Positions 1 to 64,000 of a stretch of 64,000 nt of DNA are shown in pieces. Source of the DNA: Nannocystales bacterium. Lineage in GTDB: Bacteria; Myxococcota_A; Polyangia; Nannocystales; Nannocystaceae. The notes under the pieces were generated by a model. It was not told where the DNA came from. It made no database searches and saw nothing but the letters and a program-made list of their open reading frames with translations. Each line of letters begins with the position of its first letter. Positions within the stretch are counted from its first letter, which is position 1. The stretch is from contig JBOEGF010000023.1 of NCBI GenBank assembly GCA_050633305.1, forward strand, positions 128,001 to 192,000, read 5' to 3'. The position numbers and the translations under genes are program-made.

Positions 1-309
1 CGAGCACGTCAAGAAGACGCCCGCACGAGACGGAACAATGGTGTCGAGAGCGACCTGAATCGGTGCGATCGCCAACCGCTCGCACAGTGTTTCCAACTCC
101 AGATCAAGCGGGCGTGACGCCGCGCAGCCCTCGTTTCCCAACGCCCGGCGGTCTGCGAGCGCAACCTTCGCGACATCGCGGAGAACCGCAAGGATGTTCG
201 GGCTACGAGCCGCTGCGCCCAGTATCGTTGACTCGCCGGACGTGAATCCATCCCAGGCGGTTGTGCAGACAACCATAGATTCGCCGCCGTGCGGTCATGG
301 CGGTTTCGA

Positions 310-993
310 ATGCGCACCGCCTGTTTCGTCGTCGGCAGCCTCCTTGGCCTCTTACTCCCGAGCGAGGCTCGAGCTCACGAGGATGAGGACCCGAGTCGAA
401 TCGTGCCGCGGTACTCGAGCCATCCCTACGCCAAGCACACGCCGGGGTATGTCCGACGCGTGCCCTGGGCGGAAGAGGACGGAGAGGATGCCAAGTTGTG
501 GTCGGTCCGCGTTGGCGGCGAAGGCGGGTATCTCGGCCGCCAGGGATGGAGGGCCGGGGGGCGCGCCCTGCTTCGGTATTGGCGGTTGGGGCTCGCCGTC
601 GACGCCCACCACTACAGCGGTTGGGGCGACCGAGAACCGTTCTACCTGGGCGGCGCGCACTGGACCCTCGACCTGATCCAGCGTCCGCACTTCGGACTGC
701 GCGTCGGGCCCGGCGTCCTCGCGCGGGCGAACGCAGAGCTCCCAGCCGGGGGCCGACCCAAGGTCGAGATCGGACAGAATGTGATGACCGAGGTCGACAT
801 CTTTCCTCTCCATCCTGTGGTCGCCAGCGGACGATTCGACGTGGGGCGGCTGGGTGATACGACAGCGGTCTCGGGGCGGGCCAGCCTCGGCGTGATGGTC
901 CGGCGACTCGAAGTCTCCTTGGCGTACGAGGTGAAGCTGATCGGAGAAACTCCGCTACGCGGGCCGCAGCTTGGGCTGCGCGTATGGTTCTGA
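310..993 (+). CDS. Hypothetical secreted protein, probable outer-membrane beta-barrel
   Basis: Signal peptide (MRTACFVVGSLLGLLLPSEARA), amphipathic strands, C-terminal LGLRVWF typical of OM barrels. Confidence 0.7.
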   Translation: MRTACFVVGSLLGLLLPSEARAHEDEDPSRIVPRYSSHPYAKHTPGYVRRVPWAEEDGEDAKLWSVRVGGEGGYLGRQGWRAGGRALLRYWRLGLAVDAHHYSGWGDREPFYLGGAHWTLDLIQRPHFGLRVGPGVLARANAELPAGGRPKVEIGQNVMTEVDIFPLHPVVASGRFDVGRLGDTTAVSGRASLGVMVRRLEVSLAYEVKLIGETPLRGPQLGLRVWF

Positions 994-1262
994 GCGGAGC
1001 CGGTTTGCGGATCCCGGACTCGACGGCAAAAAACAGGCCCAATGGGCACCGTGAAGCCACGCCGAGACGACGCGAAGCGACGCGCCTCGTGCGGTAGACC
1101 GAGGCCCGTCAGGGGACAGTCCAGAACAGCATGAGTTGCCGGGCGCACGGCCTCGCCGCGTTGGCCGAGCACCGTGAAGCTCGGCCGTCGTGGCCATCGG
1201 TCTTCGGGAGGCACGACACCAGCTCTGCGCCAAGCCGATTGACCTGCTCGTGACGAGTTGCT

Positions 1263-1751
1263 TCAACGCCACGCCTGTGGATCCGTCAGCTCTCGCTTCT
1301 CTCCTTCGAAGGCGTCGAACAGCGTGCGGTGAACCGCCAGAGACATCGGGCCGTCACGCGTCTCGTATCCGCGGACCCATTCGATCAGCATGGCGAGGTT
1401 GGCGTCCTGCGCTTCGGGCTCGTCGTACTTGTGCGGCTCGAACGGGCGAGCACGGCAGTGGCGAACGCACGCCTCGACGCCCGGGTTGAGAAAGACCAGC
1501 AGCTCAGCGTCCTGGGAAAGGCCCCGAAGAAGATCGGCGTAGCAACCTTCGACGACCCAGCCATCTTCGGGCAAGGCCGCCCGCAGCTTCCCCAAGGATT
1601 CTTCGACGGCTCGTCGCACCGGTGGGTCGGTCGGTCGCCATGCGTACGAATCGAGGTCGATGTGCGCGAGCCCATCACGCTTTGCGACGGACTTCGCGTA
1701 CGTCGACTTTCCCGAACCGGAGTTCCCGAGGATGAGGATGCGTCGTGGCAC
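1263..1751 (-). CDS. Adenylate/shikimate kinase-like P-loop NTPase (FlaR/topology-modulation-like)
   Basis: RILILGNSGSGKST Walker A, HIDLD, WVVEG motifs. Confidence 0.85.
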   Translation of the reverse strand: MPRRILILGNSGSGKSTYAKSVAKRDGLAHIDLDSYAWRPTDPPVRRAVEESLGKLRAALPEDGWVVEGCYADLLRGLSQDAELLVFLNPGVEACVRHCRARPFEPHKYDEPEAQDANLAMLIEWVRGYETRDGPMSLAVHRTLFDAFEGEKRELTDPQAWR

Positions 1752-1974
1752 GTCAGGTCAACCTAGCGCGGGTATGTCACCACCGCGATTCGGCCCTCCT
1801 CAGAGGGGGTCGAATTCGGCGAGATGTCATGGCCGCACCCCATTCCGTGCGAAGCGAAGCGGCAGCAACGGGCAGTTCGCGTGTGTGCTCTCCCATCTGC
1901 AAGACACTCGCCCGCGTGCGCACATTGCCGGGGCGGGGCAGGCGTGAGCGGTCGATGGTCTCGACGACGACCGG

Positions 1975-4329
1975 CTAGCCGCAGCTGAGCCCGCACACAC
2001 TGACCACTTCGCCCACGCAGATCGAGTCCCACGCGGTGTTGCAGCAGTACGGGTCCACGTTGCAGATCGCGCTCGTACAGCTGGGGGAGATCGGGGTGTC
2101 GCAGCCACCCGAGAGGCTTGTGCCGGTGCCACACACCGAGTGTGCGCAGCTTCCCACGCTGGCGTCACACTGCACCTGGTTACAGACCGACTGCACTTCG
2201 CCCACACAGATCGAGTCCCACGCGGTGTTGCAGCAGTACGGGTCCACGGCGCAGATCTCCGCAACGCACTCGTCGCAAGCCGGCTGCAAGGGCCCCCCTG
2301 TGTCGCACGTATCGTGAGCGGGTTGGCACGCTTGGACCTGCTGCACGACCAAGTCCGACAGCGAGGTGACCGGCGCAGCGTTACCGTCGGTCTCGATGAA
2401 CAACGCGATGGGAGCGTCATGACCGGTGCCGTCGAGCGTCACGCCGCCACCGTGGGTCGCACAAGGAACCCCGGTTTCGGATCCGTCGGCGAACATCAGC
2501 CCACAGCTGAGGTTCGCCTGATCCCCCTCCATCGAAACGTGCCACAGCCCGTCCGCCGTCAACGCAAGACCAGTCGCCACGAGCCGTTGCGACGGCTCAA
2601 GGCCTGCCGCGAAACCGCCGGTGTCTGAAGCGGTAAACGTGGCCGGCCGCGCGTCAGCGCCGAGGTCCTGTAGGTCCAGCAAGCCGTAGCTCATCCGTCG
2701 GTGCATGGTCTCGAACGCGCCTGGTTGCCCGTCGGGGACCAACAAGACCTGGCTGACCGATAGCTCCTGCGCGGCGCTTCCGGGTGCGGTCGCAATCGTG
2801 AGCGGTCCATCGATGTTGGCGTCTGAGATGAAGCTGCCAGACAAGACCTTGGACGCGTAGTTGCCCAACCAGTCCTCGTCTTGCCCAGTGAAGGTATGGG
2901 TGGCGACCACGGTACTCCCCATTCTCAGCTCAACCGTCGAAGGGAAGTCGTTGGTCCAAACCCGTACGGATGCGCGATACGGAAGACCCGTGTCGTTGGG
3001 CCGCAACGCGAGGCTTGTAGGCTCGGGCGTGGGAAACCGCATCGCCTCCTGGACCGCGTGGTCCAACCGCGAAAAACTGAGGCACCAGGGGCAATTCGAG
3101 GGCCGAAAACGCCAGGTGTCATGTTCGAGTTCGTCGAGGCTCAGGATGTCGCAAGACAGCCAGTATGCGAGGCGATAGGGGAATGAGTCGGGGTCAGAGC
3201 AGCTTGGCGGAACGAACTGGTCCACGAAGTGCTTCGTGACGCTGGGATGCATCGTCTGGATGCCGATACTCGTGTCGGGATCCGCACCAGCGACGTGGCA
3301 CAACTGACCCGAGATCGATCCCTGCGCGGTGGTCACGGGGCCGACGAGCTCCGGGTACGAGGACGCTTCCGTGCTCATGACTCCACTTCCGGAGGTCCCG
3401 TGGCACCCTCGAAGGTTTGTATTGACCACGACCGTGGTTGGTGGGAACAGAATCTTCCATCGGTCGAGGTAGTAGTCGGTCGAGAGAAGAGGGAGCATTT
3501 GGTGACGCTCCCCTGCGCCTCGGTAGTGGTAGTTCAACGCGAGAGCCTCGTTGGGATCAGCGCCCGCGCTGGAAGTGACTTTTTGGACGTAGTGCGTGTA
3601 GAAGTCCGATGCCAACGGCTCCATCTGAGGGGCTTCATACAGTTCGTGGTACCAGGGGAGTGCCACGCGGTCGCCTTCCGCGATCGCAGGTGCGACGTCG
3701 ACGTAGTCATGACGTGCACCGTCGAGGGCGTCGCACTCGAGGATACCAATGTCGAGTCTTTCGTTGACAAGGGGGACGGGGGCGATGTCCTCGGCTGCGA
3801 TATCGCAGTTGATTGGCGGAGATGCCCCCGGTCCCGTGTAGCAGCGGGACCGCACTTGGCAGAGATACCGATCGTAGAAGTAACCGGGTGCGTCGGCGTG
3901 GATATAGTCGGGGAACGTTCCCGTGATGGTCGGCGTAGGCGTAAAACCGGGGAGGACCCGAGGCGTACGTACCTCGACCTCGTCAAATTCAGACAGGCCC
4001 GGCAGGCAGTGTCCCGCGGTGACGGCAATGCGCGAGGACACGAACGTGACGCCGCACGTCCCCGAGAGGTCGTCCTCGGTTGGCGGATTCGCAGGGCCGG
4101 TCGCAGCGGGGCCGTCCAACCGGACGATGAGGTGGCCCGTGGAACGCATCGCGACCCCGGTGGCTTCACGTGGCCAAGTCTCCACATCGAAGTATTCGCC
4201 CTCGGCGGAGGTGAGTGCCCGGAAGACAGGGTCGAGGTCCGTGCCTACGTCCGAGACCTCATTGGCATCGTCGCAGGCGGTCGGAGCGAGCAGGAGTAGC
4301 GTGGGGAGGAGTCGGTCGAGGGGGCGCAT
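1975..4329 (-). CDS. Lipoprotein with trypsin-like (S1) protease domain and C-terminal Cys-rich repeats
   Basis: Lipobox LAPTAC; TCGVTFV..TAGHC (His), LDIGIL (Asp), GCHGTSGSG (Ser); two DPYCCNTAWDSICVGEV repeats. Confidence 0.8.
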   Translation of the reverse strand: MRPLDRLLPTLLLLAPTACDDANEVSDVGTDLDPVFRALTSAEGEYFDVETWPREATGVAMRSTGHLIVRLDGPAATGPANPPTEDDLSGTCGVTFVSSRIAVTAGHCLPGLSEFDEVEVRTPRVLPGFTPTPTITGTFPDYIHADAPGYFYDRYLCQVRSRCYTGPGASPPINCDIAAEDIAPVPLVNERLDIGILECDALDGARHDYVDVAPAIAEGDRVALPWYHELYEAPQMEPLASDFYTHYVQKVTSSAGADPNEALALNYHYRGAGERHQMLPLLSTDYYLDRWKILFPPTTVVVNTNLRGCHGTSGSGVMSTEASSYPELVGPVTTAQGSISGQLCHVAGADPDTSIGIQTMHPSVTKHFVDQFVPPSCSDPDSFPYRLAYWLSCDILSLDELEHDTWRFRPSNCPWCLSFSRLDHAVQEAMRFPTPEPTSLALRPNDTGLPYRASVRVWTNDFPSTVELRMGSTVVATHTFTGQDEDWLGNYASKVLSGSFISDANIDGPLTIATAPGSAAQELSVSQVLLVPDGQPGAFETMHRRMSYGLLDLQDLGADARPATFTASDTGGFAAGLEPSQRLVATGLALTADGLWHVSMEGDQANLSCGLMFADGSETGVPCATHGGGVTLDGTGHDAPIALFIETDGNAAPVTSLSDLVVQQVQACQPAHDTCDTGGPLQPACDECVAEICAVDPYCCNTAWDSICVGEVQSVCNQVQCDASVGSCAHSVCGTGTSLSGGCDTPISPSCTSAICNVDPYCCNTAWDSICVGEVVSVCGLSCG
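2005..2248. repeat. Intragenic 55-bp direct repeat (2005-2059 and 2194-2248) encoding a Cys-rich module
   Basis: The copies differ at one base and are 189 bp (63 codons) apart. Confidence 0.9.
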
Positions 4330-4373
4330 CTGATGAATCCGGTGCGCGGGTAGTTTCAGTTCGACCCAAAGCG

Positions 4374-4844
4374 TTACAGAGAGTATGGATTAACCGGTGG
4401 AAGGGCCCCATCTTTCCCACGCCGGAACAATCTTGGGAACACTGTGGGGTCGGCCGGTACGAACTCCGCGGCAATGACTCGACAGCGATTTCCCATCCTC
4501 GTCCTGGGTCCCCTACTCGCCGCCGTGTTCGCGTCGCCGGTCTCCGCGGCAGACAGTTGTTCATGAGGCGAATGGACCGTCGCGCAAGAGAGTTGGTCGG
4601 ATTGGGATACGCTGACCGACGTCCTCGCAAGACCTTGGAGCTCGAAGAAGACGTCCACCGCGCGTCCTCGGTCATCGCGGATATGCACGCCCCAACAGCG
4701 CACGTCCCCCATCGGCGCAGTGTTTCGGCGCAAGCGGAACAACTCTCGCCCTTCCCGAGCGCTCACCTCCAGGTTGCCCCGCAGCGGCTCCTCACAGCCA
4801 CGATAGACGAGCAATGCACCACACCACCATCCAGCCCGGCGCAC
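4374..4844 (-). CDS. Possible small hypothetical protein
   Basis: Open frame filling the gap, GTG start and hydrophobic N-terminus; no motif recognised. Confidence 0.25.
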   Translation of the reverse strand: MRRAGWWCGALLVYRGCEEPLRGNLEVSAREGRELFRLRRNTAPMGDVRCWGVHIRDDRGRAVDVFFELQGLARTSVSVSQSDQLSCATVHSPHEQLSAAETGDANTAASRGPRTRMGNRCRVIAAEFVPADPTVFPRLFRRGKDGALPPVNPYSL

Positions 4845-4929
4845 ATTCTTGGCGCACGCGGCCCGAGGGCCACCGGGTAGAGCGAACACCCTCATCCAAC
4901 GACTCGGAGCACTCAAACTCGACTTCGTG

Positions 4930-4974
4930 GAAAAAAACGAACGCGGATGTCTCCGTTTTCCTTCGCCGCTCCAA
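4930..4974 (+). promoter_or_regulatory. Putative ECF promoter type B: GA7-N10-TGTCTCCG-N15-CCAA
   Basis: Ends 9 nt before the S8 start codon; same motif and spacing at 12030-12076 (-). Confidence 0.65.
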
Positions 4975-4983
4975 GAAGTCACC

Positions 4984-7080
4984 GTGACGCTCGCGACCTC
5001 GCTTCGCCGACGCATCCTCTTGGTCCTGCTCTCGCTGGCCGGCGGCTGCGGGACCACCCATGACCCGCGGCCCGAGTTCCTCGAGGAGCGAGCCGCGGAG
5101 ACGCCCACGAGGTTGGCGGACGCGTGTTGGGGCCTGCGCCTGGCGGCCCCGGAAGAATCGTGCGTGGAGACGCTTCCTGGCTGGACGCTTCACGGGACAC
5201 GCATGTTCGTCGACGGCTCCGCCGGCCTCGCGCAACGGCAGCTCGGAGACGCGGAGGTTCCCGAGCGCCTTTCGGGTTTCTGCCTGTATCGCTCGACCGC
5301 GGAACCGGGCGAGGAACTTCTTCCCCCAGAGCATGGCGCGCTCGACTGCCCCGCGGTCGAGCCTCAGGGCAGCGCGTGGAGCGAAGCGCTGCGGGGCAAG
5401 CTCGCGCAGGCATTCGAAACCCAGGCTGGCGCCGTTTCCCCCCAGACCGACACGGGTGCGTTCGCGGTGACCGTCAGCGTCGTCGATGCAGCATCGGGCG
5501 ATGCGAGCACGGTTCCCCGCATTCAGCACGCCGATGCGATGGGCGCGATCATCAAGACTCTCGCCTGCCCGCAGGACACAACGTGTGCCGTCTCCGTCAC
5601 CAACGCGCTCGCGCTGCCGCTCGCCGCCGACGGCTCGCTCGTCGACCCGGGTGGAGCCGAATACGGCACGCGAGCCCACGTCGCGCTGGGCATTTTCGAC
5701 GCGGTGACGGCCTGGCGCCGTAGTCTGCAAGACGGACCGCCTTCGCGACTGGTCCTCAACCTCTCGCTGGGCTGGGCGACCGACCCCGCGACGAACTGCA
5801 TCGCCGGTGCAGCCTGCGGCTGTACCGAAGCCCAACCGTGGTGTGACGCCACCTCCCACGTGGAGGACTTCTCTGCATTCGTCGACCTCGGCCCATCGGC
5901 TGCGACGCCTCCCTACCCCGTTCGCCTCGCCACCGAGGCGGTCCACGGCGCACTCCTGTACGCGTCGTGCCAAGGTGCCCTCATCCTCGCCAGCGCGGGC
6001 AACACGAAGGACGGCTCCTGCAACGCAACGTCGATGGCACCGGCGGGCTGGGCGAGCCTCGCCGCCCCCACACCGCTGCAATGCATGGAGATGGGATTCG
6101 ATCCGCCGGCCAGCCTGCCGTCGCAATGGCAGCTTCACGAAGCCAATGCGCCCCTGGTCATCCCCGTCGCAGCCGTCGATCATCACGACCATCCGATCGC
6201 GCGTACCCGCCCCGGGTCCCTCACCCGCCTGGTTGCACCCGGCTATCACGCCCTCGCCGACGGCGAGGCGCCACTCGAGCTCGACCCGATCACCGGGACG
6301 TCGGCATCGGCGGCCACCGTCGCAGCAGGCGCAGCGTTGCTGTGGTCCCATGATCCCACCCTCGGCCCACGCGCGGTCCTCGAAACGCTCTACGGGAGCG
6401 GGCACCCCCTCGACTCCATCGCGCAGCTTCCCGAGTACGGCAGCGAGCCCGAGAAGGCCGTGCGCCGGGTCTCGCTCTGTGCGGCCCTGGAGACCCTAGA
6501 CCCCGATCTGCATGCATGCCCGGACGAATCCGCGCCCGCCGATGCGCTCGACGAGCTGCACGCAGCCGCCGTGACGGTGGGTGACGCAAACGAGGGGGCC
6601 GAGCATGCACCCCAGGTGCTGCCATCGTTCGCGTGTTCGAGCTGCGGACGTACGCGGAACGTGCACGCCACCGAGGGCGACGAACTTCCCGTCGACACGT
6701 ACCTGCTTTGGAGCTGCTCGACGCCCGACGACGAGCGTCCGCTGCTGGCCGGACCACAGCCTGACCTTCCCGTATGTCCGGAGTGCCCGCTTCGCGTCTC
6801 CGGACTCGACGGGGTCGCCCACCTCGCGCTCAACTCGGCCTACGATCCGACGCTCATCGTCGGCGGGTGGCTCGAGATTCGCTACGACCCGCGCGACGAT
6901 CCGCGAACGACGGTGGTCGACCTCGCCTCGGTGCTCGACGCGCTCGCGCAAGGCCCCGTGAAGGTGCCGCTGAACCTCTCGCATCCGGTGCGAGACGTAC
7001 GGATGGGGCTGCGGTTCTCCGACGGTGGCCCGACCTCTTACATGCGCAGCAACGCCTTGCTCATTCACGGGGGGCGATGA
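4984..7080 (+). CDS. S8 (subtilisin-like) serine peptidase lipoprotein
   Basis: Lipobox LAGGC; VSVVD, HADAMG, LNLSLG, ASAGN, ITGTSAS catalytic motifs. Confidence 0.85.
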   Translation: MTLATSLRRRILLVLLSLAGGCGTTHDPRPEFLEERAAETPTRLADACWGLRLAAPEESCVETLPGWTLHGTRMFVDGSAGLAQRQLGDAEVPERLSGFCLYRSTAEPGEELLPPEHGALDCPAVEPQGSAWSEALRGKLAQAFETQAGAVSPQTDTGAFAVTVSVVDAASGDASTVPRIQHADAMGAIIKTLACPQDTTCAVSVTNALALPLAADGSLVDPGGAEYGTRAHVALGIFDAVTAWRRSLQDGPPSRLVLNLSLGWATDPATNCIAGAACGCTEAQPWCDATSHVEDFSAFVDLGPSAATPPYPVRLATEAVHGALLYASCQGALILASAGNTKDGSCNATSMAPAGWASLAAPTPLQCMEMGFDPPASLPSQWQLHEANAPLVIPVAAVDHHDHPIARTRPGSLTRLVAPGYHALADGEAPLELDPITGTSASAATVAAGAALLWSHDPTLGPRAVLETLYGSGHPLDSIAQLPEYGSEPEKAVRRVSLCAALETLDPDLHACPDESAPADALDELHAAAVTVGDANEGAEHAPQVLPSFACSSCGRTRNVHATEGDELPVDTYLLWSCSTPDDERPLLAGPQPDLPVCPECPLRVSGLDGVAHLALNSAYDPTLIVGGWLEIRYDPRDDPRTTVVDLASVLDALAQGPVKVPLNLSHPVRDVRMGLRFSDGGPTSYMRSNALLIHGGR

Positions 7081-7087
7081 TCCGTGG

Positions 7088-9970
7088 TCAGGGCCGAAGC
7101 ACGCGAAGCCTCCACCAGTCCCCATCTCGCTCGGCCAGGCGCGCATGCTTGAGCTGCTGGTGGACGTCCGTCGATGCTGGAATGCCGGCGTCGTAGATCC
7201 GGCCGGCCATGCGCTCGGCGAACGCATCGTCGAGTCGGCCGTCGGAGGCCACGACCGTGTCCGACCCCGCGAGGATGAACGCGCGGGCGAGGCTCATGCC
7301 GCCGCCGAGCGTATGTACAGATGCCGGCGTCGCCTCGCACGCGAGCAGCAGTGCGACCTCGGGCACCGACGGAAGCGCGAGAATGTCGCGCGGGTTCAGC
7401 TCCCCTTCGGCACTGAGCTGAAGGCGGCTGCCCCAGCCTTCGAGACCCGACCGACGACCATGCCCGGCGTAGTGGAGCAGCCCGGCATCAGCGAGACCCT
7501 TGCGCACGCTTTGGGCCGTGGCCTGCTCACGCAGGAGTAACTCGACGTCCCACCCCTGCGCCGTCAGGGACGAGGCGACCGACCGGGCCTCCCGCTCCGC
7601 GCCCACGAGATCGCCATGGGGCGCGCCTACGACGAGCGCCCGCCGCGGCTGGGGCGAGGCCTCGGCACCGTCGGCCCGAGGAAGGTCCAATCCGACGGTC
7701 ACCGCCGCGTGCTCGAGCAACACCCCGTCGCGCCACGGCAGGGCGGCAAACGGAACCGACCACAGCCGGCCTACCGGGAGCACCTCCACGTGCTCCGCTG
7801 GTTCGAGCGCGTCGGCCAACGGATCGAGCAGCGCCCTCGACCACGCCTGCACAGTCGGCGCGGCGCCCGGGATCGAGACCGGCGCGGTCGCGAGGACGCC
7901 CGACGCACCGAACGCAAATCCCATCCAGCGGCCGTTCGGGCCATCTTCGAGAGGAAAGTACAGCACGTGGACGGAACCCGGCGCCGGCCTCGGGCGAGCT
8001 TCACACGCCCCTTGCCACGAGGTCCGCCTCCGACCTGCTGCCAGCACGTCGAAGGCTGCGCGCGTGGTCTCCTCGAGCTGCGTGCGGGCCGTCGCGACCT
8101 TGGCTCGGTGGGCCTCCACCTCGTCGCGGGGCACCGCCCACGCCTCCTGCTGCAACGCATCCAACGCGTCGCGCTGCTTCGATACGCGACCCAGCGCAGC
8201 ACTCCATGCACGACGCCCCTCGACGGACAACGAGCCGACGAGCACCGTGCGGTCCAACAAGTGGTCCATCCGGCTGCGAGCGGTCCGGGCGACACACAGC
8301 GCCTCCTGTGGCTGCCCCTGCTCGACCAGCAACGCGATGAGCCGCGCAGCGCTGGGCTGCCGTCCCAGCAGCAGACCTTCGCGCGCCACGTCGAGATCGA
8401 GCCGACGAACGAGCCCAGACACCGCGGCTTCCGCTCGACGATACGATGCGATCGCGTCTTCGGTCCGCCCCAGAACCTCCCACGCTCGACCACGCCAGTC
8501 ATGCGAGCGCCATCGCTCTGCGGGAGGCCGCGGATCGGACAGCCGTGCAGGGTGCCGCAGTAGCCACTCCCGAAGGGCCCCTGCCTCGCCCTCTTGAAGC
8601 AGCAGTCGCAGTTCGAGGAGCTCGTGCCACCCGCGAACCGAGGCCCCACCCGGTCCGGCCCCGGGCGGGTGCAATCGCTCGAATCGAGCCCGCGCTTCCC
8701 CTGTCCGGCCACCCTCGAGCGCGGCAAAGACGAGGTTGATGCCGACGACCGCCTCCAGCGCTGCATCCCCACAGGGGTCGTCGGGGTCCGACCGCCCGTT
8801 CAACAGCATCTCGACGTCGTACAACTCGGACGACGGGTCTCCGATCGCGACCCCTTGCTCGCCGATCTGGAGTCGTGCCCACGCCGCGCTGTTGAGGACC
8901 CGCAGCCAGTCGCGACAACGTGGAATCGGCAGCTCGCCGACGCGGTCCAGAAGCGCTTCGACGTCCTGAGTCCGGTGCAGGCTTGCCAGCGCGACAGCGC
9001 GTTGCGGCAGGCTCGCAACCCCGTACGTCCGACGACGATCATGGCGCGCCCCGCGTTCGACGTCTTCGTATGCCTGCAGCGCGGCTCCGAGGTCGCCCAG
9101 CTTCTGCGCGTGAAGGCCCCGGTGGTAGGCATTCGCGACACGGGCAGGTCCAGAGAGGCCGTCCCGGGGGACGAGCCTGTCTTGCCAAGGCTCGGCGCCC
9201 TCGGGGTCGTCGAGGTAGAACGACGCCGTGAACGACGCCCGGCGGGCGATGCAGCTCGCGCGCACGGGGTCGCCGAATGCCGATAGCTGCGCAAAGGCTT
9301 CGCTCGAATCGTCCAGCGCGCGTCGGTACGCCCGCTCGCGCTGCGTGGGGTCGTCGAATCGCGCGGCCTCCAGCATGGCGTGTTCGGTCAGCAGCTCGAG
9401 CGCGACGACCCGATGCGGGCCCTCGAGGCTCTCGAGAGCCTCACGCAGCGCCGCCCACGGCGGGGGAACCGAAGCGTCCCGGAGCGCGATGCGAGCCTGC
9501 TGGATGAGCCGAGGCTCCACCGGATACGGCTCGAGCTCGATCGACCATGATGCCATGCTGCGTCCCACTTCCCGCAGTTCGAGTCGCCCGCCCTGCGCCG
9601 TGGCGTCGAGCGTCCACTCGAGTTCATCGCCGACCCGCTGCGACGGGACACGGACCCGCGCTCCGTCGAGGTGCCACGACCACCCGTGATCCGCCGGCGC
9701 ACGCAGCCGAAGAGCGTTCGACACCGGGTCGATGACATGCTCGGACTCGCAACGCGTCGGGGGGCCCGCGGCGGGAAGGATGCAACGCGACGGGCCGTCT
9801 CGCAGCACGCACCCTTCGACCTCCACCATCACCGCGGCCGGTGGCCCCATGTCTGCAGAGGATGGAGCCCTGAGCGTGTCGCATCCGACAGCGAAGTACA
9901 CGACCGCCGAGGCAGCCCAACGAAGGCTGGGCAGGGTCGGGTCGTGCGGTCGCCGTCGGGTGGAGCCCAC
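7088..9970 (-). CDS. TPR-CHAT (caspase-like C14) protease, probable lipoprotein
   Basis: C-terminal LHYAGHG and LLACEA dyad motifs, LARAFILAG, VPFAAL; helical middle region; FAVGC after GTG at 9970. Start uncertain. Confidence 0.88.
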   Translation of the reverse strand: MGSTRRRPHDPTLPSLRWAASAVVYFAVGCDTLRAPSSADMGPPAAVMVEVEGCVLRDGPSRCILPAAGPPTRCESEHVIDPVSNALRLRAPADHGWSWHLDGARVRVPSQRVGDELEWTLDATAQGGRLELREVGRSMASWSIELEPYPVEPRLIQQARIALRDASVPPPWAALREALESLEGPHRVVALELLTEHAMLEAARFDDPTQRERAYRRALDDSSEAFAQLSAFGDPVRASCIARRASFTASFYLDDPEGAEPWQDRLVPRDGLSGPARVANAYHRGLHAQKLGDLGAALQAYEDVERGARHDRRRTYGVASLPQRAVALASLHRTQDVEALLDRVGELPIPRCRDWLRVLNSAAWARLQIGEQGVAIGDPSSELYDVEMLLNGRSDPDDPCGDAALEAVVGINLVFAALEGGRTGEARARFERLHPPGAGPGGASVRGWHELLELRLLLQEGEAGALREWLLRHPARLSDPRPPAERWRSHDWRGRAWEVLGRTEDAIASYRRAEAAVSGLVRRLDLDVAREGLLLGRQPSAARLIALLVEQGQPQEALCVARTARSRMDHLLDRTVLVGSLSVEGRRAWSAALGRVSKQRDALDALQQEAWAVPRDEVEAHRAKVATARTQLEETTRAAFDVLAAGRRRTSWQGACEARPRPAPGSVHVLYFPLEDGPNGRWMGFAFGASGVLATAPVSIPGAAPTVQAWSRALLDPLADALEPAEHVEVLPVGRLWSVPFAALPWRDGVLLEHAAVTVGLDLPRADGAEASPQPRRALVVGAPHGDLVGAEREARSVASSLTAQGWDVELLLREQATAQSVRKGLADAGLLHYAGHGRRSGLEGWGSRLQLSAEGELNPRDILALPSVPEVALLLACEATPASVHTLGGGMSLARAFILAGSDTVVASDGRLDDAFAERMAGRIYDAGIPASTDVHQQLKHARLAERDGDWWRLRVLRP

Positions 9971-9980
9971 CCGTGCGACT

Positions 9981-10718
9981 TTAGGGTGCGGGTCTCTCGA
10001 TGACGACCCTGCGCTGGGCCGCAGCCCGAACGCCCGCTGGCCGGCTTCCCTCATCGTCGACGGCACACGGGTTCTCGAGCGACGCGAGCACGTCCGAGGA
10101 GCCCACCAGCAGCGTCAGCGTCCACGTGCCCGGCGGCAGGTCCAGCAACACATCCGCGGGACCCATCACCTCGACCGCGCCCGAGGGTTCGATTCGCAGC
10201 TCCTCCGCCAGCGCGAGACATCGTTTGCTCGGACCGCTTGCATCCACGCGTACCCCGATCGTGGACTCCACGGCGTGTGCCGGAGCCACCCGCCAACGAA
10301 GCAGGGCGCCGTCGCGAAAGCGCGGGACCTCCCCGTCGGCAAACGCCGCTTCCTCACGCGTTCCGCGGATGCCCCCGTCGAACGAGACCTCCTCGTACTG
10401 CGGGATCAGCTGGGACGAAGCTGGCTGGTCACGCTGCCACGCAAAGAACAACAACGCCGACGCCGCGACGGCGAGCATGGGGGCCCAGAGGCGAGTCAAC
10501 GTCGCCGCGTTCGATGCGGGCGCGGCGTCGTCCTCGTCCTCGTCCTCGTCCTCCAGCTGATCGAGCACCAGCGCAGCCAGCTGCGCGTCCTCGTCGCCCC
10601 GCGACGGCATGGCCGCATCGGAGTCTTCGAGACGGCGGCGAGTGTTGTCCTCCCAGTTCGTCCTCGCGCGGCGTCCCAGCTCCGAGAGCAGCGAGTCCTC
10701 GTGGCGCTCATGCGTCAT
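9981..10718 (-). CDS. Putative membrane-anchored anti-sigma factor
   Basis: ATGA overlap with the ECF gene; acidic N-terminal part, single TM (LWAPMLAVAASALLFFAW), beta-rich C-terminal domain. Confidence 0.65.
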   Translation of the reverse strand: MTHERHEDSLLSELGRRARTNWEDNTRRRLEDSDAAMPSRGDEDAQLAALVLDQLEDEDEDEDDAAPASNAATLTRLWAPMLAVAASALLFFAWQRDQPASSQLIPQYEEVSFDGGIRGTREEAAFADGEVPRFRDGALLRWRVAPAHAVESTIGVRVDASGPSKRCLALAEELRIEPSGAVEVMGPADVLLDLPPGTWTLTLLVGSSDVLASLENPCAVDDEGSRPAGVRAAAQRRVVIERPAP

Positions 10719-11398
10719 CGGTCGAGCCTCCGTTGCCCCTGCCAAACCGGACGAGCGTTGGAGGCGGACGTCGCAGAGGTTCGGGGCACGCGAACCTCCG
10801 CGGCGACCTGCTTCGCACGACCGTAGATCCGGGTGCGCCATTTCTTCACAGCGGCGAGCGTCATGCCAAGTTCGGCTGCCACGTCTGCGACCGTGCACTC
10901 TTCGACGATGAGCCGGTCGAACAGCACTCGATCACGCTCGCTCATGCGCGCATACAACTCCCGCAAGACCAGGTCGAGGTCATGCCGTCGCGCAACTTCA
11001 CCTTCGCACGCTTCGACCGGCTCCATGTCGACCACATCGGGTGCCGTTGCGAGGAACCGCTGTCGGTCGCGACTTCGGCGAGCAAGCTTTCGGGCGACGA
11101 AGCGGCGCGCGACGAGGCGCACGAACCCCTCCAACGACAGCCCGCGCTCGGGTTTCCATCGCCGCAGCTCTTGGGCTCCGTTGCGAAGAAGCTCCAACAG
11201 CACGTCTTGTAGTAGGTCCTTCCGATCCGAGGAACCGGTGCTCGTGTGGGCCATGTGGCCATCGAGCACCGCGATCTGCATGCGCAACACCGGAAGAAGG
11301 CGCAAGGTCAGCTCGCGCTGCGCCACCCGATCTCGATCGGCACAACGCGCGACGAGTTCGACGTCGGGATGTCGTGCGGTTGCCGTACTCCAGACCAT
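10715..11398 (-). CDS. ECF RNA polymerase sigma factor
   Basis: DVELVARC..DR.A, DLLQDVLLEL, SLEGFV (region 2); TVADVAAELGMTLAAVKKWRTR (region 4.2). Confidence 0.9.
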   Translation of the reverse strand: MVWSTATARHPDVELVARCADRDRVAQRELTLRLLPVLRMQIAVLDGHMAHTSTGSSDRKDLLQDVLLELLRNGAQELRRWKPERGLSLEGFVRLVARRFVARKLARRSRDRQRFLATAPDVVDMEPVEACEGEVARRHDLDLVLRELYARMSERDRVLFDRLIVEECTVADVAAELGMTLAAVKKWRTRIYGRAKQVAAEVRVPRTSATSASNARPVWQGQRRLDR

Positions 11399-11494
11399 GT
11401 TATGCGGCAACCGTAGTCCGTGATCCCCCAACCGAGTATCCGGCAAACCCAAGCACCCCGTGGGATTGAACACTCGTGCTTCGCCCAACGATCG

Positions 11495-12019
11495 TCATTC
11501 GAGCGTCTCGGTGTGCGCGGAATACCCGTACCCCGTCCCGTACACCGCGTGCAAGCAGAGCACTCGATAGATCTCCAACGTCACGGACCCTTCGTCGCCG
11601 AGCACCGAGCGGTCCTTTTCGGTGAGCCCGAACCGAGACGCGTCTCCAGAGAAGAGCAGGTCCTCGTTCTCGTCGACGGACTCTCCGAAGTCGGCTCCCT
11701 TTACAGTCCACTCCTCGAGCGTCATTTCGCGATCCTCGCCGACGATCATCACCCGTTCACCGGCCTCGACCCAAACCTCGGCTTCGACCTGATAGACGAC
11801 CGGATCCTCCAGGTTGAGCACCAGCAGCTCGTCGTCGCCGAGTTCGGCGATGTCGTTCCAGCCGACCTCCACGATCTCGACCTCCGCTTCGCGCTGGAGC
11901 CCTTCGGGTGCAGAATCCTCCGACTCGGCGCTACACCCCGAGCCGAGCGCAAGCGAGGCGAGGGCCGCGCTCACGGTCCAGACGGCGGAGATTGATGCTT
12001 TCGCGTGAGGCCTGTTCAT
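11495..12019 (-). CDS. Hypothetical acidic lipoprotein
   Basis: Lipobox LALGSGC; directly upstream of and co-directional with the ECF gene. Confidence 0.75.
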   Translation of the reverse strand: MNRPHAKASISAVWTVSAALASLALGSGCSAESEDSAPEGLQREAEVEIVEVGWNDIAELGDDELLVLNLEDPVVYQVEAEVWVEAGERVMIVGEDREMTLEEWTVKGADFGESVDENEDLLFSGDASRFGLTEKDRSVLGDEGSVTLEIYRVLCLHAVYGTGYGYSAHTETLE

Positions 12020-12029
12020 GCCCTACGAG

Positions 12030-12076
12030 TTGGCAAGCAGGGCCATCGCGGAGACACCTCATCTCGATTTTTTTTC
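12030..12076 (-). promoter_or_regulatory. Putative ECF promoter type B: GA8-N11-TGTCTCCG-N15-CCAA
   Basis: Ends 10 nt before the ATG at 12019; matches 4930-4974. Confidence 0.65.
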
Positions 12077-12139
12077 GAGTGGGAAGAGACGCGAACCGGC
12101 CGGCACCCCGGAACGGCACAGGCTCCGGGCGCATTGGGC

Positions 12140-12768
12140 TGCGAGAAGGGCAGCTCAGCGCGACAAACACGAACTTCGATCCGGCGGTGAGCCAGCGACG
12201 TTTCGTCGTCGCTGCAACAGACGAGGCCGAGACGCTCCTTTTGCCATCGATCAGCGAGCGGCTCGGGTACGACGCTCCAGGGTGCACGATCGAAGTCGTC
12301 CCTCCCTCGCGCGATGACGCGACTGCGCTCGAGTTGGGGACGCTCGACTTGCGTGTCTCTCGGCCCTGCCACCTGCCCAGCGACGAGTTGGTCGTGACGC
12401 CCCTGTGGACCGACCCCCTCGTCGTGGTGGGCCACCCCAACCTCCGCGACGCCGCCCGCTCAATCCACGCGGGCATTCTCGCAGCGCTCGAGGCCACCGG
12501 ATTCGACGGCCCCGGACCCCGCCGTACGACGACACACTTCGCCGCCCTACAACTCGCCGCGCAAACGAGTGCATTCGCGATCGTTCCAAGGCGTGTCGCC
12601 GAGCGCTACTTGGCAACGACGAAGCTCCAGTTGACCGACCTCGCCCCGCTCGATGTCCACCTGGAACTCCGGTCGATGTGGCACCCGAACCACCGCTCAG
12701 ACGCCGCACATCAGTGGTTTCGCGCCCTCGTCGCCCAAGCAGCCACCACGCTCGCCACACAGGCCTAA
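12140..12768 (+). pseudogene. LysR-type regulator remnant (substrate-binding domain only)
   Basis: FDPAVSQRRFVVAATD...LELGTLDL...WHPNHRSDAAHQWFR (NodD/DntR-like); no HTH and no good start. Confidence 0.7.
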
Positions 12769-13213
12769 CACCGCCCTTCGAAACCAGGCCCGGTGACTCG
12801 CAGGGCGCTCGCCTCGAGGACGCCGACCGCGTCATCCCTCTCGAAAACGGCCCCGTCGTGGCACCGTCCTCGAGGACCTCGCCGACTGCCGCAAGTGGGC
12901 CGAACCGATCATCCTCGGTGAAGCGATCCCTCGGACCGAAGGACAGCCGCTTCAGGCGCCGCGGGCGGTCGACTTCGGCCCCGACCCCAGGCTCCCCAGT
13001 TCGACGATAGCCGCGGTGTGGCCAGACTCCGCGACCCGGCCGCAACTGCCAAACGAACCCGGACCGTGCATCAGGACAACGCCAAAAGGTTGGAACATAC
13101 CGCAAATCTAAAACCTCAAATTCGTCCTCTTCTGGCGCCGTAGCCACCGAGCTGGACAAGCATGGAGGACCACGACGCTCAACGATCTCACGACCCAGAA
13201 CACCGACGAGCGA

Positions 13214-14554
<1,341 letters not shown>

Positions 14555-14802
14555 GCAAGCACCGGTACGCGTTCGCGCTCCACGCCCTTTCATCCCTCGG
14601 CGCTTAGACGGAATGAACTGGGAAACAGTCGCCGTGGGCGGCGGTCGCGGAGCGAGCGAGCCGGGTCGCGTGGACGCTCGAGCTCGGTTGCGGGCGGAGT
14701 CACACGCCTCGCGCTTGTCGGCGAACGAGACCGTGTAGGGCGAGAGATGGGCTCCCCGGGACGGCCTGCCGACCTCGAGGAGCCCCACGAAGTTGACCGC
14801 TC

Positions 14803-15684
14803 CTAGTAGAACGCGAGGTCGTCGAGATCGAACTCGAAGTCGGTGTTGGCCGGGACCTGAAACTGGATCGACATCAGCGTCCCCGCATCGAAGTCCGCCG
14901 CGATTCCCCAGCCTTCCTGAAAGAGCTCGTCAAACCCGACCTGGAACTGCTGCCAGTCCGCCGTCAACGGCACAATCTTCCCGTGCGCGTCTTCACAATC
15001 GGTGGGGCTGTCACAGCTGCCACCGCTTTCGACCGGAACGACGGCGTCGACGAGGAACTTCACTCGAACAGGAGCGTTTCCTCGCGCGAAGAACACAACT
15101 CCGCTGAACGCGGACGCATCGTAAGGGTTTCGGATCCCCGGGCCGCCTTCGTCGTCGCCCTCGTTGTTGAGGTCGACGCCGAGACCGGCGCCCCAGACCG
15201 CGAACCCGCTGCCGTCGGTGTGCGCCATGAAGATGCTGTCTGCGGGCCCACCGTCGACGGGTGCGAACGCCTCGTCGGCCCCGGGGACCTGCGTCGCGCC
15301 CTTGGATTCGTCGTTGTACGTGTACCAAGCACCCCTGCGACCATTGGCTGCGAGGATCAGTGCATCACCGTCCTCGAGATCGTCGATGACGTTCTGCGGG
15401 TCGACGTCAATTCCCGTGTCGCTGGTATCATCCGTGGTCGGGTCCCCAGTTGGATCCGAAGGATCCGTGGTCGGGTTTCCGGTGACTCCATCGGAGGGGT
15501 CATCGCCCGTGGACCCTTCGCCCCCAGAGCCGGCGGTATCCTCGCCCGTGCTGGCGGCGCTGGTGGTCTCGCTCGCACCGGGGGCCGAGGTGTTTTCCTC
15601 GCTGCTCTCGCCAGCGTCGCAGGCGGTACCAGTGACGACCAGCAGACCGGCCAAGACGAACGAATGGGATTGAATCGACTTCAT
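14803..15684 (-). CDS. Lipoprotein with CBM11/galactose-binding-like domain
   Basis: Lipobox VTGTAC, S/T/D linker, IDDLEDG..WYTYND..YDASAFSG..WQQFQV..DDLAFY. Confidence 0.75.
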   Translation of the reverse strand: MKSIQSHSFVLAGLLVVTGTACDAGESSEENTSAPGASETTSAASTGEDTAGSGGEGSTGDDPSDGVTGNPTTDPSDPTGDPTTDDTSDTGIDVDPQNVIDDLEDGDALILAANGRRGAWYTYNDESKGATQVPGADEAFAPVDGGPADSIFMAHTDGSGFAVWGAGLGVDLNNEGDDEGGPGIRNPYDASAFSGVVFFARGNAPVRVKFLVDAVVPVESGGSCDSPTDCEDAHGKIVPLTADWQQFQVGFDELFQEGWGIAADFDAGTLMSIQFQVPANTDFEFDLDDLAFY

Positions 15685-15733
15685 GTTGGTGTCCGTTGTT
15701 GGGGGGGCAATGGGGCTCCCGCTGTCTCGGCGT

Positions 15734-15761
15734 AGAGGTCGAGCCAGCTGGAAAGTGATGA
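15734..15761 (-). promoter_or_regulatory. Putative ECF promoter type A: TCATC-N18-CCTCT
   Basis: One of eight intergenic copies, oriented to the downstream gene. Confidence 0.7.
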
Positions 15762-15767
15762 AAGAAT

Positions 15768-17129
15768 TCACTCGACGACCGCGTTGCGGGCGATGACTTC
15801 GGCGTAGTAGTGCGCGCTGTCTTTGGGGAGCCGCTTCTGAGTCGTGTAGTCGACCCACACCATCCCGAAGCGCTGCGTGTAGCCGCGGTCCCACTCGAAG
15901 TTGTCGAGCAGCGACCACGCGAAGTAGCCGTGCAAGGGGACCCCGTCCTGAATCGCGCGTAGCGCCTGTGCAAAGTGATCGCGGAAGTATTGGATGCGGC
16001 GAACATCTGGCACCGCGCCGCCGGGCTGCGGACCTGTGTCGTAGCTGGCGCCGTTCTCTGTGATGTACATCGGCCCGGGCGCGTAGCTTTGGTGCACGCG
16101 TTGGAGCAGCGCCCAAAGGCCTTCGGGAAACACCTCCCAGCCCATGTCGGTCCACTCCTCCGGAGGCGTTTGGACAACTGTCGGCGGATCGTTGTCCGGC
16201 ACATCGGCCCGCTCCACCTTGCGGTAGTAGTAGTTGATGCCCAAGAAATCCGTGGGCACGGCTATCGCTTCGAGGTCTCCGGGGTGGACCCACGAAGCCA
16301 TCCCGTCGTCCGGGAGGCCGCCCCGGTCGATGTAGTCTCGGACGATGTCTTCGGGGTAGCCCTGCCCGTACAGCGGCTCGAGAAACCAGCGGTTGAAGGC
16401 ACCGTCTTCGTGGCGACGTTGCTCGCGGTCGGCCGCGCTGGAAGACGCTGCATCCACCGGCGCCAGGTTGAGCGTGATGCCGATTCGGGCCGAGCTGGGA
16501 AGAGCCTCACGGAGCCTGCGAGTCGCCCAACCGTGGCTGAGCAGGAGGTGGTGGCTGGCGCCAATGCTGGCCGCAAGATCGGTACGACCAGGCGCGTGGC
16601 GTCCGAACTGGTAACCGAGCATGGCGGCACACCAGGGCTCGTTGTGTGTGATCCAGTGCTGCACGCGATCGCCAAGCGCCTCAGCCATCGCCGTCGCATA
16701 GTCGACGAAGGCCGAGGCGGTGTCACGCACAGGCCACCCTCCGGCATCCTCGAGCGCTTGCGGGAGGTCCCAGTGGTAGAGGGTCACCCAAGGCTCGATG
16801 CCAGCCTCGAGTAGTTGGTCGACGAGACGCGAGTACACGTCGATGCCTTCGGGCGCGCAGGCTCCTCGCCCTTGCGGCATCACGCGAGGCCAGCTGATCG
16901 AGAACCGATAGGCCGCCAGCCCAAGCCGCTTCATCAGGGCCACGTCTTCATCCATGCGAGCGAGGTGATCGCACGCCACCGCGCCGTCGCTACCGTCTTC
17001 GACGGCTCCCGGAACCCGGCAGAAGGTGTCCCAGATCGAAGGGCCACGCGTATCTACAGCCCCTTCGATCTGATAGCTCGAGGTCGCAGCGCCCCACAGG
17101 AAGTTGGAAGGAAACGTTCGGTCATTCAT
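15768..17129 (-). CDS. bglA: GH1 beta-glucosidase
   Basis: FLWGAATSSYQIEG, YRFSISWPR, TLYHWDLP, HNEP (acid/base), ITENG (nucleophile), WSLLDNFEW. Confidence 0.97.
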   Translation of the reverse strand: MNDRTFPSNFLWGAATSSYQIEGAVDTRGPSIWDTFCRVPGAVEDGSDGAVACDHLARMDEDVALMKRLGLAAYRFSISWPRVMPQGRGACAPEGIDVYSRLVDQLLEAGIEPWVTLYHWDLPQALEDAGGWPVRDTASAFVDYATAMAEALGDRVQHWITHNEPWCAAMLGYQFGRHAPGRTDLAASIGASHHLLLSHGWATRRLREALPSSARIGITLNLAPVDAASSSAADREQRRHEDGAFNRWFLEPLYGQGYPEDIVRDYIDRGGLPDDGMASWVHPGDLEAIAVPTDFLGINYYYRKVERADVPDNDPPTVVQTPPEEWTDMGWEVFPEGLWALLQRVHQSYAPGPMYITENGASYDTGPQPGGAVPDVRRIQYFRDHFAQALRAIQDGVPLHGYFAWSLLDNFEWDRGYTQRFGMVWVDYTTQKRLPKDSAHYYAEVIARNAVVE

Positions 17130-18124
17130 GAAGCGAGAGGCTCCTCCGTGTCCGGCACGGGGTGAGGTCGATGACACGCGACGAAGCCCTGGGGACCCCG
17201 TTCGTGTAGAGGAACAGCGCCGGTCCGACACGCACCGGTTGCGCGAGGACAAAGCGATGCGAAGCAGCAACCCGTCGGCGGTGATGTGAGATCGGGTCGA
17301 TGCCCTTCGGGATTGCACAGCGGAGCGTCGGGCCGCGGCGCACCGGCAACCGAGCCGAGTAGCAGACGTGTGTAGGGATGTTGGGGTCGACCGACGATCT
17401 CGTCGGCGGGACCGTGTTCCACGATCTCCCCCGCGTACATCACCGCGATTTCGTCCGCCAGATATCTCGCGCTTGCGAGGTCGTGGGTCACGACCAGCAT
17501 GCCGATCGAGTGCGAGGTTTTGAGGTCTCGCAGGAGATTGAGGATCTCGATGCGAACCGAGACGTCGAGCATCGAGGTGGGTTCGTCGGCGAGGAGTACG
17601 TCGGGCTCGACGGCCAAGGCTCGAGCGATCGCGACGCGTTGCCTCTGCCCGCCAGAGAGTTCGAACGGTCGCCGGTCGATGTACGCGTCCGCGGGTTGCA
17701 GTCCGACGCGATCCAAGAGTTCCAACGCGGCCGCCCGAGCGTTTTGGCGAGAGGCCTTCCCATGGCGAAGCAATGGCCGTTTGAGGTGGTATTCGATGGA
17801 GTGCGCTGGGTTGAGTGAGGCGAACGGGTCCTGAAAGATCATCTGCACGCGTTGCCGGTAGGCCGGTTCGACTCGGCGGCCCAAAACCTCTGCCCCGTCC
17901 AACTCGAGACTGCCGGAGGCAGGATGAACCAGCCTCGCGATCACCTTGGAGACCGTGCTCTTTCCGCTCCCTGACTCCCCAACGAGCGCCAGAGCCCTCC
18001 CCCGACGCAGTGTCAGTGACACCCGATGAAGAGCCCGTAGCGTGCGGCCACGCCCTGCCGGATAGTCGACACAGAGTTCGTGCGCGCGTAGGAGCACGGG
18101 TGTTTTGGGAGTCGGAGCGTTCAT
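17126..18124 (-). CDS. Opp/Dpp-type ABC transporter ATP-binding protein
   Basis: GESGSGKS, LSGGQRQR, DEPT, HPYT, Cys-rich tail; ATGA overlaps on both sides. Confidence 0.95.
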   Translation of the reverse strand: MNAPTPKTPVLLRAHELCVDYPAGRGRTLRALHRVSLTLRRGRALALVGESGSGKSTVSKVIARLVHPASGSLELDGAEVLGRRVEPAYRQRVQMIFQDPFASLNPAHSIEYHLKRPLLRHGKASRQNARAAALELLDRVGLQPADAYIDRRPFELSGGQRQRVAIARALAVEPDVLLADEPTSMLDVSVRIEILNLLRDLKTSHSIGMLVVTHDLASARYLADEIAVMYAGEIVEHGPADEIVGRPQHPYTRLLLGSVAGAPRPDAPLCNPEGHRPDLTSPPTGCCFASLCPRATGACRTGAVPLHERGPQGFVACHRPHPVPDTEEPLAS

Positions 18125-19065
18125 CTTCGAATGCACGCGACGCAGTGGTCTGGGTTGAGGACGCGGACTGCCGGGCGGCCTTCCGTACAGGTGGGGTGGG
18201 CGTCGACGCAGCGAGGCTCGAACAGGCACCCTGGCGGGAGCGCGCGGGGGTCAAGCGCGGGACCCCCGATCCCTTCGAGGCGTGTGGTTGTCGTTTCGAG
18301 CGAGGGGAACGATCGCAACAACCCTCGGGTATAGGGATGCTGAGCGGCCGTTGCGAGTTCCGAGGCGGGGGCGACCTCGACGAGTTGGCCGCCATACATG
18401 ATGCCGATTCGCTGGGCAAACTCGAGGAGCAGGGCAACGTCGTGCGTGATGAACAGGATCGCGAATCCGATCGAGGCCTGTAGGTCGAGTACCCGGGCCA
18501 AGATCTCGCGTTGCACGACGACATCGAGTGCAGTTGTGGGTTCGTCCATGACGACGAGCTTGGGCCGAAGCGCCATCGCCATCGCCAGCGCCACCCGCTG
18601 CCGCATGCCGCCCGAGAGTTCGTGTGGATAGGCCGCGAGTCGCTCGGGTCCGATGCCGACCATCTCGAGCAGCTCGCCGGCGCGGGTTCGAGCTTCTGCG
18701 GGGGTGGGCGAGCCGTGGGCGAACAACACGTCCACCAGCTGGGCCTCGAGCGAGAGCACCGGGTTGAGCACGTCCATGGCGTCTTGAAACACCATCGAGG
18801 CCGTGCGCCATCGCATCGAGCGGAGCTCCGCCGCCGAAGCTTCGAACACGTCCACGTCGTCGAGCACGACCTCGCCGCCTGAGATGATCGCCGGCGGTCG
18901 GAGGACCCGCAGGATCGCCTTTGCGGTCGTGGACTTTCCGCTCCCCGACTCCCCTGCGAGGCCGAAGATCTCGCCCTCGCCGATACGGAATGAGACTCCC
19001 TTGACGGTGTGGTTCACCCCGCCTGGCCGCACGTGGTCGACATGAAGGTTGTGAACGACAAGCAC
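18121..19065 (-). CDS. Opp/Dpp-type ABC transporter ATP-binding protein
   Basis: GESGSGKS, YPHELSGGMRQR, DEPTTALD, HPYT. Confidence 0.95.
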   Translation of the reverse strand: MLVVHNLHVDHVRPGGVNHTVKGVSFRIGEGEIFGLAGESGSGKSTTAKAILRVLRPPAIISGGEVVLDDVDVFEASAAELRSMRWRTASMVFQDAMDVLNPVLSLEAQLVDVLFAHGSPTPAEARTRAGELLEMVGIGPERLAAYPHELSGGMRQRVALAMAMALRPKLVVMDEPTTALDVVVQREILARVLDLQASIGFAILFITHDVALLLEFAQRIGIMYGGQLVEVAPASELATAAQHPYTRGLLRSFPSLETTTTRLEGIGGPALDPRALPPGCLFEPRCVDAHPTCTEGRPAVRVLNPDHCVACIRR

Positions 19066-19955
19066 TATCGAGCCCTCAGAACAGGCGTGATGCCCGGTAC
19101 GATCTCTGCGCCTTGCAGCCGTTTTCGCCACGCGCGCTCGACCTTCAGGACCGGGTTGGAGATTTCGTCGATGCCGAAGTTCAGCATCACCAGCGCAAAG
19201 CCGACGCCCGCGACGCAGAGCCCTGGCGGCAAGAAGACCCACCACGACCCGATCAACAATGCAGCATCGTTGGTGGCCCAATACAGCGCGGTGCCCCATG
19301 TGACCTCGCCGATGTCGCCAAGCCCCAGGAACTCCAGACCGACCTGGGCCCCAAGCGCATACACGGTCGCGCTGATGAAGCAGGAGACGAAGAGCGGCAC
19401 CATGTTTGGCAGCAGCTCGAACAGCACAATGCGCCACGCGGGCTCGCCCAAGACGACCGCCGCCTGAACGAAGTCGCGTTTCCGCAGTGACAGCGCTTGT
19501 GCCCGCAGGATTCGGGCGTTCCACGCCCAGCCGGTCACGATCAAGACCAGTGCGATGGTCATCGGCCCCGCCGGGAGATACGCGGAGAGCACCACCGCAA
19601 GGGGAAGGCCCGGAATGATGAGAAGGACGTTGAACGAAAGGCCGAGCAGGTCGTCGACCCAGCCGCCAAAGTACGCCGCGGTGGTGCCCGCGAGCGCGCC
19701 GACCACCGTCACCGAAAGCCCCACGAACACGGCGACGGTTAGCGTCACGCGCCCGCCGACCAGGGTTTGGGCGAGAACGTCTTGTCCCTGTCCGTTGGTT
19801 CCGAGCCAATGAGCCGCGCTCGGGGCCTGGTGCGGAGCGGCCACAAACGCGGCCGGGTCCTGCGCGAAGAAGGGGCCGAGCACAATCATCGCGACGAAGA
19901 AGGCCGCAAACACAGCGCCAACGGCGGCTTTGCGGTTGGAGAGCATGCCTCGCAT
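19065..19955 (-). CDS. ABC transporter permease (OppC-like)
   Basis: HWLGT..GQDV, EAA-like loop DFVQAAVVLGE, multiple TMs. Confidence 0.95.
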   Translation of the reverse strand: MRGMLSNRKAAVGAVFAAFFVAMIVLGPFFAQDPAAFVAAPHQAPSAAHWLGTNGQGQDVLAQTLVGGRVTLTVAVFVGLSVTVVGALAGTTAAYFGGWVDDLLGLSFNVLLIIPGLPLAVVLSAYLPAGPMTIALVLIVTGWAWNARILRAQALSLRKRDFVQAAVVLGEPAWRIVLFELLPNMVPLFVSCFISATVYALGAQVGLEFLGLGDIGEVTWGTALYWATNDAALLIGSWWVFLPPGLCVAGVGFALVMLNFGIDEISNPVLKVERAWRKRLQGAEIVPGITPVLRAR

Positions 19956-19956
19956 G

Positions 19957-20943
19957 TCAGCGGCGCTCCTCGGTTCGCGTGCGAGGGTCGAGCCAGACGT
20001 ACAAGATGTCGACGAAGAGGTTGGCGGCCAGCACCGCGAACGTGATCGTCAAGAACAACCCCTGTAGTAGCGGGAAGTCTTGGTTGCGCACCGCCTGCAC
20101 GAGCAAGTAGCCCTGACCCGGATAGGCAAAGACGATCTCGGTGAGCAGCGAGCCGCTGAGCACGAACCCGAGCGCCATCCCAAACCCGGTGATGCTTGGC
20201 AGCATGGCGTTGCGCGCGACGTAGTGGACCAACACGCGCGTTGCGGAGATGCCCTTGGCTTGAGCGAGCCGGACGTAGGACTCCCCCATCACCGAGATGA
20301 CGTTGTTGCGCATCTGCAGCAACCAGCCCCCAAGCGTGGCGATCACGATCGTGCTTGCGGGGAGAATCGCGTGTCGGATCGCGCTGACGACAAAGTCCAG
20401 ATTCCACCCTGGCGCGACTGCTTCACCGTACGCGTGTCGCAGCGGAAACGCGCCCAGACCCAAGCCCAGGCTCCACAGCGCCAGCATGGCGAGCCAGAAG
20501 TAGGGGAAGGCCCCCAACACCGCAAACGCTGGCGGAAGGATTGCCCCCCACACGCTGTCCCGTCGCCACGCGGTAAGAAGGCCAAGCACGCTGCCGACCG
20601 TGAAGCTGACCACGACCGCGGTGCCGGCAAGGACGACGGTCCAGGCGAGACCGGTCCCGAGGACCGAGGACACGGGCGTGGGGAAGTATGAGACCGAGAT
20701 GCCCAAGTCGCCCCGCAGCAGATGCGAGAGGTACGAGAGGTATTGCTGCCAAAGGGGCGCGTCGGTGAACCCGAATGCTTCCTTGAGGGCCTCCACCGCC
20801 TCGGGTTGCAGCTCTCCCTGGAAACGCGCGACAAGGGCTGTCGCGGGGTCTCCCGGCATCATGCGCGGGATCAGGAAATTCAGGGTCAGCGCGACCCAGG
20901 CGGCCACGCCATAGAAAAACAAGCGTCGGAGAATGAAGCGCAT
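19957..20943 (-). CDS. ABC transporter permease (OppB-like)
   Basis: PGDP, GDLG.S, YVRLAQAKG, TEIVFAYPG.G, DFPL. Confidence 0.95.
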   Translation of the reverse strand: MRFILRRLFFYGVAAWVALTLNFLIPRMMPGDPATALVARFQGELQPEAVEALKEAFGFTDAPLWQQYLSYLSHLLRGDLGISVSYFPTPVSSVLGTGLAWTVVLAGTAVVVSFTVGSVLGLLTAWRRDSVWGAILPPAFAVLGAFPYFWLAMLALWSLGLGLGAFPLRHAYGEAVAPGWNLDFVVSAIRHAILPASTIVIATLGGWLLQMRNNVISVMGESYVRLAQAKGISATRVLVHYVARNAMLPSITGFGMALGFVLSGSLLTEIVFAYPGQGYLLVQAVRNQDFPLLQGLFLTITFAVLAANLFVDILYVWLDPRTRTEERR

Positions 20944-20946
20944 CGT

Positions 20947-22596
20947 TCAACGTGGCTTCAGCTCGGTGAGCACGAGCAGGGTTTCAGGGGTGTCGTTGGG
21001 AGAGAGCTTGGCGTAGGGATTGTCCGCGGTCGGAAAGCCGGTGAACCGGGCGTTGTTGAACGAGCCCCAGGACGGCCCAAGAAACAGAGGAATGACCGGC
21101 GCGGCCTCGACGAAGGACGCTTCGAGAGCGTGCGTGAGCCGCTCGACGTCGGCCGGGTCGAGCGCGGCCTCGAGCTCTTGCAACGTCCGGTCGGTTTGCG
21201 GGGACGAGAACCGGTGCCAGTTGCTTGCCGCGGGCTGACCAAGCGGAAGCTTCTGCGCGGAGCTCAGAAGGTTTCGGTAGAAGATGTAGGGCGAGGGGCC
21301 CTGGATCGACCACGCGATGCAGAGGTCGAACTCGCCCCGCTGGAGGCGGTCGAACCAGGCGGAGAAGTCGTAGGTCTTGACCGAGACCTGCACGCCGATC
21401 GTCTGAAGCTGCCTCGAGATGATCTGGGCCGCTCGAACCCAGTCCGACCAGCCGTTGACGACGTTGAGTTCCAGCTCCAACAGCTCGCCGTACGGGTCGC
21501 GAACGCGTCCTTCATCATCGCGGTGGTAACCGGCGGCCTCGAGTTCTCTTGTCGCGCGCGAGGGGTCGTACGTGACCCAGTCGCCCTGTTCGACCGCACC
21601 CGGGTCACGCAGTTGCGCGTACGCATCGCTCAACCCCGTGGCGTCAGCCGCCCGTGTGTAGTCGAACATCGCCACTTCGGCGAGCACGCTTCGATCGATC
21701 GCTCGGCTCAGTGCCTTGCGGACGGCGGCGTCCTTGAGTGCCGGGTGGGTGTTGTTGGGGTAGAGCATGACCGTGTTGCCCACGAGGGGGAACCAGTAGC
21801 GGTGGTGGGCCGGGTCGCGCTCGACGAACACGCGGTCGATCGCAGGCACGAAGTTCCCCGCCCAGTCGACTTCGCCACGAAGCAGACCCAGCGTCGCCTG
21901 GTCGTTGGAGGGCAGCGCCGGGAACCGCAGTGCCCGAACGGCCGGCTTACCCGGCTGCCAGTAGTGGGGGTTGCGACCCAGCACGTACAGCTGGTCGCGA
22001 AACGTTTCGACTTCGGTGAACGGTCCGGTCGCGACCGGGTTGGGGTTGGCGAAGGTGACGGGATCCTCGATGTCCCGCCACACATGTGCGGGCACGATCG
22101 GCTGATGAGCGATGTAGCCCAGCCCGGGCACGAATGGCTTCGAGAACCGAAACTCCACCTGCAAGGGCCCGCCAGCCTCGACGGTTTCGAGGAAGCTCGC
22201 GGTGTTGTTTAGATCGAGTGCCGGGTTCTCTCGCAACAAGGCGAAGGTCTGCACCACATCGTCGGCGGAAAACGGCTCCCCGTCCGACCAGCGAACCCCC
22301 GGCCGGAGCTCGAAGTGAAGGGTCTTGCCTGCATTCGACCACGCGTACGAGCGTGCGAGCCAAGGTACGTATGCTGACTTCAGAGTGTTGAAGACCAGCA
22401 GCGGCTCGTACACCCCGCCTCGGGTCGGCCACCGGGCGAGATCTTCGGCCACCAGGGGGTTGAAGTTCCGTACCCACGACGCTTGCTGCTCCTTGGACAC
22501 GGTGAGCACCCCGGACTCCACCGGGGAGACCGGGTCCGTGCACCCGCCTGCACCGAGCAGGAGACCGAGCAGGCTTCGCCGAAAGAAACGTCCCAA
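20947..22596 (-). CDS. ABC substrate-binding lipoprotein, family 5 (probably cello-oligosaccharide binding)
   Basis: Lipobox GAGGC, RNFNPL, YEPL, WSDGEPFSADDV, GWSDW; same operon as GH1. Confidence 0.92.
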   Translation of the reverse strand: MGRFFRRSLLGLLLGAGGCTDPVSPVESGVLTVSKEQQASWVRNFNPLVAEDLARWPTRGGVYEPLLVFNTLKSAYVPWLARSYAWSNAGKTLHFELRPGVRWSDGEPFSADDVVQTFALLRENPALDLNNTASFLETVEAGGPLQVEFRFSKPFVPGLGYIAHQPIVPAHVWRDIEDPVTFANPNPVATGPFTEVETFRDQLYVLGRNPHYWQPGKPAVRALRFPALPSNDQATLGLLRGEVDWAGNFVPAIDRVFVERDPAHHRYWFPLVGNTVMLYPNNTHPALKDAAVRKALSRAIDRSVLAEVAMFDYTRAADATGLSDAYAQLRDPGAVEQGDWVTYDPSRATRELEAAGYHRDDEGRVRDPYGELLELELNVVNGWSDWVRAAQIISRQLQTIGVQVSVKTYDFSAWFDRLQRGEFDLCIAWSIQGPSPYIFYRNLLSSAQKLPLGQPAASNWHRFSSPQTDRTLQELEAALDPADVERLTHALEASFVEAAPVIPLFLGPSWGSFNNARFTGFPTADNPYAKLSPNDTPETLLVLTELKPR

Positions 22597-22611
22597 CGCC
22601 CTTCAGGGCAG

Positions 22612-22627
22612 AGCAAGAAGCGTGCTC
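22612..22627 (-). promoter_or_regulatory. Putative sigma54 promoter (GAGCACG-cttc-TTGCT) of the ABC/GH1 operon
   Basis: Matches TGGCACG-N4-TTGCW except at the first two bases; about 16 nt before the start codon. Confidence 0.55.
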
Positions 22628-22638
22628 ACCTGAAGGCC

Positions 22639-22696
22639 AACGGTTCCGTGACCAGCCCGCGGAACCGTTCGATCCGCCCGGAAGGCGCGGTTCCGC
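22639..22696. promoter_or_regulatory. Putative activator-binding region: AACGGTTCCG-N11-CGGAACCGTT plus CGGAA-N7-TTCCG
   Basis: Perfect 10-bp inverted repeat; CCGGAAGGnnCGnTTCCGC also occurs at 29603-29621. Confidence 0.55.
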
Positions 22697-22758
22697 GGCC
22701 GACGGTGTGCGACGTCGTCACACAATGTCACCGTCGCCGCGGTTCACTGAAAAAAGTC

Positions 22759-22786
22759 TCATCGGTCCGGCGTGTCCTGTGCCACT
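22759..22786 (+). promoter_or_regulatory. Putative ECF promoter type A: TCATC-N18-CCACT
   Basis: Preceded by an A-tract; upstream of the sigma54 activator gene. Confidence 0.7.
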
Positions 22787-22831
22787 GCGCCACACAGACG
22801 GCTCCCACGTCTGTGACCCTGTTGTCGCAAG

Positions 22832-23950
22832 GTGGGGACCGTCGTGGAGGAGAACGTGCAGCAGACCACCGGCCAGAGCTTCATCTCGGATTCAGGGCCC
22901 GCTCCTTTCGACGAGGCCCCCTCCCCACGACTCGAGGAAGGGTTGGGGCGGGTGATCGGAGCATCCCCCGAGATTCGCCGGATCTATCCGCTGTGCAAGC
23001 GATTGGCGGAGTCGAATCTACCGGTCGTGATCTCGGGGGAGACCGGGACTGGCAAGGAGCTGCTGGCCGAGTCGCTCCACGAGCTCAGCCCCCGTGCCAG
23101 TCGGCCGTTCGTGGTCCTGGACTGCACGGCGATCCCCAAGAACCTCGTCGAGTCGGCGTTGTTTGGACACGAGAAAGGAGCCTTCACGGGCGCGACCCAG
23201 GCTCGCCGAGGCGTTTTCGAGGAAGCCCACGGCGGCACCTTGCTTCTCGACGAGATCGGGGACCTCGAGTTCGATCTCCAGGCCAAGCTGTTGCGCGCGC
23301 TCGAACGCAACGAGATCAAGCGCGTCGGTTCGACGCGACGCGTCCACGTGGACGTGCGGATCATGGCCGCAACGCGTCGCGACCTCGCCGAGATGGTCCG
23401 CGAAGGACGCTTTCGAGATGACCTGTACTTTCGACTCGCAGTCACGCAGGTCGAGCTCCCCCCGCTGCGGCAGCGAACGGGCGATGTGCGCCGCTTGGCG
23501 TCCACGTTCTGGCAGCGGCTTCAGCCGAACACGCCGATGCCCGACACCCTGCTGCCCCGCCTCGAGGCCCGTAGCTGGCCCGGCAACGTCCGTGAGCTGC
23601 AGAATACGGTCGCTCGCTGTGCCGCCTTGGGAGAACTTGCGTGGACGAGAGGGACCGGGGCTCAGGAACACCTGGCACATGCGCCCGCGCCCGCGCCCGC
23701 ACGAGCTCCAGCCGCCGCCGCTCCCGAAGCAGGCTTGGAAGCGAACATGCGGGACTGCTTCGAGGAGATTCTCGGGCGGGGCCTTCCACTGCCCGAAGCA
23801 CGCAAGGAGCTGGTCCGGCAGTTCGAGCGCAGCTATGTCGAGCGCGCGCTCTCGGAGAGTTCGGGGTGCGTGTCGAAGGCCGCCGAGGCGTCCGGAGTGG
23901 GCCCGCGCTACTTCCGGATGATCCGGGCGCGCTCGCGCAAGTCCAGCTGA
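22832..23950 (+). CDS. Sigma54-dependent enhancer-binding protein (AAA+/Fis-HTH) without N-terminal sensor domain
   Basis: GETGTGKE, GAFTGA, LLLDEI, FRDDLYFRL, WPGNVREL, C-terminal HTH; only about 37 aa precede the AAA+ domain. Confidence 0.93.
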   Translation: MGTVVEENVQQTTGQSFISDSGPAPFDEAPSPRLEEGLGRVIGASPEIRRIYPLCKRLAESNLPVVISGETGTGKELLAESLHELSPRASRPFVVLDCTAIPKNLVESALFGHEKGAFTGATQARRGVFEEAHGGTLLLDEIGDLEFDLQAKLLRALERNEIKRVGSTRRVHVDVRIMAATRRDLAEMVREGRFRDDLYFRLAVTQVELPPLRQRTGDVRRLASTFWQRLQPNTPMPDTLLPRLEARSWPGNVRELQNTVARCAALGELAWTRGTGAQEHLAHAPAPAPARAPAAAAPEAGLEANMRDCFEEILGRGLPLPEARKELVRQFERSYVERALSESSGCVSKAAEASGVGPRYFRMIRARSRKSS

Positions 23951-24003
23951 CCGCCCCAACCGCTCGGGCCGGTCGTGCAGCCCACGCGGACCGAGGCGAG
24001 CGT

Positions 24004-25788
24004 TCACCACCAGAACGTCGCGCGGATCATGAACACGTCTTGATCCGGGATTCGGGTCGGCGCGCCGCGATTGCCGGAGTCCTGGTTTCCCGTCGTCGTG
24101 CCGAAGCCATCCGGGGGAACGGCTGCCGAGGGCGGCTGAACGCACAGTTCTGCATCCCCGCCCATGTCGCAGTTGCGCACGTTGTACATGTAGCGCGAGT
24201 ATTGAAGCGAGATCTCCTCTCGGGACAGCCACGCGGTTCGGAAGACCATCCGCGGAGACACCACGGCAAAGGACTGTTCGGGAACGCGCGAGTTGGGCTG
24301 CACGCGATCGTAGCGAGCCCCGACCCCAAACCAAGACAGCGCGCTGAAGAGACCGTTGATGCCGTACTTCATCTTCAGCACGCCATCGACATCCGGGTCA
24401 TCGCTCGCGACCTTGTTGAACATGCCGTAGAGCTTCAGCGAAAAGTCCATGCCCTGGCCGTAGAACGAGTCGCCCTCGAGAACGCGACGAACACTCTGCT
24501 CGTACTGCGCCATCACCGAGTAGATCTCGCCATTGCCGTTGCTCGCTCGCTGCGGGCTGTTGAGGTAGTTGTCCACGATCCCGAAGGTGAACTGCCCGCC
24601 TCCCCGGGAGTGAATGACCTCGATCGCGGGGCCGACGACGCCAGCGGAGACGGCCTTGATGTACGAGAACCCGGCGTAGAGGTAGCCGATCTTTCCCCAG
24701 TCCACGCGAAGGTCCGGCCCCACGACGGTCATCGTTCCGTCGGGCGCATCGACATTCTGTTCGCCGTCTCTATCCTCCTCGCGTGCAAGCGCCTGGAGGT
24801 AGTGCGTCCCCACCTCGATGTTGTCCCGGTACGACAACCCAACATGTCCGTGGTGAAGGAACGTGAATCGGGCGGTGTTGAAGATTCGGGGGTCGGGACG
24901 GCTGGTGCCGATCCCGTGCTCGAAGCTGAGGGTGAAGTCTTTGAGAAGGAACTCGACCTCCCCGGCTTCCCCAATCGCGTGGGTCCGGCCGAACAGATAG
25001 GTGTCGAGCTCTCCTGCGTCGTACCGCCCGGCAGATCCGTATCGGTTGTCGAACGAGCCGATCTTCCACATGAGCCGGACGTTCTTCGCCTTGAGGTTCG
25101 GCGTGAGCGTGACGAACCCCTGGGCGATACCGAACTGAGCGTTGTCTTCCTTCCACGCCGCGTCGGTGAAGTTGAAGCCCTGCAGCGAAACCGTGCCGGT
25201 CGCCACGCTGTTGCCATAGCTGAAGTACAGCTCGGACCAATCTCGCGGGTTGTGCTGCGTGTACTGGTAGCTCAGGTATTGGTCGTCGGGGATGACAGGG
25301 TAGTGCAGCGTTCGCTCGCTTTGCCCCTCAGCCGGCTCGTCGCGCTGACCGACCCCCAGCCGCATGGGCGCACGAATGTAGCCGTGAAAGTCGAAGCCCC
25401 AGTCTCCACCTTGGTCTTGGTCGTCTCCCCCCCCACGCGAGCTCAGGTTGCGACGCTGAACGCGTCCTCGTCCTTTCTTTCGTTCCCGGCTCGGAAACGC
25501 GTTGGGACGGGAGGTCGGTACCGGCGTCCCGGCGGTGTTCGACATCTCCACGGTGGGGAGCGCCGCGCGGTTGTCGACCACGGGCTCGGAGGTCTCGGAC
25601 GGTTCGTCGGGGGCCTCGCCGGTGGGGTCCGCTGGGGCGTTCACTTCCGCCGTCGCGTCCTCGGTCGCCACCGGGGTCTCAGCGGCAGTCTCGGTGTCGG
25701 CAGCGGCCTCCACCTCTGGCGATGCGGGAGCTTCCTCCGGCGCAGGCTCGACGAGCGAGAGAAGCATCGGCAACAGTGCAACGTTCAT
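24004..25788 (-). CDS. Hypothetical outer-membrane beta-barrel protein (candidate carbohydrate porin)
   Basis: Signal peptide, acidic P/E linker, FDFHGYIR (resembles LamB strand 1), aromatic-rich strands, C-terminal RATFWW; ATGA overlap with GH9. Confidence 0.7.
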   Translation of the reverse strand: MNVALLPMLLSLVEPAPEEAPASPEVEAAADTETAAETPVATEDATAEVNAPADPTGEAPDEPSETSEPVVDNRAALPTVEMSNTAGTPVPTSRPNAFPSRERKKGRGRVQRRNLSSRGGGDDQDQGGDWGFDFHGYIRAPMRLGVGQRDEPAEGQSERTLHYPVIPDDQYLSYQYTQHNPRDWSELYFSYGNSVATGTVSLQGFNFTDAAWKEDNAQFGIAQGFVTLTPNLKAKNVRLMWKIGSFDNRYGSAGRYDAGELDTYLFGRTHAIGEAGEVEFLLKDFTLSFEHGIGTSRPDPRIFNTARFTFLHHGHVGLSYRDNIEVGTHYLQALAREEDRDGEQNVDAPDGTMTVVGPDLRVDWGKIGYLYAGFSYIKAVSAGVVGPAIEVIHSRGGGQFTFGIVDNYLNSPQRASNGNGEIYSVMAQYEQSVRRVLEGDSFYGQGMDFSLKLYGMFNKVASDDPDVDGVLKMKYGINGLFSALSWFGVGARYDRVQPNSRVPEQSFAVVSPRMVFRTAWLSREEISLQYSRYMYNVRNCDMGGDAELCVQPPSAAVPPDGFGTTTGNQDSGNRGAPTRIPDQDVFMIRATFWW

Positions 25789-28130
25789 GGATTGGCTCCG
25801 CTCGTTTCATCGAGGAACGCAAGGACCCAGACCAAGGGAGCGTTCCAGTTGATCGCGATCTCGTTGGTGGACCAGGACTCGATGTGGTCCACGAAGCACC
25901 GCTGCGCCGGACACCCTCCAAGTCCCGCCGACTTCGCATAGGGGTCCTGAATCGCGGAGTTCGGACCGCCCGAGACGATCCCCGGCGGCGGCCCCGGATA
26001 GTCTGGGTCTTTCTGTTTGGCCCAGAATCGGTGGTGTGGGTTTTCCAGGGGGTTTGCGCCGTACCCGGTCACGTACGACTGCCACACCGGGTTGCGACCG
26101 AGGATGTAGTTCATGGCCTCGGCGGTCGCGTCGAGCAGGGCGTCGTCCTTGGAAAACGCGTAGCCCAGGCCCAACACCACCGCGTTGTTGAGCACGAGTG
26201 AGTTGGAACCCCAGGGGTAGTTTCCGGCGCCATCGGGGGCAAGCGGCACGCGATACCCCTCGCGCTCGACCTGCTTGGCGATCGACCGCGCGACTGCCAC
26301 GACAGCCTCGCGTGCTGCCTTTGCGTCCGCTGGTGCTCGCCTAGCGCCGGCCGTCGCGAGCGAGAGTGTCCCCAAGGATCCAACGAGCTGCCAGTTCATG
26401 GGCGCCGCGTGTCCCCCCTGTGCCCGCGTGGGTCCCAGCACCACGCCAAAGTGCTCGCCCTGTGCGTCCTTGCGGTACTGCGCGTCTCCGGTCGAAAGGT
26501 ACAGCTCGATTGCTGCCCAATAAAACTCGTCGGAAACTCGGCTGTCTTCGTACGGCCCGCCGCCCACGTTGTCGTCGCCAGAGGCGTGGAGGTCGGGAGT
26601 CGTCTTTGCCGCAGCATAGGCGCGCTTCGAGGCGGTCAAGCATCGACGGGCGAACGTGGGGTCGATCGTTTCGTACACCCGCGCGGCTTGGGCAGTCACC
26701 GCTGCGAGATTCAGCGTTGCGGCGGTACTCGGCCGGTGGAGGAAGCGTTTGTCCGTAGCGTCGGGCGGGGACAACGGCAGGCCCGCCCAAGCCTCCTCGT
26801 GCACCTTGTGAAACGCCATGCCGGCCCACTTGGGGTGTCCCGCGGGCACCTGCATCCTCAGCAGGAATTCGAGCTCCCAGCGGACCTCGTCCAGCAGGTC
26901 GTTGGTGCCGTTGCCCGACTCGGGGATGTTCGCCGTTCCGTCGGCGAACGCGTTCGCTCCGGCGCCCACTTCGGTCATGCGCTCGTAGGCGTTGAGCAAC
27001 GTCCACACCGCGATTCCGGCGTTGACGACGTACTTCCCGTGATCGCCGGCGTCGTACCAGCCGCCAGAGACGTCAAACGTTCCCGTGCAGTCCAAGGCGG
27101 GTTGGCAGGAAACACTCCGGTCACTTTGATGCCCAGCGCCACGAGCCCACCGGGCCTCGCCGGCAAACGGCATCGCGATCTCGGTGCCGCTGCGGTTGTG
27201 AAAGAAGAAACGCAGCGCGTCGAGCTTCATCGAGCGGTAGAGGTGCCCTTGGATCGCGAACGCATCGCTCTGCTCCTCACCTACCCGCACGACGTAGCCC
27301 TCGCCCGTCGTTTTCACCGAGCTGAAGTCGACCCAGTGGACATGCTCTCCCGACCCCACATCGGGCCCAAAAACGGTCGTCATGCCTGTCGCCACCTCGA
27401 CGCCCTCGGCATCCAACAGAGCCCAAGCGACCGGTATCTGGCCGGGGTCACGCAACGTCGCGAACTTGGGGCGCGATGGCAGGTAACCCACCTGGTTCAC
27501 GCGAATCGGGGGGGCACGCAAGTGGTCGGGCGGTGGAGGCGGCGTGTATTCGGGGTCCGAGAGCGCCACGTCATCGAAGCAAACGCGCGTGGGCACCTTT
27601 GCCGCGAGTGGCCCGCCCATCAGGAAGCTCAGCTCTGCGGCATCGTCCTCACCCCGCATGATGAAATGCCCCACAAATCGCTGCGGCTCGGTGCCGACCT
27701 CGACCTGGCTGGCCCAATACTCGTCGTACGGCGGGCCCACCTGCGCGACCTTGGGCCACAGCTGAGTGGGTGGTGTTGCGCTCGCGCTGAACTCGACACG
27801 GTACGCGTGTCCGGCGGTCAGCGTGAGGGCACGATGACGGACTTGCGCATCCCAGGCGGTTTCTCCCCCCGCGTCCAAGGCGACACACAGCGCCCCGTCA
27901 TCAAGCTCAGCCCGACCGCTGGCAAGCTCGACCATCGACGCTTTCCAGGGCGCGAGCGTTCCATCTTCGAACGCACCGTTGCGGATGAGGTTGTGGTCGC
28001 CGTCGATGATCGGAGCCGGCCCGTCATCGTGAACGGTCGCCACCGAGGCAGAGCCCGGCGCGTTGGAAGCATCCGCCGCACCGCAACCGGCAACGAGTGC
28101 GAGGAGAAGGGCTGGGTTGAAGGTCTTCAC
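25785..28130 (-). CDS. GH9 cellulase lipoprotein (CBM4_9 + Ig-like + GH9)
   Basis: Lipobox LVAGC, NLIRNGAFE (CBM4), IRVNQVGY, GGWYDAGDHGKY, NPHHRFW, NEIAINWNAPL. Confidence 0.95.
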   Translation of the reverse strand: MKTFNPALLLALVAGCGAADASNAPGSASVATVHDDGPAPIIDGDHNLIRNGAFEDGTLAPWKASMVELASGRAELDDGALCVALDAGGETAWDAQVRHRALTLTAGHAYRVEFSASATPPTQLWPKVAQVGPPYDEYWASQVEVGTEPQRFVGHFIMRGEDDAAELSFLMGGPLAAKVPTRVCFDDVALSDPEYTPPPPPDHLRAPPIRVNQVGYLPSRPKFATLRDPGQIPVAWALLDAEGVEVATGMTTVFGPDVGSGEHVHWVDFSSVKTTGEGYVVRVGEEQSDAFAIQGHLYRSMKLDALRFFFHNRSGTEIAMPFAGEARWARGAGHQSDRSVSCQPALDCTGTFDVSGGWYDAGDHGKYVVNAGIAVWTLLNAYERMTEVGAGANAFADGTANIPESGNGTNDLLDEVRWELEFLLRMQVPAGHPKWAGMAFHKVHEEAWAGLPLSPPDATDKRFLHRPSTAATLNLAAVTAQAARVYETIDPTFARRCLTASKRAYAAAKTTPDLHASGDDNVGGGPYEDSRVSDEFYWAAIELYLSTGDAQYRKDAQGEHFGVVLGPTRAQGGHAAPMNWQLVGSLGTLSLATAGARRAPADAKAAREAVVAVARSIAKQVEREGYRVPLAPDGAGNYPWGSNSLVLNNAVVLGLGYAFSKDDALLDATAEAMNYILGRNPVWQSYVTGYGANPLENPHHRFWAKQKDPDYPGPPPGIVSGGPNSAIQDPYAKSAGLGGCPAQRCFVDHIESWSTNEIAINWNAPLVWVLAFLDETSGANP

Positions 28131-28864
28131 TTGGCGTCACACCCGTAGAACGAGACATCGTCGATCCAGATGTCGAACTCGGTCTGCGCCGCGTTGAACT
28201 GAAACTGGACCCCATAGATCGCGGCGCTGTCGATGCTGCCCGGCCGCGGCGCCCCCCATCCGGGCATCTGCTTCATCGAGTCGAACGGCACGACGAACTG
28301 CTGCCAGTGCTCTTCGAGTTCGACCGCCTTGCCGAAGTCGTTGAAGCACTCTGTGCACTGACCACCCTCGGCGTCGGTCGAGACGTCGGGGATCTTGACG
28401 CGAAGCGACGCACCACTGTTCGCGCTCCTGCGGGCGAAGAACGTGATGCCCTCGTAGGCGCTTGCGTCGTAGGGCGCCTTTGGGTCGACGAAGTTGAGTC
28501 CGTAGCCGGCGAAGACGATTGTCCCGGCGGCTGTCTTTCCCTGGAACCTCGCGGCGTGGAGCGACCCGTTCGCCCCTCCCACGGCCTGGGAGAAGGTTCC
28601 GCCGAGTCGTCCTGCGACCGGCTCGACCGTGGAACCCGCTTCGTCGAGGAAGGTGTAGACGTATCCTCCGCGCCCGCCGTGTTCGAGCAAACGGTGGTCG
28701 TTGTCCTCGCTATCCTCGATGACCGCGGATCGGTCGCAACCGCCGAGGTCCATGCGAGAGACCGCGGGAGCCGGCTCGGACGTTCCGCCCGAAGAGGCCG
28801 AACACGAGGCCAGAGCCACAACGAGGACCAAGGGGGTGATGCGGGAACTCATCTCGACTTGCAT
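28127..28864 (-). CDS. Lipoprotein with CBM11-like domain (paralog of 14803-15684)
   Basis: Lipobox ALASC; IEDSED..YTFLD..YDASAYEG..WQQFVV..DDVSFY. Start could be 28852 or 28870. Confidence 0.78.
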   Translation of the reverse strand: MQVEMSSRITPLVLVVALASCSASSGGTSEPAPAVSRMDLGGCDRSAVIEDSEDNDHRLLEHGGRGGYVYTFLDEAGSTVEPVAGRLGGTFSQAVGGANGSLHAARFQGKTAAGTIVFAGYGLNFVDPKAPYDASAYEGITFFARRSANSGASLRVKIPDVSTDAEGGQCTECFNDFGKAVELEEHWQQFVVPFDSMKQMPGWGAPRPGSIDSAAIYGVQFQFNAAQTEFDIWIDDVSFYGCDAK

Positions 28865-28879
28865 CGACACACTCTTCGA

Positions 28880-29461
28880 CTAGAAATCGACGCAGTAGCC
28901 GAACATCGCCACTGCGCCGGGTGCTAGGGCGGCGTTGAAGTCGACCCCGGAGAAGGTCGCCAGGCCGTCGACGACATCTTCGACCACGACGTTCCAGGAC
29001 TGGTTGAGCACACCGCCGATGTCGAGATCGATCACCCACGTAATCGACATCTCCGAAACGTTCGTGACGATGACGTCGTTGCACTCCCCGGTCTCCCACG
29101 CGGTCTGCTGCATCACCTGAACCTCGAGCAAGCCGTCGTTGCTGGTCTCGAAACTGCCCGAGCTCGAGCCTCCGACCTCCGAACTTCCGGTCCCTCCGGT
29201 GCTCGTCGAGCTCTCTTCGCTCGGTGCCGAAGAGGAGGAGGTCGTGGTGGTTGTGCTCGCCGTCGTCGACGTCGTCGTGGTCGTCGTGGTCGTCGACGTG
29301 GTGCTCGCGCTCGAGGTCGATCCGGTTCCCTCCACAGGAAGTTCCGCGGTGTCCGAGTTGCTCCCGAACACGGACGGCCCATCGGTCCGAGGTGCTCCAA
29401 CGCACCCGGGCAGCGAGACCGCCATGCAGGGGAGCGCGAGCCAGATCGAGATGCGCCGCAT
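28880..29461 (-). CDS. Lipoprotein with Thr/Ser linker and C-terminal CBM2-like domain
   Basis: Lipobox SLPGC, poly-T/S linker, WETGEC..VTN..W..QSWN..FNAALAPG..FGYC. Confidence 0.8.
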   Translation of the reverse strand: MRRISIWLALPCMAVSLPGCVGAPRTDGPSVFGSNSDTAELPVEGTGSTSSASTTSTTTTTTTTSTTASTTTTTSSSSAPSEESSTSTGGTGSSEVGGSSSGSFETSNDGLLEVQVMQQTAWETGECNDVIVTNVSEMSITWVIDLDIGGVLNQSWNVVVEDVVDGLATFSGVDFNAALAPGAVAMFGYCVDF

Positions 29462-29477
29462 GACGAGAGAGTTCAGA

Positions 29478-29493
29478 AGCACGCGCCGTGCCA
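29478..29493 (-). promoter_or_regulatory. Putative sigma54 promoter (TGGCACG-gcgc-GTGCT) of the CBM2-CBM11-GH9-porin operon
   Basis: GG-N10-GC spacing with near-consensus; about 17 nt before the ATG. Confidence 0.75.
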
Positions 29494-29565
29494 TGACGGA
29501 ACAACCCGAGGTTCGTGTCGTTGGCGCACAGACCGGATCGCAGGCTTCCCGGAACCGGAAGCGTC

Positions 29566-29621
29566 CGTTCCCTTGCCGGAGCCGACCGAACCCGCTCGAC
29601 CGCCGGAAGGATCGTTTCCGC
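29566..29621. promoter_or_regulatory. Putative activator-binding region including CGGAA-N7-TTCCG (29604-29620)
   Basis: Aligns with 22641-22696 in motif content and spacing. Confidence 0.55.
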
Positions 29622-29784
29622 TTTCGGTTCGACGACCCACGCCGGGGCTCGACGGACGTCTTCGGCGCGGGCGACTCCGACGCCGGACTGGACCGCCCTT
29701 TGCACTGAAGCCAACCGAAATGGACTCTCGAGCGGTGCAACTCTGTCCGACCCGCGACTGTGCGCAGGTGCGAGCGACAGCCCG

Positions 29785-30282
29785 ATGATCATCGTGGTCG
29801 TCGGGGTTTGCGGCTCTGGAAAGAGCACGCTGGGGAGGGCGCTCGCGCGGCGTCTTGCAGCGCGATTCCACGATACGGACCACCGACGGCCGGCTGGAGG
29901 GTCTGTGTCCGAATGGCTCGGACCGGTGGCAGACGTCCTTCAAGCCCCAGGGCCTCGCGAGCACCTGGTCGTCGCCTGCAGGGCCCTGCGCCAGGAACAA
30001 CGCGATACCCTCCGCCGAGCGTGCGGTCAGCTTCGCCTCGTCTTCGTCCACCCCTCGTCGCTCACGCTGGCGGAGCGGTACGATGTGCGCCGGCTCCAAA
30101 CCATGGGGCGGGTCCCTTTGCTCGCCGCGCAGTTGCGGGACCTCGAACCCCCCAGCCCCCGAGAGGGCGCGCTGTTTGTCGACAACGAGGGGCCGGTCGA
30201 AACGGTTGCGGACCGGGTCGTGGCGTCTTTGATGCTCGATGCCTCCGCGTCGCTCGACCTCCAGCGCCGCACGGACTCGTGA
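29785..30282 (+). CDS. Gluconokinase-like (GntK/IdnK family), divergent
   Basis: MIIVVVGVCGSGKST, VVACRAL, QLRDLEPP. Confidence 0.8.
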   Translation: MIIVVVGVCGSGKSTLGRALARRLAARFHDTDHRRPAGGSVSEWLGPVADVLQAPGPREHLVVACRALRQEQRDTLRRACGQLRLVFVHPSSLTLAERYDVRRLQTMGRVPLLAAQLRDLEPPSPREGALFVDNEGPVETVADRVVASLMLDASASLDLQRRTDS

Positions 30283-30328
30283 CCCCCGCCCTCTTGCACC
30301 GCTCTCCTCCCTTCGCCCAGGAGGCCTC

Positions 30329-31408
30329 ATGTTGACGGCGACTGCCGTGGGCGCTTGCCTCTGCGCGCTGTTGGTCGTGCAGCCACCCGAGCCGGCGGCT
30401 CCCCGACCGACCCGCGTCGAGCTCGGCCTCGCCGCCGAAGACGAGCTGTTGAACGATCAGGACGTGGAGCTGACGCTCGCAGCCCATCTCGCCGACGCCG
30501 AGCTCCACGCCCATGTCGACGCCCTGGGCCCCGGCGATCTGTTGGACCGCATCGCATGGGCCGAGGCCAACGTGGACGCCGACGTTCTGGCCGTATTCTT
30601 TACGGAGCGCGTCGACGATGGCGGGCGCCGCCTGTATCTGCTGGAGCCGCAGAGCGGCGGGCTGTGGGTCCGGGAACTACCCCGCACCGCCGATGACGAC
30701 CTGCTCCTCGAGACCCTGGGCGCGATGGTGCGCGGAATCTCGACGGCGCTGCATGAGGGGCCGCCGCGCGGCATGACTGAGGTCGCGCGTCCCGACCAGA
30801 TCCAGCCCGACTCCGACTCCGACTCCGAGCCGGTTGCTCCCGTCCAGCCTGCGCCGGATCCCGAGCCGGTTGCTCCGCCGCCCCGGACGCTCGTGACGGT
30901 CACCGGGGCGTACCTCGGCAGCATGTTCGCCCGGACGCACCCCTGGCAAAGCGGAGGCGCACTCGGGGTGAACGTGGAGCTGCCGGCCCACGCTGTCCTT
31001 GGCATTCGGGTCGGGGTGTTTGCCCCGGCTCGGGTCGGGGGCCCACCGGACCTCGATATGTGGAGAATCCCGGTTCGGCTGCACGGGGCGTATCGATTCC
31101 TGACCCGCTCGGACGTTCGCCCCGAAATCGGCTTGGGCATGGTGGTGGGCACGCTCACCTGGCGCGGCGCGAAGGCTCAGGCCGGGTCAAACGCGCAGCC
31201 GGGGCAGGCGGTGCGAATCGCGCTCTCTCCGCAGGCTGGGATCCAGTGGAGAGTCGTGGGCGGGCTCGGGGTTCACCTCAACACGATGCTGGACGTGTGG
31301 CTGTCCAACGCGGACCTCGTTGTCGAAGATGGTTCGGCGCGCCGTTCGCAGCTCCGCCCGTACGCGGTCACCGTGGCGCTCGAGGCGGGCCTCCAATACA
31401 CATTTTAG
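30329..31408 (+). CDS. Hypothetical exported protein: N-terminal domain, Pro/Asp linker, C-terminal beta-barrel
   Basis: AGGAGG RBS, signal peptide, terminal EAGLQYTF. Confidence 0.75.
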   Translation: MLTATAVGACLCALLVVQPPEPAAPRPTRVELGLAAEDELLNDQDVELTLAAHLADAELHAHVDALGPGDLLDRIAWAEANVDADVLAVFFTERVDDGGRRLYLLEPQSGGLWVRELPRTADDDLLLETLGAMVRGISTALHEGPPRGMTEVARPDQIQPDSDSDSEPVAPVQPAPDPEPVAPPPRTLVTVTGAYLGSMFARTHPWQSGGALGVNVELPAHAVLGIRVGVFAPARVGGPPDLDMWRIPVRLHGAYRFLTRSDVRPEIGLGMVVGTLTWRGAKAQAGSNAQPGQAVRIALSPQAGIQWRVVGGLGVHLNTMLDVWLSNADLVVEDGSARRSQLRPYAVTVALEAGLQYTF

Positions 31409-31469
31409 GCCAGCGGAGCGGCTAAGATGGACCACGCGCGGACGGGTCCGGCCATGCTCTCGAATTTTG

Positions 31470-31498
31470 TCATCCATTTTGCCCTGTTCGGATCCTCT
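31470..31498 (+). promoter_or_regulatory. Putative autoregulatory ECF promoter type A: TCATC-N19-CCTCT
   Basis: Ends 10 nt before the ATG at 31509 of the ECF gene; AT-rich upstream. Confidence 0.72.
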
Positions 31499-31508
31499 GG
31501 ACCGGCAG

Positions 31509-32144
31509 ATGACGCTCGCGCACGCAGCTCTGACGTGGGATTGGCCGATGGCTGAACCCGTCAATGTGCACGCGATCGATCTCGCGCTCGCCGAAGCCGC
31601 GGCTCGCAAGGAACCCGAAGCGTCCCGTGTCCTCGCCGCCCGTGCCTTGCGGCTGGTGCGGCCGATCGTTCGCTCGATTTGCTCGGACCGGTCCGAGCAA
31701 GACGATGCGCTTCAGCTCGCGCTCATGGAGGTGCTGCGGGCGACCGGGAGTTACCGCGGAACAGGTTCCCTCGACGGTTGGATCCGACGCATCTCAACCC
31801 GCGCTGTGATGCGTGACGCGAAGAAGAACCGGACGTCACGGATGCGCGTCGAGAGCACGGACACTCCGTACAGTCGCGAGGGTGTTTCGATGAACCTGAC
31901 GATGCTCGAGACGCTCCCGCGTCCCCTCGAGTTCTACCTGGGCGCGCTTCCTGAGGCCCAACGGGTCGCACTGGTTCTGCGACATGCAGTCGGACACAGC
32001 GTCGTCGAGGTCGCCGACATGACCGCGGCACCCGTTCCCACGGTCCGATCCCGGATCAAGAAAGCACAGCAAGAGCTGCGCCGACTCATCCAGCGCGACC
32101 TCAACCTCGGCCTCTCCGCAACGCAGGGGATCAAGACCTCATGA
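31509..32144 (+). CDS. ECF RNA polymerase sigma factor
   Basis: DDALQLALMEVL, YRGTGSLDGWIRRI, LPEAQRVALVL, SVVEVA..PVPTVRSRI. Confidence 0.93.
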   Translation: MTLAHAALTWDWPMAEPVNVHAIDLALAEAAARKEPEASRVLAARALRLVRPIVRSICSDRSEQDDALQLALMEVLRATGSYRGTGSLDGWIRRISTRAVMRDAKKNRTSRMRVESTDTPYSREGVSMNLTMLETLPRPLEFYLGALPEAQRVALVLRHAVGHSVVEVADMTAAPVPTVRSRIKKAQQELRRLIQRDLNLGLSATQGIKTS

Positions 32145-33412
32145 GTCCGCAGTCCGATTTTCGTGATGCACGCTGGCGGAAGCTCCGTGACGCGCAGGCG
32201 CTCGATGAGCCTCTCGACGCACACGACGAGGAGTTCCTGTCCTCGTACGAACCCCGAGGCGCGGCAGAGCAGGCCGAGGCCGAGCTGATGGGTGCCCTCG
32301 TGGGGCTTGCCGATGGCGACTCCAAGCGGCCGGGCGGGATCGCCGATGATGCTGCGCTTCTCGACCGTGTCGTGGAGGGCTACTGTAACGAGGCGCCGCG
32401 AGCCCTGACCGCTGAGTCGTCCGACGCCTCGAACACCAAGCCCGGACGACGCGGCTGGATTGTCGCCGTCATCGGCCTGGGGGTGACCGCGGCGGCAGCT
32501 CTTGTGGCGGTGGCTTTGGGCGCAACAACGCCCACACCCCGTACGCATGCCCCCATGCTGGCGGGCATCCCCGAACCTGCCTGGGCTCCGCCCGAGGCAC
32601 CCCGACCGAGCGAAGAGGGGCCCAGCGACCAACGCTCGGGGTTCGTCCTCGCCTCCGGTGGACTTCAGGCCGCTGCGCCGAGCGGGGCCCGCAAGCCGGC
32701 CTCTGGAGCGCTGCGGCACGGCACGTACCACGTCGGCGACGAAGAAACCTGTATCGCCTACGACACAGCGACCACCTGCTTGGGGCCCGGCGCAACGGTG
32801 CGTATCTCGAACACCGGTGTCGATGTGCTGGAACTCGTCGACGGCGATGCGACGGTGACACTTGAGGCTCCGACCCAACGCGTGTTCACGGTCGTTGTCG
32901 CGGGAGCCCGCTACGAGGCACGCGAGCCCACGGTCACGCACCTTTCCTTCGCCCGAAAGACTCGCGCGGCTTCAGTCAGCGTCGAACGCGGGTCGATCTC
33001 GAGGGTCGACGGCGCACGGCGGACGGCAATGACGGCAGCCCGCGCTCGGCCCAAGGCCAAGATTCCGGACGCCAAAGCGTTGCTGCAGCAAGCCCGGATC
33101 AAACGCGCGACGGGAGACACCGCAGGTGCGACCAAGGCCTACGCCATGCTCTTGGAGCACTACCCCAAAGCACCTGCGTCGGCGCCCAGTATGGTGACCC
33201 TCGCGGAACTGTACCTCTCGCAAGGCCAAGCCAAGCGAGCGCTGAAGTGGTTCGACCGCTACTCCAAACGTGGGGGGTCGCTGGACGAAGAGGCTCGGTA
33301 CGGTGCCATTCGGGCCCTGAAAAAGTTGGGTCGGCGCGGCGAAGCCAGCAAGCGCGCCGATGAATTTCGCAGACGCTACCCGAACAGCGGCTACGCTTCC
33401 AAGCTCCCGTGA
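32141..33412 (+). CDS. Putative anti-sigma factor (TM + FecR-like beta domain + TPR)
   Basis: ATGA overlap with the ECF gene; TM WIVAVIGLGV; LELVDG..VSVERG; C-terminal TPR ending YPNSGYA. Confidence 0.8.
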   Translation: MSPQSDFRDARWRKLRDAQALDEPLDAHDEEFLSSYEPRGAAEQAEAELMGALVGLADGDSKRPGGIADDAALLDRVVEGYCNEAPRALTAESSDASNTKPGRRGWIVAVIGLGVTAAAALVAVALGATTPTPRTHAPMLAGIPEPAWAPPEAPRPSEEGPSDQRSGFVLASGGLQAAAPSGARKPASGALRHGTYHVGDEETCIAYDTATTCLGPGATVRISNTGVDVLELVDGDATVTLEAPTQRVFTVVVAGARYEAREPTVTHLSFARKTRAASVSVERGSISRVDGARRTAMTAARARPKAKIPDAKALLQQARIKRATGDTAGATKAYAMLLEHYPKAPASAPSMVTLAELYLSQGQAKRALKWFDRYSKRGGSLDEEARYGAIRALKKLGRRGEASKRADEFRRRYPNSGYASKLP

Positions 33413-34584
33413 ACGCCATGCGATCGTTGCGTTGGCTGGTGTTGGGAAGTCTGTGGCTCGCCGGGTGCCGGGTCGAATTCGTCACAGGGCAGCTCGAAGC
33501 CGAAGGGTTCGAGACCGAACCCACGCAGACCTCGTCGACTGGATCATCGACCGTTGCGGGCTCCACGTCTCTGGAGACCGACGGTCTCTCCTCGGAGAGC
33601 GCGGCGGGAGAAACATTCCTCGATACGACCGGCCCTCGGCCGGAATGTGAGGCGCCCAAGGGCCACTCGATCTGCGACACGGACGATGATCCGATGCACG
33701 CAATTGGGCTCGGCTGTGACTCGGGTCCCTTCGACTCGACGCCTGTCTTCGAAGCCTCGCTCACCTCGCCCGACCCAGCCGGGTTTCGTGTCGTGCGGCA
33801 GTTTGGCAACGATGCATTCGTGCCCCGCGAGGGGGTCAGTCTGCTTGTGCTCAGCACCGGCTCCCTTCCCGAACCGGACCAGAGCGACGTATTGCTGGTC
33901 CCGATGGGGCAAGCGGGCGAGCCGGGCCCAGGCAACGGCAACCCAGATGGCGCGGCCCTCCCGGCCCCCATCCTCGCGGAGTCGGGGACCAACGGGACGC
34001 CCTTTCAGGGATGCGACGGCGTGGGTGATTGCAGTGACTCCCTGCCGGCGGCGTTCGGTGAGGGTCCCGCGAACGACCTGGTGTGGCTTCAGTTCGAGGT
34101 CGATGTGCCGCCCGGGACGTTTGGCTATCGCGCCGACATTGCGTGGTTCTCTGCCGAGTTTCCGAGCAAGGTCGGCCAACCCAACGACTTGTTCGTCTGG
34201 TGGCAGGAGAGCGAGTCTTTCACCGGAAATGTCGCCCACCTGCAAGACGGCACAGCCATGTCCGCGACGAACCTAGTCGAGACGATCATCGACCGCGGCA
34301 TCGTGGGCAACAACGCTGCGCTGCTCGGTACCGGGTTTGAGGGGACAACCCCCTCGGAGTGCAGCGTGCCCGGTGGGACGTATGCAAACTGTCCCCGAGG
34401 CGCCGGGACGGACTGGCTCGAGCTCGACGGATCCATCACGCCCGGGGAGCGCCTCCAGATCACCGTCGCCCTGTTCGACCTCGGATCCGCCGATATCGAC
34501 ACGACGGTGATGGTCGACAACTGGCGGTGGAACTGCGACGGCTGCAGGACCGGCGATGACTGTGGCATCCACCCGCCGCTGTGA
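33409..34584 (+). CDS. Cys-rich lipoprotein, choice-of-anchor L-like
   Basis: Lipobox WLAGC; PREG.S.LVLSTG, FSAEFP, NDLF, GAGTDW, FDLG..DTTVMVDNWRW. Confidence 0.7.
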   Translation: MNAMRSLRWLVLGSLWLAGCRVEFVTGQLEAEGFETEPTQTSSTGSSTVAGSTSLETDGLSSESAAGETFLDTTGPRPECEAPKGHSICDTDDDPMHAIGLGCDSGPFDSTPVFEASLTSPDPAGFRVVRQFGNDAFVPREGVSLLVLSTGSLPEPDQSDVLLVPMGQAGEPGPGNGNPDGAALPAPILAESGTNGTPFQGCDGVGDCSDSLPAAFGEGPANDLVWLQFEVDVPPGTFGYRADIAWFSAEFPSKVGQPNDLFVWWQESESFTGNVAHLQDGTAMSATNLVETIIDRGIVGNNAALLGTGFEGTTPSECSVPGGTYANCPRGAGTDWLELDGSITPGERLQITVALFDLGSADIDTTVMVDNWRWNCDGCRTGDDCGIHPPL

Positions 34585-34676
34585 CCCAGGAACTGCCGGA
34601 GTCCGAGGAACAGCGGAGGGGTCGACCGTGACGGCCGCCCCGACGCTCGACCGCCAGCGGTCGCGGTGACACGAGG

Positions 34677-36044
34677 TCAACCTGCGGGCGGAAAGCTCAC
34701 CAAGTTGAGCCCAGCACCGGTCATGTCCGAGTATGTGTAGGGCGTGTCGAGTCCGTCTACAGTCAGCTCGATGTTGTAGCCGTTGGGGTCGATCTTGTGC
34801 GCCCGCCCGAACGGGGGCGCACCCGCCCACTGGTCGACCACCCACACAAACCCATCAATGTCGATGCTGACCCCCACCGGGATGTTGCACTCCGGCAGCG
34901 TGATCGGCGTGACCGTCCCGCTCTCCGCGTCGTAGTGCGCGACCCCGCAGACCTCATTGGTGGCGATCCACGCGTCGCCATCGCCGTCGACGGCCAGCCC
35001 GCGTAGCGTTCCGTCGATCGTGACAACCTCCTCGAAGGACTCCGCGTCGGCATCGAATCGCAGCAACCGGTTGTCGAATTCCGCGGTCACGTAAGGGTTC
35101 CCGCTCTTGTCCATCGCGATTCCGTAGAAGCGGGTCACGCCCGAGGGGCCTTCGTATCGGTCGACGGCCATCGTTTCGAAGTCGACCCGGAACAACGCGG
35201 CATTGTCCTTCCCGATCATCCAGAAGTTTCGGTTCTGATCGACCGCGCCGCCGTACATGCCACCCCACTCGGCCGAGCCGTCCCAGCTCGGGATCGAGGT
35301 CTCATCCTCGACCGTGCCCGTTTCTCCATCGAGTCGCTGGACGTGGACTGTCATGTCCGCTCCCATGGCGCTGACCCACAGGCTTGGCACCCCTGCGCAA
35401 TCCTCCGCCTGTGGGTCGCTTCCTGAGTCCCAGGCCGCTGCGCGTGCACCGGCCCAAAGCCCCGTGGTCCACAACACGCACTCGTCATCGCCCCACGCGA
35501 GGACGTCGTCGGGACCGGTCGAGGTCTGGATCTGGCCGTCGTTGTTGGAGTCCACGCAGCCGTTTTTCGGATCGGCCGCGATCTTCACGACCGACCCTCC
35601 GTCGCCTCGATTGAGAACCGCGACGTCTCCGACAAGGTTCACGGTCGTGCGGGAGGGATCGGTCGTCGTCGCCGGGCCGGTTCGGTAACGGCCGATCTCG
35701 TTGCCCGTGACGGTGTCGATCTTGCTGACCGTGCCCGCCGGAGAGTTCGCGATCCAGATGTTGCTGAACGCGACCTCGGACAAACCGCCGCTCCCCCCTT
35801 TGCTGCCCGGGCAGCCGGGCCCAGAGCCGGACCCGTTCGACCCAACATCGAGTTTCACCCCGGTACCGCCATCGTCCTCCTCAGTGGTTTCGGCCCCGGA
35901 CCCACTCTCGGTCCCGGCCGCACTGATGGGAGACGCCGTTTCCGTCCCTCCGCCTTCAGCTCCAGGGGTGAACCCCTGTCCGTCGTTCTCCACTCCGCAC
36001 CCGAGGGTGAGCACACTTACCGTCCAACACAGGCTCCACCGCAT
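34677..36044 (-). CDS. Lipoprotein with beta-propeller (Vgb/NHL-like) domain
   Basis: Lipobox LTLGC; IWIANS.GTVSKIDT, PSRTTV, GIAMD, GLAVD, PYTYSDMTG. Confidence 0.8.
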   Translation of the reverse strand: MRWSLCWTVSVLTLGCGVENDGQGFTPGAEGGGTETASPISAAGTESGSGAETTEEDDGGTGVKLDVGSNGSGSGPGCPGSKGGSGGLSEVAFSNIWIANSPAGTVSKIDTVTGNEIGRYRTGPATTTDPSRTTVNLVGDVAVLNRGDGGSVVKIAADPKNGCVDSNNDGQIQTSTGPDDVLAWGDDECVLWTTGLWAGARAAAWDSGSDPQAEDCAGVPSLWVSAMGADMTVHVQRLDGETGTVEDETSIPSWDGSAEWGGMYGGAVDQNRNFWMIGKDNAALFRVDFETMAVDRYEGPSGVTRFYGIAMDKSGNPYVTAEFDNRLLRFDADAESFEEVVTIDGTLRGLAVDGDGDAWIATNEVCGVAHYDAESGTVTPITLPECNIPVGVSIDIDGFVWVVDQWAGAPPFGRAHKIDPNGYNIELTVDGLDTPYTYSDMTGAGLNLVSFPPAG

Positions 36045-36055
36045 GGTGTTCGTGC

Positions 36056-36083
36056 AGTGCGATACCGCGGCGCGGGATGATGA
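36056..36083 (-). promoter_or_regulatory. Putative ECF promoter type A: TCATC-N18-GCACT
   Basis: Ends 11 nt before the ATG at 36044. Confidence 0.65.
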
Positions 36084-36099
36084 AATTATTCTCCGGGAC

Positions 36100-37074
36100 T
36101 CACGCAGCGCAGCCGATCGGGCTGCTCGAGACAGCCACATCGTCGAACCAGACCTGGCCGAGCGCGCCGCTGTAGTTTTGGCCGCCGATCTTCAGAACGC
36201 TGTACATCGGGGACCAGCCTGTGACTCCTTGCTGCCAGTCCGTGACGTGCATGGCGGAGATCTCCGCGCCATCGATCGACAGCCGAAACTCGTCGTTGGC
36301 CCCGTCAAACGTGGCTTCAATGCAGTACCAGGTGTTGGCATCGAGGACGACACCTGGCGCGTCCGAGGGCTCGCCACCCGTGACCGCTCCGTTGGAGAAC
36401 TGGGTGTATTCCGGCCCGCTGCCCAGAAGGTTCACATCGACCATGACGTCCCCGGAGCCAAAGTTGGTGCTCGCCCCCAGGCGCATCTCGGCGCCATTGG
36501 AGGGCGCGTCGGCGGCCACGAGGTAGGAGACATGACCGCCCATCTGGGCCATCGGCTGGGCAAAGCGAACGTAGGCACGTGCGAAGACGCGGTTGTCCGC
36601 AGTGGGCAGGCCCCGGGTGGGGTACACGAAGGCCCCTTGCGTGTCCGTGCTGGGGAAGGTCAACGACTGGCTGCCCGAGCGCGCGACCGTGTCATCGACG
36701 TTGGGCATGTTGCCGGGCGCTCCTGTGTACGCCCAGATCGCGTCGAGGCCGTCTTCAAAATCGTCGCAGACGATGTCGGCCCCTCCGCACGGATCGCTGC
36801 TGTCGCCACTGGAGGAGCTCTCCTCTCCAGACCCGACGTCGGTCGCCGGGTCGCCGCCGGTTGGGCTCGTCGTGGAGGTCGCCGATCCCGCTGCGTCGCT
36901 CGTGACGCTCCCCTCGGGTGCGTTGGTGGACCTCGAGTCGCCTTCTGAGGTCGCAACGCCAGCTCCACTCCCGGCCAGGCCGCTCGAACCCGACGCAGAC
37001 GCCTCCTGGACGTCATCTTGCCCGCATGCGCACAGCGCCAGCACCGCCCCACAGACCCACGCCCGCTTGATCAC
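36100..37074 (-). CDS. Lipoprotein with Cip1-like (polysaccharide-lyase-like beta-sandwich) domain
   Basis: CDDFE..VDDTVARSGSQSL..ARAYVR..HVSY..MRLG..WYCIE..NYSG..VWFDDVAVS..PIGC parallels fungal Cip1; lipobox ALCAC. Confidence 0.72.
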   Translation of the reverse strand: MIKRAWVCGAVLALCACGQDDVQEASASGSSGLAGSGAGVATSEGDSRSTNAPEGSVTSDAAGSATSTTSPTGGDPATDVGSGEESSSSGDSSDPCGGADIVCDDFEDGLDAIWAYTGAPGNMPNVDDTVARSGSQSLTFPSTDTQGAFVYPTRGLPTADNRVFARAYVRFAQPMAQMGGHVSYLVAADAPSNGAEMRLGASTNFGSGDVMVDVNLLGSGPEYTQFSNGAVTGGEPSDAPGVVLDANTWYCIEATFDGANDEFRLSIDGAEISAMHVTDWQQGVTGWSPMYSVLKIGGQNYSGALGQVWFDDVAVSSSPIGCAA

Positions 37075-37082
37075 GTCAGGCC

Positions 37083-37146
37083 AGAGGCATCCGTGACGGC
37101 GAGCCGATGAAGAAATCTTCATCGGACGCTTCCCTCACGCACCACT
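37083..37146. promoter_or_regulatory. Back-to-back divergent ECF type A promoters (37083-37110 -, 37119-37146 +)
   Basis: TCATC-N18-CCTCT and TCATC-N18-CCACT, each ending 8 nt from a GTG start; together they form the palindrome CCGATGAAGA-AA-TCTTCATCGG. Confidence 0.78.
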
Positions 37147-37154
37147 GCGCACCC

Positions 37155-38444
37155 GTGCGCGCGCTTCCCTTCGCGACCCTCGTCTCTGTGGCATTCCCCC
37201 TCGCAGGGTGTGGCGCGCCGGATGACGCAGAGGAGGTCGAAGCCACCGATCCGCAGATGGCAACGGAGGGAGAAGACCCCGCGATGCTCGGGGGGTGCGC
37301 GTTGGCCACGAACGCGGACGACAACCTGCTGCAGGCGGCCTTCGACGTCTGGAAGTCCGAGCTCGTGACCGAAGAGGGCGCAGGAGGATTTCGGCGCGTC
37401 GTTCGGCCCGACACCCCCGACGGCGTGCCGAACTCCACCGTCTCCGAGGGCATCGCATACGGAATGCTCATTGCGGTTGCCATGGACGACCAGCCACTGT
37501 TCGACGACCTGTGGCAGTACGCCCAGCTTTGGGTCGACCAGCACGGCCTGATGCAGTGGTACATCGATCCCACGGGGACGGAGGCCTGCCCAGGCCGCGA
37601 CCCCGCGGAGGTCTGCGGGGCCTCCACGGACTCCGACGAAGACATGGCGTGGGCGCTGCTCCAAGCGGCGCAACGGTGGGGAGGCTCCGGCGCGCTGTCG
37701 CAGACCTACCTCGACGCCGCGCGAGCGCAGATCGAACGCATCTACGACACCGAGGTCGAACGCGGGTTCGAAGTGATTCGACCTGGCGACACTTGGGGCG
37801 GGTACCAGCAGACGAACCCGTCGTACTTCGCCCCGGCCTACTACCGAGCGTTTGGCGTCGTCACGGACAACGTCGAGGGCTGGGACGCTGTGATCGACAG
37901 CAGCTACGAGGTGATCTTCAACAGCCTCAACGCCGACAACGGGAACACCGACAACGGGCTGGTCCCGGCGTGGTGCAACTACGAAGGCACACCCATTCCG
38001 CCGGAGCCGCCCGGTCCGGGACAGCTTCCCGACGACAACTGGCAGTACGACTCGGCGAGAATCCCATTCCGGATCGCGCAGGACGCTTGCTATCACGATG
38101 AGCCGCGTGCCCGAGACTACCTGGAGACGATCAACAGCTTCTACGCGAGCGTCGGGGTGGACAACATCATCGATGGGTATGCTCTCGACGGGACCCCGCG
38201 CCCTGACGAGCGGTCCGTCGCGCCAACGATGTCCGCGGTCTTTGTCGGCTGTGCGGGGGTGGGCATGATGGCTGACTTGGAGGGGCAAGCGTTTGTGGAC
38301 CGAGCCTACGAGCGCGTGGCGGGCCTCGACATGCTCACTCGAAGTCGCTACTACCAGCGCTCTTGGACCGTGCTGTCGATGCTGATGCTCTCCGGACGCC
38401 TTCCGCCGATCGACGCCCAGAGCCTGGCTGCCGGCTCGGGGTGA
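37155..38444 (+). CDS. GH8 endoglucanase lipoprotein
   Basis: TVSEGIAYGML, STDSDEDMA, TNPSYFAP, GLVPAW, YDSAR.P.R; lipobox PLAGC. Confidence 0.93.
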   Translation: MRALPFATLVSVAFPLAGCGAPDDAEEVEATDPQMATEGEDPAMLGGCALATNADDNLLQAAFDVWKSELVTEEGAGGFRRVVRPDTPDGVPNSTVSEGIAYGMLIAVAMDDQPLFDDLWQYAQLWVDQHGLMQWYIDPTGTEACPGRDPAEVCGASTDSDEDMAWALLQAAQRWGGSGALSQTYLDAARAQIERIYDTEVERGFEVIRPGDTWGGYQQTNPSYFAPAYYRAFGVVTDNVEGWDAVIDSSYEVIFNSLNADNGNTDNGLVPAWCNYEGTPIPPEPPGPGQLPDDNWQYDSARIPFRIAQDACYHDEPRARDYLETINSFYASVGVDNIIDGYALDGTPRPDERSVAPTMSAVFVGCAGVGMMADLEGQAFVDRAYERVAGLDMLTRSRYYQRSWTVLSMLMLSGRLPPIDAQSLAAGSG

Positions 38445-38450
38445 TGCGGC

Positions 38451-39614
38451 TCAGCCGACGACGATGACTTCGCAGGGGAAACTCGCCTCCACATCGTGAG
38501 GCTGCCCATCCTGAAGCGCGTCGCAGTTCTCTCCCAGCAGCCGTAGGGTTGACTCGTCAACGAGCTCCCAGTCGTCTGGGCACGTCAGGTCCACGCCGTC
38601 GAGTTCCACATCCCCAGCTGCGCAGGCCTCGGCGACATCGAGGATCTCGCCGTTGATCTCAAACTCGCACGGCACGAAGCCCGCCACCAAGCTGTTGAAC
38701 GCGTCTGCGAGCGCGGCGGGATCGTTGGCCGTGAACAGCGTTGCCGGGTCGGCGGGTGCCGGGTCGTCCACCCAGTCGTCCGTCCACTCGTCGAACGCGG
38801 GGTCGTCGTCGTAGCGGGCGCGGCCACCTCCCACGTTCGCAAGATGTTGGAGGTGCTCGAGGTCGGTGATGCTGTCTCCGACCGCGATCACGAACACCTT
38901 GATGTCCATGTCGAACAGCTGCTGTGCGGCATCCACCGCCACGCCCTTGCTGGCTCCCGCGCACGCATCTGGGCACGCGCACGTGTCTGGGTCCCCGTCG
39001 GTGGCCACGATGACCGCTTTGGCGCCGCCGCCTTCGATTCCCGCAAGCAAGGCACCGACCTCGAGTAGGGACTCGCCCGTCGGCGTATCGTCGATCGGCA
39101 TCGCAGAGGTGTACTCCGAGGCCATTGCGGCGCGGTTCTCCAGGCTCGGCTCGATGGTTGTCAGGTCGGGACAGCCGGCCACGGCATCGCCGTCGGTGTA
39201 GAGGCTCATTCCGAAGTGGAGGTCAGACTCGAAGTCGGCGACCACGCCGTCGTCGGCATCCAGGAGCGCGGTAAACACCGCGTTCCACCGATCGACACCC
39301 GAGCCACCCAACGCATCTGACATGGAGCCCGACTGATCGAGCAAGAGCATGATCGTCGCGTCACCGGGTGTGATCTCGGCGGTTACGTCTGCGCATTCTT
39401 TCCCCGGCGGCGTGTCGGGATCGACCCCCATCACGTCCAGCTTGACCGCGGTTTCGTCGCCTTCGCCCTCGCTGTCGGTACCAGTCGTCGAACCCGGATC
39501 CGGCACCGTGTCGACCCCACCGCTCGCTGCCCCGTCGAACCCCTGCCCCGATGGCTCAGGGCTACAGGCCGTGAGGCCGAGGCACCCGAGCCCGATCAAT
39601 ACCCGCGACTGCAT
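38451..39614 (-). CDS. vWA-domain lipoprotein
   Basis: Lipobox GLTAC; MIDAS DQSGS, TPTG, VATDG. Confidence 0.88.
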   Translation of the reverse strand: MQSRVLIGLGCLGLTACSPEPSGQGFDGAASGGVDTVPDPGSTTGTDSEGEGDETAVKLDVMGVDPDTPPGKECADVTAEITPGDATIMLLLDQSGSMSDALGGSGVDRWNAVFTALLDADDGVVADFESDLHFGMSLYTDGDAVAGCPDLTTIEPSLENRAAMASEYTSAMPIDDTPTGESLLEVGALLAGIEGGGAKAVIVATDGDPDTCACPDACAGASKGVAVDAAQQLFDMDIKVFVIAVGDSITDLEHLQHLANVGGGRARYDDDPAFDEWTDDWVDDPAPADPATLFTANDPAALADAFNSLVAGFVPCEFEINGEILDVAEACAAGDVELDGVDLTCPDDWELVDESTLRLLGENCDALQDGQPHDVEASFPCEVIVVG

Positions 39615-39623
39615 TACGGGGGC

Positions 39624-39651
39624 AGAGGCGACGAGCCGCGCGAACCACTGA
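39624..39651 (-). promoter_or_regulatory. Putative ECF promoter type A variant: TCAGT-N18-CCTCT
   Basis: T-tract upstream; ends 9 nt before the ATG at 39614. Confidence 0.6.
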
Positions 39652-39802
39652 AAAAAAAACGCGGTGGCCGCAGCGGGCCTGAACCTGGTCTTCGCCGCGA
39701 TGCGTATCTCGGCGGAGACCCCGCGGCTCGCCGCCGCACGAACCCTCGGTCGTGTCTCCGGGGCCGGTTCTTGCAGAAGGGGCAGCGGCCCGCCGCCGCA
39801 GG

Positions 39803-41008
39803 TTACTCCAGCATTCGCTCGCGAACGTACGCTCCGTGTCCGCCGAGGTCACCCGGTCCCCAGCCTCCCGCGACGGAAGCACCGGGCGCGAGAATGCAGC
39901 TGGAATCCGGCTGACAGTTGTCGAGCTTCCAAGCGGTCCAGCTGACCTGGTTCTGGTTCATCCAGTCCCGCCAGGCCAGAGCCTCGCTTTCGCAGACCAG
40001 GCCATCGAGGCCCCCGTCCGCGTGGGTTGCGGCCCATTCGGTGGCAAAGAGCGCGAGGCCTTGGCTCAGGGCCACGGTGCCCCGGTTGCGGATCTCTTGG
40101 CCGTGGGAGCACGCGTAGAAGTGCAGCGTGTACACGAGGTTCGTGCCCACGACAGGATCGGCGGCGGCCTCGTCGACGGAAGAGGACCAATTCGGAGACC
40201 CCAAGATGATCACGTTGTCGGGGTCGCCGGCCCGGATCGCCGTCACGACCGCCTCGTGATAGGGCTTCACCGTGCCGCTCCACGAGACTTGCAGCGGTTC
40301 GTTGTACGGCTCGTAGAGCACGTTGGGCAGATGCCCGTATTCGGCGGTCATCATCTCGAAGAACTGGATCGCCTGCGCCTGATGCTGCTCGGCGTGGTGG
40401 TCGTGCCAGTCGATAATGACGTACACGCCCGCGGCGACCGCGTTGTCGACGATGGTGCGCACTTGGCTGAGCGCCTTGTCCGGGTTGGCCAAGTACGCCC
40501 CCTCGGCATCAACCCCCATCGCGGCTCGGATCACGGTGAGTCCCCACTCGTCCCGCATGAACTCCAGCGCGGGTAGGCTCTCGGCATAGCCATCATACTC
40601 CCAGTTGAGCCACATGCTGCTGACACCGCGAAGCTGGATGGCGGACCCGTCCTCGGCCCGAAGGCGTCCATCGGCGACATGGAGCGCCCCGTAGCGCTCC
40701 GTCGGGAGGCCGTCAGGGTTCAAGCCTGAGTCCCCGGTGGGGTCCCCGGTTTCGTCCGTCGGACCCGAACCGCCCGTCGATCCGCTCGATGGGTCCGCGG
40801 GGCCGGGCCCTGCGGAGCCCGCGTCCCCCGAGGGTCCCGGGCCCCCATCATCATCGTCTTCCGCGCTTGAGCTGGGGCTGGCGGTTGATCCGGTCGCGTC
40901 GGTGTCGGTGTCGGCGGCGGACGACTGGTGGACGTCGCAGCCCCCCACAGAGAACGCAACCGCCAGGGACGCGATGGCGAGGCTGGCAAGTGTTCCGAGG
41001 TCCCTCAT
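39803..41008 (-). CDS. GH5 endoglucanase lipoprotein (GH5_2-like)
   Basis: QLRGVSS, IIDWH, YEPYNEP, YTLHFYA, FATEW, SWTAW; lipobox VGGC. Confidence 0.95.
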   Translation of the reverse strand: MRDLGTLASLAIASLAVAFSVGGCDVHQSSAADTDTDATGSTASPSSSAEDDDDGGPGPSGDAGSAGPGPADPSSGSTGGSGPTDETGDPTGDSGLNPDGLPTERYGALHVADGRLRAEDGSAIQLRGVSSMWLNWEYDGYAESLPALEFMRDEWGLTVIRAAMGVDAEGAYLANPDKALSQVRTIVDNAVAAGVYVIIDWHDHHAEQHQAQAIQFFEMMTAEYGHLPNVLYEPYNEPLQVSWSGTVKPYHEAVVTAIRAGDPDNVIILGSPNWSSSVDEAAADPVVGTNLVYTLHFYACSHGQEIRNRGTVALSQGLALFATEWAATHADGGLDGLVCESEALAWRDWMNQNQVSWTAWKLDNCQPDSSCILAPGASVAGGWGPGDLGGHGAYVRERMLE

Positions 41009-41018
41009 GCGCTAGCGG

Positions 41019-41047
41019 GGTGGGATCCAAGGCCCTCAGGGTGATGA
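41019..41047 (-). promoter_or_regulatory. Putative ECF promoter type A: TCATC-N19-CCACC
   Basis: GAAGAAATTC upstream; ends 10 nt before the ATG at 41008. Confidence 0.62.
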
Positions 41048-41214
41048 GAATTTCTTCGGGGCCGCCGTCACCCACACCCACACGCCGACCGGATGCCGTC
41101 GAGCTGACCGCGGGACGCAACCGAGCTTGGACGACGCTTTGGCCCGGTCAGTGGCCGCGGCGGGGCCAGCAAATCATCGGGGGGCAGCTCGGCAACGACT
41201 GGGCGAAGCAGCAG

Positions 41215-41874
41215 CTACTGCTTCACGAAGCGACCGATCACTTCTTCGATCGCCTTCACATCCGTCGCGCCACGTCGCAGCAACCGCGGCCACTCCCCGG
41301 TGCAGTCGAGGATCGTCGAGGGAACCTTTCCCGGACACGCGCCACCGTCGAGGATCATGTCCGGCGAACTCTCGCCACTTCCCGGCGCGCCCAAGCGAGC
41401 GACGACCTCCTGGGCGGTCGCTGCAGGCGTGTCCCCGAACCGGTTTGCCGAGGGCGCCGCGATCCCGACCGTGGCATCGCTGCGTTCGTTGAGCGCCCGA
41501 AGTAACCGTGTCGCGATCGGGTGGTTGGGCATGCGGAGTCCAACCGTGGGTCGCTCTCCGGTGACATATCCCGGAACTGCATCATCCGCGCGCGAGAGCA
41601 ACAGCGTGAGTGCGCCGGGCCAAAAAGCCTCCGCGAGCTGCCGCGCGTAGTCGGGCACCTTGTTGGCGATGGCCGACATGGCCTCCCGCTCGTGCACATG
41701 AATGATGAGCGCACGCGTTCGGGGCCGACCCTTCATCGCGTAGATCCGATCGATCGCCGCCTTCTGGGTGGGCAGGGCACCCACGCCGTAGACCGTGTCG
41801 GTCGGAAACGCGACCACACCACCGTCGAGCAGGACCTCTACGGCCCGATCGATCTGGGCGGACAACGCGACCAT
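41215..41874 (-). CDS. tsaC: L-threonylcarbamoyladenylate synthase (YrdC/Sua5)
   Basis: VAFPTDTVYG, KGRP, FWPGALT, APSAN, PSTI. Confidence 0.93.
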   Translation of the reverse strand: MVALSAQIDRAVEVLLDGGVVAFPTDTVYGVGALPTQKAAIDRIYAMKGRPRTRALIIHVHEREAMSAIANKVPDYARQLAEAFWPGALTLLLSRADDAVPGYVTGERPTVGLRMPNHPIATRLLRALNERSDATVGIAAPSANRFGDTPAATAQEVVARLGAPGSGESSPDMILDGGACPGKVPSTILDCTGEWPRLLRRGATDVKAIEEVIGRFVKQ

Positions 41875-41928
41875 CGGCACCACCCTACCAGACGCGACAC
41901 GTCGGCAATCGTAGGGTAGCTTCCGTCC

Positions 41929-43485
41929 GTGGCAGATCCCGACGCGGTGGTCATCGGCTCCGGACCCAATGGCCTCGTCGCAGCCTGCGTGCTCGCGCAA
42001 GCCGGCGTGAATACACTGCTTCTCGAAACCAACCCCGACCGCTTCGGTGGTGCGGTCGGCTCGGTGCAATCCACGTTGCCCGGGTATGTGCACGATGTCG
42101 GGGCGGCATTCTTCCCCTGGGGCTCCCTCAGTCCCGCGTTCAAACACCTGGGCCTCGAGCAGTACGGGCTGGAGTGGTGCGCGGCGGATATCGAAAGCGC
42201 CCACCCTGCCCCAGATGGAACGATCGCGTGCATCAGCCGCGACCTGGATCAAGCCGCCAAGATGTTCGGCACCCCCAAGGATGGGGACAAGTTTCGCGCG
42301 GTCGCCCAGCACTACCAAAGCATCGAGCCCCACCTCCTCGACGTCCTCATGCGGACGTTCCCCGCGGTCGGGCCCGCGCTTCGCCTGTTTCCTTTCCACC
42401 TGATGCGTATCGGCTCGGTGTTCGGGTCCAAAGGACGATGGGTGGCCGAGCGTTGGTTTGAGTCGCCCGCGGCGCGCCGGGTCATGCCAGGCCTCGCGCT
42501 GCACGTCGATGTGGGCCCCGACGACTGGTTCGGCGCCGCGCTGGGCTACATGCTTGCGATGACTGCGACCACAGGCGGGTACGTGGTTCCCAAGGGCGGC
42601 GCGCAAAGCCTCACCGACGCCCTGCTCCAATGCTTCGAGAGCCACGGAGGGACCGCGCGCCTGGGCACCCGCGTCGACAAGGTCATGGTCCGTGACGGCC
42701 GGGCCCACGGCGTGCGCCTACAAAACGGCGACGAGATTCCCGCCCGGACCGTCCTCGCCGACACCGACGTCGTCGCGTTGCTGCGAAACATGGTCGATGA
42801 GCAGTGGGTCCCCAACCGGATCCTCGAACGGTGCCGTACCTACCCTCGCGGATGGGGTGCGTTCAAGATGGACTGGGCTCTGAACGCCCCGGTTCCCTGG
42901 GCCAACGAGGAAGCCAGACGTGCGGCGGTCGTGCATGCGGGCGATAGCCTGGACGACCTGAGCACGTTCACCGCCCAAGTCCGCGGCGGCAACCTCCCCG
43001 ACAACCCGTACCTGGTGCTCGGCCAGCAGAGCCTCACCGACCCCACCCGCGCCCCCGAGGGCGGCCACACACTCTGGGCGTACTCTCGAGTACCGCCATC
43101 GCTGGAGGGAGGCTGGTCGAAGTCGGGGGAAGCCTTCGCCGACCGCGTCGAGGCCCGTGTCGAAGCGCTGGCCCCCGGGTTTCGCAGCACCATTCAAGCC
43201 CGCGCCATCGTCACGCCGCCCGACCTCGAGGCGATGGACGCCAACCTCGTCGGCGGCGACCTCGGCGGAGGCAGCAACGCGTGGAACCGACAACTCCTGT
43301 TCCGGCCGTTCTTCCCCTACTTCCGCTACAAGATGCCGGTGGATGGCCTTTACCTCTGCTCGAGCTATGCGCACCCGGGCGCGGGCGTGCACGGCATGTG
43401 CGGATTCAATGCAGCGCAGATGGTGCTTGGCGGCGAGAAAGCGCTATCCGCCGCCGCGACCAAGTCGCTGCCCAGCGCGGGGTAA
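41929..43485 (+). CDS. Phytoene-dehydrogenase-like FAD-dependent oxidoreductase
   Basis: VIGSGPNGL, GGAQSL, LYLCSS..HPGAGVHGMCG. Confidence 0.9.
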   Translation: MADPDAVVIGSGPNGLVAACVLAQAGVNTLLLETNPDRFGGAVGSVQSTLPGYVHDVGAAFFPWGSLSPAFKHLGLEQYGLEWCAADIESAHPAPDGTIACISRDLDQAAKMFGTPKDGDKFRAVAQHYQSIEPHLLDVLMRTFPAVGPALRLFPFHLMRIGSVFGSKGRWVAERWFESPAARRVMPGLALHVDVGPDDWFGAALGYMLAMTATTGGYVVPKGGAQSLTDALLQCFESHGGTARLGTRVDKVMVRDGRAHGVRLQNGDEIPARTVLADTDVVALLRNMVDEQWVPNRILERCRTYPRGWGAFKMDWALNAPVPWANEEARRAAVVHAGDSLDDLSTFTAQVRGGNLPDNPYLVLGQQSLTDPTRAPEGGHTLWAYSRVPPSLEGGWSKSGEAFADRVEARVEALAPGFRSTIQARAIVTPPDLEAMDANLVGGDLGGGSNAWNRQLLFRPFFPYFRYKMPVDGLYLCSSYAHPGAGVHGMCGFNAAQMVLGGEKALSAAATKSLPSAG

Positions 43486-43515
43486 ACCGCTGGCCAGGCG
43501 CGTCCGCTCCGAAAC

Positions 43516-44703
43516 TCAGAGCGTGATGCCCTTGGAAGCGCAGATCTTGACGACGTTGTCTTTCTTGGCGCCGCGCAGCTTTCCAACCGCCCGCTTGGCC
43601 TTGCCTTCGTCGCCCATCTTGCAGGCGCACACACCCATGAGGTTGGCAGCCTGTGCGGACCGGCTCGCGTCGTGAGCCTTCTTTGCCAAGTCGTAGCACT
43701 TCGAGAAGTTGCTGAAGGAGGCTTTCTTCGCGTCTTTCAACAACGCATCGGCGTCGACCGCTGGCTTGGCGGGCGGGGCTGGAGGGGGCGGCGTTTTTTT
43801 GCTCGACCCGCCAGACGTGCCCGACCTCGGAGTCTTGCGGCGGTTCTTCTTCGGACGGGAAGCGGGCTCGGGTTCCGGATCGACCTCGACGGTGTCGGGG
43901 GCCTCGGACGGGTCGATGACCTCGGGGGGATCATCGACGGCCACAGGATCCGGGACGACGCCGGCCGGATCGGCCTGCGCCACGCCATCGTCCTCGATGA
44001 CGCCGGGCTCGGCTGCGGCGGCCATGGCTCGCGGATCTTCGGCGACCCGAGGACGCTCTGCCGCCGCAGCGGTGTTGCCTCGCGTTTCGTCGTTGCCGCT
44101 GCCTGCCATCCACGCAAAGGCGAACACCAGTGCACCGACCACGACCGCGCCGGCGCCGATGAGGAGGCCCGTGCTGCTCTTGCGCTCTTCCTCGAACGCG
44201 CCATGCCCGGCTGGACCGGCGATCGCAGGCGCCGCTCCCGAGTCCCCCATGGAATGGACGGGAACCGGACCGGACTGCAACGCCGCGAGGTCCTCGGTGG
44301 ACAGACGCGGAAGGTCGTTGCTGGAGCTCGCCAGCATCGGCTCTTCGGGAGGCCCGCCCAGATCGTTGGCGGCCGTGGGCGCGGGGCTGACCGCCGTCTT
44401 GTCGGCGTTCTCGGTGAGCGTGAGGTGGTAGTCGCCGATCTGGACGACGTCCCCTTCCTTGAGCTCGTTGCGGGCTTCGACCGCCGCCCCGTTGATCTTC
44501 ACGCCGTTGTAGCTGCCGAGGTCTTCGATGGACCACGCTTCGTCGTCGGGCTCATGAAAGAGTCGAGCGTGACGACGCGAGACGTTCTTCTCGGTGAGCT
44601 GGATCGTGTTGCCCTGCTGCCGACCGATCGTGATGGCGTCAGCACCAAGCGGCACGACAGTTGTCGTGCCCTCGTCGTCTTCGATGATGAGGCGAAGCGC
44701 CAT
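43516..44703 (-). CDS. FHA-domain membrane protein
   Basis: ITIGR, NVSRRHA, DLGSYNG; TM, Pro-rich linker, Cys-containing C-terminal helix bundle. Confidence 0.9.
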   Translation of the reverse strand: MALRLIIEDDEGTTTVVPLGADAITIGRQQGNTIQLTEKNVSRRHARLFHEPDDEAWSIEDLGSYNGVKINGAAVEARNELKEGDVVQIGDYHLTLTENADKTAVSPAPTAANDLGGPPEEPMLASSSNDLPRLSTEDLAALQSGPVPVHSMGDSGAAPAIAGPAGHGAFEEERKSSTGLLIGAGAVVVGALVFAFAWMAGSGNDETRGNTAAAAERPRVAEDPRAMAAAAEPGVIEDDGVAQADPAGVVPDPVAVDDPPEVIDPSEAPDTVEVDPEPEPASRPKKNRRKTPRSGTSGGSSKKTPPPPAPPAKPAVDADALLKDAKKASFSNFSKCYDLAKKAHDASRSAQAANLMGVCACKMGDEGKAKRAVGKLRGAKKDNVVKICASKGITL

Positions 44704-44894
44704 CCAGAGGAGAAGGGTAAGGACGCGGCCCAAAGCGTGTCAAGCTGAACGCTGAGCAGGAGGCCTCGAACAGCGTTCAACGTCGGTTTGAAACCGCCCC
44801 GGTACGACGCATGCTCCCTCGTATGCGGAGGTGCGCACGACACCGACGTTCGTCTCAAAAAGCCCCGGTAGATCTCACACCCCCCCGGTGCGTT

Positions 44895-46724
44895 TCAGCT
44901 TGCGCGGCGTCGCGGCCACGCGATCGCCAAGAACAACCCCCACAGGAGTGCTGGGGCGCGACCGGGCTCGGGGCCGACTTGGCAGCCCGACTTGCCGGGG
45001 GAGGAGGCTCCCACATCTGTCGAGCCTTCATCACCCGAGCCCGATGACACGTCGGTGTGACCGGTCGACGAACCACCGGGTTTGCTCTCAACAGAGACCG
45101 AAATCGATCGAAGCTCGCTCCAAGAAGTGTTCCCCCAGACATCGGTCGCCCGGGCTCGGAGCGCGTGTTGCCCCTCTGGAAGCCGTACATGTTCGAAGCC
45201 GAACGGCGGGGTCTCATCGACCGCCAACAAGACCTCGCCATCCACCTCCAGCTCCACGCGATAGATCGGGCTCTCGTCCGCAACCGAGACTTCGACGTCG
45301 ATGACCAGCTCATCGTCGAGGTCGACCAGCATGTCGAGGTCTTCCGCGGGACCGGAGACTTCGACGGTCGGGGCGTCGGCCTCGCGGGCTCCGACCCATG
45401 CGATCGCAGCGGTCACGTTGGGCAGCGGGCCCACATGAACCTCGCCCCCTTGCGCATGCCCCGTCGCGACGAGAAGGCGCCGGACGTCCTGCGGATCCGG
45501 AGGGCTCCCCTCCACCACGACGAACGCCTCGATCAGGAGTGCGGCCGCGCTCACCACCACGGGCAACGCGGCACTCGTGCCCTCGAACGTGTTCGTATAC
45601 GCCTGGTTGTCGTCCTCATCGAGCCGCTGAAAATCGCCGTAGCCCAACGAGAACACGGAAGCGCCCCACCCCTGCAGGTCGATGCGGCGCCCGTGGGAAG
45701 AGAACGGCAGCGCGACGCGGTCGTCGGGAGAACCCGCCCCCACCAGGATCGCCCCGCTGTCCCCCATCGCGGCATAGTCCTCGGCGTCAACGCCATCCAA
45801 GTCGAGCGCGCCATTGCCACCGGCTGCGACGACCAACACGCCAGCATCCGTTGCCATCCGGGTCAGCATCCAGACGTCGGGCTCCAGCTCCGCGGGCCCG
45901 AACTGACCGGTCTGTGGGTGCTGGGCCTGCATCTGCAGCATCACGATGTCCCCAGGCTCAGCCTGCGCCACCGCGGCCGCGACCGCACCGGCCCGCCGAA
46001 GTCCCCCCTCTTCGGTCCACTCCGGGTAGGTGTACACCGCCGCGTCCGGAACCATTCCATCGATGCCGTAGTCGTTGTCCGGCGCGATGAGCATGCCCAC
46101 CGAGGCGGTGCCGTGCTCCGGTGCCAAGCCCATCTCAAACGCCGCGCTTGCGACGGTCTGTCCGGGCTCGGGGTGAAGGTCGACGTCGACGAGGTCCTCG
46201 TGTGTGCCTCGCCAGCCGTACTCAACCTCATGAATCGAAACCCCCGCGCCGCGGTAGCCCTGCGCCCGGGCTCCGTCCACGTCGATACCGACGGCTGCGC
46301 TGCGGTAGCTCTGTGCATCCACGAACGAGGGCGTGGTGGGCCTGATGTCTTCGGGTGACGGCACCGCAGACAGCCGAAGCACCGACCACTCCACCGTGTC
46401 CTGGATGCCGGCCGCGAAGTCGCGCGCGTCCTGATCGGACCAACTCGCAGGGATCTCCGCCGACAACACAGCGCCGAGGTCCGGCTGCGCGAGCCCCGAG
46501 CGCTGCGATGCACGGGCCCGAAGCCGCTGCAAGGATCCCAGGGGCACCGAGAAGGCCGGTTCCCAGCGAAGCCCGGACGGGTCTCCCCCGAGTTGTGTCT
46601 GTTCGGGGAGAACCACAAGGCGGCGTTTGGTCCCGTGGTCGAGCCCGTCGCGGAGCACAGCCGACGTCGTGTCGACGGAGCACCCGCCCGCCACCAACGA
46701 CACCGCCCAGACCCAACGCACCAC
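44895..46724 (-). CDS. S8 peptidase with Ig-like (Big) domain and MYXO-CTERM tail
   Basis: HGT, AAGGNG, FEGTSAA; ARATDVWGN; SGCQVG...LLWGLFLAIAWPRRR. Confidence 0.88.
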   Translation of the reverse strand: MVRWVWAVSLVAGGCSVDTTSAVLRDGLDHGTKRRLVVLPEQTQLGGDPSGLRWEPAFSVPLGSLQRLRARASQRSGLAQPDLGAVLSAEIPASWSDQDARDFAAGIQDTVEWSVLRLSAVPSPEDIRPTTPSFVDAQSYRSAAVGIDVDGARAQGYRGAGVSIHEVEYGWRGTHEDLVDVDLHPEPGQTVASAAFEMGLAPEHGTASVGMLIAPDNDYGIDGMVPDAAVYTYPEWTEEGGLRRAGAVAAAVAQAEPGDIVMLQMQAQHPQTGQFGPAELEPDVWMLTRMATDAGVLVVAAGGNGALDLDGVDAEDYAAMGDSGAILVGAGSPDDRVALPFSSHGRRIDLQGWGASVFSLGYGDFQRLDEDDNQAYTNTFEGTSAALPVVVSAAALLIEAFVVVEGSPPDPQDVRRLLVATGHAQGGEVHVGPLPNVTAAIAWVGAREADAPTVEVSGPAEDLDMLVDLDDELVIDVEVSVADESPIYRVELEVDGEVLLAVDETPPFGFEHVRLPEGQHALRARATDVWGNTSWSELRSISVSVESKPGGSSTGHTDVSSGSGDEGSTDVGASSPGKSGCQVGPEPGRAPALLWGLFLAIAWPRRRAS

Positions 46725-46760
46725 GCTCCGGAGCCTACGGGAACGTCGTCGAACCGTCGA

Positions 46761-49007
46761 CTAGGGGCTGCGCGGTGGAGCCAAAATCGCCCACGGCCGG
46801 CCGCTGCCATCGAGTTCGATCTGCAGTCCGGTCTTGACCGCGTACCCGAGCCCCGCTTCCAACGAGCCCTCGAGAAGGAGGCCGGAGTATGGATCCGGGG
46901 CCGTGGGGCGGGCACCTTCGTTCTTCACGGCCTCGAGGGCTGCGTTGAGCGCGAGCTGTGCACTGCGGCGAGCCTTTCCTTTTGACCACGCATGCACCCA
47001 CGCCAGCGCGGTAACTCGGACCCCATCGTTCTTCGTTTCCGCGGCGAGACGCTCCATTGCGGCCAAGGCAGGTGGCCCTCCTGTGGGGTTCGAGGCGACG
47101 AGCAGGTTCAGTGTCCCAACATCGCCGTAGTCTTCGGAGAGTTGCGCACTCAGAGTCCACGCCTGCTGAGCCACCGAAAGGCCGTCGTTGTTGAGCAGTG
47201 CCATCGCGACGTTGTTCACCGCGCGCGCATCTTCGGGCGTCATGTTGTCGTCGAGCAGTGGTTCGTAGGCCTCGCCGATCGTCTTCCAAGCCGCGGTGCC
47301 GCCGAGCTGCCGTTGAACCAGCAGGACGTCCGCGTGGAGCTCCGCTGCCTCGGGCGAGGAGGCAGGCTCCACGTCCCGCAGCGCGTTGAAAGCCTGTGTT
47401 GCAAAGCTCGCGTCGCTCCACGTCACCGCCAGGTCGGCGAGTGCGCGTACCCGGCGAAGGGCCAGCGCATCGTGATGCTCTCCTTGTGGTGCAGCGACGC
47501 TCGCCATCGTTCCAGCCTGGGTCTGGTCCACCTCGAAGAGTGCGACGGACATCAACAGGCGATAGGCATGGGGATTGTTCGGGATCGATGACTGCAACGT
47601 GACGACCCGGTCGCCAAGCAGGGCGACGTTGCGCAGGTCGACCGTGCCCGCGGTCTCGTACTGGCTGAGCAGCTCCTCCCCAACATCGAGCAACAAGCCG
47701 AGGTACCGAGCGTCGGTGTTGCCCAGCGCGGCGTACCCGTCGATATCCGCTCGCATCCGGGCAACAAGAGGCTCGAGCGCTCGGACCGTGCCTTGCGCAT
47801 CATCGCCTGCCAGCGAGGGCACAATGCTCGACATCGCTGCCATCGCGCGGGTCCCGATCGCAAGCTGATAGTACTGCGCGTCCCCGTTCTTCAAGCCAGT
47901 CTGTGCGTCGATGATTTGGTGGGCCCCGCCAAAGTCGAACTCGGTTTCAACGGCGTGCAAGGCAAGCCCTCCGACGGGACGCGCATCATCAGGAAACGCC
48001 ACACGAAGCGCTTCGAACTCCGCCTTTGCCTGCGCGTGCCGTTCGAGGTCGAGCATCGCGTGCGCCCCCTCGAGTCGGCTCTCCAGCGTCGACGCGTCGG
48101 CGAGTTCCACGATGCGACGCGCCAGGATGCCCTCCGCTTCAACGTCGTCGCTCCCCTGTGCCCCTGCTGCGGCCTGAAGAGCCGCCTCGCCACAGGGCAC
48201 ATCCAGGCCCGCGAAGCACACACGTGCCAAGTCGAGCTGCTCTTGCGCGGAAGCCGACGTGCCGCGCCGCTCCAACGCGAGCTTGGCAGCCGGGATCGTC
48301 CACTCTTCCCCCGTGCCTCGCTCAGCCTTGGCGGCGGCGAGGAGCGCCGTGGGCACAGCGTCATGTTCGGGAGCGTTTCGCAGCAGCTGCGCGACCGTCC
48401 GGCGGTGAAGGGGGCCAGCCGCTCGCATCGCGCCCTGCACCACGCCACCGAGTTGCTGCAACTGCGCAGCGTCCGACGGACCCACCCCCTCCGACGCGGC
48501 AGCTTGGGCAAACATCATGAGGAGCTGCCCGAAGGTGCTCCGATCGCTCGCAAGCATCGGGATGTCGACAGCAGCGTAGGCCCGCTCCAGTTGAGCGAGC
48601 GTGTCCGCATCGGGCGTGCCACGTTGCGCGGCCTGCTCCGCGAGAACGACCGCTCGCGCTCCGGAGCGCATGAGAAACACCATGGAAGCGTCATCCTCGA
48701 ATCCCGCCTTCGCCCGGGCCTGGACCTGAGCCTGTTCGGCCGCCGACTGTTCCCGCAGCGCCTGCCCAGATGCGGACGGGTTCGCCTCGAGTCCGATGAG
48801 TTCGTACATCCAAGGCGGAAGCCCATCAGACAACGGCGCCTGAGCGCCCGGGTCGATCCGGTCCGCGATGTCCTCAGGCGTCATCACGCGCGAAGCGGGC
48901 GCAGGCACAGCGGGCTCGGGACTCTCGGACGCTTGCGGACGGCACGCGACCAAAGCCGCCATCGCGGCCACAAACGCCAAGCTTCGTACGTGGGGGATGC
49001 CCTTCAC
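46761..49007 (-). CDS. Hypothetical helical/TPR-like lipoprotein
   Basis: Lipobox ALVAC; Ala/Leu-rich repeats over 748 aa. Confidence 0.75.
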   Translation of the reverse strand: MKGIPHVRSLAFVAAMAALVACRPQASESPEPAVPAPASRVMTPEDIADRIDPGAQAPLSDGLPPWMYELIGLEANPSASGQALREQSAAEQAQVQARAKAGFEDDASMVFLMRSGARAVVLAEQAAQRGTPDADTLAQLERAYAAVDIPMLASDRSTFGQLLMMFAQAAASEGVGPSDAAQLQQLGGVVQGAMRAAGPLHRRTVAQLLRNAPEHDAVPTALLAAAKAERGTGEEWTIPAAKLALERRGTSASAQEQLDLARVCFAGLDVPCGEAALQAAAGAQGSDDVEAEGILARRIVELADASTLESRLEGAHAMLDLERHAQAKAEFEALRVAFPDDARPVGGLALHAVETEFDFGGAHQIIDAQTGLKNGDAQYYQLAIGTRAMAAMSSIVPSLAGDDAQGTVRALEPLVARMRADIDGYAALGNTDARYLGLLLDVGEELLSQYETAGTVDLRNVALLGDRVVTLQSSIPNNPHAYRLLMSVALFEVDQTQAGTMASVAAPQGEHHDALALRRVRALADLAVTWSDASFATQAFNALRDVEPASSPEAAELHADVLLVQRQLGGTAAWKTIGEAYEPLLDDNMTPEDARAVNNVAMALLNNDGLSVAQQAWTLSAQLSEDYGDVGTLNLLVASNPTGGPPALAAMERLAAETKNDGVRVTALAWVHAWSKGKARRSAQLALNAALEAVKNEGARPTAPDPYSGLLLEGSLEAGLGYAVKTGLQIELDGSGRPWAILAPPRSP

Positions 49008-49111
49008 TGCCGGAGGCTACCAGCCCGGCACTGAAGACGCTCGCTGCTCCACGGGTGCGGATCGGGACGCATCCGCCCGGAAGTGGACGGCGGCACCCGG
49101 TTGTCGAACCG

Positions 49112-50074
49112 CTATTTTTGCTGGCTATCCGAGTCCGGAGCGCGCTCGCCTCGGAGCTGGTGCTCCAGCACGTGGGACAGTGGATAGACCGAAACACCCG
49201 CGTCGAGCAGCTCGGGAAGCTTCGCCGCCAGCACCTCGTACATCTCGGCCGAGGGGTGACCAATCGCGACGGTCGGCCCGATCTTGGACAGCCGTGCAGC
49301 CTCATCCAGCTGCGCTGCTATCGCTTCGGCGGACGCGTCGTGATCGAGGAAGACCTGGCGCGAGAGCGCGGGCACCTCGGCAGCCGCTGCAGCCGCAATC
49401 CCCTGGGTATCGTGATGTGTGCGCGAGTCGAGGAAGAACAGCTTCCGCTTGTGCAACACCATCATGACCGCGTCCATCGCTGCACGGTCGGCAGTCAAGC
49501 GCGAGCCCATGTGGTTGTTGATGCCCACCGCGGCCGGGACCTTCTCGAGCGCCGCCAGGGTCTTGCGTCGGATGGTCTCGACGTCGTCGGTGGTCAGCAG
49601 AAACGACTCCTTCGCCTCATCCCCTTCGTGCATCGCCTCCGTCGCGGAGGGCTCCATCGGCAGATGCAACATCACCTCGCGATAGCGCCGTCGGTCGGCG
49701 TCCAACCGAAGCTGAGCTCCGGCGGCGTAGACCGACCCCGGCAAGATGGAGAACGTCAGGCGGTACCGAAGGGAGACGAGCTTCTCGAACAGGTGAAGCT
49801 CGCGGCCAACATCGTCGATGACGATGGCGAGATGGCCGTCCGACTCCGCCCAGGGAAGAGCCCGATCGCCGTGATCCTCCTGCCACTGCCGGGCGTCACG
49901 AACGACGAACTCCGCCGCTCTCTGGGTTGCCAAGGCATCCTCGGGGAGTTGGCGCGGGGCCTGCGGGGGCCGGGGTGCGATCCAAAAGAGCACCACGGCG
50001 GCTGCGATCCACAGCGGGAGTCCCCAGCTCGGCTTCTCTTCGCCCACCGAGTCCTTCGTACCACCGGGCCGCAT
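49112..50074 (-). CDS. Divergent polysaccharide deacetylase (YibQ-like)
   Basis: LAIVIDDVG, LHLPMEP, GINNHMGS, FFLDSRT, VFLD, AIGHP. Confidence 0.93.
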   Translation of the reverse strand: MRPGGTKDSVGEEKPSWGLPLWIAAAVVLFWIAPRPPQAPRQLPEDALATQRAAEFVVRDARQWQEDHGDRALPWAESDGHLAIVIDDVGRELHLFEKLVSLRYRLTFSILPGSVYAAGAQLRLDADRRRYREVMLHLPMEPSATEAMHEGDEAKESFLLTTDDVETIRRKTLAALEKVPAAVGINNHMGSRLTADRAAMDAVMMVLHKRKLFFLDSRTHHDTQGIAAAAAAEVPALSRQVFLDHDASAEAIAAQLDEAARLSKIGPTVAIGHPSAEMYEVLAAKLPELLDAGVSVYPLSHVLEHQLRGERAPDSDSQQK

Positions 50075-50109
50075 CCGGCCCAAGCTTTCGGGGTTCGGAC
50101 AAGAAGACC

Positions 50110-50919
50110 CTACTGCGGGCCCCGAAACAGGGGCCACAGCAGCTCATTTTTCCAAGAGCGCGGGGACTCGTCCTCGACCCCGTACTCCTTCGGGTACGCC
50201 CGTGTGATCCGGGCGGTGCCAAAGACCACGTCCCACAAGAAGAGCAAGTTGCCGTAGTTGCCCGCGTAGTGTGTGGCCGGGTCGGCCGCATGCCGACCGT
50301 GGTGAGCGTTGTGCGTCGCGGGCGTCGAAATCAGCCGCTCGAGAATCCACATCAGCTTCGCGCCAAGCTTGTTGCGATACATCGGCTCGTCCCAGCGAAC
50401 GCTGGAGTGCGCACCAACGATCACGGCCATCTTGACCACCAGGTACACGGCGTACACGGGACCAAACCCAAGGTAGATGAGCCCCGCCGAAAGCCACAGC
50501 CCAGGCATGAGCCAGTAGTAGAAGACGTTGTTGCGGTAGACGATGCGGACGCTCATGTAGCCCGCGGTGTGGTGCGCCCGATGCAGGTGGAACAGCCACG
50601 GCACACTGTGGTTGGCCCGATGCCACCAGTACTGCGTCATGTCGTCGGCCACCAGAAGCACACCGAGCATCGCCCACCACGGCCACCAACCCCACGCGTC
50701 GCGCAGCTGCGGCACTGCGGCGAACGCGGCGACATCGACCAGCCAGATGATGCACGGCACCGTAAAGGCCATGATGCTGACCGACGAGACGACCTCGATC
50801 ACGAGGTCCCGCGGCCGCGTCTGACCATTGATGAAGCGCCCCCGAACCAGCTCGAGCAGCGCGAAGACGACGAAGATCGCTGCGATGACCAGCTTGGAGT
50901 CGAACGCTTGAGCGCTCAC
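50110..50919 (-). CDS. Sterol desaturase / fatty-acid hydroxylase family protein
   Basis: YWWHRANH, HRAHH, HNAHH, GNYG His boxes; GTGA overlap with ctpA. Confidence 0.9.
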   Translation of the reverse strand: MSAQAFDSKLVIAAIFVVFALLELVRGRFINGQTRPRDLVIEVVSSVSIMAFTVPCIIWLVDVAAFAAVPQLRDAWGWWPWWAMLGVLLVADDMTQYWWHRANHSVPWLFHLHRAHHTAGYMSVRIVYRNNVFYYWLMPGLWLSAGLIYLGFGPVYAVYLVVKMAVIVGAHSSVRWDEPMYRNKLGAKLMWILERLISTPATHNAHHGRHAADPATHYAGNYGNLLFLWDVVFGTARITRAYPKEYGVEDESPRSWKNELLWPLFRGPQ

Positions 50920-52307
50920 CGACCGTCCTGGGCGGTCACCCGCTCCCATGCCTTGAGGTGCTGGACCGCCCGACGGAGTTGCACATCGTCGGCCGCCGCG
51001 ATTTCCGCCTTGGATGCGCTCGCCAGCGACGGGGAATCGCGCCCAAAGTCTTCGGGCTCGAGATGCCGCGGGCTCTCACGCTCGGGACGGATCTCGGGCC
51101 GCGAATCGAGGTCGACCTTGGCGCCGGGTTCGGCGGCGCCCACAAATACGTCGGGCATGATCCCGCTGGCTTGAATCAGGCGGTCGTCGGGCGTGTAGTA
51201 CAGCGCGGTCGTCAGCTTGAGCAAGCTGCCGTCGCTGAGCTCAAACGGCGCCTGCACGGACCCCTTGCCGTAGGTGCGCTCGCCGATGATGAGCGCCCGC
51301 TGGTGGTCTTGCAGGGCACCCGCGACGATTTCGGATGCCGAGGCGCTGCCCTTGTTGACGAGCACGACCAGCGGGATGGGGTCGAGCGTCGTCACCCGCC
51401 GGGCACGAGCCTCATCCAACACCACCCCTCGACGACCGCGGGTCCGGACGATCGCCCCTTCGGCGACGAACAGATCCACGATGCGAATGGCCTCGTCGAG
51501 TAACCCCCCCCCGTTGTCACGCAGGTCGAGAACCAATCCACGCAGCCCCGCCTCACCGGCTTCTTTTTGAAGCGCCAACACACCGTCCTTGACGTCGGCG
51601 GCCGCGTCCTCGGGAAAATCCCGAAGTCGCAGCACTCCGATGCCCTCGCCGAGAGAACGAACCTCGACCGGCGGGGTGTCGATGATTGCACGCGCCAGCT
51701 CGACGGTTCGTTTTACGCCGCGCACGGGGTCCTCGACGGTGAGGTCCACGGTTGTTCCGGGCTCCCCACGAATGACCGTGATCGCGCGCTGCAGGTCGAC
51801 AAACTGCGCGATGGACTGCCCGTTGATCGCGAGCACCCGATGACCGGGCGTGATGTTGGCCTTGTCGGCGGGGCCGCCGGGGATCACATCGCGAACATCG
51901 AGGAACCGCTCCCCGTTGCTCTCTCGTCCCAGCACCACCACCATCCCGATGCCTCCGAATGCACCTTCGATGTCTTCACGCAGGAGTTTGGCATCTTGAG
52001 GAGGCAGGAACGATGTGTGGGGATCGAGCTCAGAGACAAGTCCCCGCAACGCAGCGTAGACGATGGCTTGGTCGTCGACGGGCCGCACGTAGTACTGCTC
52101 GATGATCGACAGCGCGCGGGCGAACATGTCGAGCTTCGCGTACCGCGAGTAGCTCGGCGGGGCAGCGGTGGGCTCTGGGTCGGACGCGACTGCGGTGTTT
52201 CCGGCCGCGCCCACGACGACGCCGATGGCCAACATGCTGGCGCCGAACGCTACGCTACGAAGTCGAGAGCTCACGGCCACGAGTGTAGCGTCAGATCGCG
52301 CGCCCAT
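50916..52307 (-). CDS. ctpA: S41 carboxyl-terminal processing protease
   Basis: LDPHT, FGGIG (PDZ), DLRDNGGG, SASASEI, TYGKGSVQ. Confidence 0.95.
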   Translation of the reverse strand: MGARSDATLVAVSSRLRSVAFGASMLAIGVVVGAAGNTAVASDPEPTAAPPSYSRYAKLDMFARALSIIEQYYVRPVDDQAIVYAALRGLVSELDPHTSFLPPQDAKLLREDIEGAFGGIGMVVVLGRESNGERFLDVRDVIPGGPADKANITPGHRVLAINGQSIAQFVDLQRAITVIRGEPGTTVDLTVEDPVRGVKRTVELARAIIDTPPVEVRSLGEGIGVLRLRDFPEDAAADVKDGVLALQKEAGEAGLRGLVLDLRDNGGGLLDEAIRIVDLFVAEGAIVRTRGRRGVVLDEARARRVTTLDPIPLVVLVNKGSASASEIVAGALQDHQRALIIGERTYGKGSVQAPFELSDGSLLKLTTALYYTPDDRLIQASGIMPDVFVGAAEPGAKVDLDSRPEIRPERESPRHLEPEDFGRDSPSLASASKAEIAAADDVQLRRAVQHLKAWERVTAQDGR

Positions 52308-52509
52308 GCGCGAGGCAGTGGCCGTTTTTGCGGACAGCGGTCCTTCCCAAGGACGTACGGCACAGCACCTCAGACGGCCCACATTTTTCCGGGACGCTCA
52401 TGCCGAACGCGGTGGCGGTTTTCGGGTGCGCCGGCTCCAACCCGGCCCTAGGCTTCACACGTCCCCCTGCCCGCCCGATGTCTCGGGGAGCGGCGGAATC
52501 TGTGGTGCC

Positions 52510-53637
52510 ATGAACCCCGTCGCCCTCGCCATTCCGGCTTTCCTGCTCCTGATCGCGGTTGAGGCGCTGATCGGGCGGGTCCGTGGGCGCCGGGTGTACC
52601 GGTTCAACGACACTGTCGCCAATCTCGGCATCGGGATCTCCAACCAGGTCCTCAGCTCGCTCTTCACAGAGGCGCTGCGGACGGCGGCCTACGTCTGGAT
52701 CTACCTGGAGTGCCGCGTCTGGGACTTCGAAACGCTAGGGATTCCCACCGCGCTTCAGTGGGCGCTCGGATTCCTGGGAGTCGATTTTCTCTTCTACTGG
52801 TGGCATCGCGCGAACCACCGGGTCGGCCTGCTCTGGGCAGCCCATGTCGTGCACCACCATGGGGAAGACTTCAACCTGGCGGTCGCGCTTCGCCAACCGT
52901 GGATCATCCGAACCACCGCGCTCCCCTTGTTCCTCCTCCTCGGGGTCGCCGGCGTGCCTCCGCACATCTACCTGATGTCGATCGCGTTGAGCAGCCTGTA
53001 TCAGTTCTGGATCCACACCGAACTCGTCGGCCGACTCGGGCCGCTGGAATGGGTCCTCAACACGCCCTCGCACCACCGAGTCCACCACGCGATCAATCCC
53101 GAGTACCTCGACCGAAACTACGGCGGCGTCTTCATCGTTTGGGACCGAGCGTTCGGCACCTTCGCAGCGGAGCGAAGCCAGCCGGTCTACGGCACGATCG
53201 CCCAAGTTCGCAGCTTCAATCCGTTGTGGCTCAACGTCTACTACTTCGCCGAACTTGCCCGACGAAGCTGGAGCCTACCGCTGTGGCGGGACAAGCTGCG
53301 GCTCTGGTTCGCTCCGCCGGGTTGGACGCTCGAAGCGCCCGCGCCGACGCTATCCGCCGAACAGATCCGCTCGCGTGCGGCCCATAAGTACTCCGAGGAC
53401 TGCACGGGATCTCGGGTGAAGGCGTACGTTTTTGTGCAACTCCTGGTGTCCGTTGGAGTCGTCGCGACGCTACTCCTGTCGTTCGAAGAACTCTCCGCAG
53501 GGGTTGTCGGGCTCGCCGGATCCTGGGTTCTGCTCGCAACCATCGTCTGGGGCGGACTGTTCGAAGGAAAGCGTTGGGCGTGGCCGCTCGAAGTCGCACG
53601 TGTGCTTGCTGCGGCAGGGGTCCTACTCATGCGGTGA
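52510..53637 (+). CDS. Sterol desaturase family, alkylglycerol monooxygenase-like
   Basis: YWWHRANH, HVVHH, YQFWIHTE, TPSHHRVHH, DRNYGG, plus an AGMO-like C-terminal extension (PPGW). Confidence 0.88.
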   Translation: MNPVALAIPAFLLLIAVEALIGRVRGRRVYRFNDTVANLGIGISNQVLSSLFTEALRTAAYVWIYLECRVWDFETLGIPTALQWALGFLGVDFLFYWWHRANHRVGLLWAAHVVHHHGEDFNLAVALRQPWIIRTTALPLFLLLGVAGVPPHIYLMSIALSSLYQFWIHTELVGRLGPLEWVLNTPSHHRVHHAINPEYLDRNYGGVFIVWDRAFGTFAAERSQPVYGTIAQVRSFNPLWLNVYYFAELARRSWSLPLWRDKLRLWFAPPGWTLEAPAPTLSAEQIRSRAAHKYSEDCTGSRVKAYVFVQLLVSVGVVATLLLSFEELSAGVVGLAGSWVLLATIVWGGLFEGKRWAWPLEVARVLAAAGVLLMR

Positions 53638-53981
53638 TTCAGCAACGCGCCGACTCGGAGCGACTCGAGCAGGCCCGGCACGACAAGGCTCACCGCAACG
53701 GGCGGCCGCTGGGCCTAGGGCAACCAAGTCGCCCGCCAGTGGCCCACTCGGCGAGCGGGATGTCGGCCAAGGGCCCGGAACTGGGGCGGTGAGCAAGCGG
53801 GCCGCGGTGCGCAGAGGCACCAGCGATGGCTCGCTGTCACGCACGAGCGCGGTGCGTCCCCTGCAGAACCCAAGGCCGCGATGCGCTCGCCCTCGCACGA
53901 GAAAACGAGTCACGCGCTCAAAAAGGAGGCGCTGGCTGCAAACGAGAAGACCTCGTGCATCTACCTCTGACGGAACCCGTC

Positions 53982-54302
53982 ATGCAGACTCGAATGCTCC
54001 TGACCAGTGTCCTTTTCACGCTCATCGCGTGCGACACCTCCAACCCCCCTGAACTCAACGAAGCCGTCAAGGGAGCCGCGGATACGTACTGCGCGTGCGT
54101 CAAGAAAAACGTGAGCATGCCTCGCGGTGAGGCGAAATCCGCCGGGAGTGGGGGTCGACCGTGTGCCGGGGAGTCGGACGCGTTCGGGACCGCGTGGGAA
54201 GCCCTCCCAGAGAAAGGGAACGACCCGAAGTCCGACGCGCTGTGGAAACAAAAAGACGTCTGCGCAAGAGAGCTGAGCAACTTGGAACTCCCGCCCCAGT
54301 AG
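53982..54302 (+). CDS. Small Cys-containing lipoprotein
   Basis: Lipobox TLIAC; YCACV motif. Confidence 0.7.
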   Translation: MQTRMLLTSVLFTLIACDTSNPPELNEAVKGAADTYCACVKKNVSMPRGEAKSAGSGGRPCAGESDAFGTAWEALPEKGNDPKSDALWKQKDVCARELSNLELPPQ

Positions 54303-54317
54303 CAAACTCTGCTCGGC

Positions 54318-54357
54318 CTTCTTCTTCTTCTTCTTCTTCTTCTTCTTCTTCTTCTTC
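54318..54357. repeat. (CTT)13 trinucleotide microsatellite
   Basis: 13 perfect CTT units just after the lipoprotein stop codon. Confidence 0.97.
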
Positions 54358-54671
54358 GAGGCGGGAAGCGAGATGTCGTCTTTCCCCTCGGTACGTATCT
54401 GATGGTCCAGCGCTTCGGCGTGGTCGTTGACATTGCAAAAAGCTGAGCCCTCGCGGTTTCAGGCGCAGCAGGCGAGCCTAGTGCTCGTCCGGGCGTGCTG
54501 GTTTCTCGTCGAGCGTGGCCCGCAAAACGCAACGCCGGCCCCCGGTTGCGCTCCCCGGGCACCGATGCGCTCGTCGTGCCAGACAACTCTTCACCCGGCA
54601 GACCGCCGATCGGCCGCCCGCCCCGGTCAATGACCCTGGGTCGGGGAGCGAGGGGAGCGAGGGCCAGATCC

Positions 54672-55469
54672 TCAGGTGCGGATCGCAGGGTCTACATCCA
54701 CGCCGACCGGGCAGTGGTCCGAGCCCATCACTCGCGGATAGATCATCGCGTTCCTCACGAAGCGCATCGCTGCGGGGGAGGCGAGCACGTAGTCGATACG
54801 CCAGCCGATGTTGCGCGCCCGCACGTCCCCGCGCGTGCTCCACCACGTGTAGTGGCCGGGGCCTGGCTCGAAGGCGCGAAAGGTGTCGACCCAACCGGCG
54901 TCGATCCATCGCGCAAGTTCGGCGACCTCCTCCGGCAGCCAGCCCGAGGTGTGCTTGTTGCCCTTGGGTCGCGCCAGATCGCTCGGCGCCCGTGCGGTGT
55001 TGAAGTCGCCCATCACGAGCACGCGTTGGCCAGCCTTTCGGCGGCGCTGCACCGCATCGAAGACGTACCGGTAGAAGTCGAGCTTGTAGGGCACGCGATC
55101 GTTGCTGCGATCCTTTCCGTTGCCGTTGGGGAAATAGACATTCGCGATCGCCAGCCGTCCCCACCGGGCGATGATCACCCGACCTTCACAATCGAAGCGC
55201 GGCTCGCCCAACGGGCCCACCACCTCATCGGGCTCAACCCCGGACCAGATCCCCACGCCGCTGTACCCCGGGCGCTCCGCGGCGACATAGCGCGCGACGA
55301 ACCCCCGCGGGTGGTGCAGCGCCCGCGTCATTTGCTCGACGCGCGCCCGTATTTCTTGGATGGCGAAGATGTCCGGCGACAATCCCCGCAGCTTTCGGCG
55401 CAGCCCCTTGCGCGCCGCCGCTCGCAACCCTCCCACGTTCCACGAGATGATCCGAAGCGGGTCGGTCAC
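54672..55469 (-). CDS. xth: Exodeoxyribonuclease III
   Basis: ISWNV.G, QE, GYSGV, YFPNG, GDFN, YTWWS, GWRIDY, SDHCP. Confidence 0.96.
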   Translation of the reverse strand: MTDPLRIISWNVGGLRAAARKGLRRKLRGLSPDIFAIQEIRARVEQMTRALHHPRGFVARYVAAERPGYSGVGIWSGVEPDEVVGPLGEPRFDCEGRVIIARWGRLAIANVYFPNGNGKDRSNDRVPYKLDFYRYVFDAVQRRRKAGQRVLVMGDFNTARAPSDLARPKGNKHTSGWLPEEVAELARWIDAGWVDTFRAFEPGPGHYTWWSTRGDVRARNIGWRIDYVLASPAAMRFVRNAMIYPRVMGSDHCPVGVDVDPAIRT

Positions 55470-55735
55470 GGTGCCGCATTGTAGCGGACCGCTCAGAGGA
55501 CTGGACTGCGGTAGGAACCTCGACCTCCACCGAAACACACCCCCGCCCCCTCGCAGCGTCCTCGACAAGACGCAGAGGAGACTCCCCTATAACCGGGCTC
55601 GATGCTCCCGCAAGGTTGCGAGAGGCGTGTTGAGAGGTGGCACGCGGAGCGTACCGACGAGCCGGCACCGTGCGGTAGCCCCGAGCTGTTCATGTCGAAG
55701 TGAGAGTCGAGGCCGACGCGAACATCGGGCGGAAT

Positions 55736-56179
55736 CTACAGCGTTGCAACTTCGAACGCGGCCCGCATCGCCTCGGGAATCTTGGTGGGGCGTCCTTGGG
55801 CAAACGAAACGAACGCCCAGGTGGTCGCGGCACGGCACACGACTTGCGCGTCGGCAACCCGCACGAGCTCGGTCTTGCGAACGCACGAGACACGCTTCCA
55901 CGAATCGACCCATGTCGAGACCGCCAACGCCTCGCCGAGCAGGGTCGCGCGAGCGTAGTCGATCTCGTGCCGACGGACGACCCACACCGCACCGAGGCGA
56001 CGGTACTCGGCGGCCCCCCACCCCAGCGCATCCGAATGGGACAGCGCGGCCTGGAGAATCCAGCGTAGGTAGACCAGGTTGGAGACGTGCTCCAGCTCGT
56101 CGATGTCGCCAACGGCCGGGCAAACCTCAATTCGGTGGCGGCCCAACGGAGGTGAGTTCGACGGTCGGTCGGTGTCCAC
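55736..56179 (-). CDS. Acyl-CoA thioesterase (4HBT/YbgC family)
   Basis: DIDELEHVSNLVYLRW, VVRRHEIDY, GRPTKIP. Confidence 0.9.
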   Translation of the reverse strand: MDTDRPSNSPPLGRHRIEVCPAVGDIDELEHVSNLVYLRWILQAALSHSDALGWGAAEYRRLGAVWVVRRHEIDYARATLLGEALAVSTWVDSWKRVSCVRKTELVRVADAQVVCRAATTWAFVSFAQGRPTKIPEAMRAAFEVATL

Positions 56180-56658
56180 GGCGCAACGTTGATACCCCGC
56201 CGCAACGTGCGTGACCAGCACGGCACGCATCCCGCCCTCGCGGCCGAAGGCTGTCTTTTGCTGCACGCGCAGACATTCCAGAACTCGGGGTCGATGAGGA
56301 ACGAACGCTCGTCCTAAGGCGCCGACTTGATCTCGAGGCCGCGATCGCGGACGTCGAGCGGGACGGACTCCCCACACCCCAGATGGCACTCGAGAGCTCG
56401 CGGTCGTGGGTTCCCTCTGTCAACACTTGGCCGCGCGGAGTGTCCCACCCGGAGGCGAGTCTTTGGTGACGTAAGGCCGAGCAGGCCAGAGCGTGTTGTG
56501 GTGCGCCACCGAAACACGAGCCATGTCCCGACCGCCATGCGATGCTGGACCAGCACTTTTTGATGGGAGAACGAGACGCCGATGGCACGAAGTCTGGGCC
56601 GCCAAGCCGACGCGACAACAGCCGCAGTACGCCGCGTCGGGCCCGGGCCCGGTAGGCG

Positions 56659-57978
56659 ATGATCGCGGCGGTGGTCGTGATCGGGAGCTGTCGGGCCGGC
56701 GCGCTCAACAGCGCGCCGCAGCGCCGACCGCCCTCGGCTACCGAGTCCGTCGAGCCCTCAGAAACGCATTTTTCCGCCTCCCCGGTCCAGCCGGAGTACC
56801 AACCTCCCGAGCCGATGGTGTGGATGGACGTCCCCCTGCCGTATTCGCCCGACGCTGTCGTGGTGCGGCCGGTTGTGGACCGCTATCAGGTGGTGTTTTT
56901 TCCGGACGAGGCTGCCGCGGTGCGTCGCAGCGTCGCGAAAGAGCTGCAGCGGTTGGGCTACGAGGTGGTGCCGATCCCAGAGCTGGAGCGAATCGAATCG
57001 GCCGCCGCGCGGGGGCGACTGACGCTGGAGGACGAGCGCGAATGCCAGGTGCCCCTCACGCCGTCCGAGGTCCGAGCGCGATACTTCGATTCGTTTCCCC
57101 AGGCCCATGTCTACGCGGAATGTACGGTGATGCCCGACTCGCAGCCCACGGACGCGCCGGAGTGCCGACTGTCGGTTTTGGTCGGGCGAGACGGGGTCTT
57201 CCCCCAGTTCGTGAGTGCGCCGATTCGTGATGTCCACGATCCGGAGGCGTGGACTCGGGCACCCTTGTCGCGAGAAGGGGAGAGTGTGCCCGGGGGCGTG
57301 CCCTGGGGAGTCGAAGGAACTCCGGCGGTCGGCCTGATCGTCAGCCGGGTCATCGCAGTGGGTCCGTGGAAGCGGTCTCCGGGCGGAAGGACCGCAGACG
57401 CGCTTGGCGAGGGTGGATCGCGATGCCTCCATCCAGATCCCCGAATGTCGCTGCACTGGCAGGTGTCGGCGGCGATCGACAAACGAGGGGCTGTGGAGCG
57501 ATGCACAGCCCGCAGTTCCGGGCTAGGCGCTCGTGCGGAAGACGGAGACTGTCTGTGCCAGCAACTAGAGGCGGTGAACCTGGGGCGAGGCCGACCGGGC
57601 AGACGGCTTCGGGCGAGCGCATGGGACCCCGGACTGACCTCGATTCGTTGGCGGCGACTCGAACCGATCCAGCCGGGCACGCGAGCTTGGATTCGGCGGA
57701 TTTCGGAATCCCCCGAGGTGCTCGCTTGCATGCACGGGGCCCACGAAAAGCAAGGACGGTGGTCCGGCGGCGTGCACGTCGTGACACAGACGGAGTCCAA
57801 GGAGTTCGTGATGAACCGTCGGCGGGCTGGCGTGACGTTGGTCGTTGGCGTGCTCGTTTGGGCCCTGGGGGTGCGGTTTGGCGCAGCACCATCGCGTGCT
57901 GCGGAACGTCGCCGAGCAGCTGGCCATCTGGTACATGCTGGCACCGACGAGGTCGCCCAGTCGCGGCGCTGGCTGTAG
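56659..57978 (+). CDS. Hypothetical exported protein; C-terminus possibly chimeric
   Basis: Hydrophobic N-terminus with GSC and Cys pairs; boundaries uncertain. Confidence 0.55.
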   Translation: MIAAVVVIGSCRAGALNSAPQRRPPSATESVEPSETHFSASPVQPEYQPPEPMVWMDVPLPYSPDAVVVRPVVDRYQVVFFPDEAAAVRRSVAKELQRLGYEVVPIPELERIESAAARGRLTLEDERECQVPLTPSEVRARYFDSFPQAHVYAECTVMPDSQPTDAPECRLSVLVGRDGVFPQFVSAPIRDVHDPEAWTRAPLSREGESVPGGVPWGVEGTPAVGLIVSRVIAVGPWKRSPGGRTADALGEGGSRCLHPDPRMSLHWQVSAAIDKRGAVERCTARSSGLGARAEDGDCLCQQLEAVNLGRGRPGRRLRASAWDPGLTSIRWRRLEPIQPGTRAWIRRISESPEVLACMHGAHEKQGRWSGGVHVVTQTESKEFVMNRRRAGVTLVVGVLVWALGVRFGAAPSRAAERRRAAGHLVHAGTDEVAQSRRWL

Positions 57979-58346
57979 AGTTGGTGCGTACGAACCGCGC
58001 GCGAGACTCCGTTCCCCCTGACCTCGGGACACGACTCCCTGATGGTTGACATCCCGGCCGAGCGAACAAGCGGCGCGCAAGAGCTCGTGTTGCGGTCCAC
58101 GAGCCCAGCAGTCGCCTGATGGTCAACGCCAGGCGCAACCGTCCGCGTGGGTCGGCAGCCCAGCCGCATCCCAGCTGCCTGGCCGGAACTCGACAACCCA
58201 GGTTGCCCACAATCTACCGGACCGCCGAACGAGCAGCCAGGTGGGGACCGTACGCGCGGCCTTCCGTGTCCCGCTGAGCAAGCTCGCGCCGTCGACTCGC
58301 GAATCGTTCGCGTCATTGTGCGTCCGCTCGTGGCCTAGGAGAGAGC

Positions 58347-59927
58347 ATGGAAAAACGCTCCCTTTCGCCCCGGCGTCTCTTCATCGTGGGTGCACTCGCG
58401 CTCGGCACATCGGCTTGCGAGGCCCCGTCGGACGAGGACGCCGCGGTCGGTTACGACACAGAAGCGCAATTCACTTCCGACAGCGAAGAAGAGGCCGCGG
58501 AAAGCACCGGCGCCGAGGCCGAACCGCCACAACGACCCTCGCTCGACGCGGTCGTCGACGAAGGACCGACGCCTCTCCCTTCGCCGGATGCCCTCGCGAC
58601 GAAGGTCGAGGCTCAAGCGGCCGGCTCGATCACAGTGGAAGGCAAGGTTTTCTACAACGACCTGCGGTCAGTGGGGAACTTCCACACGCGCCGCGACAAG
58701 TCTGGGGTGGTTGGCACCGGAGCGACCTACGCCGTCGGCGCGGAGAATTTTCTCGCGGCGCGCGATGTCGTCGCCGACTTCTATGAGGTCGACGCGCTCG
58801 TCGGGCCCGGGTGCGAATCAGCGAAATACATCGGGTCTTCCACTGTCAACTCCTGGGGCGAATACAGTGAGACCTTCGACGACGTCGAGACCTGTGCGGG
58901 CGAGGATCAGGTCCCCGACATCAAGGTCACCTATCGACTGCGATTCTGCAACGACATCCGCTGTGTCTCCGTCGAGAAGGACGACCAGACGACGTACAAG
59001 CTCGCGCACCCGCAAGCGTCGCAGGGGAATCCGCTGCAAGCCACTCCCGGGACACATACGCTCAACACGCTCAACTACCGCACGGCGTGGGGGGACGACC
59101 ACTCGATGGCGGCCAACGTCTACGCGAGCATCGTCGACACCACCCGGGTTTGGCACGTCGACGCCGGAGTGCCATTCTACCGCGATACGTACGGCGAAAC
59201 GTTCGTTCGTTTCCCGTCGTCCTTCAAGAGCATCGCGACCACCTCCGGTCCGGGGCAGGTACACATTCCAATGCCAGCGGACTGGATCAGTGGAAAAGGG
59301 CCAATGCACGAGTATGGGCACACCATTCAGTTGCGTTCTTGGGATGGGACCACAGGTACATGCACCGACTACGCACCCAGCGAGAAATACGACCGATTCG
59401 GCGACGACAGCTGGAGCGCCGACGAACGCGAGTGGCCCACCCCGGCATTTGCTGAGGCGTGGGCCAACTATGTGCAACGGATGACGACGGATACGTGCAC
59501 GGGTGGATTCGACGACAACACGTCCAGCCTGCTCTGCAACGCCGATGCCAGCGAGCACCCGGACGCAAACGGTGTCTTGATCACCCACGCTGGCGACGGC
59601 AAGTCCTATCCGCGCAACATCACCAAGGCGTTATGCGACTGGTCCGACGATGGCGCGAACAATGACAACGACCCCAACCTCCCCGGGTCCGGTGACCACT
59701 TCGTCGCCTCGCTCTACTCCACGTGGTTCAACATGCGCAACATGTACCAGACCGCGTCCGACACGAACTGTCTGACGATGTGCGACTACTCGGACTACTA
59801 CGTGAACGTCCGCAAGAGCGCCGCAGCCGTCGGGGCGGCTTCGCACGCCGACTACGAAAGCTGGATCTCGGACCTGATGCACAACAACGGAATGAGCTGC
59901 AGCCTGCCGACTCCGAGCGGCTTTTAG
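58347..59927 (+). CDS. Lipoprotein, putative zinc metalloprotease (gluzincin-like)
   Basis: AGGAG RBS, lipobox GTSAC, HEYGH with downstream AFAEAWANY. Confidence 0.75.
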   Translation: MEKRSLSPRRLFIVGALALGTSACEAPSDEDAAVGYDTEAQFTSDSEEEAAESTGAEAEPPQRPSLDAVVDEGPTPLPSPDALATKVEAQAAGSITVEGKVFYNDLRSVGNFHTRRDKSGVVGTGATYAVGAENFLAARDVVADFYEVDALVGPGCESAKYIGSSTVNSWGEYSETFDDVETCAGEDQVPDIKVTYRLRFCNDIRCVSVEKDDQTTYKLAHPQASQGNPLQATPGTHTLNTLNYRTAWGDDHSMAANVYASIVDTTRVWHVDAGVPFYRDTYGETFVRFPSSFKSIATTSGPGQVHIPMPADWISGKGPMHEYGHTIQLRSWDGTTGTCTDYAPSEKYDRFGDDSWSADEREWPTPAFAEAWANYVQRMTTDTCTGGFDDNTSSLLCNADASEHPDANGVLITHAGDGKSYPRNITKALCDWSDDGANNDNDPNLPGSGDHFVASLYSTWFNMRNMYQTASDTNCLTMCDYSDYYVNVRKSAAAVGAASHADYESWISDLMHNNGMSCSLPTPSGF

Positions 59928-60270
59928 GCGGGTGACCACGCCCGAGCCCTTCGAAGGCTGCTCGGATCCGAGACCCTCCCGGGACGGACTCGTCCCGCCG
60001 TGACGAAGCCCCCGGTGAAATCGGAAAACGATTTCCGATTTCACCAGCGGGCCTTGGAGCACCCGGAGCCTGCGAGGCTCACGGCGCAGCCGCTGCGTGG
60101 ATGCTCCAGGTTCCCATCACGGGTCGGAGGAACCGCCCTGCCCACGGCAAGGGCTCCAACGGTCCACCACGGCGCCGAAGACCTCGGCCTACGTGGGCAG
60201 GCCCGTGGACGCACTCGGTTTCTCGAGGCGCGCCCCAAGAGGCGCGGGCCAGTCCCACTGATTTTGGACT

Positions 60271-60303
60271 TGCTGGTTTTTTAGCACGTGCTAAAAAAAC
60301 TGC
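60271..60303. promoter_or_regulatory. Putative BlaI-type operator containing the palindrome TTTTTTAGCACGTGCTAAAAAA
   Basis: Perfect 22-bp palindrome at 60277-60298 directly before the repressor ATG. Confidence 0.8.
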
Positions 60304-60711
60304 ATGGCCCGAAAGAAGGCTGATCCGGGGGATCTCTCGCGCCGAGAGCGACAGATCATGGACATCGTCTACCGCGACGAAGCCGTGACAGCAGGAGACG
60401 TCCGGGAGGCCATGACCGACCCCCCCTCATACTCGGCCGTTCGTGCGCTGCTGCGCGTCCTCGAGGAGAAGGGCCACCTCACCCATGTCACGCAGGGGAC
60501 CCGCTACGTGTATCGCGCGACCCGGGACCGCCGCTCGGCCAGCCGCGCCGCACTCAAGCACGTGGTGCAGACATTCTTCGAGGGTTCCGCGGCCCGGGCA
60601 GCGGCAGCCCTGCTCGAAGGAAACCGCAAGCGGGTCAGCGGTGACGAACTGGAAGCCCTGCAGAACCTGATCCGCGACGCGGGTGGGGACACAGACGGAG
60701 AAAAACAATGA
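60304..60711 (+). CDS. BlaI/MecI/CopY family repressor
   Basis: LSRRERQIMDIVY, SYSAVRALLRVLEEKG, FFEGS. Confidence 0.95.
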   Translation: MARKKADPGDLSRRERQIMDIVYRDEAVTAGDVREAMTDPPSYSAVRALLRVLEEKGHLTHVTQGTRYVYRATRDRRSASRAALKHVVQTFFEGSAARAAAALLEGNRKRVSGDELEALQNLIRDAGGDTDGEKQ

Positions 60712-62528
60712 ACGACTGGCTCCTCATCGACGGACGAACGCTCCTGGACTCGGCGCTGGTCGCCTGGCATGTCCGCGCAGCGGTCGGCTTGCTTACCGTT
60801 GTCCTCGCGGGCGCGGCATTGCGAAGCTGCCACCCACGAGTTCGCCACCGAGTGCTCGCCTGGGGAATGCTGGCTGCCGTGCTCCTACCCACGGCAGCGG
60901 CCTTCGCCCCAAGCACGTGGGGTCTTCCGGTCGGCACACGGGTGCAACTCGCACAGACGAGTCCGGCGATCACTGAGGCTACGACACTGCCCACGCTGGT
61001 CCCCGTTGCGCAGGGCCTCGCGACCGTGGCTACGGCCGAGGCTCAGGCCCAGGCCTTCGATGTTGGGACGGGTCTCTCGCTGTTGTGGGCCGTCGGTGCA
61101 AGCGTCTGTCTGCTCGGCGTCGGCGTATCAGCGCTCGGATCCATGTCCCTGCGTAGCGGCTCCAGCCGGGTGCCGCCGGCGATCGAAGTGCTGTTCGGAG
61201 AGCTCCAGGGCCAAGCCGGAACCGCCGCCCGGCTGGGCATCACCCCCCGCGTGGTCGGACCCATCGTCGTCGGCGTGCTGACGCCAACGGTCCTGCTCCC
61301 CATCCAGGCCACCACGTGGTCCGACGTACGGCTGAGAGCTGTGCTCGCCCACGAACTCGGGCACGTCGCACACGGCGACCACCGATGGTTCCCGCTGGCG
61401 TACGTCGTGCGCGGGTTGCTGTGGGTCAATCCGTTGGCATGGCTGGTCACACGAAGCTTCTTCCGCGCTGCCGAGTTCTCCGCCGACGAGGCCGCCGTCG
61501 CGCGGGGCATCAAAGCTCCGAGTTACGCCGCGGAACTGCTGAGCCTCGCCAACAGTGGGGTTTCGACCCCTGCCCCGATGCTGGCAGCGGCTGCACTCGG
61601 CCGCCCCGATGTAGGAACCCGAATCCGTCGCTTGCTGAACACCCGCCCGACCGTCGCCCAGCTGCGGCGTGTGGTTCCGGTGACACTGGGGCTGCTCGGC
61701 GCATGGACCTGCATCGTCTTGGCACGCCCCGCCACCGTGATCCCGACCGACGACACCGAGCAACTCGCCAGCGTCCCTGAAGCCCGCAATCTGCTGCCCG
61801 TCCCCGCGGGGGCCAACCGAGTCTCCTTGCGTTCCGGCGGCCTCGTCGTCACCGCCGCGAATGGCGAGACATGGTCGCACCAACCCGACGCCGAGCTTCA
61901 ACGCCACGGACATCTCCTCGTGGACATGCACACGCTCTTGGACTCGAGTGCCGGTGTCCCGGCCCCGCTCGTCGTCGACGCGGATCGGAACGTGACCTTC
62001 GCGACGCTCGTCGACGTGCTGTACACCGCGGGGAAGGCAGGCGTTTCCAACTACTACCTCCAAGTGCCCACGCCACGAGGGGCACGCGTTGTGTCGGTGT
62101 CCCCACCGGTGTTCCACGCCACTCCCCCGCGTCTCGCAACAACACCGGACCCACGAACGCAACCAGCGCTCCGCGTCGCAGTCGTCGTTGGCGAGGATGC
62201 CCTGCATGTGACCACCCGCCCGTCCCGGACGGTTCCGCCTCGGTACGAAGACCCTCAGCTCAGCTGTCAGACAACACCAAAAGAGTCGGGAGGTCCCGAG
62301 CAGACAGCGCGCCAGCTGTGCGCCGCGACCGACGACGCCCCGATTCAGATGGTCTACTCCGGACTCCAAGACACCAGCTACGGAGCGCTGACCGATGCCA
62401 TCGTCCGCATGGTCCCACCTTGCGGCGGAACCCAAATCATCGAAGCGGGAGGGCATGGCACCGAGCCGTCCGGTGAACCCAGCTGCAGTGAAACACTCCA
62501 CGGGCTTCGCGTCCCACGGGTGCGGTAG
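60708..62528 (+). CDS. BlaR1-like M56 metallopeptidase fused to ExbD/TolR-like domain(s)
   Basis: VLAHELGH..D, WVNPL.W, EFSADE; VDADRNVTFATLVDVLYTAGKAG (ExbD-like); ATGA overlap. Confidence 0.88.
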   Translation: MNDWLLIDGRTLLDSALVAWHVRAAVGLLTVVLAGAALRSCHPRVRHRVLAWGMLAAVLLPTAAAFAPSTWGLPVGTRVQLAQTSPAITEATTLPTLVPVAQGLATVATAEAQAQAFDVGTGLSLLWAVGASVCLLGVGVSALGSMSLRSGSSRVPPAIEVLFGELQGQAGTAARLGITPRVVGPIVVGVLTPTVLLPIQATTWSDVRLRAVLAHELGHVAHGDHRWFPLAYVVRGLLWVNPLAWLVTRSFFRAAEFSADEAAVARGIKAPSYAAELLSLANSGVSTPAPMLAAAALGRPDVGTRIRRLLNTRPTVAQLRRVVPVTLGLLGAWTCIVLARPATVIPTDDTEQLASVPEARNLLPVPAGANRVSLRSGGLVVTAANGETWSHQPDAELQRHGHLLVDMHTLLDSSAGVPAPLVVDADRNVTFATLVDVLYTAGKAGVSNYYLQVPTPRGARVVSVSPPVFHATPPRLATTPDPRTQPALRVAVVVGEDALHVTTRPSRTVPPRYEDPQLSCQTTPKESGGPEQTARQLCAATDDAPIQMVYSGLQDTSYGALTDAIVRMVPPCGGTQIIEAGGHGTEPSGEPSCSETLHGLRVPRVR

Positions 62529-62579
62529 TCGGTCGGGATCGCGAGCCGCGGCCTTTCCGGGTCGCGGAGGCTCCCCGCA

Positions 62580-63686
62580 TCAACTTGGAAGTCGTAGGCC
62601 GCGAATCGCCACCGTCGCTTCGCCTTCGACGCCCGAGAACTCCGCTTGGTCCCCGTCCTGCGTCTCTGTCCGGGCGTGGGACAACTCGATCGTGCCCGGC
62701 ACCGGCGTGCCATCGTCGAGTTGCAGGGTGACGCGAATCGAGTCTTCCGGAACCGGGCCCTCAAGTGGGTCTTGCGTAGAAGGATCGGTTCCCGTGGGAA
62801 CCGGCTCGACCGGCGTTTGCGAATCGGCGTCGGCGTCCTCGTCCCGCTCCTGAGCGTCCTCGGTTCGAGGAGGGGGGAGCACCTGCTCAAACGAGAAACT
62901 CGCCGCCGATGGGATCGGAAAGCCGTCGTCACGCACGAGTTCACCTTCGAGCGCCCCGGCGGTGTCGCCGTTCTTCGTTGTGAGCGTGTACTGCCCAGAC
63001 AACACAGGCTCTTCCTCGACGAACAGCTCAACAGAGACGAACGCGCCCGGCTGAGGATGCACGATGAGCACGTGTTGCCGCCGGGTCGGCAACCCGATCG
63101 CACTGCCGATCTCGTATCGAGTGCCCGTCGGGATGTCGAGTGTGCCCCGAGCCACCGCATCTCCAGAGAGTTCGAAGTGGGCGGTCCCGTCGTCGGTCAG
63201 GTCGTCGAACCGCACCGACGACCGCGCATCCAACGTAACGAACTCCGACCGACCACCGGGGAGCCGGATCCGAGCCCGGGCGCCCGCGAACGACTCGCCT
63301 TTTGCCGAGACGCAGATGACCTCGATCCAATGCAGCCCCGGATTCGGACCGGGGCGACGGTCCTCATCGTCGTTCCCCCCTTTCGGGATCAGCTTGAAGA
63401 TGTCGATCGCCTCTGTGGCTTCGAACGGCACCTCGGCCGGCGGCACCTCGAAGAACAGCGCGCCGCCGTCTTCAAGCTGTTTGCGCAGCTCCACAAACAC
63501 CCCCTCCGTGTCGACCGAAGGCGAGCACATCAGCGCATGCCGAATCCGCGAGATGTTCTCCGGGGTGACCAGCGCATACGCTGCCCCTCGTGCGTGGAGA
63601 TAGCCCCCCCAGCGGTCGAGTTCGCGAGCGGCGACGAGATGAATCTCCTCGCCATCGAGACTCAGCTTGATCGGAGGCAGGGCCAC
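62580..63686 (-). CDS. Hypothetical protein with repeated carboxypeptidase-regulatory/transthyretin-like beta modules
   Basis: HWIEVICVSAKGESFAGARARIRLPGG, FVSVELFVEEEPV, IRVTLQLDDGTPVP. Confidence 0.7.
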   Translation of the reverse strand: MALPPIKLSLDGEEIHLVAARELDRWGGYLHARGAAYALVTPENISRIRHALMCSPSVDTEGVFVELRKQLEDGGALFFEVPPAEVPFEATEAIDIFKLIPKGGNDDEDRRPGPNPGLHWIEVICVSAKGESFAGARARIRLPGGRSEFVTLDARSSVRFDDLTDDGTAHFELSGDAVARGTLDIPTGTRYEIGSAIGLPTRRQHVLIVHPQPGAFVSVELFVEEEPVLSGQYTLTTKNGDTAGALEGELVRDDGFPIPSAASFSFEQVLPPPRTEDAQERDEDADADSQTPVEPVPTGTDPSTQDPLEGPVPEDSIRVTLQLDDGTPVPGTIELSHARTETQDGDQAEFSGVEGEATVAIRGLRLPS

Positions 63687-64000
63687 GGGCGAAGCAAGTC
63701 TGAGTGACTTCGTTCCCGGTCACAAGCGCCGAGGCGACGCAGAGTCGGGGTCCTGTCCTTCAGCCGCTACCCGGATTGTTTCCCCTTGCAGGCCGGTGAT
63801 AGCTTGCGATCCCAACCGCTCGTCTGCTGTTTTGGGTCGGAGCCTCTGCCGCCGACTTCACAGAGGTCGAGGTGCTTGACGCCACGCCCAGCGCACACGC
63901 GCCGTCTGTGCCAGAGGCGGATGCGAAACACGCTCACGCAGAGCGTAGATGTACGAGCGGCCGTCCGGTGGTCGGGGATCCGGGGTGGTCAGCAGGGACC

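Follow-up and report, generated by a model that had tools for sequence, protein, structure and literature searches.

A two-box promoter before an ECF sigma factor gene and seven adjoining genes points to a predicted cellulose-use switch in a Nannocystales bacterium

A conserved two-box promoter was found in an uncultured myxobacterium of the Nannocystales, upstream of the gene for an alternative sigma factor and of seven adjoining cellulose-degradation genes, which points to a predicted switch dedicated to cellulose use. The stretch of DNA analysed, 64,000 nt long and called the window below, makes up 0.58% of an 11-Mb metagenome-assembled genome (G000) that is 92% complete. The motif consists of an A/T tract, a -35 box TCATC, a spacer of 18-19 nt and a -10 box CC(A/T)CT. 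With a probability that we put at about 0.65, its copies are autoregulated ECF-type promoters of the sigma factor encoded at 31509, which would give nearly leaderless lipoprotein mRNAs and feed a sigma-54 cascade.

Eight copies had been reported in a sequence-only reading as intergenic and oriented to the next gene, and all eight read as described. Promoter 3 (TCATC-N19-CCTCT, 31470..31498, plus strand) stands upstream of the ECF sigma gene itself, whose ATG follows 10 nt later. Promoter 5 (TCATC-N18-CCTCT, 37083..37110, minus) and promoter 6 (TCATC-N18-CCACT, 37119..37146, plus) are arranged back to back, the former 8 nt before the GTG of a Cip1-like lipoprotein (36100..37074, minus; PF21340, 49.2 bits) and the latter 8 nt before the GTG of a GH8 lipoprotein (37155..38444, plus; PF01270, 172.6 bits). 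Promoter 8 (TCATC-N19-CCACC, 41019..41047, minus) is located 10 nt before the ATG of a GH5 cellulase lipoprotein (39803..41008, minus; PF00150, 177.6 bits), and promoter 4 (TCATC-N18-GCACT, 36056..36083, minus) 11 nt before the ATG of a 455-aa propeller-like lipoprotein (34677..36044, minus). The label "beta-propeller" given to the latter corresponds to weak propeller-type matches, with Vgb_lyase at 30.5 bits below its curated cut-off of 50. In promoter 7 (39624..39651, minus) a TCAGT variant is followed by N18 and CCTCT, 9 nt before the ATG of a 387-aa lipoprotein (38451..39614, minus), whose earlier "vWA" label corresponds to a weak match of 19.5 bits, below the curated cut-off of 23.8. The T-run of promoter 7 doubles as the end of a terminator-like hairpin. 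Promoter 1 (TCATC-N18-CCTCT, 15734..15761, minus) stands 49 nt before the ATG of a 293-aa lipoprotein (14803..15684, minus) of no known family; it had been called CBM11-like, a label that we drop, as no Pfam match was obtained even at E<=5. Promoter 2 (TCATC-N18-CCACT, 22759..22786, plus) precedes the gene of a sigma-54 activator without a sensor domain (22832..23950, plus), with a leader of about 45-70 nt.

The ECF sigma gene (31509..32144, plus) encodes 211 aa with matches to Pfam Sigma70_r2, r4_2 and r4. Having only sigma-2 and sigma-4 domains in about 200 aa, the protein has the make-up of an ECF (group 4) sigma factor; it scored 54.2 bits against TIGR02937 (cut-off 42.9), and none of the narrower NCBIfam models scored above its cut-off. 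The gene carries its own promoter of the target type, which is consistent with autoregulation. The next gene (32141..33412, plus) overlaps the sigma stop by 4 nt and encodes a 423-aa candidate anti-sigma factor, in which the first 100 aa are conserved, a single hydrophobic segment lies around residues 106-126 and the C-terminal part has TPR. When the sigma factor was folded together with residues 1-100 of this protein, the predicted complex scored 0.65 versus 0.09 for the best control; of the solved complexes, 116 of 157 attained that mark, as did 2 of 215 mismatched pairs, and because sigma/anti-sigma complexes have already been solved, such a pass may reflect likeness to them. The runs agreed in at least 86% of contacts with a partner pLDDT of at least 75, and the predicted contacts fell on both sigma-2 (residues 34-77) and sigma-4 (131-198). 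The product of the gene downstream of sigma is thus predicted to bind it as an anti-sigma factor. The third gene of the operon (33409..34584, plus) codes for a lipoprotein that resembles "choice-of-anchor L" proteins by its atlas look-alikes, and Pfam and NCBIfam searches gave no match for it. The order of sigma, anti-sigma and third gene was also seen in six other loci (G002, G004, G005, G020, L043 and L044). In a survey of ortholog presence and absence among 39 relatives, the ECF sigma and GH8 orthologues co-occurred in the same 4, which may only mirror presence or absence of the whole locus.

The motif was compared in genomes G002, G004, G005 and G020, the last from a different genus, and in the metagenome contigs L042/L043 and L044. 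It was found 10 nt before the start codon of the ECF sigma gene in G000 and all four of these genomes, and also 10 nt off in L042/L043 (52% identity) and L044 (40%); every sigma orthologue seen carries the motif upstream, down to 40% protein identity. Promoter 1 is kept in G002 and G004, promoter 6 in G002, G004 and G005, and promoter 2 in G002 (30.7 bits) and G004 (28.7 bits), with a weaker copy in G020 (15.1 bits), while the counterpart of promoter 7 in G002 and G004 reads TCACC-N18-CCTCT at the same place. Within 40 kb of G020, 4 of 5 matches above 11 bits precede the sigma gene, the activator gene, the Cip1 orthologue (a promoter 5-type copy, 14.7 bits) and a GH5-like gene (23.6 bits). In G020 the GH8 orthologue is found on another contig and lacks the motif, showing that membership of the regulon is not fixed. 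Homologous ECFs that share about 35-45% identity have an A/T tract, then a -35 box that differs by clade (TCATCC, TGACCC, CCACCC or TCACCC), then a CCACT-like -10 box. When the -35 labels were placed on the ECF protein tree, 6 changes were needed versus a shuffled mean of 11.1, and none of 200 shuffles was as low, the labels having been assigned by eye and being shared by related sequences through descent. These results suggested that the -35 box type tracks ECF phylogeny, and they support the view that the motif behaves like the promoter class of the ECF sigma encoded at 31509.

The boxes could be ECF-type promoters that are read by a paralogous ECF on contig C5 (101434-101973), either in place of the local sigma or in parallel with it. 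Immediately before the gene of this paralogue (43-45% identity) stands TTTTTTTT-TCATCC-N19-TCACG, with a further motif copy 1 kb away at C5 103106. The tree places the paralogue in the clade sister to that of the window sigma, and the TCATC label is common to both. Because the two share the same boxes, the boxes alone do not tell which sigma reads the window promoters. However, the sites cluster at the window sigma (8 in 25 kb) and not at C5 (2), and locus, sigma and motif travel together in G002, G004, G005, G020 and L043. No motif-bearing cellulase gene was seen near C5, where one product was read (454 aa with a twin-arginine-like signal, by sequence alone). We therefore consider a role of the C5 paralogue at these promoters unlikely, and the cognate sigma of the motif would most probably be the product of 31509-32144.

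Six of the eight copies had been said to end 8-11 nt before the start codon, and the measured distances of 10, 11, 8, 8, 9 and 10 nt, kept in orthologues, bore this out. Of the remaining two, the 293-aa lipoprotein gene starts 49 nt after the -10 box and the sigma-54 activator gene no less than 45 nt after it; translation of the activator more likely begins not at 22832 but at the GTG at 22856, which follows a conserved GGAGGAG. At 18 of 24 aligned sites the start codon follows the -10 box by 8-11 nt, with a possible earlier ATG at 6 nt in one of the 18. Lipoprotein signal peptides, together with orthologue alignments beginning at residue 1, pinned down the start codons. Since no Shine-Dalgarno sequence fits into the 8-11 nt between box and start, the six promoters would give leaderless or nearly leaderless mRNAs. 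The same distance leaves no room for a further promoter downstream, which argues against the motif being an operator for a DNA-binding regulator with the real promoter elements elsewhere. Sites 5 and 6 do share a perfect palindrome, CCGATGAAGA-NN-TCTTCATCGG, but it occurs at that one pair only, where two promoters lying back to back account for it. Every copy points the same way as the gene that follows it, and the spacing of the two boxes stays at 18-19 nt although the spacer sequence varies; moreover, a search for a sigma-70 consensus promoter in 31300-41200 found 0 versus 0.6 expected, and the box type changes along with the ECF clade. An operator is accordingly even less probable to us than reading by the C5 paralogue.

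The pattern TCATC-N18/19-SCWCY was matched 10 times in the window, versus 2.40 +/- 1.47 expected from 100 shuffles. Seven of these 10 matches are sites of the sequence-only reading, and the eighth site is missing because its TCAGT variant cannot be matched by the pattern. The 14 nt upstream contain 7-9 A/T at the seven sites versus 4-5 at the other three matches. Across the genome, 600 matches were counted, and 138 when the sequence was reversed as a control. Requiring 7 or more of 12 A/T upstream left 34 and 5, respectively, with 7 of the 34 located in the window. A scan matrix was built from 10 sites of other genomes only (G002, G005 and G020) and applied to all positions of G000, where the window sites ranked 1 (promoter 1), 2 (promoter 5), 4, 5, 6, 7, 10 (promoter 8) and only 36 (promoter 4), and 8 hits exceeded 22 bits versus 0 in the reversed control. 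Across six orthologous promoters, the -35 and -10 boxes of G000 were each identical to those of G002 at 27 of 30 positions versus 37 of 85 in the remaining spacer, and to those of G004 at 27 of 30 each versus 35 of 85. That the copies reflect chance or the base composition of AT-rich intergenic stretches within a GC-rich genome is highly improbable: five-base boxes carry little information and the 600 loose matches fall mostly in coding DNA, but 0 of 100 shuffles reached the observed count, the matrix from other genomes found the window sites first, and the boxes are 90% conserved versus 41-44% for the spacer. The motif is almost confined, within the genome, to the cellulase locus. Both the comparison with random DNA and the scan of the genome and of orthologous loci had been proposed along with the original reading, and their outcome was in its favour, as the pattern is commoner in the window than in shuffled sequence, the sites are among the top-ranked and the boxes are conserved between relatives.

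Control of the cellulases by the ECF at 31509, as first proposed, would hold for the motif-bearing genes, including GH8 and GH5, but would not extend directly to the GH9 operon, the largest cellulase operon, or to the ABC-importer/GH1 operon. These two lack the ECF motif and instead have a sigma-54-type promoter (GH9) and a sigma-54-like element (importer). The GH9 operon (29461 down to 24004, minus) encodes a 193-aa lipoprotein with a threonine-rich linker, a 247-aa protein, GH9 and a 594-aa protein. The sigma-54-type promoter before it, TGGCAC-N5-GTGC (29479..29493, minus), reads TGGCACGGCGCGTGC, has the GG-N10-GC core of the sigma-54 consensus TGGCAC-N5-TTGC, and is kept in the form TGGCAC-N5-GTGCT in G000, G002, G004 and G020. 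The importer operon (22596 down to 15768, minus) consists of SBP5, two permeases, two ATPases and GH1, and is preceded by a sigma-54-like element, GAGCAC-N5-TTGC (22613..22627, minus), in which the -24 GG reads AG and which is identical in G002 and G004. Each of the two has a pair of GGAAC-N6-TTCCG repeats upstream (one exact, one with 1 mismatch) as candidate activator sites: at 29556..29620 (minus), 78 nt upstream of the GH9 promoter, with the first repeat kept in G002, G004 and G020, and at 22660..22695 (minus), 67 nt upstream of the importer element. Such a repeat was found within 200 nt upstream of 2 of 94 relaxed sigma-54-like genomic sites, both in the cellulase locus, the pattern having been derived from the same two sites that it then singles out. 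The activator has an AAA+ domain from residue 41 (PF00158, 225 bits), GAFTGA at 116-121 and HTH_8, as in bacterial enhancer-binding proteins, and rpoN is present in the genome (DNA-binding domain 217 bits on C43). As the activator gene carries the ECF motif, a cascade from the ECF to the sigma-54 activator is likely at this locus, and because the GH9 and importer operons lack the motif, the cellulases would be controlled in part indirectly, via the activator.

In Clostridium (Acetivibrio) thermocellum, several SigI/RsgI sigma/membrane anti-sigma pairs each control a distinct cellulolytic gene set, as described in PMC10766802. The analogy to SigI/RsgI that had been drawn for this locus stands as a functional likeness only: the Pfam search of the 423-aa protein at E<=5 gave TPR families only and no RsgI, FecR, CBM or known anti-sigma domain, so neither an RsgI-type N-domain nor an extracellular carbohydrate-binding sensor was found. 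The sigma here is a plain two-domain ECF with different promoter boxes, in a Gram-negative host, and its targets are lipoproteins, not parts of a cellulosome. In polysaccharide utilisation loci of Bacteroidota (original group ECF10, now ECF239/ECF240) and in Cytophaga hutchinsonii, an ECF pair inside the glycan-degradation locus is thought to activate that locus, according to PMC7826278 and PMC10766802. The ECF pair described here is likewise encoded within a glycan-degradation locus, but in another phylum, with another promoter and with a sigma-54 activator among the targets. The locus proteins scanned gave no match to SusC/SusD or TonB-dependent transducer families, and with neither a FecR match at E<=5 nor a TonB-dependent receptor among them, the FecI/FecR type does not apply. 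The activator is similar to PspF, in that its residues 41-364 align to model positions 1-332 of 336 and an N-terminal sensor or receiver domain is absent; at 253.7 bits it is below the PspF cut-off of 443.55 and so is not a PspF equivalog. Unlike in PspF-type activators, control would be exerted here through transcription of the activator gene by the ECF.

In Pseudomonas syringae, the HrpR/HrpS - HrpL cascade links an ECF sigma with a sigma-54 activator that lacks a sensor, and the -10 element of the hrp box is CCAC. The present locus resembles it in its CCACT box and would do so in having activator and ECF in one cascade, but the order appears reversed, as the ECF would drive the activator gene; the -35 box also differs, and the process is cellulose use, not secretion.

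Motif specificity, conservation, the link to the sigma gene and the predicted sigma/anti-sigma interface were computed, and beyond these we infer the transcription start sites, the reading of the boxes by the sigma, the inducing signal and the cascade. The sigma would transcribe its own operon, comprising the sigma, a membrane-bound anti-sigma whose TPR part would face the periplasm, and a lipoprotein, as well as seven adjoining genes, those of the GH8, GH5, Cip1-like, propeller-like, vWA-like and 293-aa lipoproteins and of the sensor-less sigma-54 activator. The activator would then switch on the two sigma-54-type promoters with the common GGAAC-N6-TTCCG upstream repeat and, through them, the GH9 and ABC-importer/GH1 operons, so that the order would run from ECF sigma to activator to sigma-54. 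More tentatively, and at somewhat less than even odds, the whole may form a three-tier cascade, in which the family-less membrane anti-sigma and the "choice-of-anchor L" lipoprotein release the ECF sigma, giving leaderless GH lipoprotein mRNAs and the activator, and the activator in turn gives the GH9 operon and a cellodextrin importer. In the literature searched, no description of a three-tier ECF/activator/sigma-54 cascade was found for any polysaccharide system. If true, such a three-tier cellulose cascade would follow the logic of HrpRS-HrpL in reverse order.

The eight bipartite copies were recovered as the sequence-only reading had described them, and the sequence of each site was confirmed. 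Each copy has an A/T tract followed by two boxes, TCATC-N18/19-SCWCY at seven sites and a TCAGT variant of the first box at 39624-39651, read here as the -35 and -10 boxes of an ECF-type promoter. The genes behind these sites code for a 293-aa lipoprotein whose family was not recognised (15734-15761, minus strand), a sigma-54 activator (22759-22786, plus), the ECF sigma (31470-31498, plus), a 455-aa lipoprotein with weak propeller matches (36056-36083, minus), a Cip1-like lipoprotein (37083-37110, minus), a GH8 lipoprotein (37119-37146, plus), a weakly vWA-like lipoprotein (39624-39651, minus) and a GH5 lipoprotein (41019-41047, minus).

The pattern TCATC-N18/19-SCWCY gave 10 matches in the window, compared with 2.40 ± 1.47 in shuffled sequences, and 0 of 100 shuffles reached 10. 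Seven of the 10 matches are sites of the earlier reading, all with 7-9 A/T in the 14 nt upstream, while the remaining three have 4-5. Across the source genome (an 11.0-Mb MAG with 65.9% GC in 90 contigs, 92% complete), the pattern was counted 600 times against 138 in the reversed-sequence control, and together with an A/T-rich upstream tract 34 times against 5, with 7 of the 34 inside the window. The pattern occurs more often than random DNA would give, judged by shuffles in the window and by the reversed control in the genome. As a matrix derived from these eight sites themselves is circular, a second one was trained on 10 sites of the related genomes G002, G005 and G020 only. With this foreign-trained matrix the window sites ranked 1, 2, 4, 5, 6, 7, 10 and 36 in the source genome, where 8 hits exceeded 22 bits versus 0 in the control. 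The rank-3 site lies on another contig (C43, 60105, minus strand), 6 nt ahead of the GTG of a gene for a 325-aa lipoprotein similar at its C-terminus to the window's Cip1-like protein; this gene is likely a member of the regulon beyond the locus.

Synteny of the locus is kept in G002 and G004, which belong to the genus of the source organism and have 85% sigma identity; the locus was recovered in part in G005 (sigma 69%) and is rearranged in G020 (another genus, 55%). The orthologous genes of these relatives are also preceded by the motif. In six orthologous promoters, identity between the source genome and G002 was 27/30 and 27/30 for the two boxes and 37/85 for the bulk of the spacer, and the comparison with G004 gave 27/30, 27/30 and 35/85. 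In 40 kb of G020, four of the five hits above 11 bits lie ahead of the sigma, activator, Cip1 and GH5-like genes, and the GH8 orthologue, located on another contig, has no motif copy. A search of genome contigs with the sigma protein alone returned 3 loci. Among metagenome contigs, four of the 80 loci were examined (L042-L045), and the motif was found 10-13 nt ahead of the sigma gene in L042/L043, which are one stretch (sigma 52% identical, GC 0.71-0.72, synteny kept), and in L044 (sigma 40%); L045 (sigma 36%) showed no motif above 13 bits.

The start codons could be fixed because all products other than those of the sigma and activator genes, the 293-aa protein included, have an N-terminus in which a basic residue precedes a hydrophobic stretch and a lipobox cysteine; the G002 and G004 orthologues align from residue 1. 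At six sites the second box ends 10, 11, 8, 8, 9 and 10 nt before the start codon, and no Shine-Dalgarno sequence fits into these intervals. A distance of 8-11 nt is kept at 18 of the 24 sites of the cross-genome table, and leaders are present at the other six, which are the three copies at the gene of the 293-aa lipoprotein and the three at the activator gene. The nearly leaderless mRNAs proposed earlier are supported by the short distances at the six sites, and we infer the leaderless transcripts themselves from sequence. The longest GH8 and Cip1 ORFs begin at ATGs within a palindrome common to the fifth and sixth sites. This perfect palindrome (37103-37124, CCGATGAAGA-NN-TCTTCATCGG) is made by two back-to-back -35 boxes and yields one in-frame ATG per strand, at 37107 (plus) and 37122 (minus); automatic ORF calling places the GH8 and Cip1 starts there. 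The shorter starts are preferred since these ATGs are absent in G002 and G004. GC3-based gene calling (6135 genes) was too strict and served as a guide only. A short GC hairpin with T9 behind it (39652-39672, minus strand) is terminator-like for the GH5 gene, and its T9 run doubles as the A/T tract of the seventh promoter. No Pfam match was obtained for the 293-aa and 247-aa proteins at E≤5, and none in Pfam (E≤0.1) or NCBIfam for the 391-aa and 389-aa proteins.

The gene of the 423-aa anti-sigma candidate (32141-33412, plus strand) overlaps the stop codon of the sigma gene (31509-32144, plus). The first 100 residues of its product are conserved, a single hydrophobic segment lies around residues 106-126 and TPR repeats are present towards the C-terminus; Pfam found no RsgI, FecR or CBM domain. 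The predicted complex of the sigma with residues 1-100 of the candidate scored 0.65, compared with 0.09 for the best control, a mark attained by 116 of the 157 solved complexes and by 2 of the 215 mismatched pairs; contact agreement between runs was at least 86%, partner pLDDT was at least 75, and contacts were predicted on sigma-2 as well as sigma-4. Passing this mark may reflect likeness to solved sigma/anti-sigma complexes. The product of the operon's third gene resembles 'choice-of-anchor L' lipoproteins of Myxococcota. In the G002 locus (L028, 10633-11935) the anti-sigma orthologue is split over two reading frames, by a frameshift or an assembly error.

Regarding which sigma reads the boxes, all orthologues seen have the motif ahead of the sigma gene. 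In relatives, more remote homologues (about 35-45% identity) show an A/T tract, a clade-specific -35 box (TCATCC, TGACCC, CCACCC or TCACCC) and a CCACT-like -10 box, and no promoter of such architecture was seen for 4 of the 22 homologues. When the -35 labels, which were assigned by eye and are shared among relatives by descent, were placed on the protein tree, 6 changes were counted versus a shuffled mean of 11.1, with 0 of 200 shuffles as low; such agreement is supporting evidence, not proof, that links the box type to the sigma. The main rival explanation is that a paralogue of the sigma on contig C5 reads the promoters of the window, and the TCATCC box is common to both sigmas. Of 39 relatives, the same 4 contain orthologues of both the sigma (identity at least 55%) and GH8 (at least 69%), a co-occurrence that may only mirror whether the locus as a whole is present. 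We infer the identity of the sigma, the start sites and the inducing signal. Reading the eight copies as sigma-54 promoters was rejected by eye, as GG/GC dinucleotides near the second box lie at inconstant spacing, and a simple scan of 31300-41200 for the sigma-70 consensus found no promoter. Contig C36, around 47317 (plus strand), has what looks like a decayed duplicate of the sigma/anti-sigma pair: behind a near copy of the promoter of the sigma gene lie only about 330 nt, in which a sigma region 4 remnant is left, and an anti-sigma paralogue comes next.

The proposal that the ECF sigma controls the cellulases fits the GH8 and GH5 genes, which bear the motif, but the GH9 operon and the GH1/importer operon have no copy above 14 bits. 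The GH9 operon (29461 to 24004, minus strand) codes for a 193-aa lipoprotein with a threonine-rich linker, a 247-aa protein, a GH9 with CBM4_9 and a 594-aa protein, and the importer operon (22596 to 15768, minus) for an SBP5, two permeases, two ATPases and a GH1. Ahead of the former lies TGGCAC-N5-GTGCT, conserved in the source genome, G002, G004 and G020, and ahead of the latter GAGCAC-N5-TTGCT, identical in G002 and G004. The sigma-54 consensus with up to 2 mismatches matched the window 60 times versus 58.45 expected, a count that says nothing by itself, and only these two conserved sites were retained. An exact GGAAC-N6-TTCCG repeat, adjoined by a copy with 1 mismatch, stands upstream of each element (78 nt for GH9, 67 nt for the importer). 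Only 2 of the 94 relaxed sigma-54-like sites in the genome, both at this locus, have the repeat within 200 nt upstream, the pattern having been derived from the two sites then singled out; alone, it was found 39 times genome-wide versus 45 in the reversed control, without enrichment. In the activator (gene 22832-23950, plus) an AAA+ domain begins at residue 41; GAFTGA and HTH_8 are present as well, and a sensor domain is absent. The protein can be aligned to the PspF model from end to end, at a score under the model's cut-off. Its gene carries the ECF motif in the source genome, G002 and G004, with a weaker copy in G020, and rpoN is present in the genome. Because the activator gene itself bears the motif, the simplest reading is a cascade in which the ECF sigma would drive the activator gene, whose product would act on the sigma-54 promoters of the GH9 and importer operons.

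The ORF 29139-29708 (plus strand, 189 aa) was rejected as a gene, being a low-complexity mirror of the minus-strand gene 28880-29461, first in the GH9 operon, whose 193-aa lipoprotein has a conserved C-terminal domain. In the 918-aa ORF 15768-18524 (minus), GH1 begins only at residue 469, and oligopeptide-type ABC ATPase genes (17126-18229 and 18121-19068, both minus) occupy the upstream part in other frames, so the real GH1 gene probably starts near 17120-17160. The 594-aa (24004-25788, minus) and 389-aa (30239-31408, plus) proteins matched no family; their C-termini are aromatic (…TFWW and …QYTF), as is often the case in outer-membrane barrels, and they may be outer-membrane uptake or sensing parts. 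Directly upstream of the 389-aa gene, the short ORF 29787-30238 (plus), in which one of the three chance matches to the pattern falls (29789-29817), has a P-loop (…GVCGSGKST…) like small sugar/shikimate kinases.

Cellulase or glycan loci controlled by ECF-type sigma/anti-sigma pairs are described for Clostridium thermocellum, Cytophaga hutchinsonii and Bacteroides (PMC10766802; PMC7826278 for groups ECF10/239/240). The present system differs from these in lineage and promoter boxes, in an anti-sigma candidate without a known sensor domain, in its putatively leaderless transcripts and in having a sigma-54 activator among the targets. A literature search outside subscription journals found no paper on myxobacterial control of cellulose breakdown and none describing the regulon, in agreement with the earlier statement that no description was known. 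The locus offers a compact, testable model that consists of a single sigma with its candidate anti-sigma, eight short promoters whose boxes are defined, and two sigma-54 promoters, each preceded by a defined repeat. With a size of about 40 bp and an apparent specificity for their sigma, the promoters could be combined with it into an orthogonal switch for GC-rich hosts. Should the close spacing to the start codons reflect leaderless mRNAs, a Gram-negative bacterium would have here a coherent regulon of leaderless transcripts for lipoproteins that are exported.

Follow-up and report, generated by a model that had tools for sequence, protein, structure and literature searches.

Regulatory relays that join alternative sigma factors are known from several bacteria. 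Pseudomonas syringae and Erwinia have the HrpR/HrpS-HrpL relay, in which the gene for an ECF sigma factor is transcribed through sensor-less bEBPs and sigma54. This cascade is mentioned in PMC5109040. The SigI/RsgI system of Clostridium thermocellum and the ECF/anti-sigma pairs of Bacteroides polysaccharide utilisation loci act directly on enzyme genes, and we know of no intermediate bEBP/sigma54 tier in either. PMC6615313, which cites Nie et al. 2016, states that CelR and sigma54 govern cellobiose catabolism in Clostridium. According to PMC12754779, the bEBP gene pexR of Myxococcus xanthus diverges from its target, and several dyad-symmetric sites lie upstream of it in a short intergenic region; the authors propose a leaderless pexR mRNA (at most 5 nt from transcription start to start codon).

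In this paper we analyse a 64,000-nucleotide stretch of DNA from a Nannocystales bacterium (the window), in which the region from 14.8 to 41 kb has an even chance of being a beta-glucan/cellulose utilisation locus in which two alternative sigma factors act one after the other. Of the sequencing runs, one contains this stretch, and it is of DNA. In the predicted wiring, one alternative sigma factor would lead to a sensor-less activator, and this activator would use a second sigma factor to turn on the operons for uptake and for the main cellulases. Conserved DNA signals point to this chain from ECF to bEBP to sigma54, and as a whole we judge it about as probable as not.

The sensor-less activator

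The bEBP is encoded on the forward strand at 22856-23950, in an open reading frame that extends from 22832. Because its orthologs retain the SD GGAGGAG and GTG-CAG-CAG, the GTG at 22856 is probably its true start. A stop codon in the same frame at 22814-22816 allows at most about 45 residues before the AAA+ core, which begins at approximately residue 33, so that 32-45 residues precede it. Pfam assigns residues 41-207 to Sigma54_activat (PF00158, E 5.8e-67) and also matches AAA_lid_14; HTH_8 is matched weakly (19.5 bits, E 7.9e-4, below the 22-bit Pfam cut-off), and the C-terminal block is kept across orthologs. The translation carries Walker A and the GAFTGA loop (HEKGAFTGATQ), which is retained in homologs of G002, G020 and G054 and varies to GSFTGA in G005 and to GAFPGA in the distant homolog of G011. 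A Pfam search of the protein gave no match to REC, GAF, FHA or PAS, and the homologs in G002, G005, G020 and G011 likewise have no N-terminal regulatory domain; the orthologs in G002, G005 and G020 are just as short. The initial annotation had described an activator with an intact GAFTGA and no REC, GAF or FHA domain, and Pfam, the translation and the upstream in-frame stop agree on this. Solved chains of NifA, ZraR, LuxO, NtrC1 and PspF match the protein at E 1e-52 to 1e-70, and among relatives with a sensor domain the nearest found is the FHA-type bEBP of G054. The genome has a single copy of rpoN (Sigma54_DBD, E 7e-64, in a 501-aa open frame).

Because it has no sensor domain, the bEBP would be controlled mainly by the amount made. 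It may also be restrained in trans by an unseen, novel partner: the cluster proteins scanned with Pfam and NCBIfam include no PspA- or HrpV-type trans-acting negative partner, and several of them match no family. In G004 the bEBP is split over two frames, yet the promoters there are kept.

Two promoter classes in the cluster

Ten transcription units make up the 27-kb cluster, each with one of two promoter classes, and a search between the genes gave no sigma70-like promoter. Seven of the ten carry the motif W-rich-TCATC-N18/19-CC[A/T]CTGCG, namely the bEBP, the ECF operon, GH8, GH5, the Cip1-like unit and two lipoprotein genes. The bEBP element lies at 22747-22789 on the forward strand (ctgaaaaaagtcTCATC-N18-CCACTGCG, with an A-rich segment and TCATC) and is followed by a leader of approximately 65 nt with the SD GGAGGAG. 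It is invariant in all five aligned bEBP orthologs and recurs ahead of GH8 (37107-37149) and GH5 (41016-41059, minus strand), which bears out the type A promoter previously assigned to the bEBP. The ECF gene's own promoter (31458-31501, forward; TTTTG-TCATC-N19-CCTCTGGA, then 7 nt to the ATG at 31509) is of the same class as six other sites and is conserved in G002, G004, G005 and G020. GH8 (GTG, 37155-38444, forward) and the Cip1-like gene (36100-37074, minus, followed by a beta-propeller gene at 34677-36140) have back-to-back promoters at 37080-37149 with a common palindrome, TGAAGAAATCTTCA. The remaining sites, all on the minus strand, precede a CBM-like lipoprotein gene (14803-15684; promoter 15731-15773), a second lipoprotein gene (38451-39614; promoter 39621-39663, the variant T9-TCAGT-N18-CCTCTGCC) and GH5 (39803-41008). 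Most of the TCATC-promoter units would give leaderless mRNAs. As had been claimed earlier, no such site was found upstream of the ABC-GH1 and GH9 operons.

When a matrix built solely from the element upstream of the bEBP in four other genomes was run over the whole genome, the bEBP site came first, the GH8 site second and the GH5 site sixth of the distinct sites. A looser genome-wide search gave 92 matches, of which seven lie within 25 kb of the cluster (approximately 0.2 expected by our own estimate); one of these seven is probably spurious. Which sigma factor reads these promoters is a separate matter. We consider it unlikely that the bEBP drives the sigma54 promoters but that TCATC-N18-CCAC is read by a paralogous ECF, or by a housekeeping sigma factor with an activator, an arrangement in which the ECF at 31509-32144 would not form a tier above the bEBP. 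ECF paralogs do exist, and the closest, on C5 and 47% identical, has the same kind of T-rich-TCATC promoter on itself and on a divergent neighbour; with at least one such paralog present, another sigma factor could read the bEBP promoter. The genome has a few more leaderless sites of the class outside the cluster (C24:359302, C38:80760 and C43:60105). The common ECF promoter consensus is GGAAC...CGT, and the TCATC...CCAC motif departs from it, which counts against the chain. Against a different sigma factor, however, stand the gathering of seven of the 92 loose matches in a single cluster, the presence of the same promoter class on the local ECF gene in all five genomes inspected, and the retention of an ECF ortholog within the cluster of G020, a second genus. 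Four genomes that lack the bEBP ortholog (G001, G003, G006 and G029) have ECF homologs of only 40-49% identity and no GH9 at E 1e-50, a pattern of absence that is a weak argument because the genes are physically linked. We infer that the TCATC promoters are read by the local ECF rather than by a paralog.

Sigma54-type boxes and activator-site candidates

The other three units, the GH9, ABC-GH1 and gluconokinase-like/OMP-like operons, have -24/-12 boxes. The GH9 operon (24004-29461, minus) has four genes, which encode a Thr/Ser-rich lipoprotein (28880-29461), a CBM30/11-like protein (28127-28870), a CBM4_9-CelD_N-GH9 protein by Pfam (25785-28130) and a porin-like protein (24004-25788). It had been read as CBM2-CBM11-GH9-porin. 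GH9 is matched by Pfam; Atlas structure, the sole source for both labels, suggests a CBM30/CBM11/CIA30-like fold for the protein called CBM11 and the name porin for the last; CBM2 is not confirmed, with no Pfam match to CBM_2 in the correct frame. Its canonical box (29477-29493, minus; TGGCACGGCGCGTGCTT, TGGCACG-N4-GTGCTT, with the ATG at 29461) is invariant in all four aligned genomes, another genus included, within a promoter alignment whose mean column identity is 59%. The gluconokinase-like/OMP-like operon (29720-31408, forward) lies directly upstream of the ECF gene and contains a 22-codon upstream ORF (29720-29788), a gluconokinase-like P-loop gene (29785-30282) and an OMP-like gene whose product ends in YTF (30239-31408). 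Its sigma54-type promoter is newly recognised here, beyond the earlier reading: the box at 29689-29704 (forward; TGGACCGCCCTTTGCA, TGGACC-N5-TTGCA) stands 15 nt before the ATG at 29720 and is kept as CTGGACCGCC-NN-TTGC[A/T] in G000, G002, G004 and G020. Both of these boxes have GG at -24 and GC at -12 with 10 bases between, and both are conserved in four genomes.

The ABC-GH1 operon (15768-22596, minus) encodes an SBP_bac_5 lipoprotein, two permeases, two Opp-type ATPases and a GH1 beta-glucosidase. Its sigma54-like box (22612-22627, minus; GAGCACGCTTCTTGCT, GAGCACG-N4-TTGCT) is followed after 14 nt by a TTG at 22596. GG at -24 is near-invariant in sigma54 promoters and is absent here, AG taking its place in G000, G002 and G004 and CG in G020. 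The earlier claim of sigma54 boxes on both operons holds as to their positions, with the ABC box showing AG where GG is expected. It is doubtful, although conceivable, that sigma54 dependence is confined to the GH9 operon, with the gluconokinase-like operon perhaps included, and that the ABC element is the site of another regulator, for example one that binds the palindrome GAGCA-N7-TGCTC. The changed first G of the -24 pair favours such a site, as do the perfect 5-N7-5 palindrome in G000 and the frequency of the GG-less pattern: GCACG-N4-TTGCT has 29 matches in the genome against approximately 24 expected from our own base-composition estimate, so that by itself the box occurs about as often as by chance. 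G020, however, has an imperfect palindrome, and GCACG-N4-TTGCT is kept in G000, G002, G004 and G020 at a constant 14 nt from the start although the spacer sequence differs. The geometry equals that of genuine boxes in the genome, and 35-70 nt upstream there are two repeats of the kind found at the GH9 promoter. We favour the ABC box as a putative sigma54 promoter. In G020 a box of this type stands directly before GH1.

These repeats are candidates for upstream activator sites. Two lie at 22661-22694 (GGAAC-N5-GATCC and GGAAG-N5-GTTCC, their starts 19 nt apart) and three at 29535-29619 (GGAA[CGA]-N5-[CG][TA]TCC), between the two divergent sigma54-type promoters. The pattern GGAAC-N5-CTTCC has 339 matches in 11 Mb, which form only three clusters of at least two sites within 150 nt; two of these are the regions flanking the bEBP, and the third, within coding sequence, has no box. 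The upstream repeat forms an invariant island in all four genomes. The pattern was drawn up by eye on one of these two flanking regions, both of which it later found; independent support comes only from the second region, where it recurs, and from how rare it is in the rest of the genome.

That all of these motifs arose by chance, or are conserved in the lineage without regulatory meaning while unrecognised housekeeping promoters run the cluster, seems to us very improbable. Box matches in the window do equal the shuffle expectation (60 found against 58.45, at up to two mismatches), and the sigma54 boxes draw their weight from conservation and not from such counts; moreover, the compared relatives all belong to one family, so that conservation partly reflects shared ancestry. 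Nevertheless, the conserved islands (the boxes, the ECF-type promoter of the bEBP and the shared repeat) recur in relatives that include another genus, and they stand out from mean column identities of 52-59% and coincide exactly with boxes and repeats. Spacing is also fixed: a start codon lies 11-17 nt downstream of 11 of the 18 strict sigma54 boxes in the genome, as opposed to 12.6% of 14,502 random positions, and all three cluster boxes share this spacing. The absence of sigma70-like promoters between the genes likewise speaks against housekeeping control.

The ECF operon and comparison with known relays

The ECF operon (31509-34584, forward) consists of three genes with 4-nt overlaps, for the ECF sigma factor (31509-32144), a single-pass TPR protein that is an anti-sigma candidate (32141-33412) and a lipoprotein (33409-34584). 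The ECF protein has only Sigma70_r2 and Sigma70_r4_2 by Pfam and scores 54.2 bits on TIGR02937 (sigma70-ECF; cut-off 42.9). In the TPR protein the N-terminal 55 residues are conserved and no anti-sigma Pfam domain was found. A complex model of the ECF with the first 105 residues of the TPR protein scored 0.69 (best control 0.00). Of 157 solved complexes 116 reached this mark, as did 2 of 215 mismatched pairs; because ECF/anti-sigma complexes have already been solved, the score may mirror likeness to them. Contact agreement among the three runs is at least 84%, and the pLDDT of the partner is at least 74.

In the proposed circuit, the membrane-spanning TPR anti-sigma would hold the ECF until an extracytoplasmic cue frees it. 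The ECF would then transcribe its own operon and six further units: GH8, GH5, Cip1-like/propeller, the two lipoproteins and the bEBP. The bEBP would bind repeats of the GGAAC-N5-CTTCC type and, with sigma54-RNA polymerase, open three adjacent promoters, those of the Opp-type ABC transporter/GH1, lipoprotein/CBM-like/GH9/porin-like and gluconokinase-like/OMP-like operons. In the timing proposed by the initial annotation, scouting enzymes would come first. The two-tier cascade of the initial annotation gains from conservation in two genera, the near-unique repeat, the geometry and the ECF's own promoter, and may need to be modified in one respect: the third conserved sigma54-type promoter, upstream of the ECF gene, suggests feedback, and the circuit may be a loop rather than a linear cascade.

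As in HrpRS-HrpL, sensor-less bEBPs, sigma54 and an ECF appear to be joined in a relay over a dedicated gene cluster. The order is reversed, with an ECF-type promoter on the bEBP and sigma54 promoters on the structural operons, and here a path back to the ECF may run through the third sigma54-type promoter. The activator resembles E. coli PspF in having an AAA+ core and a putative HTH without a regulatory domain, and its residues 33-356 align end to end on positions 1-332 of the 336 in the PspF model TIGR02974; it differs in scoring 253.8 bits against the PspF equivalog cut-off of 443.55, and no PspA-like gene was found among the cluster proteins scanned. As in SigI/RsgI and the Bacteroides pairs, an alternative sigma factor with an outward-facing membrane anti-sigma would govern glycoside hydrolase genes. 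In PMC6615313, sigma54 and a dedicated activator turn on beta-glucoside uptake and hydrolysis genes, much as predicted here, and CelR is a Firmicutes activator with PTS-regulation domains that senses through phosphorylation; unlike CelR as described there, the activator here has no sensing domain and is accompanied by an ABC transporter and an upstream ECF. The likeness to PexR, as PMC12754779 describes it, lies in a bEBP gene of a myxobacterium that diverges from its target and has multiple dyad-symmetric sites upstream.

Gene content and the ECF-type promoters

Pfam and NCBIfam scans place a beta-glucan/cellulose locus at about 14.8-41 kb of the window, in an 11.0 Mb assembly (66% G+C, 90 contigs) that carries one copy of rpoN. 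The sigma54-activator AAA+ family is matched 54 times in this assembly, 43 times with E <1e-30; this abundance, like the Atlas neighbours of two cluster proteins, points to Myxococcota. On the reverse strand lie a CBM-like lipoprotein gene (14803-15684), the ABC-GH1 operon (15768-22596; GH1, two Opp-type ATPases, two permeases and an SBP_bac_5 lipoprotein), the GH9 operon (24004-29461; a porin-like protein, CBM4_9-CelD_N-GH9, a CBM30/11-like protein and a Thr/Ser-rich lipoprotein at 28880-29461), genes for a beta-propeller protein and a Cip1-like protein (34677-37074), a lipoprotein (38451-39614) and GH5 (39803-41008). The forward strand encodes the sigma54 activator, or bEBP (22856-23950), a 22-codon ORF followed by a gluconokinase-like P-loop protein (from 29785) and an outer membrane protein (OMP)-like protein (29720-31408), an ECF sigma factor with a single-pass TPR protein and a lipoprotein (31509-34584), and GH8 (37155-38444). 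GH8 was considered as a degenerate gene in the relatives and this was rejected, as their copies are full length and 78-80% identical.

A phosphofructokinase gene of 480 residues (13112-14554, +) adjoins the cluster. Outside it are two S8 subtilase-like genes and a CHAT-domain protein of 1008 residues (4807-10114 and 44895-49016), an FHA protein (43516-44739), and a BlaI-type repressor (Penicillinase_R) paired with a BlaR1-type M56 peptidase sensor (60295-62528, +).

The cluster comprises ten transcription units, and each has a promoter of one of two classes, ECF-type in seven cases and sigma54-type in three. A search of the stretches between the genes gave no sigma70-like promoter and no strong terminator. 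Among sequencing runs, one DNA run and no RNA run was listed for 22400-31600. The "type A" motif that the initial annotation described upstream of the bEBP is present at 22747-22789 as A-rich-TCATC-N18-CCACTGCG. The bipartite element also precedes GH8, GH5, the Cip1-like gene, the CBM-like lipoprotein and the ECF itself, and a TCAGT variant precedes the 38451-39614 lipoprotein. The Cip1-like promoter is the opposite strand of a palindrome that it has in common with the GH8 promoter. This palindrome, ATGAAGAAATCTTCAT (37107-37122), forms the upstream half of the two back-to-back promoters and contains an ATG on each strand; automatic gene calls would probably set the GH8 and Cip1-like starts inside it, with an overlap of 16 nt.

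The element upstream of the bEBP is an invariant island in five of five genomes, in an alignment with a mean column identity of 52%, and the ECF-type sites of GH8, the propeller gene, two lipoproteins and the ECF are likewise conserved among relatives. Loose matches to the motif number 92 genome-wide, of which seven fall within 25 kb here, compared with about 0.2 expected by our estimate; one of them falls within GH9, on the opposite strand, and is probably spurious. For a weight matrix, the training set was limited to the bEBP-upstream element of four relatives (G002, G004, G005 and G020, the last from another genus), with the fourth training string one base off register. In the host genome the bEBP site scores highest with this matrix (38.0 bits); GH8 comes second (23.4) and, counting distinct sites, GH5 sixth (21.3), and 135 windows score above 12 bits. 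At five of the seven ECF-type sites 5-7 nt separate the CC[A/T]C octamer from the start codon that follows, which would make the mRNAs from these sites leaderless; for the bEBP the leader is about 65 nt long and includes a Shine-Dalgarno sequence, and for the CBM-like lipoprotein it is about 45 nt.

Two other candidate elements were rejected. A second sigma54-type box, TGGCACAGGACACGC at 22770-22784 (-), is absent in G002, G004 and G005 and is the reverse strand of the conserved CCACTGCG. A T-run at 39640 was considered as a GH5 terminator; G002 and G004 conserve T-rich-TCA[CG][CT]GG-N16/17-CCTCTGC and an ATG at this position, and it is therefore a promoter variant.

Sigma54-type boxes and candidate activator sites

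Matches to the -24/-12 box occur in the window at the level of chance (60, with 58.45 expected); the weight of the boxes comes from their conservation. The box that had been assigned to the GH9 operon (29477-29493, -), TGGCACG-N4-GTGCTT, is invariant across four genomes, the host, G002, G004 and G020. Before the ABC operon (22612-22627, -) the same four genomes keep GCACG-N4-TTGCT, which in G020 stands directly before GH1 with no transporter between. Here the initial annotation holds in part: the box is conserved and lies a fixed 14 nt from the start codon across a spacer that differs in sequence, but the first G of the GG is lost, being replaced by A or C. Without the GG the pattern is no commoner than base composition predicts (29 genome matches, about 24 expected by our estimate).

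A third box, which the initial annotation did not list, reads CTGGACCGCC-NN-TTGC[A/T] (29689-29704, +), precedes the gluconokinase-like gene and is kept in the same four genomes. In the host, G002 and probably G004 a conserved 22-codon ORF begins 15 nt beyond it, and the stop of this ORF overlaps the next ATG. In the window this ORF (29720-29788, +) is MDSRAVQLCPTRDCAQVRATAR, and the ATG that its stop overlaps is that of the gluconokinase-like gene. The ORF is kept in G002, the ATG is kept 15 nt past the box in G004, and in G020 the box stands directly before the kinase gene.

Short spacing between box and start codon extends to the rest of the genome. A start codon lies 11-17 nt downstream of 11 of 18 strict boxes, compared with 12.6% of 14,502 random positions; canonical examples are found at C1:85021, C13:38405, C15:239485 and C27:82144. 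Leaders of sigma54 transcripts would then measure about 4-6 nt, and the sigma54 promoters of this genome seem, as a rule, to make leaderless or near-leaderless mRNAs. A looser genome-wide count of NNGCA-N6-NTGC boxes close to start codons gave mainly noise and was discarded.

Candidate upstream activator sites take the form of GGAA[CGA]-N5-[CG][TA]TCC repeats. The region that separates the divergent GH9 and gluconokinase-like promoters contains three (29535-29619), and two more precede the ABC box (22661-22694). Their centres are roughly 65 to 175 nt ahead of the inferred start sites; one repeat is an invariant island in four of four genomes. Genome-wide the pattern has 339 matches that form only three clusters of at least two sites within 150 nt. 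Two of these are the GH9 and ABC regions, and the third is in coding DNA without a box. Since the GH9 region supplied the pattern, by visual inspection, the independent evidence is limited to its rarity elsewhere and its recurrence at the ABC region.

The activator, the ECF and a candidate anti-sigma factor

The bEBP agrees with its initial description, with an AAA+ sigma54-interaction domain, GAFTGA, Walker A and a weak HTH_8 all seen. With an in-frame stop at 22814 there is no space for a sensor domain, which bears out the claim that it has none. Its start is probably 22856, since orthologs keep the Shine-Dalgarno sequence and GTG-CAG-CAG. The protein can be aligned over its full length with the PspF model, at a score far below the cut-off of that model, and orthologs in G002 (82%), G005 (70%) and G020 (64%) are equally short. 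In G004 the ortholog (G004:C11:350116-351184; locus L026, 9117-10182) is split over two frames, residues 10-196 and 195-375, by either a frameshift or an assembly error, while promoters and target boxes are intact.

The closest homolog with a sensor, which we handle as a paralog or ancestral type, is an FHA-AAA+-HTH activator of 63% identity (G054:C254; locus L024, 7829-10639). It lies outside any cellulose cluster and is directly followed by a Ser/Thr protein kinase gene, which suggests that the short form arose through loss of FHA. Another sensor-less homolog (52% identity; G011:C25, locus L025, 3588-12034) has GAFPGA in place of GAFTGA and adjoins GH9 in a sugar-catabolism cluster with one weak promoter site. 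Its neighbours are KDPG aldolase, ROK kinase, polysaccharide deacetylase, CelD_N-GH9, glucose-6-phosphate dehydrogenase and 6-phosphogluconolactonase. A search of the genome contigs with the bEBP returned only generic activators of 38-53% identity, none of which was used as a locus.

The promoter of the ECF itself is of the same class as the TCATC sites and is kept in G002, G004, G005 and G020. G020 has an ECF ortholog (55-60% identity) in the same cluster. Four searched relatives without a bEBP ortholog have no GH9 at E 1e-50 and ECF homologs of only 40-49% identity; given the physical linkage of the genes, this co-occurrence of bEBP, GH9 and ECF carries little weight. The closest ECF paralog in the host (47% identity; G000:C5:101443-103200) has T8-CATCC promoters both before its own gene and before a divergent gene whose product has a twin-arginine-like leader, is preceded, as is the cluster ECF, by an OMP-like gene, and looks like a sister module. 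We infer that the cluster ECF, not a paralog, reads the TCATC promoters.

The gene after the ECF overlaps it by 4 nt, and its product combines a conserved N-terminus of 55 residues with a single membrane helix and a TPR-containing periplasmic part. When residues 1-105 of this protein were modelled in complex with the ECF, the score was 0.69 (best control 0.00); 116 of 157 solved complexes attain this mark, as do 2 of 215 mismatched pairs. Agreement between the runs is at least 84% of contacts, partner pLDDT is at least 74, and the modelled interface involves sigma region 2 as well as region 4. Since ECF/anti-sigma complexes have been solved for other ECFs, the result may reflect likeness to these.

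The OMP-like gene (30239-31408, +) is always just upstream of the ECF gene. Its product matches no family (OmpW only, at E 0.31), is rich in glycine and aromatic residues in its C-terminal half and ends in YTF; its counterpart in G020 has YSF at the C-terminus, in the manner of an outer-membrane beta-barrel.

A predicted relay and its relation to known systems

The relay proposed in the initial annotation, from ECF to bEBP to sigma54, is the simplest mechanism for the cluster. The anti-sigma factor would release the ECF, which would raise its own synthesis and that of several secreted or lipoprotein glycanases and binders and of the bEBP. The bEBP, active by dosage, would then with sigma54 fire the uptake, GH1, GH9, porin-like and gluconokinase-like operons. 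The induction order of the initial annotation, with scouting enzymes ahead of the rest, is putative. The predicted links differ in strength. Control of the GH9 operon by the bEBP is likely, control of the bEBP by the ECF is rather probable, and control of the ABC operon by the bEBP is slightly favoured; the whole chain, as read from sequence, we put at even chances.

A gap of 100 nt, with no terminator in it, separates the end of the gluconokinase-like/OMP-like operon from the ECF gene, and a positive loop through this third sigma54-type operon is therefore possible. In its full form the bEBP and sigma54 would fire three near-leaderless operons, and sigma54 transcription would continue into the ECF/anti-sigma operon and lock the system on. 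Such a closed two-sigma loop, with the ECF/anti-sigma pair as the sole sensor, an FHA-less bEBP driven by dosage, and conservation in at least two genera, is a tentative and rather doubtful proposal.

Sigma54 with a dedicated activator, CelR, controls cellobiose genes in Clostridium (PMC6615313). In M. xanthus the bEBP PexR is divergent from its target and associated with dyad repeats, and its authors propose a leaderless mRNA for pexR itself (PMC12754779). The term "ECF" does not occur in the main text of a 2025 survey of sigma54 regulons, and the 12 of 31 places covered in that survey hold no cellulase passage (PMC12316311). In the open literature we found no paper on an ECF acting through a bEBP and none on sigma54 or ECF control of myxobacterial cellulases.

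The cellulase decision in cellulolytic myxobacteria-like organisms is essentially undescribed. If true, the circuit would be a compact, portable parts list of one ECF/anti-sigma pair, one dosage-controlled activator and ten promoters of two classes, and a case of sigma54 promoters that yield leaderless mRNAs. Each element is open to reconstitution in E. coli, though the organism is known solely from assembled DNA. Sigma relays as such are already known, and the Hrp relay runs in the opposite direction to that from ECF to bEBP to sigma54. The relay predicted here would be its natural reverse and the closed loop, from the ECF through bEBP and sigma54 back to the ECF, would be, if true, its mirror image.

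Follow-up and report, generated by a model that had tools for sequence, protein, structure and literature searches.

How do the products of cellulose digestion enter a Gram-negative cell? For cellulolytic Gram-negative bacteria that have neither cellulosomes nor TonB-dependent, SusC-type systems, little has been documented about how these products cross the outer membrane. The window analyzed here, a 64,000-nucleotide stretch of the genome of a Nannocystales bacterium (assembly GCA_050633305.1, contig JBOEGF010000023.1), contains a gene, P0001 (24,004–25,788, minus strand, 594 amino acids), whose product had been predicted from sequence to be an outer-membrane barrel that takes up cellodextrins and feeds an ABC binding protein. 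Our analysis suggests that the protein represents an unnamed myxobacterial family and that it probably serves as a cellodextrin porin, which makes the family, tied to GH9, GH94, GH5, and GH1 genes across Polyangia, a concrete candidate for the missing step. In those portions of the literature returned by a full-text search for cellodextrin or myxobacterial porins, the barrel family is not described.

The barrel gene and its partners

The 11-Mb genome has a single copy of P0001, which closes a three-gene operon with the order lipoprotein, GH9, barrel. Its ATG, preceded at 7 nt by a GGAG, forms an ATGA overlap with the TGA stop of the GH9 gene ahead of it (25,785–28,130, minus strand), and the GH9 gene is in turn overlapped as GTGA by the gene before it (28,127–28,870, minus strand). 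These 4-nt overlaps indicate that the three genes are coupled, and the translational coupling between barrel and GH9 on which the original prediction was built is thereby borne out. The GH9 gene encodes a lipoprotein (lipobox LVAGC) with CBM4_9, Ig-like CelD_N, and GH9 domains, for which the nearest solved relative is the Clostridium thermocellum cellobiohydrolase CbhA (E = 4e-157). The first gene of the operon encodes a 247-residue lipoprotein with an ALASC lipobox and no Pfam family. Its model is a β-sandwich (pLDDT 87) that most resembles CBM11 and CBM30, and the best match, CtCBM11, was solved with a mixed-linkage β-1,3-1,4 tetrasaccharide. In three relatives a single ORF joins this lipoprotein to GH9, and because of such fusions blastp clustering merged the two proteins. 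The idea that the lipoprotein is a copy of the CBM4_9 domain at the N-terminus of the GH9 protein was rejected (BLASTP E = 0.37).

Upstream of the operon, and separated from it by a terminator-like hairpin at 28,888–28,919, lies a gene (28,880–29,740, minus strand, blastp cluster 23) with CBM_2-bearing relatives; the Pfam match to CBM_2 comes from one such relative (L005:3926-4768) and not from the ORF in the window. On the other side, a sigma-54 activator gene (22,832–23,950, plus strand; Sigma54_activat and HTH_8) is convergent with P0001 and stands between it and the gene for an SBP_bac_5 binding protein (20,947–22,596, minus strand). A close relative of the activator is found near the barrel at 12 loci by blastp clustering and at up to 20 by tblastn. 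A scan for the sigma-54 promoter TGGCAC-N5-TTGC with two mismatches returned 60 matches where 58 are expected by chance and thus provides no evidence; a sigma-54-like site at 22,770–22,784 (minus strand), upstream of the binding-protein gene, is recorded as a lead only.

The minus strand continues past the binding-protein gene with two ABC permease genes (19,957–20,943 and 19,065–19,955, together within 19,065–20,943), an ABC ATPase with ABC_tran and oligo_HPY domains (18,121–19,064, start approximate, residues 270–541 of ORF 18,121–19,809), and a GH1 β-glucosidase domain (15,768–17,120, residues 469–915 of ORF 15,768–18,524). Among solved structures, the binding protein comes closest to chitin-oligosaccharide binders of Vibrio (E about 2e-89), followed by Thermotoga oligosaccharide binders. 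Its nearness to binders of β-linked oligosaccharides agrees with the proposed role, but the sugar is not settled by this gene. The proposal that the barrel feeds this binding protein is supported in outline, but the binding-protein gene lies outside the barrel operon, and the tie to the ABC system of the window is not general: only 4 of 79 related loci have the SBP_bac_5 gene close to the barrel, and MFS transporters and GH94 are found elsewhere instead.

Predicted fold and resemblance to maltoporin

DSSP applied to the AF2 model gives 18 long strands over residues 131–593, and the predicted β-barrel occupies residues 126–594 (24,007–25,413, minus strand). Across the whole 594-residue model, 124 residues have a pLDDT of at least 90 and 217 lie between 70 and 90, mostly in the barrel. 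The best Foldseek matches are LamB (1mal, E = 3.4e-9; 8xcj; 1mpr) and ScrY (1oh2, 1a0t). VIA-align, run against 48,161 chains, likewise places LamB (1mpr, Z 22.5, 350 aligned) and ScrY (1a0s, Z 22.2) at the top, followed by Wzi (Z 19.2); 16-strand porins score about 17–18.6, the OprD family and Escherichia coli ChiP 16.5–18.4 (ChiP itself 16.5), VhChiP 17.3, AlgE 15.8, and OprB 14.4, with BtuB and SusC at only 11.9–13.5. An ESM Atlas structure search also gave LamB clusters (TM 0.67–0.74). The comparison with LamB, ChiP, and OprB that had been put forward as a check on the fold therefore yields an 18-strand barrel with LamB and ScrY best and ChiP and OprB lower. The expected absence of a TonB plug holds as well, with no Pfam match to Plug or TonB_dep_Rec and 18 strands rather than 22.

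The structural alignment spans model residues 133–594 against LamB residues 1–427, which places the DFHGY sequence and the terminal WW at matching ends of the two proteins. The first-strand motif FDFHGYIR (residues 132–139; 25,372–25,395, minus strand) matches VDFHGYAR, with which mature E. coli K-12 LamB begins in the sequence that we fetched, so that the likeness noticed at the outset is present in both proteins. At the other end the barrel protein finishes in ATFWW, as had been read, and its FWW (24,007–24,015, minus strand) matches the IWW of the LamB terminus EIWW; outer-membrane barrel proteins typically end in an aromatic residue. Y137 and R139 lie on the polar face of the first strand. 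The greasy slide of LamB consists of six aromatic residues, Y6, Y41, W74, F227, W358, and W420; Y6 and W420 belong to it according to PMC3509688. By motif and alignment ends, Y137 and W593 fall at the Y6 and W420 positions, and each is aromatic in 42 of 42 aligned relatives; only two of the six slide positions are matched. Y137, R139, and W593 would correspond to LamB Y6, R8, and W420. Among the same 42 relatives, G136, C540, C549, and W593 are invariant, position 137 holds Y in 33 and F in the other 9, R139 recurs in 35, and W594 in 41. The many W, Y, and F residues that had been singled out make up 13.2% of residues 126–594, a porin-like share that is not unusual beside the 14.5% of mature LamB.

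The long loops L1 (residues 149–182, 34 amino acids) and L6 (381–419, 39 amino acids) are conserved and predicted to be extracellular, and L3 has only 11 residues. By segment conservation, L1, L3, L6, and L8 are conserved to the same degree as the strands, a pattern that suits a specific channel better than it does a general porin. Conservation also extends to many charged and aromatic residues at alternate strand positions and in the loops. The long loop between strands 17 and 18 (536–583), also predicted to be extracellular and modeled with low confidence over residues 554–575, carries NCDMGGDAELC (539–549) at its start; the pair of Cys residues noted earlier is thus found as Cys540 and Cys549 (24,142–24,171, minus strand).

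Ahead of the barrel, residues 1–125 (25,414–25,788, minus strand) are disordered in the AF2 model (about 125–127 residues). The N-terminus is short and hydrophobic (MNVALLPMLLSLV) without a basic residue and, judged from its sequence, may be a weak signal peptide; canonical signal peptides are present in Polyangiaceae relatives. It is followed by an Ala/Pro/Glu/Thr-rich stretch (A+P+E+T 49%), and the region holds a semi-conserved motif, ALPTVxMxNxAG..P.SRPN.FP, together with a basic/Gly stretch.

Sequence comparison did not reach the known families. The barrel protein has no Pfam match at E ≤ 0.01 or at E ≤ 10 and no NCBIfam match at E ≤ 0.1, and a search of the genome with PF02264 at E ≤ 10 left P0001 unmatched while a different gene matched at 64 bits (cut-off 25.1). 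BLASTP against LamB gave E = 0.099, with no homology detected. When the barrel-family alignment was compared by hhalign, the probability was 0.8% against E. coli LamB, 0.8% against a 13-sequence LamB alignment of little diversity (at least 80% identity), and 2.5% against the PF02264 protein of the same genome. The best 120 matches to E. coli LamB are all at least 77% identical, so the LamB profile is shallow and the hhalign test weak; a more diverse LamB profile might still link the barrel family to LamB. A profile search of PDB sequences with the barrel family found no porin, and none of 15 distant family members has a Pfam family.

Distribution and neighborhood of the family

The family comprises 551 clusters at 50% identity, is without a Pfam or NCBIfam model, and has so far been found in Myxococcota only. 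By tblastn over 79 related loci, a cellulose-related gene lies within 8 kb of the barrel in 57; the counts are 41 for GH9, 49 for the CBM11-like lipoprotein, 23 for GH94, 15 for GH5, and 10 for GH1. The 22 loci without a cellulose gene include 12 with a flank under 4 kb and 10 with full flanks. Gene order around the barrel varies between lineages, and at roughly half of the related loci the barrel, GH9, and lipoprotein genes have stayed together through the reshuffling. No GH18, GH19, or GH20 was found among 23 neighbor-cluster representatives scanned, no glycosyltransferase or synthase among the recurrent neighbor clusters, and no SusD-like gene in the window or the scanned neighbor clusters.

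Across 201 genomes of the class, 47 contain both the barrel and GH9, 29 the barrel only, 12 GH9 only, and 113 neither, counts that overstate independence because the genomes are mutually related. The barrel family is thus present in 76 of the 201 genomes, and in 10 of 29 from the organism's own family, with up to 9 matches in some genomes. The co-occurrence with GH9 that had been proposed as a check is therefore seen both in neighborhoods and in whole genomes. From the 29 of 76 barrel-positive genomes without GH9, 12 were sampled, and all carry a distant clade of the barrel, which at 12 of 12 loci adjoins the gene for a GH15-like hydrolase; hydrolase coupling accordingly runs through the barrel family. 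The distant clade is also coupled to sugar ABC transporters, and it suggests a broader hydrolase–porin pairing rule in Myxococcota.

Candidate role, alternatives, and known systems

We consider it reasonably likely that the barrel, with its predicted 18-strand fold of the maltoporin and sucrose-porin type, is a LamB-type specific channel of the outer membrane, its likely substrates being cellobiose and cellodextrins. We infer its membrane location, channel activity, and substrate, as well as the side of the membrane that the lipoproteins face. In the proposed sequence of events, the CBM11-like lipoprotein would hold β-glucan chains, the CbhA-like CBM4-Ig-GH9 lipoprotein would cut them to cellobiose or short cellodextrins, and the barrel would pass these products across the outer membrane along a lumen that conserved aromatic and charged residues would line. 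Uptake may then be completed in the genome of the window by the periplasmic SBP_bac_5/ABC system and the GH1 β-glucosidase, and in relatives by MFS transporters and the GH94 phosphorylase.

Two alternatives give the barrel a role other than that of a specific channel. It could serve the two lipoproteins as a docking platform or as a partner in export, holding or exposing them at the cell surface, and pass solutes only secondarily or not at all. The 4-nt overlaps, which suggest production of the three proteins in fixed proportion, and the persistence of the trio through rearrangement in about half of the related loci are in keeping with such a complex; the conserved 125-residue N-terminal extension, to which no role is assigned, also counts in its favor, and the third-best structural match, Wzi (Z 19.2), is an 18-strand barrel that binds carbohydrate and does not transport it. 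The best structural matches, however, are sugar channels, the conservation of many charged and aromatic residues at alternating strand positions and in loops resembles that of specific porins, and the pairing of the distant clade with another hydrolase and with sugar ABC transporters fits transport; we regard docking as fairly unlikely. Somewhat less probable is that the barrel serves general diffusion in Polyangia and that it stands beside cellulose genes by chance. In favor of such a porin are the scores of the 16-strand general porins (Z 17–18.6), the multiple matches (up to 9) in some genomes, and the 10 full-flank loci without a nearby cellulose gene, but it fits poorly with a family that was found in no more than 76 of the 201 genomes from the class (10 of 29 within the organism's own family) and whose presence tracks GH9, with a single copy in this genome that sits inside a GH9 operon, and with conserved predicted extracellular loops and 18 strands instead of 16.

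The remaining alternatives concern the cargo and its direction. That the barrel takes in another β-linked sugar chain, such as chito-oligosaccharides or fragments of mixed-linkage glucan, is suggested by the Vibrio relatives of the SBP_bac_5 protein and by the tetrasaccharide in the CtCBM11 structure. We find this improbable given that the conserved neighbors, CbhA-like GH9, GH5, GH94, GH1, and CBM_2, are cellulose or cellobiose proteins and that the scanned neighbor-cluster representatives include no GH18, GH19, or GH20. Glucan export of the kind associated with AlgE, BcsC, or Wzi could be argued from the presence of AlgE (Z 15.8) and Wzi among the structural matches and from the occurrence of endoglucanases in cellulose-synthesis operons, yet the recurrent neighbors are catabolic enzymes and importers with no glycosyltransferase or synthase among them, and we give this reading very little credence.

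If the cellodextrin channel is real, LamB-fold porins gain a cellodextrin-specific member, the family becomes a marker for annotating cellulose-uptake loci in myxobacteria, and a simple passive module becomes available to try for engineered cellobiose or cellodextrin uptake in Gram-negative hosts. A bolder version, which we hold to be doubtful if not far-fetched, would make the family a TonB-independent, porin-centered counterpart of the Bacteroidota PULs, in which the CBM11-like and CbhA-like lipoproteins, seated on the LamB-fold barrel, would deliver a glucan chain end or long cellodextrins directly to its aromatic slide, so that single cellulose chains are threaded through the outer membrane instead of being completely digested outside, with sister clades doing likewise with other hydrolases (GH15-like).

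Among known systems, LamB and ScrY (PF02264) are closest, sharing with the barrel 18 strands and ranking as its best structural matches by two independent aligners, and in the case of LamB also the DFHGYxR first strand and the WW C-terminus. Just as lamB belongs to the mal regulon, the barrel is encoded beside enzymes and a transporter for its presumed sugar, and, as in ScrY, an N-terminal extension precedes the strands. It differs from both in that its 125-residue extension is proline- and acid-rich and disordered rather than a coiled coil, in the predicted disulfide pair of the last extracellular loop, in partners that are cellulose genes instead of starch or sucrose genes, and in that sequence methods detect no homology. 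A direct parallel exists in the same genome, where a true LamB-family porin (locus L082, G000:C18; 64 bits on PF02264, coiled-coil-like N-terminus, not linked to the barrel family by hhalign, probability 2.5%) adjoins a GH13 lipoprotein gene on one strand. The Vibrio ChiP system shares the logic of a surface or secreted hydrolase that frees β-1,4 oligosaccharides, a dedicated porin, an SBP_bac_5-type binding protein, and an ABC importer, and its chitin-oligosaccharide binding proteins are the closest to that of the window, but the structural matches to VhChiP (Z 17.3) and E. coli ChiP (Z 16.5) are weaker and the enzymes of the window are cellulases, not chitinases. The barrel also differs from the SusC/SusD machinery of the Bacteroidota PULs, having 18 strands and neither plug domain nor TonB box, so that transport would be passive. 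As in those loci, however, genes for two lipoproteins, one glycan-binding and one a hydrolase, stand together with that for an outer-membrane barrel, and the module recurs within a lineage with varied hydrolases, here in GH9 and GH15-like clades.

The coupled genes

The 594-residue barrel candidate is the product of the open reading frame at 24004-25788 (minus strand), and every feature that the original prediction had read from it was found to be present. Its ATG overlaps the stop codon of the GH9 gene as ATGA, with a GGAG 7 nt upstream, consistent with the proposed translational coupling. The first-strand sequence FDFHGYIR occupies residues 132-139, the Cys-pair loop is NCDMGGDAELC at 539-549, and the protein ends in TFWW. 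The motif given for comparison is also correct, as the fetched mature sequence of LamB, the maltoporin of E. coli K-12, starts with VDFHGYAR and ends with EIWW. The gene before GH9 (28127-28870, minus) overlaps GH9 likewise, as GTGA, which makes a coupled set of three genes. Immediately upstream of this set is a terminator-like hairpin (28888-28919). The barrel family is single copy in this genome.

In minus-strand order, a gene of CBM_2 (cellulose-binding domain) type (28880-29740), named for the Pfam match of a relative in the same blastp cluster and not of the window ORF, is followed by a 247-aa lipoprotein (28127-28870), a GH9 lipoprotein with CBM4_9, CelD_N, and GH9 domains (25785-28130), and the barrel gene. 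A sigma-54 activator gene (22832-23950, plus) is convergent with the barrel gene; beyond it, the minus strand encodes an SBP_bac_5 binding protein, two permeases, an ABC ATPase, and a GH1 beta-glucosidase. The nearest solved relative of the GH9 is the Ig-GH9 module of the C. thermocellum cellobiohydrolase CbhA (E 4e-157), with endoglucanases at E 8e-79 or worse. The 247-aa lipoprotein has no Pfam family; its model, built with 31 relatives (pLDDT 87), is a beta-sandwich that best matches CBM11 and CBM30 from clostridial cellulases, and we refer to it as CBM11-like. Among solved structures, the binding protein most resembles chitin-oligosaccharide binding proteins (E about 2e-89) and, after these, Thermotoga oligosaccharide binding proteins.

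A TGGCAC-N5-ACGC site (22770-22784, minus) is located ∼175 nt upstream of the binding-protein gene, beside the activator gene, and the frequency of the sigma-54 promoter pattern in the window is not above chance. In 12-20 related loci, the activator gene is again found close to the barrel. The locus is flanked by genes for a 389-aa protein that matches no Pfam or NCBIfam family (30239-31408, plus) and for a TPR protein (32141-33412, plus), and both are also found there in 6-7 related loci. The 918-aa ORF at 15768-18524 (minus) is probably not one gene: its GH1 match is confined to the C-terminal half (residues 469-915), and its upstream part overlaps ORFs of the ATPase region (17126-18229 and 18121-19809).

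The N-terminus of the window protein and its close kin is a short hydrophobic stretch with no basic residue, and Polyangiaceae members carry canonical signal peptides. A longer alternative start is absent because the open frame reaches only 6 codons further upstream. Residues 1-125 (25414-25788, minus), 49% Ala/Pro/Glu/Thr, are modelled as disordered; this extension contains a semi-conserved motif, ALPTVxMxNxAG..P.SRPN.FP, and a basic/Gly stretch immediately ahead of the barrel.

Predicted fold and likeness to LamB

The barrel protein matches no Pfam family at E<=10 and no NCBIfam family, and 15 distant members likewise have no Pfam family. A word-indexed search returned 434 matches, of which all named ones are "hypothetical protein" from Nannocystaceae, Polyangiaceae, Minicystis, Paraliomyxa, and other Myxococcota; an exhaustive search gave 551 clusters at 50% identity. 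A 42-sequence family profile found no porin among PDB sequences. BLASTP against LamB gave E 0.099, with the DFHGY motif as the best segment, and hhalign of the family against LamB-type proteins gave probabilities of 0.8-2.5%. A search of the genome with PF02264, the family of LamB and the sucrose porin ScrY, selects another gene.

The AlphaFold2 model, computed from the 42-sequence alignment, has a disordered region (residues 1-127) and 18 long strands between 131 and 593, and an ESM Atlas model gives the same picture. The fold comparison that had been proposed came out in favor of LamB. The top Foldseek matches in the PDB are LamB (1mal, E 3.4e-9; 8xcj; 1mpr) and ScrY (1oh2, 1a0t). Independently, VIA-align against 48,161 chains gave LamB at Z 22.5 (350 residues aligned, rmsd 4.1) and ScrY at 22.2, followed by Wzi (19.2), 16-strand general porins (about 18), and AlgE (15.8); OprD-family/ChiP channels (16.5-18.4) and OprB (14.4) fall below LamB and ScrY. 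Residues 133 to 594 of the model align with LamB 1 to 427, and because the alignment runs end to end, the DFHGY and WW common to both proteins lie at matching barrel ends. Given that no link to LamB was found at the sequence level, we describe the protein as a LamB fold with two motif-level correspondences and not as a PF02264 member.

Within the family alignment, position Y137 is aromatic in 42/42 sequences, R139 is Arg in 35/42, and W593 is Trp in 42/42. The alternation of residues places all three on the polar strand face, which is taken to be the lumen. In LamB, R8 belongs to the polar track. LamB Y6 and W420 are two of its six greasy-slide residues (PMC3509688, PMC3558487). Many strand positions of the barrel carry invariant charged residues or histidines, and conservation of the predicted extracellular loops L1, L3, L6, and L8 equals or exceeds that of the strands.

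Hydrolase linkage in related genomes

We searched 201 genomes of the class with the barrel-family profile and PF00759. The expected co-occurrence was recovered, with both in 47 genomes, the barrel alone in 29, GH9 alone in 12, and neither in 113; these genomes are related and not independent, and the counts are lower bounds because the barrel search filter was stricter. Within the family to which this organism belongs, the barrel is present in 10 of 29 genomes, and GH9 accompanies it in 9 of these 10.

Scanning one genome per species gave 221 barrel relatives, of which the best 79 loci were retained; neighbours were counted by tblastn with representative proteins and named by a Pfam scan of neighbour-cluster representatives. 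Among these best 79 of 221, at least one cellulose-related gene lies within 8 kb in 57, which agrees with the proposed cellulose linkage; of the other 22, 12 have a flank under 4 kb and 10 have full flanks. The CBM11-like lipoprotein occurs in 49, a paralogous CBM lipoprotein in 36, GH94 phosphorylase in 23, GH5 in 15, MFS transporters in 13, and GH1 in 10. Of the predicted GH9/ABC association, the GH9 half holds (41/79), whereas SBP_bac_5 is found at only 4/79. The order CBM-GH9-barrel is shared by the window and 7 loci (L001-L006, L069), barrel-CBM-GH9 is found in 8 loci of Polyangium, Byssovorax, and Minicystis, and GH9 is convergent in 4 related loci. Linkage kept through rearrangement, together with a varying inner-membrane transporter, ties the barrel to the hydrolase side and not to one importer.

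The CBM11-like lipoprotein and GH9, separate in the window, form a single ORF of 841-997 aa in Nannocystaceae ST9 (L010:3043-6033), Enhygromyxa salina (L012:1687-4680), and Plesiocystis pacifica (L020:1378-3903). In loci of Polyangium, Byssovorax, and Minicystis (L009, L011, L013-L017, L072), the barrel gene is immediately preceded by a gene for a ∼526-aa protein with no Pfam family, which itself follows a ∼647-aa PD40-repeat protein in the five Polyangium loci (L009, L011, L013-L015); the Byssovorax loci too are flanked by a PD40 gene. The two proteins may be additional components of the system in these loci.

Twelve more loci (L083-L094) came from barrel-positive, GH9-negative genomes, so their lack of GH9, being the selection criterion, is uninformative. 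By tblastn, all 12 contain a GH15-like gene of about 770-840 aa (Pfam GH15 detection is weak, in 8/12), often with the barrel gene directly downstream, and several also have sugar-type ABC genes (BPD_transp_2, Peripla_BP_4). In a FastTree of 93 rows, the 12 GH15-linked barrels form one clade (support 100), and the other 81 form the cellulose-context clade. The GH15-linked clade retains G-Y-x-R-A-P-x-R in the first strand, and in the only member whose C-terminus is intact, the last residues are QVSF, not WW. A hydrolase beside the barrel in both clades makes the pairing common to the entire family, as would suit putative sugar channels with clade-specific substrates.

Candidate function and known systems

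We consider it probable that the barrel is a putative LamB-type specific porin for cellobiose or cellodextrins, co-produced with a lipoprotein that would bind glucan and with an exocellulase of the CbhA type. Coupling to two lipoproteins would also suit a docking or export partner of these, which we regard as unlikely; the closest folds are sugar porins. A general porin is slightly less likely again; 16-strand general porins do match in the structural search, but the model has 18 strands. The chitin-oligosaccharide relatives of the binding protein would accord with a channel for another beta-linked oligosaccharide, to which we give a little less weight still, the coupled hydrolase being a GH9. 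Export of glucan is highly improbable beside genes for catabolism and import.

Full-text literature on Sorangium GH9 and the outer membrane, cellodextrin porins, and myxobacterial cellulose, GH9, and porins yielded no description of the barrel family. In the parts available, neither "outer membrane" nor "transporter" appears in the main text of a survey from 2025 that compares the carbohydrate enzymes of myxobacteria (PMC12093494), and a 2026 glycoside-transporter review (PMC13543919) mentions porins for maltose only.

The boldest reading, a myxobacterial counterpart to the Sus systems in which a complex built around the porin would thread glucan chains across the outer membrane, is conceivable but doubtful. 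The same genome encodes a true PF02264 porin (G000:C18:309000-320000; L082: 5247-6968, minus; 64 bits, 573 aa), whose N-terminal extension resembles a coiled coil; directly downstream of it is the gene for a GH13 alpha-amylase-family lipoprotein (L082: 3354-5219, minus). This pair looks like the starch counterpart of the GH9-barrel pair, and with a PF02264 porin adjoining a GH13 lipoprotein, the organism would thus use the same design for starch.
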